A stretch of DNA of 64,000 nt from contig OZ024743.1 in the NCBI GenBank assembly GCA_964016885.1, positions 287,060,001 through 287,124,000 of the forward strand. The letters run 5' to 3'. This document shows, piece after piece, positions 1 to 64,000 of this stretch; the stretch's first letter is position 1, and every line of letters starts with the position of its first letter. The notes beneath the pieces were generated by a model. That model saw nothing but the letters and a program-made list of their open reading frames with translations. It was not told the DNA's origin and searched no databases. The DNA is from Eledone cirrhosa. Its lineage: Eukaryota. The translations under genes were made by a program, and so were the position numbers.

Positions 1-200
1 AAAATGTTTTGATTTTTTAATATTATTTCTAAAAATATATTTCATTTATCTCCACACAAAATTTCAAATGTTCAAGATAGTAAATATTTTCTAATACTGG
101 TTTCTTATAGACATACAAACCTATCTAATTCATGAGAGAAGGATGCAATTGTATGATATCTGTGCCTTGCTCAAAAATATTATGAATAAAGTGAATTGGC

Positions 201-426
201 TTAACCCTTTTGATACCACACCACCTTTAGTTTTAGGATACAAAACTTTTATTTTATCTATATTTATCTAAAAACATTTCATCATAATCTCGTGTAAGAA
301 CCTTTGATAAGTTATGTTCCATACACCAGCTAAATAATGAGAAAGTCCTATTTTCTGATTATTTTCAAAATGATTTGTAAATCATAGGCAGTGTCTTTCC
401 ATTGAAATATGGTAAGGAAAGGTTAA
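201..426. mobile_element. TTAA-flanked MITE (piggyBac-like ends); relatives at ~6361-6598, ~13775-14467 and ~63800
   Basis: Begins ttaaCCCTTT and ends AAGGttaa; shares internal sequence with the other copies. Confidence 0.6.
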
Positions 427-879
427 ATAATAAATCAATATTAACTAATATTGTAACAAACATCATTGTATGATAACAGGACAGCAAACAAAATTTACAT
501 TAGTTTCACACTTTTTGTTATATCCATCTCATTTTATTTATTTTACTAACAGACTTGAGAATAACATGAACAACTCCACTTAGCACGGGTGTGCTACTGT
601 AAGAAGTTGGTATTCATCATCATCATCATCTTCATTTAACGTCCATTTTCCATGCTAGCATGGGTTAGGTATTATATAATAAATATGACATTGTGGCTGT
701 AGGACAGAATGAAACATTGAGAAATACTGAGGTGAGAACAAAACTATATCCTCATTCAGTATATTATTGCTATAGTTGTACAGGTGTGCTACATTTGAGA
801 CAAAAATATAATTGTTTAAATTACTGAGAATAAATCCTTTTTGGCACTTTTCATCAAATTTTAGGGGTTAGTAATAATG

Positions 880-1330
880 GTTTCTCATTTAGACACAGGA
901 CCAGAAATTTGAAGGAAGACAACAGTTGATTGTATCGACCCCAGTACTGGATTGGTACTTTATTTTATCAACCTCAGGAGGATGAAAGGCTGACTTCAAT
1001 GGGATTTAAACTTAAAACTTAGAGTCTAAAGAGTTGGACCAAATATCACATAGTATTTGTTGATACTCTAATAATTCTGTCAATTCACTGACCTCTAGGA
1101 GTAACTAATAATGGTCTCTAATTTACTCACAAGACCAGCAAGTTGGGGGTGTGAAGAAGAAAGTCGATTAAATTGACCCCAGTACTTGATTGGTACTTTA
1201 TTTCATTGACCCCAGAAGAATGAAACGCAAAGTTAACCTCAGCTGGATTTAATCTCAAGAGATAGATTCAAAACAAATACTTCAAAGCATTTTGTCTGAC
1301 ACGAACGATTCTGCTAATTCACCACTCTTA
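880..1330 (-). mobile_element. Two tandem tRNA-derived SINE copies (Nin/Deu-like core)
   Basis: Reverse complement of the core gcctttcatcct..ggggtcgataaaataaagtaccag, shared with >12 copies in the window. Confidence 0.75.
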
Positions 1331-2038
1331 GGGGTAAGTAATAATAAATATAAACACACACAGACATTAGGTCATATATATAATTTCCAGAGATAGCTAT
1401 CTGAGTGTTACCGTTGTTATTGGTGCAGTATTACAACTGATATTTACACATTGATACAACATGATGAAGCTATATTTACATTACTGCACTTTAGTAATTA
1501 TTGAGTAGATGCAAGATATATATATATATATATATTCAAAATAGGGGGCACATATATAATAGAAGAATAGTCAACTGAATTAATTCATGATAGGATGAAA
1601 GGTAAAGTTCATTCTCAGAATGCAAAGGAAAAAGATTAAACAGTGTAAGTTGTCTTAATAAACCATTCTCCCATTTCTGCCAATTCAGCAAATAAAAGGA
1701 GCAAATCATTGCAATACAGTATCTGCTACAGCTTCTTACATCTATACACATAGCAGTTGCTATGTGTAAGTTTATAGTGATTCACCATACTGAGCAGAGA
1801 GAAAATAAACCTCCATTGAAATTTGTACAAGTAAGGAAGTAGATGTAGATGCTGTCAATTAACTAGTTTGAAACAATAATACAATCATATGCATCTGTCG
1901 AATTTTGTTGTTTGCTTTTGAGCAATAACGTAAGAGAAGGTTATAATGATAGTAGAGCTAGCAAAAACATATCTAAACCACCTAAAAATGTTCAAAGCTA
2001 TCAGTTGATGTTGAACAATTGTTAAATTGCTTCAGATC

Positions 2039-2140
2039 TTAGAGATGTGCTATTGCTTGATTCACTCGTGACCGTGTAGTCCGACCAATTGCAAAGCTGA
2101 TAAACTGGCCAGCTTCAATGAGTTTCGGCAAATCAATTCC
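2039..2140 (-). CDS. HMGCL: HMGCL exon 10 ([33 protein letters not shown])
   Basis: CAG acceptor, TAA stop, resembles the vertebrate last exon. Confidence 0.95.
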   Translation of the reverse strand, partial: GIDLPKLIEAGQFISFAIGRTTRSRVNQAIAHL

Positions 2141-5100
2141 CTGTGAAAAATAAAAAGATAAAATTACATTAACACACAAAATATTAGGTGCTGACACTAA
2201 GAGAAATAAGAGATAGGTGCTGGCAAGTTATATATACATATATGGTACTAAAAACAGTAAAAGTTAGGTGTTGACAATTAAAATACCCATATATGGTACT
2301 AGAAATAGTAAAAGAAGTAAGAGGTAGGTGTTGACAACTGAAATATAGTACTAAAAACGGTAAAAGTTAGGCATTGACAACTGAAATATCCATATATGGT
2401 ACTGAAAACAGAGAAATAAGAGGTAAGTGCTAACAAGTAAAATATCTGTAGCGCTCTCTAGACAAAGGGAAGTAGCTAGAGTTACTTCGCGTAGAATTTC
2501 TAGAACATTCCTTGAACTTCCGTTCCAGGTATTATAAAAGAAAGAGAAAAGGGCAATCTCTCTCTTTGGCAACAGGCTCACGAACTGACCACACCGAGCA
2601 CAAATATGTTAAGCTTTTTCTAATCCTATCTTGTATTTCAGGATGACACTTCTATCATGTAACAAGGTACGTTTTGTTACCAAATTGTAATACACGCACT
2701 ACAATAAATACCAATTGTTATTGATACTCGTTTTGAGATATTCGTCATGCTTCAATTATTACTTCGAATGTAGAGAGATAATTCTAACCAAAGAAAATTA
2801 CATAAAAGTTCTTCTTTCAAATTAAATTAGTGGTTGGCATGCAGTGGTATTTACTGGAGTAAATAACCCTATAACCAACCCACTAAATATCCATATAAAA
2901 CACTAGAAACAGTAAGAGAAGCTAGAAACTAGAGGAAATGAAAGTTTAAATAATGAAGACAGTTTGATAAAAGATATTTTGTAACCATGAAAACTAATTT
3001 CATTTCTGTTGATACAGCATCGTCATTATTTTTATGTTTGTTTTTCTATGTTGGTGTGGGCCAGACAGGGCATTGTGAACACTAGAATATAATGTTAGTG
3101 TGCATGAACTGCAGAGCACAAGTGAGCCAAGAGAAAAGCTGGATACAAGTTGAAATAAATGTAGTGTATAAGAAAAGCTTCTTCATAGCTGTAGTTGAGT
3201 CGATTCTTTTGTATGGCTCCTCAGAATGGACAATAACAAAAAGATTAGAGAACAAACTTGATGGAACATACATCCAAATGCTGCACATAGTGCTTAACAG
3301 GTCCTGGAAGCAGCATTCTTCCTGTATCAGCTTTAGTTAGGGAAAGAAGAATAAGATATGCTAGGCACTGCTATCGAAGCAAAAATGAGCTTGTTAGTGG
3401 TCTTCTTTTGTGGATGCCAACCCATGGACATTCTCACATTGGGCATCCTCTGACGATTTATATCGGCAAACTGACTAAAGATGTTAGTTTGACAATCAAA
3501 AACCTGAAAACAGCGATGGAGGACAGGGACATCTGGAGACAGAGAGTGGAGTTGGCCCAAGCAATTCACCTAATCTGATGATGATGGAGAGAGAAGACTG
3601 TGCTGATCTGAGTATGTGATAGGTATGGAGGATATTATTTGTATAAAGTGCTGAATATTTGAAGTGGATGAAACCTGCAAAAGTGGGTGTCCTAGAAAAA
3701 CATAGAATTGGTGATACTGATTTCCAGAAGCTAAACCTCACAAAGATGACAAAAACTGCGACAACTGACATGAGGTGCTGAAGAAGACCCACCTGTTCAT
3801 TTAAGCATGGCAAGTTTTACAGAGTACAAGGAAACCTCTCTAGCACTCATGCACTCAGTACACTGTAAAGAGGCTGGCAAATGAAAAGAGACAACATAAG
3901 AGAAAGAGGACATGACAGCTTCTCTTGTGTTGGTGCCATGATAAAATACACCCAATCACACTCTCAAGTAATTGGCATTAGGAAGGGAATTCAGCCATAC
4001 AAACCATGCACGATATGGCTCTCTGACTTGTTTATGAGGGCAGTAACCCCTAAAAAGAACTGATTTCGACCATAATGATGTGTCCAACCCATGTCAGCAG
4101 ATGTAAATTAATCCTGATGATAACGATAATGAAATCCTTATAAAAAATAACACCACTTTTGCCCTTATGAGGTTAACAATTGAAGTACAAGTATTCAATA
4201 CTTACTGTTTTGATTGCTAAACCATGAAGCATATAAACTACATCTTCTGTTGCTACATTACCACTGGCCCCACGAGCATATGGACAACCACCAAGACCTG
4301 ATACTGAACTGTCAACAACACTGACTCCCATCTGAAAAGGAATATTAGTAAATATAATTATTCAACAAACGTTTTCATGTTTTCTATTCTTAAAATCAAA
4401 ACAACTTCATATGAGTTACATCATCATCATCATCATTTTACGTCCGCTTTTTCCCTGCTTGCAAGGGTGAGACGGGAACTGATTCTGGCTTGATTTCTAC
4501 AGCTGGATGCCCTTCCTAACACCAACCTCATTTACAGTGAGTGCTGGGTGATTTTTTTTTCCGTGGCGCCTACACGTCCACTTTACAGTGTGGGCTGGGT
4601 GCTTTTTTGCCATGGCACCTCCACGACCACTTTGTAGTGGAATGATAGGGACCTCAGTCCTATCATCTCATTTCTACAGCTGAGTAAACAGGAGCAATGT
4701 GAAATAAAGTGTCTTGCTCAAGGAAACAACACATCACCCGCTCTGAGAATTGAACTCATAACCTTTCGATTGCAAGGCCAATGCTCTAACCACTAAACCA
4801 TGTGCCTCCATTATTACATACGTATGAATTTGCATATTCATTGTTTTTCTCAGGCAGAATTGTTAGAATACAAGAAGCTGAAACGGGGCTTCCTCAAAAG
4901 GGTCTTTGGAATAACATTACTTGATAGAGTGCATAACTCGAAGATCAGAGAGTCGTTCCAGGTAGAGTCCCTACTTCTCCAAATTGAGAGATCATAGCTC
5001 CCATATTACTGACACATGGTTAGAATGTCTCAGGAAAGAATTGCTGGAGAGATTTTACAGTCAAAACTAACCGGCAGGAGACCGAGGGGTTGACCCTAAG

Positions 5101-8100
5101 CAAGATGGTTGGATAACATCCATAAGCTCAGCTGGTTTCTCATGAGGATCCAGCCAGATCAATTTGAAACAGTTGCTTCTGACAGGGCCTGCCGGAAGCC
5201 GTGCTTAAGGAGTTTGCCCCCATGACCTCCCAGGAATAAGTAGAAAAAGAGTTGTTAGAACGTCAGATAAACTATCTTGTGGTATTTGCTCTGGCTCTGA
5301 GTTCAAATCCCACTGAGGTTAATTTTGTCTTTCTTCCTTTCAGGGTTGATAAAATAAAGTACCAGTCCAAAGTAGTAGATTGGGAAAATTGCTCAAGCAT
5401 TGGACAAGATGCTTTGCAGTATCTGTTCCAATATTTTGTGTTCTAAGTTCAAATTGTGCCTGTGGATTCAAATGCTATCGATAGCCAAGGTTAATCATCT
5501 GACCATGAGACCAGGATTAATTATGAATGCTGCAATGAGTGAAGAAGAATTGTGGTCCTCTGCTACTGCAGTCAAATGATGATGATGTATTTTTCCCAGC
5601 ACAGATACACCCAACAGGTTCTATGTAGTTGCTAGCCAACCATAGCATTAAACAAGTTCTCCACCCTTCCTTTATATGGTGTGATTTTGTAGGGTGATGA
5701 GTGGGAGGTGAGAGGGTAATCTCCGATAGCATGGGGTGGGATATTGAAGACCATCCCCTCCCTTATGGCAGGCTTTGATACAGTTTTTATTTAACACATT
5801 TCAAGATACTTACTTGCCCAAGATACCACACAGTATGACTGAACATGAAACCATGAGGTATCAAAGCAAATTTCTTAACAACACAGTCACACTTGTGCCT
5901 ATCTGTGTAAGAAACCATTATTATGATCCTTTAATTCTACCAAACAAACAGCACAAACCTGTAACGCTGCAAAAATATTTGCTAGAGCTTGTCCATAGGT
6001 GTCATGACAATGTACAGCAAGTTTCTCAACTGGCACCACATCACGTACTGTTGAAATGAGCCTCTTCATCTTACCCGGTGTGCCAACACCTATCGTGTCA
6101 CCAAGAGATATTTCATAGCAGCCAAGATCCAACATTGATTTACACACCTGCAAAAAAATAATTTTTAAAAATATTTTATCTATCATTAAGATTTGTGTTC
6201 CAGGTAGTGAATTGGCAGAGTTGTAAATGTGTTGGATTAAATGCCTCTATGTTAGTTCTGGCTCTCTGTACTCAAATCCTGCTGATGCCAACTTTGCCTT
6301 TCATTCTTTCAGGGTTGATAAATAAAGTATCAACTCAAAGACAGTGGATTGGCAGAATTATTAACCCTTTCAATACCAAACTGCCTGAAACTGCCCATGA
6401 TTTTATGATACAAACCTATTTGTTTTAAGGAGTTATATTTATTTAAGACCTTTGGTTAAGTTATGCTCCAAACAACAACTTAACAATGAGAATGTTAGTT
6501 ATATTACTAAACTAATCCAAATTCTTGATTATTTTCAAAAATTATTTGAAAATCATAGGAAATATTTTTCATTAGAAATATGGTAACAAAATGGTTAAAA
6601 CATCAGATGAGATGCTCTGCAGTATTTTCAACCAATAGATAGTATCAGCAATGGAAAGGCCAATGGAAACATACTTTCCTTAGTCCAAACTAACGATCAA
6701 CATTTTACCAGCAAGTGAGTGGTGTTCTTGTGCAAAGCACTTCATTTCACAAAGCGAAAAAATGAGTAGCAGAAGCAGGAGCTTGACTTTGCAATGCACT
6801 GAAGTCCCATCCAGGGAGCAGTCTAAAACCCTCATTTGCTAAATGTCATATGAAACTAGGATAAGGTCAGGGCAGATGAGCTTCTAGTCTTAACACATAA
6901 TATTAATAATGATGTATATCATGACTCATACATTGTTCACTTTCCTGACATTTATTTGTACATTACTCTATGTACTATACATGCACTTTTGATGAGTTGT
7001 ACTGCACCTGAGCACTGTACACAATAATTTTCATTATTTATGTTGTAAGGCTTTTCTGCAAAAGCCTAGACATCAAATTTTAACTGCTTCATATATGAAC
7101 TTCCACTTGTCTTAGAAAGTGACAATCTGAAAATACTATGATTTGTTCATCAATTAAACTTCCAGATATCACTTCTATATGTATGGACTCCTGATGGTCT
7201 TGTAGAGGTGCCATAGTGACATTCATTGGTATTCTATTGCCATTTTAAACCTGGCATAGCCCATCCCTCTCCATGTCAGCTGGTTTTTCACAGGGAAGAG
7301 TGAGAGAGAGGAAGTAAAAAAGAAATATAGAGGAAGAATCGTCCCACCATACTGAACTGGTACTTTTTTCTATCAACTTCAAAAGAATAAAAAACAAAGA
7401 TGACCCTGGCAGGATTTGAACTCAGAAAGCCAGAATGAATACTACAAAGTATTCTATCCAATGTTATAACAAGTCTACAAATTCTCTGCCTCTGATATCA
7501 TTTATCATGATAGAAATGACAATAGTGTATAATGTGACAGAAATACCATATGACTCATCTCATCAATACAAGCATACAAAAACAGATGTAAAAATGTTGA
7601 AACATTTATCATTGAGTGAAAAATAAAAAAAGAATGGTTTTTATAATGTGTCTTACATCAGCCACTTTCTCTGGATTTATATCTCCTTCGTAAGGACAGC
7701 CAAGTACGCATGACACATAGCTAGAAAAGAAATGGAAATTGATAATTATATATATTTGTTTAATAAAAATAAATTATTGGATTAAGGAATATGAAATGCT
7801 TCTTGTAATTAAAACATTTTGAGTTAACAAGTTAACAGTTTTTGTGTATTCTGAAATGGCTAAATACATCAAGGTTCAAACATGATTGTCACAAGTTTGC
7901 TTTGCCACTTCATGAATTATAGTTTGATGCATCTCTCTCGGTGCATCTTTATATCAACACTGTTAAAAACAAGCTGTAACATATATTTATGTCCTAAAGC
8001 TAGCTAATTTGATGAAGATAGCAATGCAAAACATCCATAAAGTTAAAATAAGAGTTAGAGTTAAGAAGGGCACATTATCTGGTTGTAGAACACTACCTCA

Positions 8101-11100
8101 TCATAGTAACATCAGAGATATAATCACACATACATATACCTGCATACATATACATCATCATTATAATTAGTTTTATAACCACTTTTCCATGCTCGTATGG
8201 GTTGGATGAGGCTATTAGTGGCTGAAATCTATAGCTAGATGCCTCTCCTGGTGCCAATACCAACTTATTTTTTAAGTAAGGCATGAATCTTTACATATCT
8301 AACCATTGAGCAGTGAGATCTCTTTACATAGAATGTAAACAAATATCACCACTTGACGTCAAATGCAAAGAGAAGAGAAGACATAAACACACATGTGCAT
8401 ACACACTGACACACAGACACATATTGGGTTCTGATCTGATTGTAGAAGCCTACAAAAGAAAAACTCAATATATATGATATAGTTTTCATCATCATCTCAT
8501 CACTGTTTTACATCTATTTTCCAGGCTAGACAGATCAGATGACTGTGTCTCATTTATATATTCCATTCTGGCATGGTTTCTACAGCTAGATGCACTTCCT
8601 AATGTCAACCACTTCACGGTGTGTACTTGGTCAACTGGGTGTTTTTTTATTGTGGCATCAGCACTACAATTTTCGATTTATCCATTTTCTTACAACCTAG
8701 TTAAAATGTTTCAGCAAAGCATGTAATAACCTAACTGAAACCAGTTCCTGATATAAATCAATGATACAGATATTTAGGGCTTTAAAACATCAGTAAAATA
8801 AAAACTAAATAAAATAAAGCATTCATTTCCAACAGAATTGATTTAACCTTTAGTTGTTATGTTTACTATATGTATGACTGGTGTACAAATGTGTTGAAAG
8901 AAAAGCCAGGATGTGTGCAGAAGATAAGATTGCATTGGTATGGCTACATAATGTACCAACATGATGATCGTTTGGTTAAGAAGTAAGTGCTAAGAGTTCT
9001 AAGTGGGAGAAAGCTGTGGTAAAGGAATACCAAAGTAGAGGAGGTGAAAGCTAATCTCGGAATGCTGAATCTCACAAAGGAGATGACAAAAGAAAGAAAC
9101 AAATGGAGAGATGTTGTACTGAAGATGACTTGTCTAACACATACATATATACATACGAGGGTAGGCTAAAAATGTCATAGGCTGACTATGAAAGAGTGAT
9201 GCTAGAGCTGTGAAATCTTGCATGCATTAATTTCAAATCTTTTTATTAATAACTGCATTGTTTCTTTCCAGGGACTATGTCAAAAAATAAACCCCATTTG
9301 GTCATTCGATGAGAGTATTTTGGTCAGCCTATGAACTTTTCAGCTGATCCTCATAGAAAAAAATGATGATGATAGTGATGTTTGATAGCTACTTACCCTC
9401 GGACAGGAATTTCATTTTCCTGTGCTGCTTTTGTCACTTCTTCAAAACGTTTCAGACTTTCTTCAATGGAACAATTGATATTTTTTCTTTTTATAACAAA
9501 TAAAAATGAAGACATATATATATCATGACATCTCAACTAAAGTTGTAGAAAAGGAAAATATCTAAGGTAAATAAATATAAAACCTACATCTATGTTATGT
9601 TCTCATTATACAATCAATCATTAGTGCAATATGTTAGTATATATGTTGTGTCGTGGCTTTATGATTAGTGCTGGACTCACAATCATGAGGTTGTGAGCAT
9701 GGCTGCTGAAACTTTTCTCAATAGTACCAAAAATTTTGTTTAAAAAGTATCAAAATATGCAAAAACGTATTAAATTCAATTACCCTCTTCAATACACCCC
9801 CTACGTTCTAACACTCCACCCTTCACCCATGTCCTCACACTCCGCCTTTCATTAGCTAAGTGCCCCACCCTACCGCTCCAATCCCCACCCTAGCCACCAG
9901 AACAAGTTACTTGTTGGTAGAAATGCCCATTGTTTTATCTACAAGAACTTTGCTGAATTTAGCTTAGACAATAAATCATTGAAAGCATGGGGACCAATTA
10001 CATTTGATAAAATGTAAGTTCCTTTAGTTCCTGCCCATAAAGCCAGGCAAAAGATCCAAAATAACAATGGGTAGGTTGTGTTCAACAATAAAGCCACACA
10101 GTTTCAGCTCAGCTGATGCTATTTTCATTAAGTGAGCAGAACATTGAGCAGGCTTTCTGAAATCTGTCACCTTCACTGTTTGTTTCGCTGCTTTCACATT
10201 CTTTTGGTGTTTTTCTGTCTCTTTATGCCAATTGTTCAATTTACAGTAGCCTTCACTTGCGTTCTTTTTACTGAATTCCAACCATGATGAACATTTCTCA
10301 TCATTTAATAATTTTGATGGAACTTTTTCATAGAATGTGAATTTCAGTTTTTTCTTCTGAATTTTCATCATTATCAGAATGATATTCTATAATCATTTTT
10401 TTTTCACTCATGATGGGTTCAAAATGTTTCTCAAAAAAGCAAAACAGTAGATATTGAAAGATGACACCACCAAAGCAAACTGCACACCATGACACAACTG
10501 CTTAAACTGAACTGATATGGTTGTCTTCCAATAATTCGTCTTTATATTTAGATGTCCTTGCGTATTGTCAGCCGAAACTATTCAAGTAAAACATCCATTG
10601 ATCAATTGTGAGCAAATAGGGTGTTATTATTGGCTACCAGGATAATAGAGATTACGGTTGGCTTCCAACTTGAACTAATACACAAAAGTGTATTGATGTC
10701 AAGTAAGATCTGACAGGCAAATACATTTAATGGATAGCTTCTCAACATAAAAGTTGTTATAGTTGATGAATGGTAAATCATTAAATGGTGATTTTAGAAT
10801 ATCAATTACTCTCGGATCTTGAATAATCGTCCCTCTCCACTTATTCATTTTTCAGGTGTTTTTCCAACCCCATCACTCTTATTCCAACTTATTAAACTTT
10901 GCTATTCTATCCACAGCAAAATTTTATTTTAACTCATTATTCATGATGAAAAAAGATCATTACAAGATATTCCATACATTATAAAATAAATAGGATGGGC
11001 TGGGGTCTCAATACGTAAACTAAACGATTCATTCTGGTTTATAAAAAATATCAACAAATACCTAGAAAAATTGCCAATTTTCCAAGCAGCAGCATATTGT

Positions 11101-14100
11101 GAAGCATACCTGGTTTTCCATGCTGGCATGGGTTAGACAAGGAAATCAGAGATGTGGGTATGAATAGGGAGTACAATGTATGTGGGAGAGGGTTAGAGTA
11201 GCACATCTTTCTTCCAAGGCGTGGGTTGGACAAGGAAAGTGAATTGGTGATATCAGTGGGATTAGGGAGCATAATGTATGTGTTAGCCCATCTTTCTTCC
11301 ATGCTGGCATGGGTTGAACATTATATCATCGTTATCTAATCTATAATTACTGTAATTACAAAACTAATGTTTTCACAAATAAATAAATAAAAACTTTCAT
11401 TTGTATGGTGAAGAATATGCTATGTATCTATGTGGTTTCAGGTTCAATCCCACTGCATTGCACCTTGGGTAAGTGTCTTCTACCATACTATTCTGTTGAA
11501 CAAAGCCTTGTGAAGGAAATTTAGATGGAAGCTGTGTGGAAGCCAATTTGCTATTTCTTTTCTGGTACCTCATCAACCCCAAAAGGAATTTGAACTCAAA
11601 GTGTAGACAGCTAGAAGAAATACTCACATATTTAATCCAATGCATTAACTCTGTAAATTCACCACCTTTAACTAGGCCATTAGATACCAAACTGCCTGAT
11701 ACCAACCCTGATTCTATGATACAAAGCTGTTTATTTCAAAGTAGTTATCATCATCATCACTGTTAATTTGTCTAACCCATGCAAGAATGGAAAATAGGCG
11801 TTAGTCATATACTGTCGCTAGACAGGCCAGGTGACCACATATTGCTCTATTTTTGACTTGGTTTCTATAGCTTTCTAATGCCATATTTTTATCTCAAAAC
11901 TTTCAATCGTAATTTTACATAAGAAAATGTTATGTTCCAAACACTTGCTTAAAATGAAAAAGCTAGTTATTTTACTAAATTCTTGATTATCTTTAAAATG
12001 TAATGAAATCATAGTGTCTTAGTAAGGAAGTGGCTAAAAGACAAATGCATAGTCACACATAGATCTGTTCTGAATATGAAATAATAGCTCACTTGCTGAA
12101 AGATTCAGATGCTGCACCAAAGATAGCGACTTCATCAGCATTGGCTTTCAACTGAAGAATAAAAGAAAAATGTTCTTTAAAGATACAAAGTACAATAATT
12201 TCTGAGAAAATAAAAGTCTACAGTGAGTGAATCATCACCATCATCATTTTTTGTTTGTTTTTTATTAATATGGATTTCCTGTAACATCTCTTTTGTGAGG
12301 TTCAATAGCTTGAGATCAGCTTTCACCACTTCTGCCCATGTCTTCCTTGGTCTTCCTCTCCCATACATTCCTTCCACTTGGAACTCCTGACATTTCTTCT
12401 CAAAATCATCATCATCAATTTGTGTGACATGTCCATACAACATGATCTTCCCTCTTGTATACTACATAATGTTGAATAGTTGAAGTATTTGGTTACTGAG
12501 CTAGATGTTACAAAATCTCTCCAACCTCAACTTCATTGTATCCTTAAACAGACCAAAAATAGGTCACACTCACAATCACATGACCGATTTGTTTGTTCTA
12601 ATTGTGTGTTGTTCATGTTTAGTGCAGGGGTATTAGTTTCTTGATAGTCTTAGTAATTGTGTGTTTGTACTGGTGACAAAATTGAAACTCAGTGGAGGTT
12701 TTCAAGGTCTCTGTTCAAAGAGGCAGGTGATTTGATGAAATGCCTAGGCTGTGTCTGACACTTGGGTGCAAAAGGTAGTAAGGAGTGAAAAGTATCATTT
12801 GCATAGCAGTGGGGAGGAGGGGGGGGGGGTCTTAAGGTGATGACAAACAGGATGTTGTTGTAGACAAATGCAGAGACAAAACAGAACCTTGATATAATGT
12901 AGGTCATTGTTAGTTTCTGCAGCATATGCAGATATGAGAGGAAGCTTTTGATCCAAAAGATGACAGCTGGATGGACTCCATATGTGGTCAATTTACATAG
13001 AAGATTCTCATGCCAGATACAATTGAATGCTTTGCTGATGTTAAGCCCAACAACACTGTTTTCCCTGAATGTCTCAAGAACAAGAGCCCACTACTGAGTG
13101 AGATAGGAGAGCATGACACCAGTAGACCTCAGTTTACAAAAACAACACTGGTAGTTGTGAAGGATAGAGAGAAATTCAAAGTGTTGGAGAAGGTTATTGT
13201 TAATGACTGTCTTCATCACTTTTGAGATGTTGGGAATGAGCATATACGAAACTCTAGTCCAGTTTCCTTGTGGACCACTGTATGAAACCTTTGTTGAATT
13301 ACCACAGGTTGATATATGCAATTATCTCATCATCATCATTATCATCAATTTTATGTCTGTTTTTTCTATACTTGCATGGGTTAGAGACTTTTGTGGCAGG
13401 TTTTCTAAGACCAAATTCCTTTCCTGATGTTAGCTCATCCTTTATTTTAAGTATGGTATACACATTGCTGATATTTGTCTGACTACTATGCTGCAGGACA
13501 TAGTGTTTATGCATGATAAAAATAAACCTCACTGATGCTTTTCATAAACAGTGTCAATATGATGCTTGAAATTACAGTTGAGTTAGGATATCTCAGTGGT
13601 TCAAGAGTTAAAAAGTGAGAAAATATAGACTTTATATTAAGAATCTAACAATGTATGCTACTGTAGAGACAGATACTATTGTAGAGGGTACTAGGACAGT
13701 TAATATCAGAACTTAATTATTTCCAAAAATATTTCACTGTAAATTTATGACAGCTACTAAAATGCTATGAAGGTTTAACCCTTTCATTACCACATTTTTA
13801 ATGAAAGACACAGCCTATGGTTTTCAAATAACTTTGGAAAGAATCAAGAATTTGGAGAGATTTATGAAATTTTAGTTGAATTACTACAGGCTATTATATT
13901 CAATTACATTATCATTTTTGTCTGCTTTTTCCAGGCTTACATGGGTTAGATGACATAATTGAGGTGGTATGCCTTAATACAAAAGACTTGTCCACTGTAA
14001 CATTAAAAGAAAATATGGCAAGAGGCTACAGTGTTGGGTGTTGGTGATTGAATAGAGACAATATAGGGTTTAAAAAGACTCTTCATTCTAGACAAGTAGG

Positions 14101-17100
14101 GTTTAACCTCTAGTGCTGGTGCCATGATGAAACAAATCAGTTGGTTGGCATAAAGAAAGGGCTTCCAGCCATAAAATCCATGCAAAATATTGAATATAGG
14201 AGCAAGAAAAGGTCACTTCAACCCAGCTGGTGTCAGACCATAACATAACACTTCCAACCCATGCGAGCTCAGGAAGCAAACATAAAATGATGATGTAATA
14301 TAAGTAACATTTTCATTATGAAGCTGGTATTTGAAACATAACTTAACAAAGGGTCTTATATAAAATTATGATGTAAGGTTTGTAGATAAATATAAACATT
14401 TTAAAAAAACAGTTTTATATCATAGAACCAGGAACAGTTTTAAGCAGTTTGATATCAAAAGGGTTAAATGAAAACCTTCACAACAAATTAATCAGAAAAA
14501 TATATCAGTATATTAAGGTATACTTACAGCACCTTCAAATCCCTTTAGATTAGGAGTTAACACAGAATAGACAACATCACTATGTCTTTCAATACCATTC
14601 ATCACTTCCTCATGATCACTTAACTGTTATGGAAAAAAATAAGAAAATATGTTAACTTTTTCAATATCAATATCTTTTTGGGTATTTTATTGCACAAGGC
14701 TGGAATTACATGTTAGTTCTTGCATTTTAAAGAATTAAAAATAAAATAAAATAAATATTTTGACCAAATTTGCAATAATTACCTTATCTGAACTTATACT
14801 TCACAAACTAAACTAAATCATACCAGTATGTTTTTGGTACTCAAAGAGTTAAAAATACAATAAAATACATTCAAATGAAAGCTTCTTATTTTCCTTTTGT
14901 TATATATTACATATATTTTTCAGTACAAGTGAAGGTGGGATGATTCTGAAAATTTTAATATTTGTAGAAATTCATCATCATATATATGTTTGAGCAAGAC
15001 GAGGTTCTCCAACCTGTCAAGTCACAAACCAAGACAATCCATCCAACCCATGCCAGCATAGAAATCAGGCACAAAATGATGATGAAATGTATATATGCTC
15101 AGTTTCCATCTACCAAATACACCCACAAAGGATTAGTTAACCTGAAGCTATAGTTGAAGACACTTTCCCAAAGTTTCATACAGTGAGATCAAATCCAAAG
15201 CCATGTGCTAGGGAACCATTCTTCTAAATATTAGACATAATGCTTAGTATTAGATTACCATAGCTGTTTTTAAAATGATTTATGCATTAGTTATATTAAC
15301 ACAAACTCAACTATCATACATTTACATATAGTTCGATTAATGTTAGAAACATAAACTTACTTGTGGTACCCATTTTGGTGAAACAAAACTTGTCACTTCA
15401 ATATTAGAAAAACCTGCACTGGACAGTTTGTTAATAAATTCTATTTTTGTTGATGTCGGTATCTTAGTCTGAAATTAGAAGTTCAGAATATGTAAAGTTT
15501 ATATATATGATTTCAATCATATATCCATCGCTGCCACCATCTTCAACATTGTTTTGTGTCCACCTTTTCACACTAGTATGGGCTGTATGATGAGGAGGAT
15601 GTTTATGGAGCAAGACTTTCATTACTTGTTTTGATAAAACATCAGACAATGACTTGCTGTGAAAAAAAAAAATCATCTAATAGCGGTAGAGATGTGTGAA
15701 TGACTGAATATGTACCCCTACCACCCTACTGCCATAGCCAAGTCAAGTAATATATGTAAAAATATTAAAGTACCATCAAATATCACAAAACTCATTGAAT
15801 GAGGATGGCTGTTTTCATTGATATGTGTATTAGACAACTCAGTCACTTACAATATAGAATCATCATCATTATTACCATTGTTTCCCAGTGGTTTGGCAAT
15901 ATCAGTAGAGCATCAGACACCATGCTTTGCAACATAGAGTTATGGCCCTTTACGTTCTGAGTTCAAATCCTGCCATGGATAACTTTGCCTTTCATCCTTA
16001 CAGGGTCGATAAAATAAAGCACCAGTAATGCACTGGGGTAATTGTTGGCCTTGTGCCAAAAGTAGAAACAAGTATTACCATTGTTTCCCATGCTTGTACT
16101 GGTTAGACAAGTCCTTTCTAGTATAGCAGTTCTCCACATTTTCCCCTTCCAGTTTCCTTCTACTTGGAAATCCTGTCACTTCTTCACTTAACAATCATCA
16201 TTAATACACATCACATGTTGGTATGACTCTTGCAATCAACATCTGATTACTCTTATGTTCAGTTTTTCTTTCAGCTAATCCATGCTTCATCATTCATGCA
16301 CATTAACATTACATATCCAACAGAACATGATCCATTCATTTCTCACCAGCCTTTGCACATGTGCATTCACTGCCCATGTAACAACGTACTTCTCATGCAA
16401 ACATACAATCTTCTTTTCACTTGGAGACCTCTTTTGTTGCCAACAAGAACCTTTTTCCATTTTGTTCATAGAATAACCTCTTTCACTTCTAATTAAGTTA
16501 GTTAAGTAACAAAAGCTATCGACTACTTCTAAACAGCTTTCCCTGAATTGAAAAAAAAAAGCATATCACTGGTCCTCTTACTACTAACTAGTAAATAATA
16601 AGAGCACCACATGTAAAGTTTACTTTCGCAGTTAGCCTGTCTGCACTTCCACTACACCTCTTATGTGCTCGGATTTTATATTGAGTACACTATATAAAAT
16701 ACTTTACTACATATCGAGAATGACCCTTTTCCTGATAGTATCAGTGTATTATCTGCTATCCTACTTATTAAAACTTTGATCTTGGCTAAATTTACTCTGA
16801 GCCCTTTGAAAACTAGATTTTGCAACTAAAATTTCTTCTTGAGATCTTCCACAGATTCAGCTATCAGAACTAGGTCATCATCATCATCATTTTACGTCCG
16901 CTTTTCCCTGCTTGCAAGGGTGGGACAGGAACTGATTCTGGCTTGATTTCTTCAGCTGGATGCGCTTCCTAACACCAACCTCATTTACAGTGAGTGCTGG
17001 GTGCTTTTTTTCCGTGACGCCTACACGTCCACTTTACAGTGTGGGCTGGGTGCTTTTTTGCCGTGGCACCTCCACGACCACTTTACAGTGGAATGATAGG

Positions 17101-18537
17101 GACCCCAGTCCAATCATCTCATTTCTACAGCTGAGTAAACTGGAACAATGTGAAATAAAGTGTCTTGCTCAAGGAAACAACACATCACCCGGTCTGAGAA
17201 TTGAACTCACAACCTTTCGATTGCAAGCCCAATGCTCTAACCACTAAGCCATGCGCCTTCATCAGTGTATAGAAATTCCCATATACAACCCCACTTAAAC
17301 TCGTCTGTAATAGCCTGAAATATTGTAATTTACAGAGAGGGACTAAGGACTGAGCTGTGATGTACACCGACTTGCATACTAAATTCTTTACTGAAATCAT
17401 TGTCAAACTGCACAAGCTATTCGTCTATATCTACTTTTCTTAAAACCTACCAGACTATAGTGCATGATGTTCTGTCAAAGACTCTTTTAAACGAAGGTAG
17501 GCCTCATGGTTAAATACCATGACAAATGTCCTCTCTAATCAGCGCTGTTCCTGCCACCCCAGTACTAATTTTATTACCCTAGGATGGTGAAAGGCAAAAT
17601 CTCATTAGTACTATAACATAAAGCATTAAAGCAAAATTCTAAAATATATTTAATCACCACAAAAAAAAATACATTTAGAAAATGTCGATCTAGTTGAATT
17701 GACAAAAGGGAGCGAGTGCTTTTGATCACATGTCTACTAAAACAGGACTGACATGCAGTTGAATCCCAATAGTATTAGAACAAATATTTAAAATTATTCG
17801 TTTTATGGAGAGGGCGAAGGATAAGGGATTAATTAGATATTAAATTTAAAAGAATTTCATTGAAAACTTAAACAGATTTACAAACCTTCTCGTTTTGAAG
17901 GCCATCTCGTGGGCCCACTTCCACGACTTTCACAAAACTTGGTAAGCCGGCGACCTACAAATAAAGGGAGATTACTCTAACCTTTCGACATTGGAAAATA
18001 AAGGATGAAACTTTTTAACATTTTTATTTTAAAGATACTAAAAAAAAATAGTAACAAAGTTTTCAATACAGCATATTTCTTATGCATATTTTATGTCATC
18101 TGCTAAGAGTTTGAAACGTAGTTTAATAGACTCATTTGGGAGGTCAACTTATGTTAATATTTTCGCTGTCGCTTGAAATAAATTAAAGAAATCACAGCCG
18201 ACGTCGAGAATATCTCGCTTCAGGTATATGTAAAATAGCAGACGATAAAATGAAGATTTTTTTATATACTTTCATTGATGTATTCCATCCATAATTTTTT
18301 TCATTTACGGAATACTTTCGATTTCTATTTGTAGTAGGTTTAACAATCTTAGAAATGTTTTCATGCCATCCGATTCATGTTGTCAATGAATACTTGTTTC
18401 TACTTTTGGCACAAGGCAAGCAATTACCCAGTGCATTACTGGTTTAATGAATAATATCATTCAGGATGATGTCGTAGATTTTCTGCAGGAACGTATCATT
18501 TCTACAACTATGAATTGCAAAAAAAAAAAAAAGCCGG

Positions 18538-18576
<39 letters not shown>

Positions 18577-20035
18577 ATCGTAATCTATGCCTTGGAAAAT
18601 GTATTTCTACATTAAAAGTTATGCACTGTTAGGAAAGTTAAGAGAAAATAAAGTTGGTTATTAAATTGAAGTTATGCCCAGCCTGGCGAAGGATATGCTT
18701 ACAAGGTTGTTAGCAAGTTAATCAAAGGATTATAGAAGAAAAAAACAACAAAATGAACAAAGGAAAACAAAATGCTGATAATCATGTATATGATGTGAAT
18801 AAAACGTTACTCTTTCTGTGTTTTCAATATTTTATGTATACACTATCTTCTATACGGAGCATCCAAGAGAAGTTTTACAAGGTGAAACAATACTGCTTTC
18901 GGGATCTCTTAAAACACAAGAGGACTCTGTATATGTTTTAAGTGATGAGAGAGCAGGGCCTTCAGATATGTACAGGCCTTGTGTGGATGTACTAGGTGAG
19001 CTCACGTCTTATAGGTATTGATTCTACAAATACTTCAGAAACGTGTAGACTGACATAAAAACACGACGTAAGTTGAAAAATATAATAAAACAACATGGTT
19101 TATCAATTTTAATAGCTAATTAATAAAATAATAATAATAATTTCTTTTATTGTCTCTAAGAACCGAAGAAGCTAGGAACAGTCGAAAAGATAAATACATA
19201 AGATAACAAAATACAATATGAGATTTACATTAAGTAAAAATGGAGAGGGGGTCAATAAGGACAGTAATAATTAGTTAATAATGATTTCTAATTTACACAC
19301 AAGGCCAGCAATTTTGGGGAGAGTGGAATGTCGATTAAATCGACTCCAGTACTGGACTGGTATTTTATCGACTCAGAAGAATGAACTGCAAAGTTGACCT
19401 CGGCGAGATTTGAATTCAAGAACGTAAGGGTCGTAACAAAAATACAGCTTTAACGATTCTAGCAAATAACGTTTTCTTTATTGATTCTAGCAAAGACACA
19501 TGGCGACAAATTTGGGAGGGGGGAGGTCGATTATATCAGCTCCCCCGCTCCCAGTACTTGATCGGTACTTTATTTTATCGCCCCTCTCGGAATAAATGAA
19601 AGACTAAGTCGACCGGCGACATGAAATCTTCAAGCTTTTCTTTTTTTCACTACCAAAACCTCATGTTTTCATATATGTAAAAAGGAGTATACTAAAAGAG
19701 ATGCAAATATTGATTGTATTATTTTGTTATTTAGAAAGGGAAAGAAAAACATAACAACGTGCTAACATAAGTTCTAGTCGTGACGAAAGAAAACAAACAA
19801 AAACTTGAAAGGTGATACAGATATTACGCCGGTAAATATATATTGCACGTACGTCGTCTATACGAGGGGAATTAATAATTCTTTTCTAACAAATAGTCGT
19901 CCAATTAATCGAATCTTTGATACTTACTGCTGTTGGTGCGTAGTTTTGAATTGTTGACAATGAAACTATTTTCAGACATGACCAATATTTACAACATAAT
20001 CGTTTAACGGATGTCGATAACACAGAAGTCGCCAT
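2039..20035 (-). CDS. HMGCL: Hydroxymethylglutaryl-CoA lyase gene, 10 coding exons, 336 aa (whole span)
   Basis: Exons 20035-19928, 17954-17886, 15468-15361, 14623-14528, 12151-12093, 9486-9397, 7720-7657, 6147-5959, 4331-4206 and 2140-2039 join in frame with GT-AG introns. Motifs [43 protein letters not shown] and GLGGCPYA are present. Confidence 0.97.
2185..2446. repeat. Degenerate ~50-65 bp tandem repeat in the last HMGCL intron
   Basis: Repeated taggtg(c/t)tgacaa..aaatatccatatatggtact.aaaa.agtaaaag. Confidence 0.7.
2447..2763 (+). mobile_element. Solo LTR-like repeat; sister copy at 28158-28473
   Basis: Starts TGTAG; TATAAAAG and AATAAA inside; clearly homologous to 28158-28473, which ends GCTACA. 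Confidence 0.6.
3170..3580 (+). mobile_element. RTE-type LINE 3' fragment
   Basis: [23 protein letters not shown]...VLNRSWKQH, followed by a (tga)n tail. Confidence 0.7.
4206..4331 (-). CDS. HMGCL: HMGCL exon 9 ([42 protein letters not shown])
   Basis: 126 bp; active-site Cys motif GLGGCPYA. Confidence 0.97.
4420..4810. mobile_element. Composite SINE-like repeat, near-identical to 16876-17260 and partly to 62700-62830
   Basis: ~385 bp align directly; (cat)n at one end and a tRNA-like head in reverse at the other. Confidence 0.75.
4850..5245 (+). mobile_element. RTE-type LINE 3' fragment
   Basis: [21 protein letters not shown]...IERS, followed by a decayed GxRxRGRPxxRW motif. Confidence 0.7.
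5959..6147 (-). CDS. HMGCL: HMGCL exon 8 ([25 protein letters not shown]...[20 protein letters not shown])
   Basis: 189 bp, inside ORF 5899..6186; metal-binding HxH motif. Confidence 0.97.
7657..7720 (-). CDS. HMGCL: HMGCL exon 7 ([21 protein letters not shown])
   Basis: 64 bp, TAG/GTAAG boundaries. Confidence 0.96.
9154..9355. mobile_element. Tc1/mariner-type MITE
   Basis: TIRs taCGAGGGTAGGCTAAAAATGTCATAGGCTGAC / GTCAGCCTATGAACTTTTCAGCTGATCCTCAta with TA flanks. Confidence 0.75.
9397..9486 (-). CDS. HMGCL: HMGCL exon 6 ([30 protein letters not shown])
   Basis: 90 bp, AAG acceptor and GTAAG donor, KNINCS motif. Confidence 0.94.
9960..10371 (-). pseudogene. hAT-like transposase N-terminal fragment (zinc-finger region) in an HMGCL intron
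   Basis: WL...YCKL...HKETEKH and [16 protein letters not shown] motifs; truncated. Confidence 0.6.
12093..12151 (-). CDS. HMGCL: HMGCL exon 5 ([19 protein letters not shown]+)
   Basis: 59 bp, CAG/GTGAG boundaries, phase-2 end matches the next exon. Confidence 0.95.
12270..12480 (-). mobile_element. RTE-type LINE 3' fragment; others at ~8930-9130 and ~16130-16860
   Basis: YGHV...[16 protein letters not shown]. Confidence 0.7.
12690..13300 (-). mobile_element. Decayed CR1/Jockey-like reverse transcriptase fragment
   Basis: Remnants resembling ISKVM, QxxF..RST and SKAFxxxWH, plus WIKSFLS and YAND. Confidence 0.55.
14528..14623 (-). CDS. HMGCL: HMGCL exon 4 ([32 protein letters not shown])
   Basis: 96 bp, CAG/GTAAG boundaries, VLTPNLKGF motif. 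Confidence 0.96.
15361..15468 (-). CDS. HMGCL: HMGCL exon 3 ([36 protein letters not shown])
   Basis: 108 bp, CAG/GTAAG boundaries. Confidence 0.96.
16876..17260. mobile_element. Second copy of the 4420-4810 repeat
   Basis: Near-identical sequence. Confidence 0.75.
17886..17954 (-). CDS. HMGCL: HMGCL exon 2 ([23 protein letters not shown])
   Basis: Catalytic R-D motif; TAG acceptor and GT donor. Confidence 0.96.
19928..20035 (-). CDS. HMGCL: HMGCL exon 1 ([36 protein letters not shown]), mitochondrial-presequence-like
   Basis: aaaacATGG start context and GTAAG donor; S/T/K/R-rich with no acidic residues; phase fits exon 2. Confidence 0.85.
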
Positions 20036-20109
20036 GTTTTTATGATTGATACTGACCTGTCAAGAGGAATAACTCTGGTTGTTCCTCCACATAGCTTGTA
20101 TGATTTTTC

Positions 20110-21900
20110 ATTTCTTCTATAGACTCGCAGTATTGTCGTGAGTGATAGCGGGGCTAAGGCATTGGAATAATCAAGAACCCTCGCGGGCATCACGTGATGC
20201 CTCGGTGTGGTGAGACAACAATGACAAGAACCTCGTTGACGTCGGCTCATTTCCCCCAAACGTTTCAAGCGTCACAGGCTGAAAAATAGTATGCCGATAA
20301 TTCTTGGTAGTTTAGAATTGTATTCCGTTCGACTATGGAAGCAGTGACCTTCGCCATAGCATCAACCCTAGACAATCCAGCTGGCTCCAGAATCGAAAGG
20401 GTATTAACAGGACCCGCTTGATAACTAGGTTCAGCTTGTTATGGTGAACGAAGCGACCTGCAATCGGACGATAAGCTAACCCATGAAGACAAGGGACCTG
20501 GTACAGCGACATTTAAATCCCTCACAGACACCCCCCCCCCTACTTTAAGTGTAATATAGGTGCGGAACTCATCCTGACTAAGTAGGACACTAATGTTGAC
20601 CACAAGCAAAGTACCAATCCAGTCCCATGAGAATTCAGCACTTGTAGAAAGTGAGCGGCACCTTGAGAATTGATCAGATTAATCAAAGAGAGAATAGAAA
20701 GTGTCTCTCTCACGTAAGACTCTCTGCTTCAATCTATCCTGCTCTGTATCAGGAACTGACCAACTCCTTCCACTGTAGTAGAGCTTCATCCACCTCTCCG
20801 TTGGAACTAGTCCGTGAAGGAAATGAAAGGATGTTACCCACTAAACATGGATGGAAAAAAGAAAGCAGAGAAGAGACGTTGACGGGCATTTACGTAGACC
20901 TAGGTCTCCAAATCGTTTTGGCTATTCAATATGTTCGCGGGACTTTGGAAAGGGCCTGACTTCGGAAACTCCAGCAACCCTTGCCGTAATGTATAATTGA
21001 GTGTGCATATCTTTTCCCATTTTCTTTGTGTAAAAAGAAATCTACTATAACATTTAAAAGACAAATATTTGGTCGTTTTTCGATCAAAATTAACAGTCAA
21101 ACAAAACTTGGAAAAGTTAGTTCTAAGTACTGGGGGAAAATGATTATTGCTGTTACCGTTCTCATGGTTAATGTTTCCTAAATCTTGAAATGTAAGATAC
21201 CGTCTAAAGTTTTTGATAATCAAGCCACATCATATCCATTCATCTTTCCTTTCTGATATTATTTTATCCTGTCTACTTTAACAATTTATCGTTCGTTTTG
21301 TTCTCTACTTTTAATTCAAACAGACGCTGCCTGGTCCCTCGTGACGTGGAGAAAACGACGCTCTAAAATAATCAAACATATAAACTGTACAGTATAAATG
21401 GCAACAAGGCAATGGAAAAAGAAAAGAAAAAAATGCGAAGAAAAAAGAAATTAAACAACAAAAGGAAAAGGGTTGATGGAAGCGACATATTCTGCTCCGG
21501 TGTCGTCAAAAGCGACTACTCTGACGGCAGCCGAGACATCACCCTCGGTGAGTTTGGCGTTTACACTGTCGTGTAAACACGAATGTGTGGAGTATGATTT
21601 GCTCTGACACACTGGGTAAGGACATCTGCCCAAAGGTCGAGATGTGGGACTTAACCAGAGCCGCTGTCGATAAGCCGCCTTGATCGGCACCAGAGTTGGG
21701 GAGACTGATGACGACTGGAGCGAAATAAAACAATCGCTGTGTCAGTTGATGTCTAATTTTACGGAGGAAAACTGCTCTGATTTTACGGAAAGAAAACAAC
21801 AATTCAGGGACCGAGGCAGATGTGACGGTGTTGGTCATCATTTGATGTTGTCCCAGTTGCGTTCGACATCTGAATATTGGGGGACGGCGAGGCCTTCATC
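20110..21900 (-). mobile_element. Decayed, internally deleted CRE-clade non-LTR retrotransposon
   Basis: Minus-strand remnants NAKLTEGDVSAAVRVV (21.5 kb), DEFRTYITLKVG..VCEGFKCRC (20.55 kb), SILEPAGLSR (20.38 kb) and IFQPVTLETFG (20.27 kb); DNA aligns with 27600-27790. Confidence 0.8.
20186..20201. promoter_or_regulatory. Perfect 16-bp palindrome GGCATCACGTGATGCC (E-box TCACGTGA), ~150 bp upstream of the HMGCL ATG
   Basis: The palindrome is seen directly; any function is inferred. Confidence 0.4.
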
Positions 21901-22478
21901 AATCCAATCAATCTCAACAAACATTGGATCCAGATTTAATCAATTTCTAACAAATCTTAAATTAATAAAACAACTTCGATAAAAAGCGTTCCAAGAACAG
22001 ATGAGATAGTTATGACTATTTTTTATTATAGGCATTCTGGATCAGGGCATGCCTGGGGCTAAACAGATGCCGATATCATCACTGTCATCATCAGCAGCAA
22101 CATTACCTGCACCGCAGTCACTAGTGTCATCATCATCATCATATTTACTACTACTTACACATCCATTCCTATTCCCAACCATCATCACAGCAAACTAACG
22201 GGAAAACCTCTACATGGTCACTCGGTCTGCTAGAAATCCTTCAAATCAAACCCCGTCGTTTTAATCAAGGAAGGACAGTGGCTAATGTAGTTCTAGATAT
22301 CACTAAAATGACGTGATGGTCAAGGCTGGCTTGCTCAATCAAGGTTAACATGATGCTAAATAACACTAAATGTAGGGTTCAGTGACGTCACGTAAGCGGA
22401 AGGACAACCGGCGTGGGACCCTTTTCCTTGGGCAGTCGTGTGGATGGGACGTGCTTGCCGTTTGAGCTTGGGTATATG

Positions 22479-22950
22479 TGAAGCGAAGTTAATCGTTTGT
22501 TGAAGAAAGATGATAAACACGAGAAATACAATATTTTTTGGTTAGGTATATAACTTTACTCCACTTCAGTTGAAAGGAAAAATAATATGATTACTTCGAA
22601 TCATAAAAAAGTATAAAGATTGATAGTAGCACTCACAAGTGCATGCTGTGTTCGAAAAGTCCTTTGTGTTTTGTTGGGGAATCTTTGTTTATATAAAAAG
22701 GCAGATGATTCTATGTGGATGAAGAGCCGATGGAAGAATTGCTGTCGGGCCATTGTCTGCAGCACCGAAATTTTTTTTTTTTAAGTGTTACATCTCGCTA
22801 GTGATGCTTCTCTTCCGAATTACCAGTGTCGACTAAGACAAAAGAAGAACTTATCTCGCTTTGACCTCAAGCTGATCAGCCACTCCAGACAAAAGAGAAA
22901 TGGTAGCTAGATGTCATTCGGGGGTTAGAGTGTGGAGATATTTCGCTACA
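22479..22950 (-). mobile_element. Solo LTR with 4-bp TSD TATG
   Basis: Inverted termini TGAAGCGAA...TTCGCTACA, TATG on both sides, homologous to the 31077/33174 LTR family. Confidence 0.75.
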
Positions 22951-23299
22951 TATGTCCTGGGTTTCTGGCCAGAGGTTTGGTGTGTAGGGCTCTCGTAGAT
23001 ATATCCCATCTGGACAAGATCGACGATAAGAGAGGACCCGTGAGGCTACGCTTTTCCCTTACATCAACCAACAACAATCATCAACATAACCCATATCTGT
23101 AGCGAAATCTGTCCACACCTTGACCCCTGGGTGACATTTAACGGTCATTTTGAGAGTTATCTCCTTTCGGACATCAACAGGTCTGAAAGTGGACGACCTC
23201 TAAAGGTCAGCTCTTTGTTCTAAAGTCTTGAGATAAAGGAAGCGACATAGATAAATAGCCTGCCTTAGATCAATCCAGCAGCAATTCAAAGCGATTCTT

Positions 23300-26200
23300 T
23301 TTGTTGTTTGCGAATTCGGGTTCCCTCACGTCCTCTCTCAAACGGCAGTTCCAGCTGTTTGAGTGTACCCCAACCACGTCACACCTCAGTTCGACATCGA
23401 GCCCGGTGTCCACCAACGGACAACCGATAGACCTCAAGCGAGCGGTCAATGCCAAATTCAGCGAATTTGACATTAAAGGGGCTGTCCGTCTCCTCGCTCC
23501 GTGCAACTCTGATTCTCTTGAGCGACTGAAAGATAATCACCCATTGGCACCCGCAGATGATCAGCTACACTGGCCCGAACCACCAGAATACTCGAGACCG
23601 GTTTACACCACCGATTTCATCAGAAAGGCGATTTCATCCTTCCCCGCTGGGCCAGGCGCGGGAATTGACGGCCTTCGTCCTCAACACCTCAAGGATGGTA
23701 TCTCCTTATCGGCCGGTACGCCGGACTTGAGCTCTTGGAGAGTCTGACTCAGTTTGTGAATCAGTTCTCTTCAGTGAACGTTCTCCCGTTCATCCGCCCA
23801 CCGTTCTTCGTTGCGAAGCTATTTGGTCTCACCAAGCCCAACAGAGACCTGCGCCCATTGCGGTTGGCTGCACCTTTCGCCGCCTCACTGCAAAGGCGTG
23901 TTTGCTGTTGGTCTCCGACTCACTGGCGGAGGAGTTTTCCCCCATCCAGCTGAGGGTGGGTACCAAGTTGGGATGTGAGGCTGCTGTCCACGCTATCAGA
24001 GCCTTTACCAACTTGTCCTTCTCGTCCCCCAAGGTCATCCTCAAACATGACCTCAGGAACACCTTTAACTCCGTCATCCGCGACGTCGTCCTCGGCTCAG
24101 TAAGAGAGAGGGTCCCACAACTCTACCACTTTGCTTAGCAGGCTTATCGGGAGCCCTCCTACCACTCTTTCGGTGACCAAATCATCACCTCTGCCCCAGG
24201 AGTCCAACAGGGTGACCCACTCAGACCCGCTCTGTTTGTACTGGGCATTGATGACGTCACCAAGGTGGGGGTTGAGTTGGACCTCAATGTCTGGTACCTC
24301 GACGACGCTTGGGGGGGGGGACTCCGGATATGGTTCTCGCCATTGCCAACAAAATGGTTGAGGAGCTTGGCCGCCGGGGTCTCCAGGTCAATAGCTCCAA
24401 ATGTGAGCTCTGGATCCTCAACCAACTGGCTTCTCAACAGCTAATCGACCTGTTTGTAGAGTCCTTCGCTTCCATCGAGGTCCCTCCCACGTCGGCTTGG
24501 TGCTCCTTAGGAGCCCCAATCACAGACCTGGCCTTCGAGTTAATCTTCCAATCGAAGATGGTTGGCCTTGAGCAGCTGCTGAAGAATATTGAAGTTATCG
24601 AACCCCATTAAGGTTTCTTCATACTCAGGAACTACCTGTCTATTCCTAAGCTTCTGTATCTGCTCAGGGTCAGCCCTCTCACAGATTTCCGTCCTGCCAC
24701 CAACGCTTCGACGACCTAATCTTCGAGAGACTCGAGTGTCAATGTTAGACTCTCTCCAGAGTCCCGCGATCAGGCTGCGTTGCCCAAGTGATTTGGGGGT
24801 CTTGCTCTTCGTAAGTGTTCGTCCTTCGCTCTCCCCTGCTTCCTTTCCTCCACCCACGCTTGCTCCACCCAGATGAGCAGTATCCTCTCCAACATGGACT
24901 AGTTCCAACAGGGAGTTGGGTGAAGCTCTCTAGCAATGGAGTGAGTTGGGCTTGTCTCTTCCTAAGAAGGTGGAGGACAGTCGAAGTCAGAGAACTTGGG
25001 ACAGCATAAGTTCGAAGGCCACCTTCGACTCCCTCTTCGTCTAGTCAGATCAGTTTGCAAGGTGCCGCTTACTATCTGCCAGCGCCAAATACTCAGATGA
25101 CTGGGTTGATGCCCTACTCGTGGCCAACGTTGGTGGCCTACTCAGCCTGGACGAACTTCGTGTCTCCATCGCCCTCAGAGTGGGAGCTGACGTCTGCATG
25201 GGTTTGAGGTGCCGATGCGGTAAACTCCTCGACCCCACAGGCCTCCACAGTCTTTCTTGCCGCCTGAATGCCGGTCGCTTCGCGCGTCACATGGAAACCT
25301 CATTCTCAGCTTTGGCTCGGGCGAACATCTTGTAGCAGTTGCCTCCCTTGTTGTGACACTCACAACACCATCTAGACAGGAAGTAGAACCCTTTCTGTAA
25401 CTTCCGGTCAGAACCCTATAAAACTAACAACTTTAAGTTCTCACTCTCTTATTTGCCCTTCCGGCGCCTGGCCTTCGCCAGGCGTCTTCTGCCAGCCTGC
25501 GTTTTCCTGGCAATCAAAACGGTAACTACTAACTTTGCCTAATTCTTTCGTTTATTCATTGACATGTCAACTATACTGTTAAATTGTTGATTAAATATTA
25601 TACACACGAGTTCTCCGCTATATTGGTAACCCTGACGTGATACGAACACGCAGCCGTTCATTGTTATAAGTGGTCACCCCCCCACCCCCCCCCCCCCACC
25701 CCCAAAAAAGCAGAATCTGGTGTTGTGTGAGTAACATTACGAATACACAGCAAATTTATTGACAAACTATGAAAATACTCAGTCAAAGAAACGCACACAC
25801 GCACATGTGAAACTTTCGTGCAGACAGACTTTTTCTCTCACGCATCAACTAACTGTCGCATTTCACGATATATATATGTTTCTCCAAGAAACGAACACAC
25901 CACGCACATGTGAAATTCGCGTTCAGACAGACTTTTTCTCTCACGCAACAACTAACTGTCGCATTTCACGATATATATATATATATGTTTCTCGTTTCCT
26001 ACAACGAACACTTTCAAAAAAAAAAAAAAAAAAAAGAAATTTGATATTTTTTTTTTTTTTTTTTTAAAACAGGAACATTTATTTTCGATGAACCATTGCC
26101 TTTTTTTTTTCATCGTTTCCTTCATCGTTCAAGTTTTTTTTCAAAGTTCACACCAATAATTATGCTAAGTGAAGCCTTTCTTTTTCATAATTGTCACTTT

Positions 26201-27930
26201 CACACACATTTTTTTTCAAAATTGCTGCCAACGACCTGTTGCACTTTCATTTTCTCGCGCGTTAGAAATATTGTTTTTTTCAACCTAACTTAACCTTGTA
26301 TTGGCACGTGTAGGCAGCACAAATTCTCAACTCACGGAGATATCTCGACTCACAGAGATAGCCGCACGCCAGAGATAACGTTTCTCGCCAAGGATTCTTC
26401 AGCCTTAAGCTATATTCTCCTATTTGCAGGTTTAAAAATTTACCACGTAAATTTGCCGTTGAAAACTGCGCATTTATTCAGAATGCTTATTTCTTTGGTC
26501 GCTGGCCTCTTGACCCTTCCAGGTCAACGCATTCTCAACATCGACCATCAACTTCGGCTGTTATTTCTAGCACTTTGCGCAACTCATTTTTTCTGAAAAA
26601 AATTTTTTTTTACTGTGAATTTAAACACCGAATACACTCACTCCGCGAGACAACAACATCAACAACAACACAGCTTCACCAACAACCAAAACCAGCAGAA
26701 GAAGCCAGAGAATTTATTTTTGCAGCACTCTTCCTGTGAGAAAATCCATTCGGAGGTTGGAAATTTCACGATATACCACAGAACAGAAACCACCTGCATT
26801 CATTCTCTGGAACACACTTTCTTTCCTGCTGTCATGTGATTGCACACCTGTGAACTATATTTTGTACATTTGAACTTTGAGCTCTTCTCTTACTTTATTA
26901 CATTGTATCTTTGGGTGATGGATAGATAGATGTCCAGTCGTTCTCTGGCCAAGAGAATCTATCATTGATTTTTGCAAACATTCTTTTGTCGTAATTTTCA
27001 TGCCTGTTACAACATTCTCGCCAACTTGCTACATATTTCATTCGATTTTTATATTCTAAAATTCTGGCGGGAGGTTATGTAGCAGTTGCCTCCCTTGTTG
27101 TGACACTCACAACACCATCTAGACAGGAAGTAGAACCCTTTCTGTAACTTCCGGTCAGAACCCTATAAAACTAACAACTTTAAGTTCTCACTCTCTCATT
27201 TGCCCTTCCGGCGCCTGGCCTTCGCCAGGCGTCTTCTGCCAGCCTGCGTTTGCCTGGCAATCAAAACGGTAACTACTAACTTTGCCTAATTCTTTCGTTT
27301 ATTCATTGACATGTCAACTATACTGTTAAATTGTTGATTAAATATTATACACACAAACCATGTCTCCTTGTTACATTCATACAACCCAGTTTTCCGCTAT
27401 ATCCTCAATCTTAGAACCATCTGGGTTGTCCAGAAGTGACGGCAAAAGACCTGACGGCCTTAGCCTGTGCCCCTGGTCAAGAAGCAGGTGCCTTATCTGG
27501 GACGTCACTGTTAGTCACTCTTTTGCTCTTTCCCACATCCTGGATGCTGCGGTTAGGACGAGAGCCACAGCTTCCGCAGCCGAGCGGAGTAAGACCCTCA
27601 AATCTGTCAGCCAGCTACATTTTTCAGCCAGTGGCTTTCGAGACGTTTGGGGGAGTCGGGCCGCTGACTGCGAATGTTCCTCTCTTCACTGGCGGCTCGC
27701 CTAATAGAGGTAACTGGTGAATCTCGCGAGGGCGCTTGGTTGTTCCAACGCATTAGCCTTGCCATCACGCGAGGCAAGGCTGTGAGTGTGCTGACGTGCC
27801 TCAAAAATCATTAGAGAGGTTGCCCAGTACTCGCGACGTTGCTGTCTTTTGCTCTGGTGTTGGCTCGGTTGTTCACCCCTTCCTTTACATTTTCTTTAAT
27901 ATTGTAACATTAACAGAATATATCTTTCTG
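23300..27930 (+). mobile_element. CRE-clade non-LTR retrotransposon (RT, CCHC finger, restriction-like endonuclease), frameshifted and interrupted at 25331-27401
   Basis: DIKGAVRLL, GIDGLRPQHLKD, GCEAAVH, DLRNTFNS, GVQQGDP, WYLDD, CRCG..H..SC..RH, EPSGL..DGKRPDG..WDVT, FQPVAFETFG. Confidence 0.88.
25331..27401 (+). mobile_element. Non-autonomous LTR element (LTRs 25331-25622 and 27078-27401; tRNA-Trp PBS; PPT)
   Basis: Near-identical ~290-320 bp direct repeats TGTAGC...GCTATA; PBS TGGTAACCCTGACGTGAT at 25624; GGCGGGAGG before the 3' LTR; no internal ORF. Confidence 0.88.
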
Positions 27931-28157
27931 AAAGAATCGCGAACAATTTATAATGTAGATATTTAAAACATATTTGTTATGTTATTCTACTTAGAACAAT
28001 TATTTCTTTTTTTTTTTTTTTTTAGGTTGTATATGAACGTTGATTTTTGCTGTATTATATGCCTGTATGCACATACACGTTTTGCATCAAACACTTACAT
28101 ATCATTCCTTTTTACACACAAACATTTTGTTTCTTCTTTACATATCCATAATGTATG

Positions 28158-28473
28158 TGTAGTTCTCTCTAGACAAAGGGAAGTAGCCAAAGTTACTTCC
28201 CGTGGAATTTCTAGAAACCCCTTGAACTTCCGTTTCAGAGATTATAAAAGAAGGAGCAAAGGACAATCTACCTCTCTTTCACCAACGGCTCTAGTACTGA
28301 CCACACCAAGCACAGATGCTAAACTTTTTCTAATCCTATCCTATACCTCAGGATTACACCACATCATGGCATGAGGTACGTTTCACTACCAACATTGTAA
28401 CAAGCTACTTCAATAAAGGCAAATCGTTACTGATACACTTTTCCGAAGTATTCGTCATGTTTCAATTGCTACA
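28158..28473 (+). mobile_element. Solo LTR-like repeat (TGTAG...GCTACA)
   Basis: Terminal inverted motif, TATA and AATAAA; homologous to 2447-2763. Confidence 0.65.
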
Positions 28474-30157
28474 TCGTCATTTCTTTTACATCTTCTAAAC
28501 AAATTAAATTAGTGGTTGGCATGTAGTGGTATTTACTGGAGTGAATAACCCTATGGCCAAAACACAAAATATGTACTTGATTCGTGTGGGGATTCTGCGA
28601 GTCACTTTTGACCTGGTTGAGGTACGGAAACAGCTATCGACACATGAAACTCGCCCCCACACTGGGACTCAACCTACCTGGACTCACTCAGGCATGCAAC
28701 TCGAAATTGCACACACTAATGTCATAGCGTAAACCTCAATCCATTTCACTTCTCCCACTCACTGGGAAAACACGTATACACAATTCGGCGATCGCAACTT
28801 CACACGTCGAGTCAGACAACAGTTTAAAGTAAATGAGTTGATCACAACTCCGTATATTTACAGCTTCTTTTAAATGTTACACACACACATGTATACACAT
28901 TTACACGATATTTTTTCCCGAAATTTCTCTGCACACTGAATACGGGAGCAGTGCTCTCGATTTGTGTTTTGGGACACTCTTCTGTGATCAAATTTCACTA
29001 CCTCTTTTGTAATTGATCTGGGTGGGGAACTAATGTAGCGAAATCTGTCCACACCTTGACTCCTGGGTGACATTTAACGGTCATTATTTTTTTTTTGGGG
29101 GGGGGGGTCTCCTTTCGGGCGTCAACAGGTCTAAGAGTGGACGACTTCTAAAGGTCAGCCCTTTGTTCTCAGGTCTTGAGACAGAAGAAGTGACATAGAT
29201 AAATAGATCAAACCACCAGCAGTTCAAAGCGATTCTTGATAGAGTAAACATGTAGACCAAAGGTTCTCAGCCCATTTCGGCCAAACGCCCCCTTTTGCCC
29301 CTCGAAATCACGAAACGCCCCCTACCCTATTTTTCCATTTTTCAATATACTACTGATTTTGATATCAGTAGATTACTGGGCCAAATCAAGTTATGTTAGA
29401 ATCTTTAAAAAATACTCGTACGAATTAAATACAAAAAAGTTTCAGTCCAAAACAAAAGCAAACTATTTCAAATTCTATTTTTTTGAAAAATAGACGTGAA
29501 TGTTCTCAAAGATTTGATCTCAGTCGAAAAAGCTTTCTTTTTTTTTAATTCTATATTTCACTGTTAGCTGTTGTAATATTTTGAGTGGATAGACAATTCT
29601 ACAATTTAAACTGTAAAGTCAAAATACAAAAGATGCAAAATAGGAAGAATTTCTTACCTTTCTCTGAAATCACAAACTAAGGGGGGAAATAGTACCTTGC
29701 AAAATAAAATAGCTCGTAGCAAAATAAAATACTTAGTAGCAACGAATGAATTGAGAAGCTTGGTGACAGTGAGAAAGAAATATCTGTATTCCTTATATAT
29801 ATACATAGATAGATACACACACACACGCACACACACACATACAAACGCGCACGCACACACACAGACACATATACATACACACACACAAACTTCTGTGTAT
29901 GTGTGCCTTGGTTTTGGTACAGAAAGAATTTTGTCTCCAGTTTTTATTGCCAGGTCAAAGTCCACTTCTCTTTTCAACAACGCCAAATAATAACGCCATA
30001 TATATATAGATTTTGAGTATATGTTGGTTGTATACCAACACCTCAGTATGCAGGCTTGAGCACTCGACGAAGTGCGCAGGTTGGTTTGGTTACTCCGGAG
30101 TAATGTAAAATAAAGTTAAATAAAAAGTCAAATGTTTAAAATTTAGCTTCGTTTATT

Positions 30158-30212
30158 ACTGCTATATATATTTCGGTGACAGCCATCTTTGGCTGTGACT
30201 TCTTCAGGCAGT
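30158..30212 (-). ncRNA. Minimal type I hammerhead ribozyme motif (Penelope-like repeat context)
   Basis: ACTGC-CTGAAGA-[gtcacagcc aaagat ggctgtcac]-GAAA-tatata-TA-GCAGT; AATAAA immediately downstream. Confidence 0.7.
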
Positions 30213-30537
30213 CCGAATTAGTGTGGTATAGACAAGTACATATGTTGTTGAGGTGTATAATTTTGTCAATACTCTGATATGCCCAGTTCCTGGTTGGATT
30301 GTTATTTCACTGAGGAATATATATATTATAAATGAAGAGAGAAATATATATATTATAAATGAAGAGAGAAAGAGGGAGGCACAGAGAGAGTAAGAAATGT
30401 GTGTGTGTGTGTTTGGTACACGTCTATCTATCTACCTATCTCCAACAAGGGGTTCAAATATGCGGCCCGCGAACTACTTTTCTGTGGTGGCCCGTGGTAG
30501 AACCAATATTTCATATTGCATTATAACTGGTGAAAAT

Positions 30538-30751
30538 AAGGCGGTGAGCTGGTGGAATCGTTAGCACATCTGGCGAAATGCTTAACGGTACTTATTCCGT
30601 TTTTACGTTCTGAGTTCAAATTCCGCCGATCTCAACTTTGCCTTTCAGCCTTTTGGGGTCAATGAATTAAGTACCAGTTGTGTACTAGGATCGATATAAT
30701 CGACTGAACCCTAAACCCCAAATTTCATGCCTTGTTCCTATAGTAGAAATG
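30538..30751 (+). mobile_element. Full-length tRNA-derived SINE with 18-bp TSD ATTATAACTGGTGAAAAT
   Basis: A/B-box-like head (gagctggtggaatcgttag; gagttcaaattcc), Nin-like core, TSD at 30520-30537 and 30752-30769. Confidence 0.88.
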
Positions 30752-31076
30752 ATTATAACTGGTGAAAATCTTCACCCACTGCCACCTTTTGCCCACTGTG
30801 CCTCTCCTCCAGGACGTAATGGCCCTTTTGTGTCCTTGAGTTTGAGACCCCTCTTCTACACACACACATATATACTTTACTATTTTCTGTCTCTGGACTA
30901 CGCCCATGCTGGAGCATCACTTTGGTAAGTTATGGGGACGTCAACAAACCAACAAGCATTGGTGGGAGGGCAAACACAAACGCAAAGACACACACAGACA
31001 TATATACGACGGGCTTCTTTTAGCTTTAGTCTATCAAATCCACTCACAGGGCTTTGGTCGGCCCGGGCAGTGGGAC

Positions 31077-32780
31077 TTTAACGAAGGGTATTTTAGTAGT
31101 TAGTTGGATTAACAAGAATGGCTGATTTACTTTATATATAACGGTTTACTTCACTTCAGTCAAAAAGAACAATAAACAAGTTACTATGAGTTGCGAAGGT
31201 TGACAATGTTATTTTGTTGTTGGTTCATGAGGCTGGTGTAGTCTACGACCAAGAGAGAAAGACAGTAATGGTCTGTAGACCTCTGCGACCTGAAGGTAGC
31301 GGTGAATCTTTCACATAGCTTGTAATAGCGTACTGCTCCGATCTCTCTGTATCTAAGGTGGGAAAATATAAGCTTTATATACCTGTCGCTTTCTGTCTCC
31401 TACCTTCAGGAGATAGCCCACGCATGAACCTGTTCACACCAAAAGGGTGGTGACCTAGAGATTGACTTTTAGGTGTCACCCAACGTTCTAGGCGTGGACA
31501 GATCTCGCTATATTAGTTCCCTACCCAGATCGATGCAGGAGCAACGATCGATTATAAAAGGGGTAGCGAAATCTGATTCCAAGCGTGTCCCAAAACACAC
31601 AAAATGTGGGTACTGCACCCGCATTTCGAGTGCAGAGAAATTTGGAGAGAGAAAAAAATATATATCGTATAACTGTGTATGCATGTGTGTGTGTAACATT
31701 TAGAAGAAACTGTAAATATACAAAGTTGTGATCATGTATTTCGAACTGTTGTGTATGGATGGCTGAATGTTGGGGTTACGGTATCGGATTACGATATGAT
31801 AACACAGAGGACTATTTTTCTCGATGTATCATCATACGTAAGATTCTCTTCCAGTGAGTCGAGGTTTACGCTATGACATGAGTGTGTACAATTTTGAGTT
31901 GCATGTCTAAGTGAGTCCAGGCGTGGATGAGTGAGTCCAGGCGTGGCTGAGTGAGTCCAGGCGTGGATGAGTGAGTCCAGGCGTGTACCCGTGGGGTGTT
32001 TATCATGTGTTTAATAGCTGTTGCCGAACCTCGACCCGTTGAATCTCAATGTATTATCATACGTAAGATGCTTTTCCAGTGAGTCGAGGTTTACGCTATG
32101 ACATGAGTGAGTGCAATTTTGAGTTGCGTGCTTGAGTGCGTCCAAGCGAGTAGTAACCGTGGGTTGATTCTCATGTGTTTAATAGCTGTTGCCGTACCTC
32201 AACCAGTTGAAAAGTGATCTCGCTGAGACCCAACAGAATCCAGAATATACCATAGACAAAAACATGTTGGTGTTGTGACAAAGAAAATGATGTGTTTGAT
32301 GCAAAACGTGTATGTTCATACAGGCATATAATACAGTAAAACGAATAAAAAAAATAAAAATGAACGTTCATATATAAACTGTAAACAAATTTTTTTTAAA
32401 TATTTATATAATTGTTCTTTACAAAAAGTTCAGTTTTCTTTTGCTTATTGATCGTTTTCTTGCTAGGAAACTAGTAGTATTGTCTGTTGTTGTTGTTGTT
32501 GGAGATTACGAAGCACGTGGTGAAGTGTTTGGTAATGAATCGAAACATCAAAGCGAAGTCACTGTAAATATTCCGTAGAATGCAAGTTTGTGGTGAATAA
32601 TTTGAAATGAAGTTTTATCATATCGTACCACATAGATGAGAAGCTTGGTAATTATATATTGCTGAGAAAGTTGTTGCTGTTGTTTTCTTCTTTGTTTTTA
32701 AATACCAGTTCGTATTTTTTTTTTAAATCACGTCGGGTTCACCAATTTAACGAAGAGTTATTTTAATTTGGTAGTTGTTG

Positions 32781-32814
<34 letters not shown>

Positions 32815-33174
32815 ACTTGAGTCAAAATATACAATAAACATATTACCACGAGTTGCGAAGGTTGACAATGTTATTTTGTTGTTGGTTCATGAGGCTGGTG
32901 TAGTCTACGACCAAGAGAGGAAGACAGTAACGGTCTGTAGACCTCTGCGACCTGAAGGTAGCGGTGAATCTTTCACATAGCTTGTAATAGCGTACTGCTC
33001 TGATGTCTCTGTATCTAAGGTGGGAAAATATAGGCTTTATATACCTGTCGCTTTCTGTCTCCCACCTTGAGGGGATAACCCACGCATGAACCTGTTCACA
33101 CCAAAAGGGTGGTGACCTAGAGTTTGACTTTTAGGTGTCACCCAAAGTTCAAGGCGTGGACAGATCTCGCTACA
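31077..33174 (-). mobile_element. Complete non-autonomous LTR element (LTRs 32746-33174 and 31077-31512; tRNA-Trp PBS; PPT; TSD GGAC) inserted in a SINE
   Basis: Direct repeats; PBS TGGTGAACCCGACGTGAT (reverse of 32727-32744); PPT GGGTAGGGAACTAA; GGAC at 31073-31076 and 33175-33178; flanks rejoin as cagtgggactgaacccgg. Confidence 0.9.
31911..31985. repeat. 20-bp minisatellite (gtgagtccaggcgtggatga) x~4 inside the LTR element
   Basis: Direct tandem copies. Confidence 0.9.
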
Positions 33175-33223
33175 GGACTGAACCCGGAAATATGTGGTCG
33201 GAAAGAAAGCTTCTTGTCACACT

Positions 33224-33296
<73 letters not shown>

Positions 33297-33393
33297 AGTG
33301 TGCGTGTATAATATATATATATATTACACACGCACACACACACACATACACACATATATATATATATAAATGAAAGGTATAGATATATATATA

Positions 33394-33498
33394 AATATCC
33401 TTACACACTTAAATATAAATGCATGTATATATAAATGTATAAATGCATAGCTATATACATACGTAAATGTATGTATGTATATACGTATGTATGTGTCT

Positions 33499-33595
<97 letters not shown>

Positions 33596-33743
33596 GATTT
33601 ATATATATATATATATATAAGTATGTATGTAGATTTATATATATATAAATCTACATACATACAGACATTTACGTATGTATATAGCTATGCATTTATACAT
33701 TTGTATATATACATGCATTTATATTTAAGTGTGTAAGGATATT
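33394..33743. repeat. Foldback: ~77-bp near-perfect inverted arms around a (TA)n/(TATG)n core
   Basis: aatatccttacacacttaaatataaatgcatg...tacgtaaatgt is mirrored by acatttacgta...gtgtgtaaggatatt. Confidence 0.9.
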
Positions 33744-33910
33744 GACACGATTTATGTTGTTGTTTTTTGGTAAAGAGAACATTTTTGTCTCCAGATTTTA
33801 TTACCTAGGGAGATTAAATACCACATCTCTGGCTGAAAGCTGACCAGGTTCTCAACCTTATCAAACCCTAACGCAGGCCTGTGTGTGTATATATGTGTGT
33901 ATGTATGTAT

Positions 33911-35887
33911 GTTATCTCTTTCTCTTAATTTCGAGTATATGTTTTTGGCCGGCCACCTTCCTGGTGGCAAGGTTGTAAAAGAAAAGAAATTGTCATCCCT
34001 TGAATCGCAAGAATGTTTTGCAAATTTTGAAGGTGCCAGCTATCGCAGCCATTTGTAGACTATGAATTAGGCAGCTGCGCTCTTTGTCCGCAAATCCAAG
34101 TTTAGTCATACTTTGATCCAAACGGGTTGGTATATAACCCGTAGCTCCAATAATGATGGGTATGAAGTTAAAGGTGTATCTTGGATACTGGATTTGCAAA
34201 CTCCTCATCAATGGTCCGTAGATGTCCTCCTTCTCCTGTATTTTTCTGACAACGTTTACATCAAGTGGGCAGCTGATCTCCACAACAGAACACGTTTTCA
34301 ATGTGTGGTCCCAAACAACAATATCAGGCCGGTTGTGCTTTAATTTGGTGGCAGTTTTTATTTTCAGGTTCCACCAGTATTCTTTAGTGTCATCTGTCTC
34401 AATATATTCTTCCTCGATTGTTGTTAATTTTGTTTTCCGAAGTGCGTTCCAGATGGTTCAAGCTATCCCATCGTGTCTCATGGGGAGGTAGTAGCGAGAT
34501 GACATTATTTCGCAGCTGGCAACAATGTGGCTTACATCCTCGATCTTTGTTTTACATAGCTTACATTTATTGTCAGCTGATGGCCCTCCCCTTTTGTGCA
34601 GCAGATATTTGGTAGGGAGTTCTTGTTCCTGTATTGCTTAGAGATATTCCTCAAGGTGTGATGTCATAAATTTGTCGGAACTCCATGCCAGGCTTTTTGA
34701 GTGGTTTATCCCCTCTATGGTCTGTGTTTTACGTCTCAAGTATCCATGCACAACTTTTTCTGTAAATTGGTCAATTTTTTCATCTTGTTTGAACATTGAA
34801 TAGGATCTTCCGATTTCTCTGGGTGAGAGATTTATATCAGGCTTTATTCAATATCTCTCCTCCAGATCAGTGGCTATTCTAATGATTTTTTTTTTCATGC
34901 TCATAAACCTGGGCAAGATGGTTGCCAACCTTTTTCCTCTGTTGAAGGTGTTGCTTCAGTGTTACTATCCGGGTCTCATATAATGTTAATATGGATTTTA
35001 GACCCCGGCCACCTTCCTTGCGTGAGAAGTATAGCCTATCCACATCACCATTGATGTTAAAGTTCCCAGTAACACTGAGAAGTTTGCGAGTTCTAACATC
35101 CATCTCACTTAGTTCTTGCAATGACCAGTTCAGCAGGCCAAATGTTGGCGTTAGAATTGGCACAGCATAAGTATTGTGGGCAATGTATTTGTTGTACGCT
35201 GACAGTTCTGATGACCATATTTTCTTTACTCTTCTGAGGTATTCAGTTCTGGTTCTCTCCTTATTTATGGGTCCATCATATCTGACATTCTCATCCTGTC
35301 CAAGATATCTGTAGTTGTCACCTGACTGTAGAGGTTGTATTGTCAGGCCGCTTACCTCTAGATTTCTAGAGGAGGGCACAGCTCTTCCACGTTTTACTGC
35401 CAAATATGCACACTTGGACTCACCAAATTTCATTTTGATGTCTGTTGAAAATTGTGTAATGAGGTCCAATTGTTTCTTGATGTCATTGATATTTGGCCCA
35501 TACAACTTCAGGTCATCAACAAAGAAAAGATGGGAGATACTTCTGGACCCACTTCTTTGTCCACCTTGTTTCCTGAGTAGCTAAGATAGTGGATTTAGTG
35601 AGAGAACGAAGAGTAGCACTGACAAGCTATCACCCTGAAAGATGCCCTTCTGTTAATGTATCCTATCAGTCTTAACTTGCTCCTTCTCACCTCTAAGGAT
35701 CAAATTGGTGTACCAGTTCTTGGTCAGACGTTCAACAGCAGCTACCAGTGGTTGTGGGACTTTGGCTAACTGTAAAGCCTTAACAATCCACCCATGAGGT
35801 ACACTATCAAATGCTTTTTGATAGTCCAGCCACACCACAGTCATGTTTCTGCGATTCTTTGTTGTTTTTTCTTGAATCATTTTATTT
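33911..35887 (-). mobile_element. 5'-truncated R4/Dong-clade non-LTR retrotransposon (RT and restriction-like endonuclease)
   Basis: WLDYQKAFDSVPH, GIFQGDSLS, HLFFVDDLKLY, RLY..RKEGGRGL, HNRPDIVV, VEISCP, IPIIIGATG; (ATAC)n on both sides. Confidence 0.88.
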
Positions 35888-36941
35888 GTATGTATGTATG
35901 TATGTATGTATGTATGTATGTATGTATGTATGTATGTACGTATGCATGTGTGTGTGTTCGTATGTACCACCATTTCACCACCATTGCTCATTGCTTCTTT
36001 TTGTTGTCATTTCTGTTGAAGTTGTTCTTGTAACTGTTGTAAAAGTTGACGTTGTCCTTATTTTCATCTTCTTTTATTTCTTTTGTTTTTCTTTTATCTC
36101 CCTAGGGAATTCGTTGACAAGCTTCTTTTATTTATTTTCTTCGTTTTCTTCATTCAAATTCATTCACACTGGCTGTCTAAGAGACGTACAAATATGACTT
36201 ATAAAACTTACCAAACTAAAGGGGCTTCCAGCGCCCCCCAAATCTTCAAACGCCCCGTAACGCTCCCTTGCTCCAAAACGACCTCCGTTGAGAACCTTTA
36301 ATGTAGACTATTGCTTTCTACAATCCCCCTTGGGGTCCTACAGACACTTACTCGCTCTCTCTTTCACTCAATTTCTATCTCTTGGTCTCTCTCTTAACCA
36401 AGCCAGTGAAGTTCATGAAGTTTTCTTGGTAAATACAATTTAATTCTACTTTTACAAACAACGTCCATAATTGGTTATCTTGTAGTTGCCCGCGTTAAAT
36501 TATTATTTTTTTAATGTAATTAAGTAAGTTATTATTAATTAAATTTTAAATTATTTAATTTTTTTAAAACAATTTTAAGAAAAGTAAATAAGAAACAAAT
36601 AAAAATTTTTTTTTTTTTTTTTGTAACCATCGTTACAACTTTGTGGGCCCCAAGGATCACACAAACCGTGTGGAAGGAAAGTCAAATTCCGTGCCATGAG
36701 AGGAACAAGCGAGGCACTTTTCGGCACTCACCTTCAAGAGTTTGGTGCCGTGCAATTAAAAAAAAGAAAAATCTTCGCTAATATTCTATATTGGATAGGA
36801 CATTATTATGATGTATAATAGACACTTTTTAATATTATAATTTATGATTTAAAAACAAAAATTAACAAAAATCAAAAAAAAAAATTAAATAATTTAAAAT
36901 TTAATTAATAATAACTTTCTTACTGAATTACATTTAATAAT

Positions 36942-37253
36942 TGTTTCTACTTTAGGCACAAGGCCAGCAATTACCCAGTGCATTACTGGTACTTTATTTT
37001 ATCGACCCCGTAAGGATGAAAGGCAAAGTCAACCTCGGCGGGATTTGAACTCAGATCGTAAAGGGACGTAACTATGCTGGAAAGCATGGCGTCCGACCCT
37101 CTACCGATACTGCCAATCCACCGCCCTTAATTACATTTAATAATAATAATTGTTTCTACTTTTGGCACAAGGCCAGTAAATACCCAGTGTACTACTGGTA
37201 CTTTCTTTTATCGACCCCGTAAGGATGAAAGGCAAAGTTAATCTCGGCGGATA
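36942..37253 (-). mobile_element. One full and one truncated SINE inserted serially at the same site
   Basis: TSD AATTACATTTAATAAT at 36926-36941 and 37129-37144; TACATTTAATAAT again at ~37254. Confidence 0.85.
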
Positions 37254-37258
37254 TACAT

Positions 37259-37296
<38 letters not shown>

Positions 37297-37297
<1 letters not shown>

Positions 37298-40200
37298 TTT
37301 TCTTTATTAACCACAAGGGTTTACATAAAGTAGACATTAAGGACAGTACAGGACAATACAGGACGGTACAAATGGGCATTTCTGCGTGTAAAAAACAAAA
37401 ACAGAGGATGTAACAAAAAATAACAATGAAAAATTCCCCAATAGGGGGGAGACTTCGGAGGGACATTTGTGGAGAAAGCCCAGTAAAAGGCCACAGTGAC
37501 CCTGACCACCAAGGCAAGTGCCCTCTCCCAGTTTTCCACCTTTAATTTACAGATACGTACTCAGAGTAGGCCCATTCACTCGGGCCATTCTTGCTTCTCT
37601 CACCCATCTTTCAACAAAATGCTGGGAAGAGAGCAGAGCACTTCCCTCTCTACTCTGATTTTCCTTTTCAAATGAAATTTGAAAAAGTCAATCAGGGTAT
37701 CACCGAAGAGGTAAGTGCTCGTCTTCAGCCCTTTCAAACGTGTCCACCATACTATCTCTTTCGCCATGGCCACCAGGCAGATAAAAACTGCCTGCCCTTC
37801 CCGGCTAAAGGAAGAGGGCGGGGCAATCCTCACGAAGGACTCAGATGATAGCCGGATCCGTCCTACACGCGACAGCAGGTGTTCGACATAAACCCACAAG
37901 TCAGCAATTTTCGGACACTGGACGAGTGCGTGCAGGACGGTTTCGTCGCCCTGCGCGCATCTCGGACATGCCAGGCTGACGGCACCTCCATTCCTGTAGA
38001 GTTTATCTCGAACTGGCAAGGCTCCTCGGTAGCACTGCCAGGCCAGAGATTTCTGGAAGTTGTCCATAGGTCCCGGCCCGAAAGTTCTTCCGAAGAGATT
38101 GGCTAGTTGATTTTCGTCGACGCCTAGAGTTTCCCCAAGTACGTCGTCGCTCTTCCCCTCCACTAATCCTCTATAGAACGCCGAGGTGGAGTTTCCACCG
38201 ATCACATTGCCCGATTGGTCGAGGGCTGTGAGCGCCTGAAGACATTCCAGTCTCCAAGCGCTCCCTCTCGGTCTTCGCTTGACCCAGGACTGCAGCTCCG
38301 TCAAGGAAACGAGCTGGGGAAATACGTGTCTAGCAAACGGCGACCACACCTGATCACCGTCGAGGAAGAGGTGGAGATGTCGTAGCCTGAGCGCGTGTCA
38401 GCGCATCATCAGCCACGGCATTCCCAGCCCTCCACGTAGCGGGTGTTGACAGCAGATGGACCGCCTGACCATCGGAGCGCGTCCCTTCCACAAAAAGCGA
38501 AAGAGCAAACGCTCCAGCGCAGTCAGGCGGGGCTTAGGACAAGGTACGACGGTCAGGCGGTAGCAGATGACAGACGCGATGTACGCGTTAGCCACCTCCG
38601 CTCGACCTTTCAGGGATAGCTTCCTCTCCGCCCATTTCTGGGTGAGAGAAGCCACCCTGCTCGTCACCTCGTCCCAGTTTTTGTCCATCTGGAGGTCCGG
38701 ACCAAACCAGACCCCTAGCAATTTAACCCGTCCGTCCGTCCAGCGTCCGACGACGCTGTTGGACGGCATGGACCTGCCTCTCCGGGTGCCGAGCTGCAGG
38801 CTCACTGACTTTTCCTGGTTGATCATTGCTCCTGTCACCGCTTCGTATTCTCTTAGTGTAGTGCCGATCGCCTCGATGTGTTTGGCGTTCGACACCACTA
38901 CGGTGACATCGTCCGCATGTGCTGACACGGATCTTCCGCATCCTAGTTCGCGCGGGACGCCCCTCAACGTCTCCAGTTTGTGCAGTAATGGCTCGAGAGT
39001 CAATACGTACAAGAGGGACGAGAGGGGTCATCCTTGGCGGACCGAGCGCATGATGTTGAACGGTTCCGAAAGGTGACCGTTCACTCTCACCACAGAGCAG
39101 ATGTCGCTGTGCGTGGCAGCGATCCAGCCTCTGAAGAGGGGCCCAAAGCCAGCCGCCCTCAGGACTGCCGCTAGATAAGGATGGTCGACCCTATCGAAAG
39201 CTTTCGACTGATCTAAATTGATCAAGGACCCACCCGTGCCAGGTTCCCTAGCTACCCTCTCTACGATGTATCGCATGAGGTGGAGGTTGTCGTGGATGGA
39301 TCTGTCGGGAATGGCGCATGTCTGCGCCTCTCCCACCAGACCACCAACGACAAGCGCCAACCTCTTTGCTAGCACCTTGGCCAAAATCTTGAACTCTGTG
39401 TTTAGCAGAGTTATGGGCCTGAAATTATCTATGTTATCCCTCTTGTTCGGATCCTTTCTCAACAATGCCACAGCTCCTCGGCTCACAGAGCTGGGAATTC
39501 TCCCGTTCTGTTGCCAGTTGCAGTAGACGTCCGCCAAGAGGCCTCCGAACAAGTCTGGCATCTGTACGTAAAGTTCATAGGGCAGACCATCCAAACCAGG
39601 CGATTTACCCCTTGTGCAGCCAGTCATTGCCTCCCGTACTTCAGCGGCTGTTATCGGCTTTTCGCAACACTTCGCCTCAGTGGCCGAGAGCCGCGGCAGT
39701 CCGTCGAGGTAGACACTAAAGTCCATCCCTCTACCCGGCCCCCCGCTGCCCCCGAACAGCTGAGCGAAGTGTCGCTGAAAAGCTTCACACATTTGCCCGG
39801 GATCGAGTAGCATGCGCCCGTCGTGGTCCACCAAAGACTTGAACGTGGATTTGTTGCCACGACGCGCCTCCGCCAGTCGAGCCCATTGAACGGCTTTCGT
39901 CCCCTCGTGTCTGAGAGCACGCACCCTAGCTCTGACAACGCAGCCTTCGTGCTTTGCATTGAAGAATTGGTCAAGGGCCAATTTCGCCGCAAGTACGTCG
40001 GTCGCGATGCCTTTGCTAAGCGCCTCGTCTAATTTTCTAACTAGTTCTCCCTCTGCTCTATTTTTCTCTATTGCTAAAGCCTTACTAAACCTAATGGATT
40101 CTATTCTAATCGCTCTTTTCAGAGCAAACCACCACTTGTTGTTGACGATGGCCCCTGTCAACGCCCGCTTAACTAGTTCGCTAATCCGGTCTATGTAGGC

Positions 40201-42740
40201 CTTGCGCGCTGGTAAGGACGCGTTTAGCTTCCAGTAGCCGGGTCCTCGTCTATGAAGCCTATCTAAGTCAAGCACACAGATCACGAATTTGTGGTCCGTG
40301 TAGCTGACTATCTTGAATTGTGGACAGCCTATGCTAGACCTATCTATTTTCCTACAAAATATTCTATCTAGATATTATCTGGATGACCCTATGCGATTTG
40401 TCCAAGTCCACATTGGCACATTCGGGAAATCCAATCGGTACCTGTCAGACAGTTCAAAACGCCTGAGCAGGTTGGTGAGGCTCTTGCACCCTCCACCCCT
40501 ATCCGCTAATCCCACACAGTCCCAGCGTGAATCTAAGATCCCGTTCCAGTCGCCCACTAACACTAAAGAGCGGAACGTTCCAAGAAAGGTCTCCAGACGC
40601 CGGAAGAAATCAGGCCGCCCTGCTCCTGTCGGGGCATAGACGGCCACTAGCCTGAAAGCTTGCCCGTCTCCGCTGGTCACGTCCAGCACCACCAACTTAC
40701 CCTCTGGGTCCAGGAAGATGGCCCGTATGGCGAGATCCAAACCTCTCCGAAAAAGCACAGCAACTCCACCCCCCGATCCAGGACGGCTGGGAGATGCGTA
40801 CACATCGTAGCCGCCGAAGATCGGTGCCAAGGCCCGTGCTTCGGAGATTCTGGTCTCACTGATGGCCACTACATCTATGTTTAGTGACCTGAGGTCGTTG
40901 AGCAGGGGACCCTGCTTCCATGACGACCCCAAGCCACGCGCATTTATGCTGCCTATTCTGAGTGAGGTCATGTTTAAAATAGAGTGGAAAAGATGGGAAA
41001 GACCACTTACCGTACTTTTTGTAGAGGAAGGATGGTTTTTTCCATCCCTTTTCACTTGATCGTCTGGTGAAGGGACCGTTGAATCGTCCCTTCGGCTGGT
41101 CGTCGGCTCTTCTATGGGTATGTCCGAATATACTCTCCGGTTGAGAGTCCCTCCTAGGTCTCTGAAATCACCAACTGCGTTGGGGAATTTCGTTTTAATG
41201 TTTGTGTATTGTTTCTGTGCTATTTTTAGCAGTCTTATGTTAGTTGGCGTTTTGATTGGTGCTGGTATTATGTAGTCGTGCTGTGAAATGTCTGTGTGTT
41301 CAATTATGTAAGTCATTAGTTTCTTGTTGTGTGTATTTATTGCCGTGCATTTGTTTTTCTGGGGGTGGGGTGTGGTTCTACTATTTTCTTGTCGTTGTTG
41401 CTGGGTGTGTGTGTTTTGTTGTTGTGTTTGAGATGTTGGTGCTTGTGGTGTTGAAGGTGTTGTTGTTGTTGGCGGTGGGGTTGTCACCGGTGGTGATGGT
41501 GGTGCTAGTGTGGGTGGTGATGGTGTTGGTGGTGTTGCTGCTGTGAGTCTCTTTGCAGTATCCTTTACCCTTTTTTCATTTCTTTCCTCCCTTTTCGAAG
41601 GCGACGATGCGCTGCTTCTGCGTTTGTGCCTTCTTACGACCTTTTGCCATCCCTCTCCCACCTCACACTCCATGTTTGATTCTGTGAGGTCGGGGAGGGG
41701 TACCAGCTCCACTCTTTCACTTGTTGTTGTTGGTGATGTTTGCACTGGAGTCTCTGTTGCAGCTGCATTTGGTATTACTGTTGTTGTTGTTAATACTTCC
41801 ACTGCTGCTGCTGTTCTTGATTTCCGTGGCGTGGGTATGGGTGCCACGGACCTATCGTTCCTGGTTGCCGCTTGTCCTGTTGCTGATAGCCGTGGAGCCG
41901 GTTTCGGAAGGAGGGGGGTTTTCTCCTTTCTCATGGTCTTCTCGTTGCAGAAGGCCCTGAGGTTAGTCTTCGACCCACAGCGAAAGCATTTCGGGCGTTT
42001 GCCCTCAACACTTATGGGCAGTTGAGTGCCGTTATCGAAGTCTATCACATCCGGGATAGCTTCGATGCACTCCTGGTTGGTTTGGATTAACATCTCAATG
42101 GAGGTGCCGACCCAATCTTCTCTTACTTTTTTCTGTACTTGCAGTACAGTTGTTTTGTCCTCGATTCCGACGAGGACAGACGCGGCCAGCCAAGAAGGGG
42201 CCATCCCGGGAGAGGGGGGGGGGGTCAGTTTGACCCTCACAATTTTTTGCCCGCAGTAGGAGGGCACCAACACCATTTCCTTGCTCCTTGGGGTCACTAA
42301 GGATTGAGCCTTTGCCTCCTGGGGTGTGGCAAAAAGCACGTCTACGGTGGCATATTTCTTGCCTCGGGTGATGTGCGTTTTCCGCTGCCACACAGACCCT
42401 AAGGCTTTTTGTATTTGAGCCTCTGTGGCTCTTTCAACCCTACGGGATTTTGTGCTTACTGTACGGTACGTGACCGTACAGTGCTGTTGGGTTTTGAAAA
42501 ATGTTTCGGCTGCCTTGCAGATTGCTCGGTGTCCGGTTTTTGTCACCATCTTCTTCGCTTCCTCTAATTCGTCATTTGTTATGAGGATGGTTTCCAGGTT
42601 CTTTGCGATACCTGCAAACGAGATTGGTTTTTCTTTGCTGCTGCTGTTGTTGTTGTTGTTGTTGTCGTCAGAGCTGCTGTTATTTTTGTTGTTGCTGCAG
42701 GTACTACGACTACTGCCGCCGCCGCTGTTGCTGTGGTTGT

Positions 42741-42774
<34 letters not shown>

Positions 42775-43353
42775 AATGCTGTTGTTGTTTATGCTGCTGC
42801 TGATGTTGTTGCGGCTGCTACTGTTGTTTTCCTTGTCACTGTTGCTGCTGCTGCTGTTATTACGGCTGCTACTTCTATTATTCCTGACGTCAGACGAATG
42901 AAATGGGTTTTCGTATTTCCCGCACACCTTTTTCGTCGTCGTCGTGGAGAAATCTTGCACGCTTTGCACGTGATTTTTCTTTTCTGGCGTCGCTTGCGAA
43001 AGAGAAGGGGGGGGGGGAGAGAGACACATTTAGAGAAGGGAGGGAGAGAGACAATCTTCTCTCTGCTGTAGTGACGATTGAGGAAGAAGAAGACGGAATG
43101 AGTGGGAGTGACCTATGAAAATTCTTTTTCGTAGCCTTGTTTTTTTTTTGTTTAATATAAATATTGGGCACAAAACCCCAATAAGCGGTTATTTAACCCC
43201 GAAGGGCCAAATAACGGGCAGAAAGACCCCTCTCACGAGCAGGAGGGTGTTTTTGTCTACAATTTGGTTAAAGTTTTAAACAATTTACAATTGTTATAGC
43301 GGTCAAAATTTACAATACCTTACAGAGCCGAGCCTCCGTCAACCATAGCATTC
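37297..43353 (-). mobile_element. Full-length Tx1/L1-like LINE, copy 1 (defective)
   Basis: ORF1 (RRM-like region, CFRCGSKTNLRAFC knuckle), APE endonuclease (SINARGL, ISET, VYAP, GDWN, YLDRI, TDHK), RT and CxxC..HxxxxC; stops at 40375, 39028 and 38398; HADD replaces YADD; (AAT)n on both flanks. Confidence 0.93.
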
Positions 43354-43386
<33 letters not shown>

Positions 43387-44096
43387 GGGGAAGGTGGTGG
43401 TATCACTAGACAATATTAATAAACAATATTAATATTTAATTTTGGATCAGGAATGTTAGAGCCGAAAAGGAGGAAAATGGCAAAATGACTAAATAGCTAA
43501 ATAGCTAAATGTTGCACAGTGGACAGAGAAGATAATTTCACCACCAACACCACCACCACTACCACGCTAAAAACTCTGGTCAAGTTACCTCAACTTCTAT
43601 TTCTACTTCAACTTCAACACCATCACTACAGTACTACGATCACATCACCACCACCACTGCCTCATTATCGCTACCGCCGCTATTCTCTCCCACTACCTCC
43701 TGCTACATCGTAGTGTCCCCACTAAAAGAGGAAGGCATCAAAATATATAAATAGACTGATTTGATGACCCGGTCAAAAAATTAAAAAAAAAAATCAAAAT
43801 CAAAGCAGCACAGCAACAACGAAAAACGTAAAGAAAAGAAAAATGAAAAGAAAAACAAACAGACGGACAGAGAAGGGAAGGGAAAAGCTAAGTCAGACAT
43901 TCAAACATTACATTACAATGAAACTTATGCTTATTCTTTGGGGGGGGGGGGGGGCTGTTTGTTTGTTTATTTATGTTCGTCTACAGCATAATAGTGCCAC
44001 ACAAGAATCACCGGGAGTGACGAAATCACCGGAGGTGATGAAATCACCGGTGGTTATGTAACCATACATTCACTAATCCTCGATAAGAGTGTTTAA

Positions 44097-45995
44097 ATGT
44101 CGAACCTAAAGAGTTCGAATAACGGTGAAGTGGAGACTAGAATGTCATGGGACAGACTCTCACCCAGCAGGTGTTCCCTGGTTCAGCAGCAGGGACCTGA
44201 CTGTCAACCAAATACTGCTGGTGTCGGAGGAAGAAGAAGGAAAGGGACCAGAACCAACTGGACGAAAGAATTGAATAGAACTGTTATGCAATGTTACCTG
44301 AAGAGTAACCCCAAGGAGAAAGGCTATAGCAAACGGATGCATAACATCTGGAACGAGATTGGTCTATTTAAATTAGATTAACAAAAATTGGCCGGGCAGG
44401 CTCGGGTAATAAGAACTAATGGGTGGATAAGCTAGCTGAAACTGGAGGGACTGAGCAGAGAGATTAGCTTGGAAATGAAGAGTGGAGTATGCCAGGCAAA
44501 CGAGCCAGTGGGAAATGAAGGTGAAGAGGTTGAGAGAACGGAGGAACCATCCGAAGCAGACAAAGATCTGAATGCTGAAATAAATAATTGTTTCTAATTT
44601 AGGCACAAGGCCAGCAATACCCAGTGCATTACTGGTACTTTATTTTATCGACCCCGTAAGGATGAAAGGCAAAGTCAACCTCGGCGGGATTTGAACTGAG
44701 ATCGTAAAGGGACGTAACTATGCTGGAAAGCATGGCGTCCGACTCTCTACCGATACTGCCAATCCACCGATCCTGAAATTATATAATACCTGGAACAAAG
44801 ATACGGCCATTGAGGAGATGAATGCTGACGGGCTAGGACAAGATTTGGTTGATATCCTAAACTTAGTGGTAGATGAATTGAACAATGATAGTGGGAAACC
44901 TATGAACCTAAGATTTGTAGACAGGAAAAAGTTAAAAGAAACAACAGCTAAGGTAAACAAAGTCATCCCATACCTTGAGGCGAGGAGCCTTCACCAGTGC
45001 AACAATATCCTCAAAGCAACAGAAAATACGGTGAGGAAATTACTTGGTATAAAAGCGAGAGGAAACAACAAACAAGAAAGATCAGAGCCTTGGTGGAAGA
45101 AACGACTGAATGGTCAAATCAGGGAAATGAGAAATGACATTGGAAAGCTTGAGTCCCTACTGAATGGGACACTAAAAAAACATAGACACTAAAAATAGAC
45201 TGGAAATAAAGTACAAAACTAGGAAGAAAAAGCTAAATATTATCATAGAGGAACTGAAGCAACGCATTGTAGCAAAGAGTGCAAAAATTAGGCGATACGA
45301 GAGCAGAGTCAGTCAGTATAGACAGAACCGCATGTTTGACAACAACCAGAAGATGCTGTTTGGACAGCTTGAAGGGAAAGAAAGAGGCAACGACTTGATC
45401 CCTGAGGCGGAACAAACTAAGACATTCTGGAAAGGAATATGGGAGCAGGATGTTAAACATAATGACCAGGCAGTGTGGATTGAGACAGTGCAGAAGAAGA
45501 TTAGTGAACAGGCACACCAACAAACTGATTTGAGTATCACAGTTGAAACTCTTAAGGGGCAGGCCAAAAAACTAACCAACTGGAAATCACCAGGCCCAGA
45601 TGGTGTGCAGGGGTATTGGATTAAAAATATAACATCTCTCCACCCCAAACTGACAACCATGTTCAATGACTGCTTGATGTTAGGTGAGGTACCAGTGTGG
45701 TTGACAAAGGGTACCACAGTTCTGATAATGAAAGACCGAATCAAGGGTAATGATGTTACCAACTATAGACCTATCACATGCCTGTCCGTAATGTGGAAAC
45801 TGTTGACAAGCATTATGTCTGAGGAAATCTACCATCACCTCCACACAAACAACTTGTTACCGGACGAACAGAAAGGATGCCGAAAGAAGTCCCGTGGTAC
45901 AAAGGACCAGTTACTTATTGATAAGATGGTAATGAGGAATTGCAAGAGGAGACACACTGGTCTTGCCATGGGATGGATAGACTACAAAAAGGCAT
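44097..45995 (+). mobile_element. 3'-truncated R4/Dong-clade retrotransposon, copy 1, interrupted by a SINE at ~44582-44772
   Basis: N-terminal Myb-like RTNWTKELNRTVMQCY..GYSKRM; PWWKKRL; NWKSPGPDG, YRPITCL, EQKGC, GWIDYKKA; internal stops. Confidence 0.87.
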
Positions 45996-46188
45996 TGTTT
46001 GATAATTATAAAAGTTTAAATTTTGGGCTCAAGGCCCCAATCTTTTTGGGTGTCCTTTTCAGATAACAATGTATGTGCACTTATATACAGTTAACAATAA
46101 AAAATTTCCATGAATGGCAATTTTAAACAACTGAAAATAACAAACCTTTGCGGAGCTCACGATGATACGATTTACTACGTAGGTCGCC

Positions 46189-46238
<50 letters not shown>

Positions 46239-46499
46239 TTTCTTTATTAACCACAAGGGTTTACATAAAGTAGACATTAAGGACAGTGCAGGACAATGCA
46301 GGACGGTACAAATGGGCATTTCTGCGTGTAAAAAAAACAAAAACAGAGGATGTAACAAAAATAACAATGAAAATAACAATGAAAAATTCCCCAATAGGGG
46401 GGAGACTTCGGAGGGACATTTGTGGAGAAAGCCCAGTAAAAAGCCACAATGACCCTGACCACCAAGGCAAGTGCCCTCTCCCAGTTTTCCACCTTTAGT

Positions 46500-49232
46500 T
46501 TACAGATATATACTCAGAGTCGGCCCATTCACTCGGGCCATTCTTGCTTCTCTCACCCATCTTTCAACAAAATGCTGGGAAGAGAGCACTTCCTTCTCTA
46601 CTCTGATTTTCCTTTTCAAATGAAATTTGAAAAAGTCAATCAGAGCATCACCGAAGAGGTAAGTGCTCGTCTTCAGCCCTTTCAAACGTGTCCACCATAC
46701 TATCTCTTTCGCCATGGCCACCAGACAGATAAAAACTGCCTGCCCTTCCCGGCTAAAGGAGGAGGGCGGGGCAATCCTCACGATAGACTCAGATGATAGC
46801 TGGATCCGTCCCAAACGCGACAGCAGGTGTTCGACATAAACCCACAAGTCAGCAATTTTCGGACACTGGACGAGTGCGTGCAGGACGGTTTCGTCGCCCT
46901 GCGCGCATCTCGGACATGCCCGGCTGACGGCACCTCCATGCCTGTAGAGTTTATCCCGAACTGGCAAGGCTCCTCGGTAGCACTGCCAGGCCAGAGATTT
47001 CTGGAAGTTGTCCATAGGCCCCGGCCCGAAAGTTCTTCCGAAGAGATTGGCTAGTTGATTTTCGTCGACGCCTAGAGTTTCCCCAAGTACGTCGTCGCTC
47101 TTCCCCTCCACTAATCCTCTATAGAACGCCGAGGTGGAGTTTCCACCGATCACATTGCCCGATTGGTCGAGGGCTGTGAGCGCCTGAAGACATTCCAGTC
47201 TCCAGGCGCTCCCTCTCGGTCTTCGCTTGACCCAGGACTGCAGCTCCGTCAAGGAAACGAGCTGGGGAAAAACGCGTCTAGCAAACGGCGACCACACCTG
47301 ATCACCGTCGAGGAAGAGGTGGAGATGTCGTAGCCTGAGCGCGTGCCTGCGCATCATCAGCCACGGCATGCCCAGCCCTCCACGTAGCGGGTGTTGACAA
47401 CAGATGGACCGCCTGACCATCGGAGCACGTCCCATCCACAAAAAGCGAAAGAGCAAACGCTCCAGCGCAGTCAGGCGAGGCTTAGGACAAGGTACGACGG
47501 TTAGGCGGTAGCAGATGACAGACGCGATGTACGCGTTAGCCACCTCCGCTCGACCTTTCAGGGATAGCTTCCTCTCCGCCCATTTCTGGGTGAGAGAAGC
47601 CACCCTGCTCGTCACCTCGTCCCAGTTTTTGTCCGTCTGGAGGTCCGGACCGAACCAGACCCCTAGCAATTTAACCGGTCCGTCCGTCCAGCGCCCGACG
47701 ACGCTGTTGGACGGCATGGACCTGCCTCTCCAGGTGCCGAGCTGCAGGCCCACTGACTTTTCCTGGTTGATCATTGCTCCTGTCACCGCTTCGTATTCTC
47801 TTAGTGTAGTGCCGATCGCCTCGATGTGTTTGGCGTTCGACACCACTACGGTGACATCGTCCGCATATGCTGACACGGATCTTCCGCATCCTAGTTCGCG
47901 CGGGACTCCCCTCAACGTCTCCAGTTTGTGCAGTAATGGCTCGAGAGTCAATACGTACAAGAGGGACGAGAGGGGACATCCTTGGCGGACCGAGCGCATG
48001 ATGTTGAACGGTTCCGACAGGTGACCGTTCACTCTCACCACAGAGCAGATGTCGCTGTGCATGGCAGCGATCCAGCCTCTGAAGACGGGCCCAAAGCCAG
48101 CCGCCCTCAGGACTGCCGCTAGGTAACGATGGTCGACCCTATCGAAAGCTTTCGACTGATCTAAATTGATCAAGGACCCACCCGTGCCAGGTTCCCTAGC
48201 TACCCTCTCTACGATGTATCGCATGAGGTGGAGGTTGTCGTGGATGGATCTGTCGGGAATGGCGCATGTCTGCGCCTCTCCCACCAGACCACCAACGACA
48301 AGCGCCAACCTCTTTGCTAGCACCTTGGCCAAAATCTTAAACTCTGTGTTTAGCAGAGTTATGGGCCGGAAATTGTCTATGTTATCCCCCTTGTTCGGAT
48401 CCTTTCTCAGCAGTGCCACCGCTCCTCGGCTCACAGAACTGGGAATTCTCCCGTTCTGTTGCCAGTTGCAGTAGACGTCCGCCAAGAGGCCTCCGAACAA
48501 GTCTGGCATCTGTACGTAAAGTTCATAGGGCAGACCATCCAAACCAGGCGATTTACCCCTTGTGCAGCCAGTCATTGCCTCCCGTACTTCAGCGGCTGTT
48601 ATCGGCTTTTCGCAACACTTCGCCTCAGTGGCCGAGAGCCGCGGCAGTCCGTCGAGGTAGACACTAAAGTCCATCCCTCTACCCGGCCCCCCGCTGCCCC
48701 CGAACAGCTGAGCGAAGTGTCGCTGAAAAGCTTCACACATTTGCCCGGGATCGAGTAGCATGCGCCCGTCGTGGTCCACCAAAGACTTGAACGTGGATTT
48801 GTTGCCACGACGCGCCTCCGCCAGTCGAGCCCATTGAACGGCTTTCGTCCCCTCGTGTCTGAGAGCACGCACCCTAGCTCTGACAACGCAGCCTTCGTGC
48901 TTTGCATTGAAGAATTGGTCAAGGGCCAATTTCGCCGCAAGTACGTCGGTCGCGATGCCTTTGCTAAGCGCCTCGTCTAATTTTCTAACTAGTTCTCCCT
49001 CTGCTCTATTTTTCTCTATTGCTAAAGCCTTACTAAACCTAATGGATTCTATTCTAATCGCTCTTTTCAGAGCAAACCACCACTTGTTGTTGACGATGGC
49101 CCCTGTCAACGCCCGCTTAACTAGTTCGCTAATCCGGTCTATGTAGGCCTTGCGCGCTGGTAAGGACGCGTTTAGCTTCCAGTAGCCGGGTCCTCGTCTA
49201 TGAAGCCTATCTAAGTCAAGCACACAGATCAC
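46500..49232 (-). CDS. Tx1-like ORF2 part: end of endonuclease, RT and C-terminal zinc finger (910 aa)
   Basis: KSPGLDG, FRPITLLN, LDQSKAFDRV, QGCPLS, YADD, CPRC..ETVLHALVQC. Confidence 0.9.
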   Translation of the reverse strand: MICVLDLDRLHRRGPGYWKLNASLPARKAYIDRISELVKRALTGAIVNNKWWFALKRAIRIESIRFSKALAIEKNRAEGELVRKLDEALSKGIATDVLAAKLALDQFFNAKHEGCVVRARVRALRHEGTKAVQWARLAEARRGNKSTFKSLVDHDGRMLLDPGQMCEAFQRHFAQLFGGSGGPGRGMDFSVYLDGLPRLSATEAKCCEKPITAAEVREAMTGCTRGKSPGLDGLPYELYVQMPDLFGGLLADVYCNWQQNGRIPSSVSRGAVALLRKDPNKGDNIDNFRPITLLNTEFKILAKVLAKRLALVVGGLVGEAQTCAIPDRSIHDNLHLMRYIVERVAREPGTGGSLINLDQSKAFDRVDHRYLAAVLRAAGFGPVFRGWIAAMHSDICSVVRVNGHLSEPFNIMRSVRQGCPLSSLLYVLTLEPLLHKLETLRGVPRELGCGRSVSAYADDVTVVVSNAKHIEAIGTTLREYEAVTGAMINQEKSVGLQLGTWRGRSMPSNSVVGRWTDGPVKLLGVWFGPDLQTDKNWDEVTSRVASLTQKWAERKLSLKGRAEVANAYIASVICYRLTVVPCPKPRLTALERLLFRFLWMGRAPMVRRSICCQHPLRGGLGMPWLMMRRHALRLRHLHLFLDGDQVWSPFARRVFPQLVSLTELQSWVKRRPRGSAWRLECLQALTALDQSGNVIGGNSTSAFYRGLVEGKSDDVLGETLGVDENQLANLFGRTFGPGPMDNFQKSLAWQCYRGALPVRDKLYRHGGAVSRACPRCAQGDETVLHALVQCPKIADLWVYVEHLLSRLGRIQLSSESIVRIAPPSSFSREGQAVFICLVAMAKEIVWWTRLKGLKTSTYLFGDALIDFFKFHLKRKIRVEKEVLSSQHFVERWVREARMARVNGPTLSIYL

Positions 49233-49322
49233 GAATTTGTGGTCCGTGTAGCTGACTATCTTGAATTGTGGACAGCCTATGCTAGACCTATCTATTTTCC
49301 TACAAAATATTCTATCTAGATA

Positions 49323-51685
49323 TTATCTGGATGACCCTAAGCGATTTGTCCAAGTCCACATTGGCACATTCGGGAAATCCAATCGGTACCTGTCAGACAG
49401 TTCAAAACGCCTGAGCAGGTTGGTGAGGCTCTTGCACCCTCCACCCCTATCCGCTAATCCCACACAGTCCCAGCGTGAATCTAAGATCCCGTTCCAGTCG
49501 CCCACTAACACTAAAGAGCGGAACGTTCCAAGAAAGGTCTCCAGACGCCGGAAGAAATCAGGCCGCCCTGCTCCTGTCGGGGCATAGACGGCCACTAGCC
49601 TGAAAGCTTGCCCGTCTCCGCTGGTCACGTCCAGCACCACCAACTTACCCTCTGGGTCCAGGAAGATGGCCCGTATGGCGAGATCCAAACCTCTCCGAAA
49701 AAGCACAGCAACTCCACCCCCCGATCCAGGACGGCTGGGAGATGCGTACACATCGTAGCCGCCGAAGATCGGTGCCAAGGCCCGTGCTTCGGAGATTCTG
49801 GTCTCACTGATGGCCACTACATCTATGTTTAGTGACCTGAGGTCGTTGAGCAGGGGACCCTGCTTCCATGACGACCCCAAGCCACGCGCATTTATGCTGC
49901 CTATTCTGAGTGAGGTCATGTTTAAAATAGAGTGGAAAAGATGGGAAAGACCACTTACCGTACTTTTTGTAGAGGAAGGATGGTTTTTTCCATCCCTTTT
50001 CACTTGATCGTCTGGTGAAGGGACCGTTGAATCGTCCCTTCGGCTGGTCGTCGGCTCTTCTATGGGTATGTCCGAATATACTCTCCGGTTGAGAGTCCCT
50101 CCTAGGTCTCTGAAATCACCAACTGCGTTGGGGAATTTCGTTTTAATGTTTGTGTATTGTTTCTGTGCTATTTTTAGCAGTCTTATGTTAGTTGGCGTTT
50201 TGATTGGTGCTGGTATTATGTAGTCGTGCTGTGAAATGTCTGTGTGTTCAATTATGTAAGTCATTAGTTTCTTGTTGTGTGTATTTATTGCCGTGCATTT
50301 GTTTTTCTGGGGGTGGGGTGTGGTTCTACTATTTTCTTGTCGTTGTTGCTGGGTGTGTGTGTTTTGTTGTTGTGTTTGAGATGTTGGTGCTTGTGGTGTT
50401 GAAGGTGTTGTTGTTGTTGGCGGTGGGGTTGTCACCGGTGGTGATGGTGGTGCTAGTGTGGGTGGTGATGGTGTTGGTGGTGTTGCTGCTGTGAGTCTCT
50501 TTGCAGTATCCTTTACCCTTTTTTCATTTCTTTCCTCCCTTTTCGAAGGCGACGATGCGCTGCTTCTGCGTTTGTGCCTTCTTACGACCTTTTGCCATCC
50601 CTCTCCCACCTCACACTCCATGTTTGATTCTGTGAGGTCGGGGAGGGGTACCAGCTCCACTCTTTCACTTGTTGTTGTTGGTGATGTTTGCACTGGAGTC
50701 TCTGTTGCAGCTGCATTTGGTATTACTGTTGTTGTTGTTAATACTTCCACTGCTGCTGCTGTTCTTGATTTCCGTGGCGTGGGTATGGGTGCCACGGACC
50801 TATCGTTCCTGGTTGCCGCTTGTCCTGTTGCTGATAGCCGTGGAGCCGGTTTCGGAAGGAGGGGGGTTTTCTCCTTTCTCATGGTCTTCTCGTTGCAGAA
50901 GGCCCTGAGGTTAGTCTTCGACCCACAGCGAAAGCATTTCGGGCGTTTGCCCTCAACACTTATGGGCAGTTGAGTGCCGTTATCGAAGTCTATCACATCC
51001 GGGATAGCTTCGATGCACTCCTGGTTGGTTTGGATTAACATCTCAATGGAGGTGCCGACCCAATCTTCTCTTACTTTTTTCTGTACTTGCAGTACAGTTG
51101 TTTTGTCCTCGATTCCGACGAGGACAGACGCGGCCAGCCAAGAAGGGGCCATCCCGGGAGAGGGGGGGGTCAGTTTGACCCTCACAATTTTTTGCCCGCA
51201 GTAGGAGGGCACCAACACCATTTCCTTGCTCCTTGGGGTCACTAAGGATTGAGCCTTTGCCTCCTGGGGTGTGGCAAAAAGCACGTCTACGGTGGCATAT
51301 TTCTTGCCTCGGGTGATGTGCGTTTTCCGCTGCCACACAGACCCTAAGGCTTTTTGTATTTGAGCCTCTGTGGCTCTTTCAACCCTACGGGATTTTGTGC
51401 TTACTGTACGGTACGTGACCGTACAGTGCTGTTGGGTTTTGAAAAATGTTTCGGCTGCCTTGCAGATTGCTCGGTGTCCGGTTTTTGTCACCATCTTCTT
51501 CGCTTCCTCTAATTCGTCATTTGTTATGAGGATGGTTTCCAGGTTCTTTGCGATACCTGCAAACGAGATTGGTTTTTCTTTGCTGCTGCTGTTGTTGTTG
51601 TTGTTGTTGTCGTCAGAGCTGCTGTTATTTTTGTTGTTGCTGCAGGTACTACGACTACTGCCGCCGCCGCTGTTGCTGTGGTTGT

Positions 51686-51719
<34 letters not shown>

Positions 51720-52115
51720 AATGCTGTTGTTGTTTATGCTGCTGCTGATGTTGTTGCGGCTGCTACTGTTGTTTTCCTTGTCACTGTTGCTGCTGCTGCT
51801 GTTATTACGGCTGCTACTTCTATTATTCCTGACGTCAGACGAATGAAATGGGTTTTCGTATTTCCCGCACACCTTTTTCGTCGTCGTCGTGGAGAAATCT
51901 TGCACGCTTTGCACGTGATTTTTCTTTTCTGGCGTCGCTTGCGAAAGAGAAGGGGGGGGGGAGAGAGACACATTTAGAGAAGGGAGGGAGAGAGACAATC
52001 TTCTCTCTGCTGTAGTGACGATTGAGGAAGAAGAAGACGGAATGAGTGGGAGTGACCTATGAAAATTCTTTTTCGTAGCCTTGTTTTTTTTTTGTTTAAT
52101 ATAAATATTGGGCAC
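49323..52115 (-). CDS. Tx1-like ORF1 fused in frame to the APE endonuclease (930 aa from a GTG; true start uncertain)
   Basis: N/S low-complexity region, RRM-like region, degenerate CCHC knuckle, P/T-rich linker, then MTSLRIGSINARGL. Confidence 0.8.
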
Positions 52116-52297
52116 AAAACCCCAATAAGCGGTTATTTAACCCCGAAGGGCCAAATAACGGGCAGAAAGACCCCTCTCACGAGCAGGAGGGTGTTTTTGT
52201 CTACAATTTGGTTAAAGTTTTAAACAATTTACAATTGTTATAGCGGTCAAAATTTACAATACCTTACAGAGCCGAGCCTCCGTCAACCATAGCATTC

Positions 52298-52330
<33 letters not shown>

Positions 52331-53037
52331 GGGGAAGGTGGTGGTATCACTAGACAATATTAATAAACAATATTAATATTTAATTTTGGATCAGGAATGT
52401 TAGAGCCGAAAAGGAGGAAAATGGCAAAATGACTAAATAGCTAAATAGCTAAATGTTGCACAGTGGACAGAGAAGATAATTTCACCACCAACACCACCAC
52501 CACTACCACGCTAAAAACTCTGGTCAAGTTACCTCAACTTCTATTTCTACTTCAACTTCAACACCATCACTACAGTACTACGATCACATCACCACCACCA
52601 CTGCCTCATTATCGCTACCGCCGCTATTCTCTCCCACTACCTCCTGCTACATCGTAGTGTCCCCACTAAAAGAGGAAGGCATCAAAATATATAAATAGAC
52701 TGATTTGATGACCCGGTCAAAAAATAAAAAAAAAAAATAAAAATCAAAGCAGCACAGCAACAACGAAAAACGTAAAGAAAAGAAAAATGAAAAGAAAAAC
52801 AAACAGACGGACAGAGAAGGGAAGGGAAAAGCTAAGTCAGACATTCAAACATTACATTACAATGAAACTTATGCTTATTCTTTGGGGGGGGGGGGCTGTT
52901 TGTTTGTTTATTTATGTTCGTCTACAGCATAATAGTGCCACACAAGAATCACCGGGAGTGACGAAATCACCGGAGGTGATGAAATCACCGGTGGTTATGT
53001 AACCATACATTCACTAATCCTCGATAAGAGTGTTTAA

Positions 53038-54936
53038 ATGTCGAACCTAAAGAGTTCGAATAACGGTGAAGTGGAGACTAGAATGTCATGGGACAGACTC
53101 TCACCCAGCAGGTGTTCCCTGGTTCAGCAGCAGGGACCTGACTGTCAACCAAATACTGCTGGTGTCGGAGGAAGAAGAAGGAAAGGGACCAGAACCAACT
53201 GGACGAAAGAATTGAATAGAACTGTTATGCAATGTTACCTGAAGAGTAACCCCAAGGAGAAAGGCTATAGCAAACGGATGCATAACATCTGGAACGAGAT
53301 TGGTCTATTTAAATTAGATTAACAAAAATTGGCCGGGCAGGCTCGGGTAATAAGAACTAATGGGTGGATAAGCTAGCTGAAACTGGAGGAACTGAGCAGA
53401 GAGATTAGCTTGGAAATGAAGAGTGGAGTATGCCAGGCAAACGAGCCAGTGGGAAATGAAGGTGAAGAGGTTGAGAGAACGGAGGAACCATCCGAAGCAG
53501 ACAAAGATCTGAATGCTGAAATAAATAATTGTTTCTAATTTAGGCACAAGGCCAGCAATACCCAGTGCATTACTGGTACTTTATTTTATCGACCCCGTAA
53601 GGATGAAAGGCAAAGTCAACCTCGGCGGGATTTGAACTGAGATCGTAAAGGGACGTAACTATGCTGGAAAGCATGGCGTCCGACTCTCTACCGATACTGC
53701 CAATCCACCGATCCTGAAATTATATAATACCTGGAACAAAGATACGGCCATTGAGGAGATGAATGCTGACGGGCTAGGACAAGATTTGGTTGATATCCTA
53801 AACTTAGTGGTAGATGAATTGAACAATGATAGTGGGAAACCTATGAACCTAAGATTTGTAGACAGGAAAAAGTTAAAAGAAACAACAGCTAAGGTAAACA
53901 AAGTCATCCCATACCTTGAGGCGAGGAGCCTTCACCAGTGCAACAATATCCTCAAAGCAACAGAAAATACGGTGAGGAAATTACTTGGTATAAAAGCGAG
54001 AGGAAACAACAAACAAGAAAGATCAGAGCCTTGGTGGAAGAAACGACTGAATGGTCAAATCAGGGAAATGAGAAATGACATTGGAAAGCTTGAGTCCCTA
54101 CTGAATGGGACACTAAAAAAACATAGACACTAAAAATAGACTGGAAATAAAGTACAAAACTAGGAAGAAAAAGCTAAATATTATCATAGAGGAACTGAAG
54201 CAACGCATTGTAGCAAAGAGTGCAAAAATTAGGCGATACGAGAGCAGAGTCAGTCAGTATAGACAGAACCGCATGTTTGACAACAACCAGAAGATGCTGT
54301 TTGGACAGCTTGAAGGGAAAGAAAGAGGCAACGACTTGATCCCTGAGGCGGAACAAACTAAGACATTCTGGAAAGGAATATGGGAGCAGGATGTTAAACA
54401 TAATGACCAGGCAGTGTGGATTGAGACAGTGCAGAAGAAGATTAGTGAACAGGCACACCAACAAACTGATTTGAGTATCACAGTTGAAACTCTTAAGGGG
54501 CAGGCCAAAAAACTAACCAACTGGAAATCACCAGGCCCAGATGGTGTGCAGGGGTATTGGATTAAAAATATAACATCTCTCCACCCCAAACTGACAACCA
54601 TGTTCAATGACTGCTTGATGTTAGGTGAGGTACCAGTGTGGTTGACAAAGGGTACCACAGTTCTGATAATGAAAGACCGAATCAAGGGTAATGATGTTAC
54701 CAACTATAGACCTATCACATGCCTGTCCGTAATGTGGAAACTGTTGACAAGCATTATGTCTGAGGAAATCTACCATCACCTCCACACAAACAACTTGTTA
54801 CCGGACGAACAGAAAGGATGCCGAAAGAAGTCCCGTGGTACAAAGGACCAGTTACTTATTGATAAGATGGTAATGAGGAATTGCAAGAGGAGACACACTG
54901 GTCTTGCCATGGGATGGATAGACTACAAAAAGGCAT
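53038..54936 (+). mobile_element. 3'-truncated R4/Dong-clade retrotransposon, copy 2 (duplicate of 44097-45995)
   Basis: Essentially identical ORFs and the same SINE insertion. Confidence 0.87.
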
Positions 54937-55129
54937 TGTTTGATAATTATAAAAGTTTAAATTTTGGGCTCAAGGCCCCAATCTTTTTGGGTGTCCTTTT
55001 CAGATAACAATGTATGTGCACTTATATACAGTTAACAATAAAAAATTTCCATGAATGGCAATTTTAAACAACTGAAAATAACAAACCTTTGCGGAGCTCA
55101 CGATGATACGATTTACTACGTAGGTCGCC

Positions 55130-55192
<63 letters not shown>

Positions 55193-55194
<2 letters not shown>

Positions 55195-58100
55195 TTTCTT
55201 TATTGGCCACAAGGGCTGACATCAAGAAAAACATTACAGACGGCACAGGACGGTACAGGACGGTACGATGTGGGTTTTGTGCGTGTAAATATTTTTATTA
55301 TTTATATAAGAAAAGAAGAAAAAAAGGACATAGAAACATATATATATATAAACAATAAAAATGAAAATTGAAACAATGAAAAATTCCCCAATAGGAGGGA
55401 AACCTCCGAGGATTACTCGTGGCGAAAACCACACAAAAGACCACGGCCACCCTGACCACCAGGGCAAGCGCCCTCTCTCAATTTTTCCATTTCTCAAACT
55501 ACAGACGTATATTCAGAGTGGTCTCGTTCACTCGGACCATTCTCGCTACATTCATCCACCTTTCAACAAACTTGCTAGAAGGCAGCACTTGCCTCTCCAC
55601 CCTGATTTTCCTCTTCAAGTGAAACTTGAAAAAGTTAATTAGGGATTCGCCGAAGAGGAAAGTGTCTGTCTTTAACCCTTTTAACCTTGTCCACCACACA
55701 ATCTCTTTCGCTATGGCCACCAGGCAGATGAAAACCGCCTGCCCTTCCTCCTCGAAGGAAGACGGCGAGACCATCTGCACAATGGACTCAGTCGACAACC
55801 GGATCAGTCCTACACGCGACAGCAACTGTTCGACATAGCTCCACAAGTCAGCAATGCTCGGGCACTCAACGAGTGCGTGCACGACGGTTTCGTCGCTCTG
55901 CGCGCATCTCGGACAGGCTCGGCTGACGGCACTTCCGTGCCTGTAGAGCTTATTTCGAACCGGCAGCGCTCCCCGGTAGCACTGACAGGCCAGGGATTTT
56001 TGGAAGTTATCCATAGGCCCTGGGCTGAAAGTTCTCCGGAAGAGAGCAAACAGCTGATCTCCTTCGACGTCCAGGATCTCTCCGAGAATGTCGTCGCTCT
56101 TCCCCTCCACTAGTTCTCTATAGAACGCCGAGGTGGATGTTCCACCGATACTGGTGCCCAGCTGGCAGAGGGCAGTGAGCGCCTGGAGACATTCCAGTTT
56201 CCAAGCGCTATCCCTCGGTCTTTTTCTGACCCAGGACTGCAGCTCCGTCAAGGAGACGAGCTGTGGGAAAACGTTCCTGGCGAAAGGCGACCACACCTGT
56301 TCACCATCAAGGAAGCACCAGAGATGTCGCAGCCTCAGCGCATGTTTGCGCATCATCAGCCATGGCATGCCCAGTCCTCCGCGCAACGGGTGTTGACAGC
56401 AGATAGATCGCCTGACCATGGGAGCGCGTCCCTTCCACAAAAAGCGGAAGAGGAGGTGCTTCATTTTGGTGAGAGTTGGGCCGGAGCAAGGGTCGACGGT
56501 GAGGCGGTAGCAGATGACGGATGCGATGTACGCATTCGCCACCTCCGCCCGGCCTTTCAGGGACAGCTTCCTCTCGGCCCATTTCTGGGTGAGGGAGGCC
56601 ACCCTGCTCGTCACCTCGTTCCAGTTTTTCTCCATCTGGAGGTGCGGTCCGAACCAGACCCTGAGCAATTTAACCGGTCCGTCCGTCCAACGCCCCACGA
56701 CGCTGTCGGACGGCATTGACTTGCCTCTCCAGGTGCCGAGCTGCAAGCCCACCGACTTTTCCTGGTTTATCTTGGCTCCTGTCACCGCTTCGTATTCCCA
56801 GATGCTCGGTGCCGAGCATCTGGACGTGTCTGGTGCTCGACACCACCACGGTGACGTCGTCGGTGTAAGCTGACTCGGATTTCCCGCATCCTAGTTCGCG
56901 TGGGACGCCCCTCATCGCCCCCAGTTTGTGCAGTAACGGCTCGAGAGCCAATACGTACAAGAGGGATGAGAGGGGACAACCCTGGCGGACTAACCGCATG
57001 ATGCTGAACGGCTGCGACAGGTGACCGTTCACCCTCACAACTGAGCAGATGTCGCTGTACATCGCTGCGATCCAACCCCTGAAAACGGGCCCGAAACCCG
57101 CTGCCTCGAGGACCGCCGCCAGGTACCGATGGTCGAGCCGATCGAATGCTTTGGATTGATCCAAGTTGATCAGGGCCCCCACCCGTGCCAGGTTCCTTAA
57201 CCACCCTCTCTATGATGTATCGCATGAGGTGGAGGTTGTCGTGTATGGATCTGTCCGGAATGGCGCATATCTGCGCCTCTCCCACCAGACCCTTGACAAC
57301 AAGCGCCAACCTCGTTGATAACACCTTGAACTCTGCGTTTAGCAGGGTTATGGGCCTAAAATTATCGATAACATCCCCCTTGTTCGGGTCTTTTCTCAGC
57401 AGCGCCACTGCTCCCCGGCTCACAAAACTGGGAATGCTCCCGTTCTGCTGCCAGTTGCAGTAGACGTCTGCCAAGAGGTCACCGAACAAGTCTGGCATAA
57501 ATGCATAAAGCTCGTAGGGCAGACCATCCAAACCTGGCGATTTTCACCGGCTGTTATTGGTTTTTCGCAACACTGTGCTGCGGTCGTCGAGAGCCGAGGC
57601 AGTCCGTCGAGGTATGCACTGAAGTCCATGCCCCGATCCGGGCCGCCGCTGCTCCCGAACAGTTCAGCAAAGTGCTGTTGAAAAGCTTCACACATCCGCT
57701 CGGGTTCGAGCATCACGCACCCGTTTTGGTCAGACAAAGACCGAATTGTGGCTTTGTTGCCACGTCGCGCCTCTGCCACCCGGGCCCATTGGACGGCTTT
57801 TGTCCCCTCGTGTTTCAGAGCACACGCTCTAGCTCTGACAACGCAGCATTCGTGTTTTGCGTTGAAGAATTGGTCGAGTGCCAATCTCGCCGCAAGCACG
57901 TCGGTTGCGATGCCTGTCCTAAACGCCTCTTCTAGCTTTCTGACTAGCTCTCCCTCTACTCTATTTTCCTCTATCACTACTCTTTTGCTAAACCTAATCG
58001 ACTCTACTTTAATTGCCCTTTTCAGGGCGAACCACCATCTGTTGTTGACGACCGCTCCCGTCAACGCCCGCTTAACTAATACGCTAATCCGGTCTCTGTA

Positions 58101-58959
58101 GGCTTTGCGCGCCGGGAGAGACGCGTTCAGCTTCCAGTAACCGGGCCCTTGTCTATGAAGTCTGTCTATGTCGATCTCACAGATCACAATTTTGTAGCCT
58201 GTGTAGTCGACTATTTTAAATTGTGGACAACTTATACTTGACTTATCTGTTCTCTGCAGAATACCCTATCGAGATACGATCTGGATTACCCGATGCGGTT
58301 TGTCCATGTCCACATTGGCACATTCGGGTGATCCAGTCGATACCTGTCAGACAGTTCAAAACGTCTGAGCAGGTTGGTGAGGCTCTTGCACCGTCCTCCC
58401 CTATCCACTAGCCCCACACGATTCCAGCGTGCATCCAAGATACCGTTCCAGTCGCCCACTAACACTAAAGAGCGGAACGTTCCAAGAAAGGTCTCTAGAC
58501 ATCTGAAGAAATTTGGCCGTCCTGCCCCTGTTGAGGCGTAGACGGCTACTAGCCTGAAAGCATTGCTTTCGCTGCTGGTCACGTCCAGCACCACCGACTT
58601 ACCTTCTGGATCTAGGAAGATGGCCCGTATGGCAAGATCCAAGCCTCTCCGAAAAAGGACGGCAACCCCTCCCCCGATCCTGGACGGCTGGGAGATGCGT
58701 ATACATCGTAGCCGCCGAAGATTGGTGCGAAGGCCTGTGCTTCGGAGATTCTGGTCTCGCTGATGGCCACCACATCTATGTTTAGTGACCTGAGGTCGTT
58801 GAGCAGGTGTCCCTGCTTCCAAGATGACCCCTGGCCACGTGCATTTATACTGCCTATTCTGAGTACGGCCATGTTGGATGAGAAACGGGGCAAGTGAGAA
58901 AGGGTCACTTAACTTGATCGTGTGGTGAAGGGACAGTAGAACCGTCCCTTTGGCTGGTC
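55193..58959 (-). mobile_element. 5'-truncated, diverged Tx1-like LINE, copy 3 (sister subfamily, frameshifted)
   Basis: ORF2 fragments homologous to copies 1 and 2 with many substitutions; YTDD; (AAT)n on both flanks. Confidence 0.92.
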
Positions 58960-58995
<36 letters not shown>

Positions 58996-59083
58996 TTAAC
59001 GCAGCCAACTACAAGATAATCCCATAATTATTGTGTATTTTTCGTATAACTTCGGCGTGAACTATTTTCAATAAATTAATAAT

Positions 59084-59171
59084 TGTTTCTACATTTGGCA
59101 CAAGGCCACCAATTATCCAGTACATTACTGGTACTTTATTTTATCGACCCCGTAAGGATGAAAGGCAAAGT
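59084..59171 (-). mobile_element. 5'-truncated SINE with 15-bp TSD CAATAAATTAATAAT
   Basis: SINE core with a direct repeat on each side. Confidence 0.8.
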
Positions 59172-59615
59172 CAATAAATTAATAATATAGCGGTTTGGTG
59201 TCATCGTGGTTCATTTATATTCATTCATTTTCTGCGTGTTCTATTGAACACTTACTCACTTACCAGCACACAATAAAAAATTTGAGAAGCCCCGATGTCG
59301 AGTTTCCCCTTTCCCACCAGTTTTGTCTTACTTTTAAAATTGTATAACCCAAGGGAAATAACTCTGAAATATTATAAATTTGAAATGGCCAAGCTATATA
59401 TTTATGTCAATTTTATCAAGTATTAACTTTAAGGGCAGTAGATTGGCATAGTCACTAGATCGTCGGGCAAATACTCAGTTTCTGAGTTCAAATCACATTG
59501 AGGTCAACTTTGGTTTTCAATCCTTCTGATGTTGATAAAAGAAAGTACCAGTCACATATTGGAGTCGATATAAATTGTTGGCCTCGAGTCAAAATTGAAA
59601 TAATTATGTACGAGC

Positions 59616-59900
59616 TGTAGTAAGAGTTGCCTCCCTTGTTATGACGTCACATCAGCAGCAGCGCTTGTACAAATAAAACAGTCTAACTGCAGCGTTCGAA
59701 ATAACTAGACGTCAATAGCTTCGCTCTGGCTATTAACCACGTGATGGGATCCCCACCATGGGACCTTCACGTAATAATCACTTCAGTCCATTCTTTGGGA
59801 CATTAAACCACAGGTATGATTTAACATTTATGCACACACCACTCTATCAATAAAACATTTGTTACGTTGATAAGCTCTGTTGTTTTTTTACTCTGATACC
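59616..59900 (+). mobile_element. Probable solo LTR related to the 25331 family
   Basis: Starts TGTAGTAAGAGTTGCCTCCCTTGTT; AATAAA downstream; right end uncertain. Confidence 0.45.
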
Positions 59901-60552
59901 AATCAATAACTTTCAGTGAATTCAATGGAGTCATAACATATAAAAGATAGAAGATATTCCAATCGGACATTGAAAGCTATCCTTCCCTAACTGACCACAT
60001 ATCTTCTAAAGAGCTTTGATATAACTCAGCCATTTGTTGACAAATCTACTTGATCTTAGCATATTTTCCGTTTCTTTTCGTTTTGTAATTTCATAGAAAT
60101 TGAAAGAAGTCAACTATGCGCAGACATCTATGTTAATTTTCATGCCCCTCCGTGTGAACGTGCGTAACTAAATGGAACGGATCTCCATCGGTTCCAATGA
60201 TAAGTAGTTCAGTAGTTCGATCAATGGAACAGCTTACTTATAAATTACCGTAAGTGGCTGAGCATTCCATAGACGTGCATTATTAACGTAATTCCCATGG
60301 AGATTCAGCGTGACACAGTATGTGACAAAGGCAGCCTTTTGAATCACAGGTACCTGAGGGGCTTCCAAACAATTTCCGCCTACACAATTTCACTCATAAG
60401 GCATAGGTCGACTCGAGGCTATGATAAATGATACTTGTCCAAAATACCAGGCACGGGAATTGAACTTGGGACCAAAAGATTGTGAGGAAAACTTCTTAGC
60501 CATTCAAATATACTGCGTCCATAGACCACGTACTAATGCACATATATATTTA

Positions 60553-61172
60553 TTTAACGATTTGGGTATAAATAAGAAATTGTTAGATGGATTTAACAAT
60601 GGTTATTAGAGGTAATAATAAAGTTGTTAGATGAAATAACAAGAATAAATGATTTAGTTAATATATAAAGGTTTACTTCACTTGAGTCAAAAAGAACAAT
60701 AATCAAGTTACCAAGAGTTGCGAAGGTTGTTATTTTGTTATTGATATGAAAACAGCGAGCGACGAGATAAAGTTTGTTGCAGTCGTCATAGTAGTTTTCA
60801 TCATGAGTCTGAGACCATAGTGAGTGAGAGATAGTAATGGTCTGTAATTGATTGTAGACCACTGTGGCTTGTAGATAGTGGAATATCTTTCACATAGCGG
60901 GTCTGTAGTAGTAGGGCTCTGATCTCTATGTATCTCTGTAGACCTCTAGGGTCTGTTGATAGCGGTGAATCTTTACATAGTTTGTTGTATCGTAGAGCTC
61001 CGATCTATATGTTCAAGGTGGGAAAATATAGGCTTTATATACCTGTCGCTTTCTGCCTCCCACCTTTAGGGGATAGCCCACGCATGAACCTGTTCATACC
61101 AAAAGGGTGATGACCTAGAATTTGACCTTTAGGTGTCACCCAAGGTTCAAGGCGCGGACAGATTTCACTACA
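60553..61172 (-). mobile_element. Solo LTR of the 31077-33174 family
   Basis: Clear alignment to those LTRs; termini TTTAACG...CACTACA. Confidence 0.78.
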
Positions 61173-62390
61173 TATATACATTAACCTATATATACATGCG
61201 TTATTATGTGACTATTTGAAAAATATTTATAAAATTACGGTCAGTAAGCGAGAAAATGTGTTAATTTGCTCTCAATTGGTATTTTACAATAGCATTGGTA
61301 TATTAAATACTCTGTGTACTTCTCTATAAACCACCGTATATTGTGACTCTTTTCTTACTGCTGGGTACAGTATGGCTGGTTGGTCGAAATGTTCGTTTCA
61401 CAATCATGAAGTCCCTGCTTCGATGACACTTCGTGGCATTTTGAGCATTTACTATAGCTTCGGTTCAACCCAGGCCTCGGATGGACTGTACTTGTAATTC
61501 GAAGAGGCAACCTTGCCACATACTGTGTTACTCTGAATCTCTGATAATTACTTAAAGAGTACACGTGTCTGTGTAATGCTCAACCACTTAGACGTTGATT
61601 TCATAAGCTGGCTGTTCTGTTGATCGAACAACTGGAATGCTCATTGTTGAAAATGACAGATCCCTTCCACTCAAAGGTTTTGACATTATCAAATTCCAAA
61701 GAATACACACGAAGAGTATGTGTTATAGTTAGATCGGACTAAGGAAACTGTTTCCATACGTCTTTCCATTGCTGATACTATCTACCAGTCAGAAATAGGA
61801 AAAGAAAGAAAGCTGTAAAAACATTTAGCAATTTAAGTAGGTGATAACGTTTATGAGTAAAGCTCTTTGTCAATTGATGATTTCAAACTACTAGTTCCTG
61901 TTGGGATTGTCATCACATTTTTGTTATGATCCTCTCTTGGGCCTTATAGACGGAGATTCTAATTACAATTTTTCTTTTTAATCTGTCATCTTGACAAATA
62001 AAGAGTGTTAGTACTAGCCAGCAGAAAAGTGTGTAGCTATTTTTATACACACATCAGACTCTATAGTCTTTAAAAAGAGAAGAACATATTAGATAATGAA
62101 GTTTTAGATACACTATGTCTGATAAAAAAAGACAGAATTTTCACATATATCAGCTGGGTAAGGGTTAACCTGGAGCTAATCAGAAGCAGCAACAACTAAC
62201 GGCTAACTTAACCTGTTACCTATTTTAACACCACCACCTGAACCTTGGATGCCTTCAGTGGGACTCAAGTTTGAGGATACCTATCTCACTCCTCAACAGT
62301 CTCAGAGACTGTGAAAGGGGTAATAGACATAGCCCTTATCTCCCTGACAAAACAGTTAAGACACGTGTCTGTGGAAGAGGTACTATAACA

Positions 62391-62598
62391 ATGCCTAAAA
62401 ATTGTAGTGTTCAAGGTTGTTCCAACCACCATATGATGAAAGATAAAAAGTTATCGTTTTATTGTTTGCCCAACATCCTAAAGAAAGCAGAGCGACGAAG
62501 TCTTTGGGTGAGTGCATGTCAGCGCGTCAATTCAGATGGAACTCAGTGGATTCCCATCTCTAAATACGTCTATATCTGTAGTGAACATTTTGTAACTG
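62391..62598 (+). CDS. First coding exon of a THAP-domain (C2CH zinc finger) protein or transposase
   Basis: MPKNCSVQGCSN...SFYCLP...RRSLW...ICSEHF followed by a G|GTAAG donor. Confidence 0.85.
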
Positions 62599-63164
62599 GT
62601 AAGTACACTCATATAAAGATACATTATATGCTCACACACAAACATATATATATACATGCATAGATACATACATACACCATGTTACGCTCAACCGGGGCTG
62701 GTTTTGGCTTGGTTTCTACAGCTGGATGCCCTTCCTAACGCCAACCACATTTACAGTGTGTGTTAGGTGCTTTTTGTCATGTCACCTACACGACCACTTT
62801 ACAGCATGGACTGGGCACTTTTGTCATAGCTCCAGTGGGGCCACTTCATGGTGTGGGACGGGAACTAGGGAGGGTGTTGGAAGAAGCTTGGGGAAATTGA
62901 GGACGTAGATAATAGGGGAGGGATGGTTATAGCAAAGGGAGGTGTATGGAAGATGGTAGAGGAAGGTGTTGCCTATTAGATGTATGTCTCAGCTCAAGCA
63001 TATCATGTATATATACATGTATTTGTATGTGGAAAAAATAAAGACGAAAATGCACACAAAAAATATATATAATATACAGTTTATTATATTAAACAACAAA
63101 TACAAAAGATGGCTGATTGAACACATGCTTTTTCTCAAAAAGAATTATTTTCCATTTCTTCTTA

Positions 63165-63500
63165 ATAATAATAAGGAAAATTATTGTGTACAGTGCTCAG
63201 GTGCACTACAACTCATCAAAAGTGCATACATACAATAATGTACAAATGTCAGGAAAATGAGCAGTGTATGTGTCATGACATCCATACAGATACATGTACG
63301 TGTGTGTATGGAGGGAGAATATCAGGTGTAGTGTTGGCGAATTTCGAGAAGCATGGAATTTTTTAAGGATGCAGTGTCCCAAGAGCTAACAACTGATGCA
63401 CATAGTTTGTTCCATGCTTCAGCAACTTAGAGCAGAACTAATGTCAAAAACCATAAGACTCTTTTTCTGCTATATCAAGTGTTAAACTAATATATATCTT
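63165..63500 (-). mobile_element. CR1-like LINE 3' end; the same tail occurs at ~6915-7040 on the + strand
   Basis: WNKL.ASVV motif and a shared 3' UTR ending in (att)n. Confidence 0.6.
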
Positions 63501-64000
63501 CATTGTTTTGTTGTGTTGTTTTCCATTGACTTTTCACATAAATACAACCTATCTATAATCTACAGTTTTTTAAATTACCATTTAACATCAATAGTTTATC
63601 AACTCGGCCATGTTTTGCTTTTAACTAATCATAGTCTTAACTGTAAATTAAAGTCATCTAATATTTGGTTTTATCAAAGAACCTTATGATAGAATGCTAG
63701 TGTTTAGGTAGTAAATTTTTTTTAAATGTAAGAATCCTAGCAGTAGTTACATGGCTTGGTATGTAAGGTTTTGGCAGAGTATTTATTATACCTAAATATT
63801 TAACCCTTTAGCATTTAAACCGACCATATCCGGCCAGAATTTTCTCACCTCTTTCTGTTTAAACCAGTTGCTCATACTGGTGTTAAGGTATTGTTCTCAA
63901 AATAAATAATATCAAAATCTCATAGATTCAATACTATGTGAGATAATTATGTTAGGTAAAGCCTTTACCATGAAAATATATAGAGTAGATTAAATGCTAA

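What the first reader, a model, noticed from the sequence alone, without database searches (positions are those of the whole stretch)
36465..59029. Merlin transposon whose TIR contains a (TAA) seed that collected 22 kb of retroelements
Seen: matching 8-bp TSDs 22.5 kb apart, long AT-rich TIRs, and an IS1595/Merlin-like transposase C-terminal remnant. The right TIR is broken exactly at its short taataat stretch by two SINEs, three Tx1-like LINEs and two spacers containing R4 fragments, while the left TIR is untouched. Inference: the TIR supplies a microsatellite landing pad that is duplicated and lengthened by each insertion, a self-reinforcing trap. The outer ends remain, so the block could in principle move as a unit.
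Basis: partly seen in the sequence, partly recalled or inferred. Interest (0 to 1): 0.75.

Follow-up and report, generated by a model that had tools for sequence, protein, structure and literature searches.

The report
Dead Merlin hosting an AAT retrotransposon pile-up
An old, broken 0.5-kb DNA transposon here holds a 22-kb stack of retrotransposons that sit in AAT repeats all over this genome and not specially in this transposon, and about 6.5 kb of the stack is one recent local copy, likely made when a new insertion switched over to copying its older neighbour.

Summary
The anatomy is real: 8-bp TSD CCATAATT at 36465 and 59022, Merlin-type TIRs, a transposase remnant, and a right TIR split at its AAT linker by 22,044 bp. 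The Merlin is not a family-wide trap: 0 of 51 other TIR ends hold a retroelement at that linker, though 10 have 4 or more ATT units, and 132 retroelement loci held no Merlin. The Tx1-like LINEs sit in (AAT)n genome-wide (26 of 29 against 0.7% background), and the Dong/R4-like LINE ends in (AAT)n on the opposite strand (15 of 15). The two 'spacers' are one truncated R4 element copied once. LINE B matches a currently expanding subfamily (0.09%) up to 48438, then matches its neighbour A and the spacer (4 substitutions in 6.45 kb). The likely cause is an insertion that switched template, as described for human L1. The block has not moved as a unit: the family is old (11% divergence) and no second copy was found. 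The scan reported this AAT guild at eight or more other places in this genome.

The parts
36465..36472 (.). Left 8-bp TSD CCATAATT
36473..36942 (+). Non-autonomous Merlin: left TIR (GG end, linker ATT x3 + T run), transposase C-terminal remnant at about 36627-36815, inner arm of right TIR 36878-36942
36943..37125 (-). SINE 1, full length, young (99.4% to copies elsewhere), 15-bp TSD AATTACATTTAATAA
37147..37250 (-). SINE 2, 5'-truncated, best match among fetched copies 94% (likely older); TSD again includes TACATTTAATAA
37260..37296 (.). (AAT)12 tract
37297..43353 (-). Tx1-like LINE A, full length, older lineage (2-5% from other copies), ORF2 with three stops
43354..43385 (.). (AAT)10.7 tract
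43386..45996 (+). R4/Dong-like RLE LINE remnant, 5'-truncated, about 1.8 kb missing at the 3' end; SINE (minus strand) inside at 44583-44769
45997..46188 (-). 5' UTR end of another Tx1-like LINE, joined to the R4 remnant by a likely deletion (2-nt microhomology)
46189..46236 (.). (AAT)16 tract
46237..48438 (-). 3' part of LINE B: member of a currently expanding subfamily (2-4 differences in 2204 bp from 14 of 14 copies)
48439..48786 (.). Switch interval between young-subfamily sequence and copy of LINE A
48787..55129 (.). Recent copy of the 5' part of LINE A, tract 52298-52329, R4 remnant with SINE (53524-53710) and Tx1 5' end; 4 substitutions and 3 poly-G indels against the original
55130..55192 (.). 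(AAT)21 tract
55193..58959 (-). Tx1-like LINE C, second subfamily (about 81% to A), 5'-truncated, frameshifted
58960..59021 (.). (AAT)12 tract running into the outer end of the right TIR (58987-59021)
59022..59029 (.). Right 8-bp TSD CCATAATT

Best explanation
This is an old non-autonomous Merlin whose right TIR was split at a short AAT run by a stack of SINEs, Tx1-like and Dong/R4-like LINEs that sit in (AAT)n throughout the genome, and the stack was then lengthened by about 8.9 kb in one recent step, likely a new Tx1-like insertion that switched to copying its older neighbour. Steps: (1) shown: the TIR linker varies in length and reaches 4-7 ATT units in copies without any insertion. (2) Shown: SINEs sit at its edge with TSDs that include TIR bases. 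(3) Shown as a pattern, mechanism inferred: Tx1-like elements (minus strand) and a Dong-like element (plus strand) entered the tract, each leaving (AAT)n on both sides by target duplication plus tail. (4) Inferred: a deletion fused the R4 element to the 5' end of a fourth Tx1-like copy. (5) Shown as a chimera, mechanism inferred: a young-subfamily cDNA primed at the tract left of LINE C, ran 2.2-2.55 kb, annealed to LINE A about 8.9 kb away and copied A's 5' part and the R4 remnant before rejoining.
For: Linker census: 51 other TIR ends, 10 with 4 or more ATT, none with a SINE or LINE at the linker. A-type 3' ends: 26 of 29 have 3 or more AAT within 45 nt against 73 of 9800 random positions; 16 of 29 face a SINE head, R4 tail or Tx1 5' end across the tract. 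C-type: 10 of 10 located 3' ends abut AAT runs (11 loci examined). R4 3' ends: 15 of 15 located (20 loci) are followed by 3 or more AAT; 10 of 20 R4 loci have a Tx1-like LINE within the 8 kb fetched. No Merlin hit in 132 partly overlapping retroelement loci; the window's own locus was found as control. Chimera: 15 of 15 informative sites between 47900 and 48438 match the young subfamily; 24 of 25 from 48787 to 49900 match A, and one is private. A and B share 36 sites absent from 16 other copies, all right of 39742. The 5' part groups with A's lineage at 13 of 17 sites. The two clocks agree: 0.09% to the young family and 0.06% between the duplicated halves. Precedent of the same architecture in human L1: PMC8087252 (passages).
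Against: The sequence cannot separate template switching from insertion followed soon after by unequal crossover with an allele lacking B. None of 20 young copies shows a comparable switch to an older 5' part, so it is rare. No read spans the switch; contigs of public runs were too short to test it, so an assembly error is not excluded. SINE insertions do recur at fixed motifs of this Merlin (8 events in 7 of 30 copies; 10 of 36 junctions, p = 0.02, if one tandem triple is counted as three), so the element is somewhat SINE-prone. The lineage groups were chosen from the 3' part, so only the 5' result is independent. Endonuclease specificity was not tested; the order of the older insertions is uncertain.
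Confidence: 0.72

Rival explanations
1. Same nest, but the 8.9-kb gain came in two steps: B inserted as an ordinary copy, then unequal crossover between B and LINE A on an allele lacking B duplicated A's 5' part and the R4 remnant.
For: Gives exactly the same final structure; A and young copies are about 98% identical, with a 348-bp identical interval at the switch.
Against: Needs two events within the same short time (0.09% and 0.06%), and B polymorphic at the time.
Confidence: 0.12
2. The second unit is an assembly artefact that joins two haplotypes inside the LINE.
For: The halves differ by only 4 substitutions, two of them beside A runs, and three poly-G length changes; no spanning read was available.
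Against: A plain haplotype duplicate would repeat A's 3' part too; instead that part is a different, young subfamily with a sharp switch.
Confidence: 0.1
3. One reading: the Merlin TIR is a dedicated self-reinforcing trap and the 22.5-kb block can move as a composite transposon.
For: Both outer ends and a perfect TSD survive; 10 of 51 other TIR ends carry 4 or more ATT; Tx1 families that target DNA transposons are known (PMC4494074); unchecked scan notes report giant Merlins of other families in this genome.
Against: 0 of 51 other ends hit at this linker; no Merlin beside 132 retroelement loci; one copy only, next best match 82% or lower over the body; median family divergence 11% against 0.1-3% for most of the cargo; other TIRs on the intact Merlin ORFs.
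Confidence: 0.06

Closest known systems
Merlin superfamily (IS1016/IS1595-related; PMC8101967, passages read)
   Same: GG-ended TIRs, 8-bp TSD, DDE_Tnp_IS1595-related C-terminal remnant
   Different: Non-autonomous 0.5-kb derivative of an old family; right end reads GA; carries a retroelement stack
Dong (R4 clade; TAA microsatellites in Bombyx, Anopheles, Biomphalaria; PMC3812793, passages; Dong-R4 listed as recently active in Octopus vulgaris, PMC13282606, passages)
   Same: Single RT with C-terminal CCHC and PD..D..K nuclease motif, (AAT)n at the 3' end
   Different: Here it shares tracts with an unrelated APE-type LINE on the opposite strand; clade not confirmed by a tree
Microsatellite-specific Tx1 LINEs Kibi (TC)n, Koshi (TTC)n, crocodilian (TTCC)n/(TTTC)n (PMC4494074, passages and section 15)
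   Same: ORF1 + EN-RT-zf ORF2, flanked by the microsatellite on both sides
   Different: Target is (ATT)n, which I did not find listed for Tx1 or the passages read
Tx1L in Tx1D of Xenopus; crocodilian Tx1-Mar in Mariner-N4 (PMC4494074, PMC6719617, passages)
   Same: A Tx1-type LINE lying inside a non-autonomous DNA transposon
   Different: Those families prefer the transposon; here 0 of 132 loci are in this Merlin
Chimeric L1 insertions by retrotransposition plus SDSA-like copying (CDKL5/PPEF1 case in PMC8087252, passages; templated insertions in bioRxiv 10.1101/2024.08.27.596794, passages; Gilbert 2005 cited there, not seen)
   Same: 3' end from an active element, 5' part and its upstream flank copied from a nearby older element
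   Different: Invertebrate Tx1-like element; the template is the neighbour in the same stack, so a whole nest module and its landing tracts are duplicated

Membership tests
Merlin | TIRs ending in 5'-GG | tested here: met
   Left end GGTTATC; right end GATTATC, also seen in L014 and L016; most copies GG
Merlin | 8-9 bp TSD | tested here: met
   Perfect 8 bp here; 10 of 14 other two-ended copies match at 6 or more of 8 (2 perfect, 7 at 7/8, 1 at 6/8; read)
Merlin | DDE_Tnp_IS1595 transposase homology | tested here: met
   Remnant alone: no Pfam hit. Indirect: 41% over 46 aa to PF12762-positive ORFs; sister copy L026 135 aa at E 2e-21
Merlin | Intact DDE triad or an autonomous partner with the same TIRs | tested here: not met
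   Only broken copies at 96% or less over short pieces; intact ORFs with readable ends have GGCATAGG/GGCATACG/GGCATACC TIRs; only the top 15 of 150 scored PF12762 hits were fetched, 9 of them checked for TIRs
Tx1 clade | ORF1 plus ORF2 with APE endonuclease, RT, zinc knuckle | tested here: met
   Pfam PF03372, PF00078, PF13966; young copies ORF1 713-728 aa where unbroken, ORF2 frame 1195-1204 aa; closest solved structure L1 ORF2p
Tx1 clade | Placement with Tx1 references in an RT tree | not testable with these tools
Tx1 clade | Target specificity (more than 20% of flanks, criterion in PMC4494074) | tested here: met
   26 of 29 3' ends; both sides in 18 of 18 full-length young copies
R4/Dong | RT with C-terminal CCHC and restriction-like nuclease; closer to R2 than L1 | tested here: met
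   Sister copy L070: CRICG..H..SEC and RPD..IVD..EK motifs; R2 E 1e-31 against L1 E 1e-13. The window remnant lacks this part
R4/Dong | (TAA)n target | tested here: inconclusive
   15 of 15 3' ends followed by (AAT)n, which may be tail alone; 5' flanks not systematically scored
R4/Dong | Placement with Dong in an RT tree | not tested
   No reference sequence on hand
Composite (cargo-carrying) DNA transposon | The loaded element occurs at two or more sites with different TSDs | tested here: not met
   Only the window itself matches at high identity
Transposon-targeting Tx1 (Tx1L/Tx1D type) | LINE copies lie preferentially in the DNA transposon | tested here: not met
   0 of 132 loci; 0 of 51 TIR ends

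The most novel reading that the evidence does not exclude
AAT-targeted stacks grow by a second route: a new cDNA recombines into the older neighbour and duplicates whole multi-kb modules with their landing tracts, so abortive insertions still enlarge the stack; an active ATT-specific Tx1 family would then be a source of local tandem duplications in this genome.
Probability: 0.3. Interest if true: 0.6.

Novelty: new variant of a known kind. Interest (0 to 1): 0.36.

Why it matters
As a Merlin story it is ordinary: a dead element that happened to carry a short AAT run. What remains of value is (a) one more dated case of an ATT-seeking Tx1-like family and a Dong-like family sharing one microsatellite on opposite strands, with the unusual advantage that the outer TSD and TIR fix the pre-insertion site, so the seed and the whole gain (about 0.5 kb to 22.5 kb) can be read off; and (b) a clean chimeric insertion with local duplication, known from human L1, in an invertebrate, with a 348-bp switch interval that can be checked by PCR or long reads. 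The expanding subfamily (39 or more near-identical copies with intact ORFs) is ready material for an endonuclease target assay.

Tried and rejected
Pfam on the window's Merlin remnant: no hit; a short sister piece reached only E 0.07. Spacer as 3' or 5' transduction carried by the Tx1 family: rejected, the spacer is its own high-copy family with a different 5' flank elsewhere. Simple unequal crossover between two resident copies in cis: rejected, it would leave a third A-type copy before LINE C. Independent insertion of A and B: rejected, independent copies differ by 1.3% or more in that region (95 pairs) against 0.03% here. Second Merlin with a retro-nest: the 9-kb split at C2:341.1 Mb holds no Tx1 or R4 and looks Helitron-like. 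Public contigs laid on the locus: the left flank and left TIR are present exactly in one other sample, but pieces were too short to test the empty site or the duplication; no verdict. Naming the LINE clade by homologues: no informative names. The C27 tandem cluster of Merlin derivatives and two near-duplicate C2 copies (L007, L011) were left out of the TIR census, as were the A-variant TIR fragments that belong to another repeat; one doubled row (L158) was counted once, and the second end of L004 was missed by the script (intact). Gilbert 2005 was not available. No supplements were read; target lists in the supplements of PMC4494074 or in Repbase may already include an ATT-specific Tx1.
Full report
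Setting. The window is G000:C4:287060001-287124000 of a 3.0-Gb genome. A 69% protein match to Argonauta hians and my recall of the SINE suggest an octopod; this is not needed for the argument.

Observation. CCATAATT lies at 36465-36472 and 59022-59029. The outer TIRs differ at 3 of 35 bases, the inner arm of the right TIR ends at 36942, and 22,044 bp lie between the two halves. The rejoined element of about 0.5 kb belongs to a repeated family (207 matches from 40 of 113 candidates scored). Ten of 14 other two-ended copies keep an 8-bp TSD at 6 of 8 or better. The remnant has no Pfam hit alone but aligns to PF12762-positive ORFs of this genome (41% over 46 aa), and sister copy L026 does so over 135 aa at E 2e-21. 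These features fit Merlin as defined in PMC8101967 (passages). The family is old: median pairwise divergence 11% over 26 cores, nearest to the window 6.7%. I found no intact transposase of it.

What the insert is. From left to right: SINE 1 and a 5'-truncated SINE 2 (minus strand), whose TSDs repeat the TIR bases TACATTTAATAA; LINE A (6057 bp, minus); a 2.6-kb remnant of a high-copy RLE-type LINE on the plus strand with a SINE inside; 192 bp of the 5' end of another Tx1-like LINE, fused to it at 45996 (the same piece precedes C-type copies in 3 of 10 cases); LINE B; the same remnant again; and LINE C (about 81% to A, truncated). (AAT)n tracts of 10-21 units separate the LINEs.

The duplication. 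Units 37297-46188 and 46237-55129 differ by 2.3% in their first 2.2 kb and are then almost identical: 4 substitutions and 3 poly-G indels in 6.45 kb. Against 16 other long copies, A and B share 36 private sites, all right of 39742; independent copies differ by 1.3% or more there. B's 3' part has at least 39 near-identical copies genome-wide and differs from 14 of 14 examined at 2-4 of 2204 bases. Informative sites follow the young family to 48438 and A from 48787. The shared 5' part groups with A's lineage at 13 of 17 sites. So B is a chimera of a new insertion and a copy of A plus what lies 5' of A. The same layout is described for a human L1 insertion in CDKL5 and attributed to retrotransposition plus SDSA-like copying (PMC8087252, passages). 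Matching divergences (0.09% and 0.06%) favour one event, but insertion followed by unequal crossover gives the same product, and no read spans the switch. None of 20 young copies shows such a switch.

Is the TIR a trap? The linker between the outer and inner TIR is slippage-prone: T runs, GT runs, and 0-7 ATT units. Of 51 other TIR ends, 10 have 4 or more ATT and none holds a SINE, Tx1 or R4 there. Two hold DNA-type inserts: a second Merlin-like element in L009 and a 9-kb Helitron-like piece in L127/L128. Only the window's right TIR and L008 match the 31-nt expanded pattern exactly. SINEs do hit this family, but at two other motifs: the AATTAATAA site about 75 bp into the TIR (L005, L017, L026; a variant in L159) and the CATAATAA at the transposase stop (L026, L158, L161, L162). 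That is 8 events in 18.2 kb against 26 in 111 kb of flank, p = 0.10 (p = 0.02 if a tandem triple is counted as three). The SINE needs little: 66 of 76 junctions have 0-2 TAA units, and it hit the same AATAA site of the R4 element in L065.

The stack is a genome-wide habit. Of 29 A-type copies, 26 have 3 or more AAT at the 3' end (background 0.7%); 6 face a SINE head, 8 an R4 tail and 2 a Tx1 5' end. All 18 young copies with a located 5' end have (AAT)n on both sides, so it is a target and not only a tail. R4 copies end in (AAT)n on the other strand (15 of 15). No Merlin sequence was found in 132 such loci. At a background of about 0.7% per 45 nt there are on the order of 10^5 short AAT seeds in the genome (inference), against about ten in this Merlin family.

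Movement as a unit. Not seen: one copy, cargo far younger than the family, and intact Merlin ORFs with other TIRs. It is not excluded in principle; unchecked scan notes report giant Merlins of other families.

Known and new. Dong targeting of TAA is published (PMC3812793, passages). Tx1 families target (TC)n, (TTC)n, (TTCC)n or DNA transposons (PMC4494074). Dong-R4 and L1-Tx1 are listed as recently active in octopus (PMC13282606, passages). I found no paper on an ATT-specific Tx1 or on the antiparallel sharing in searches; subscription papers, supplements and Repbase were not seen. The scan has reported the guild at eight or more other places; I had reached that reading before the look-up and tested it here.

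Verdict. Real structure, ordinary Merlin, Merlin-specific trap not supported; a new variant of known microsatellite targeting, with a well-resolved chimeric duplication. Interest 0.36.

Noticed in passing
L134-L146 (e.g. C28:124.7-126.5 Mb, C18:5.7-9.6 Mb): A 40-bp variant of this Merlin's outer TIR sits inside another repeat with constant flanks at dozens of sites, including tandem clusters; likely a TIR fragment captured by another mobile element.
   Followed up: partly
C27:8.145-8.226 Mb (L021-L023, L027-L029, L165): Tandem cluster of rearranged derivatives of this Merlin with multiplied TIR arms and internal repeats.
   Followed up: no
L131:1240-2140, L025, L170: A 56-91 bp piece of the transposase gene is amplified into a minisatellite inside several copies.
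   Followed up: no
L009:1840-2680: A second Merlin-like element with different ends is nested in the TIR linker of this family.
   Followed up: partly
L127:1100-10000 and L128:1-190: A 9-kb insert that looks Helitron-like (label from recall) splits the right TIR linker of another copy; a related fragment lies in L131.
   Followed up: partly
L219-L252: A Tx1-like subfamily in current expansion, with intact ORFs, often in head-to-tail tandems about 6.05 kb apart; six of 20 copies share a more diverged block in the ORF1 region.
   Followed up: partly
L098, L177: Tx1-like copies next to (AAG)n tracts, suggesting some tolerance in the target.
   Followed up: no
window 33993-35580, minus strand: Fragments of another RLE-type LINE just left of the Merlin.
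   Followed up: no
window 59076-59174: A truncated SINE 47 bp outside the right TSD.
   Followed up: no
window 40375: In A and its copy, ORF1 runs in frame into the endonuclease domain and stops inside ORF2; young copies have separate ORFs, so this is decay of A.
   Followed up: yes
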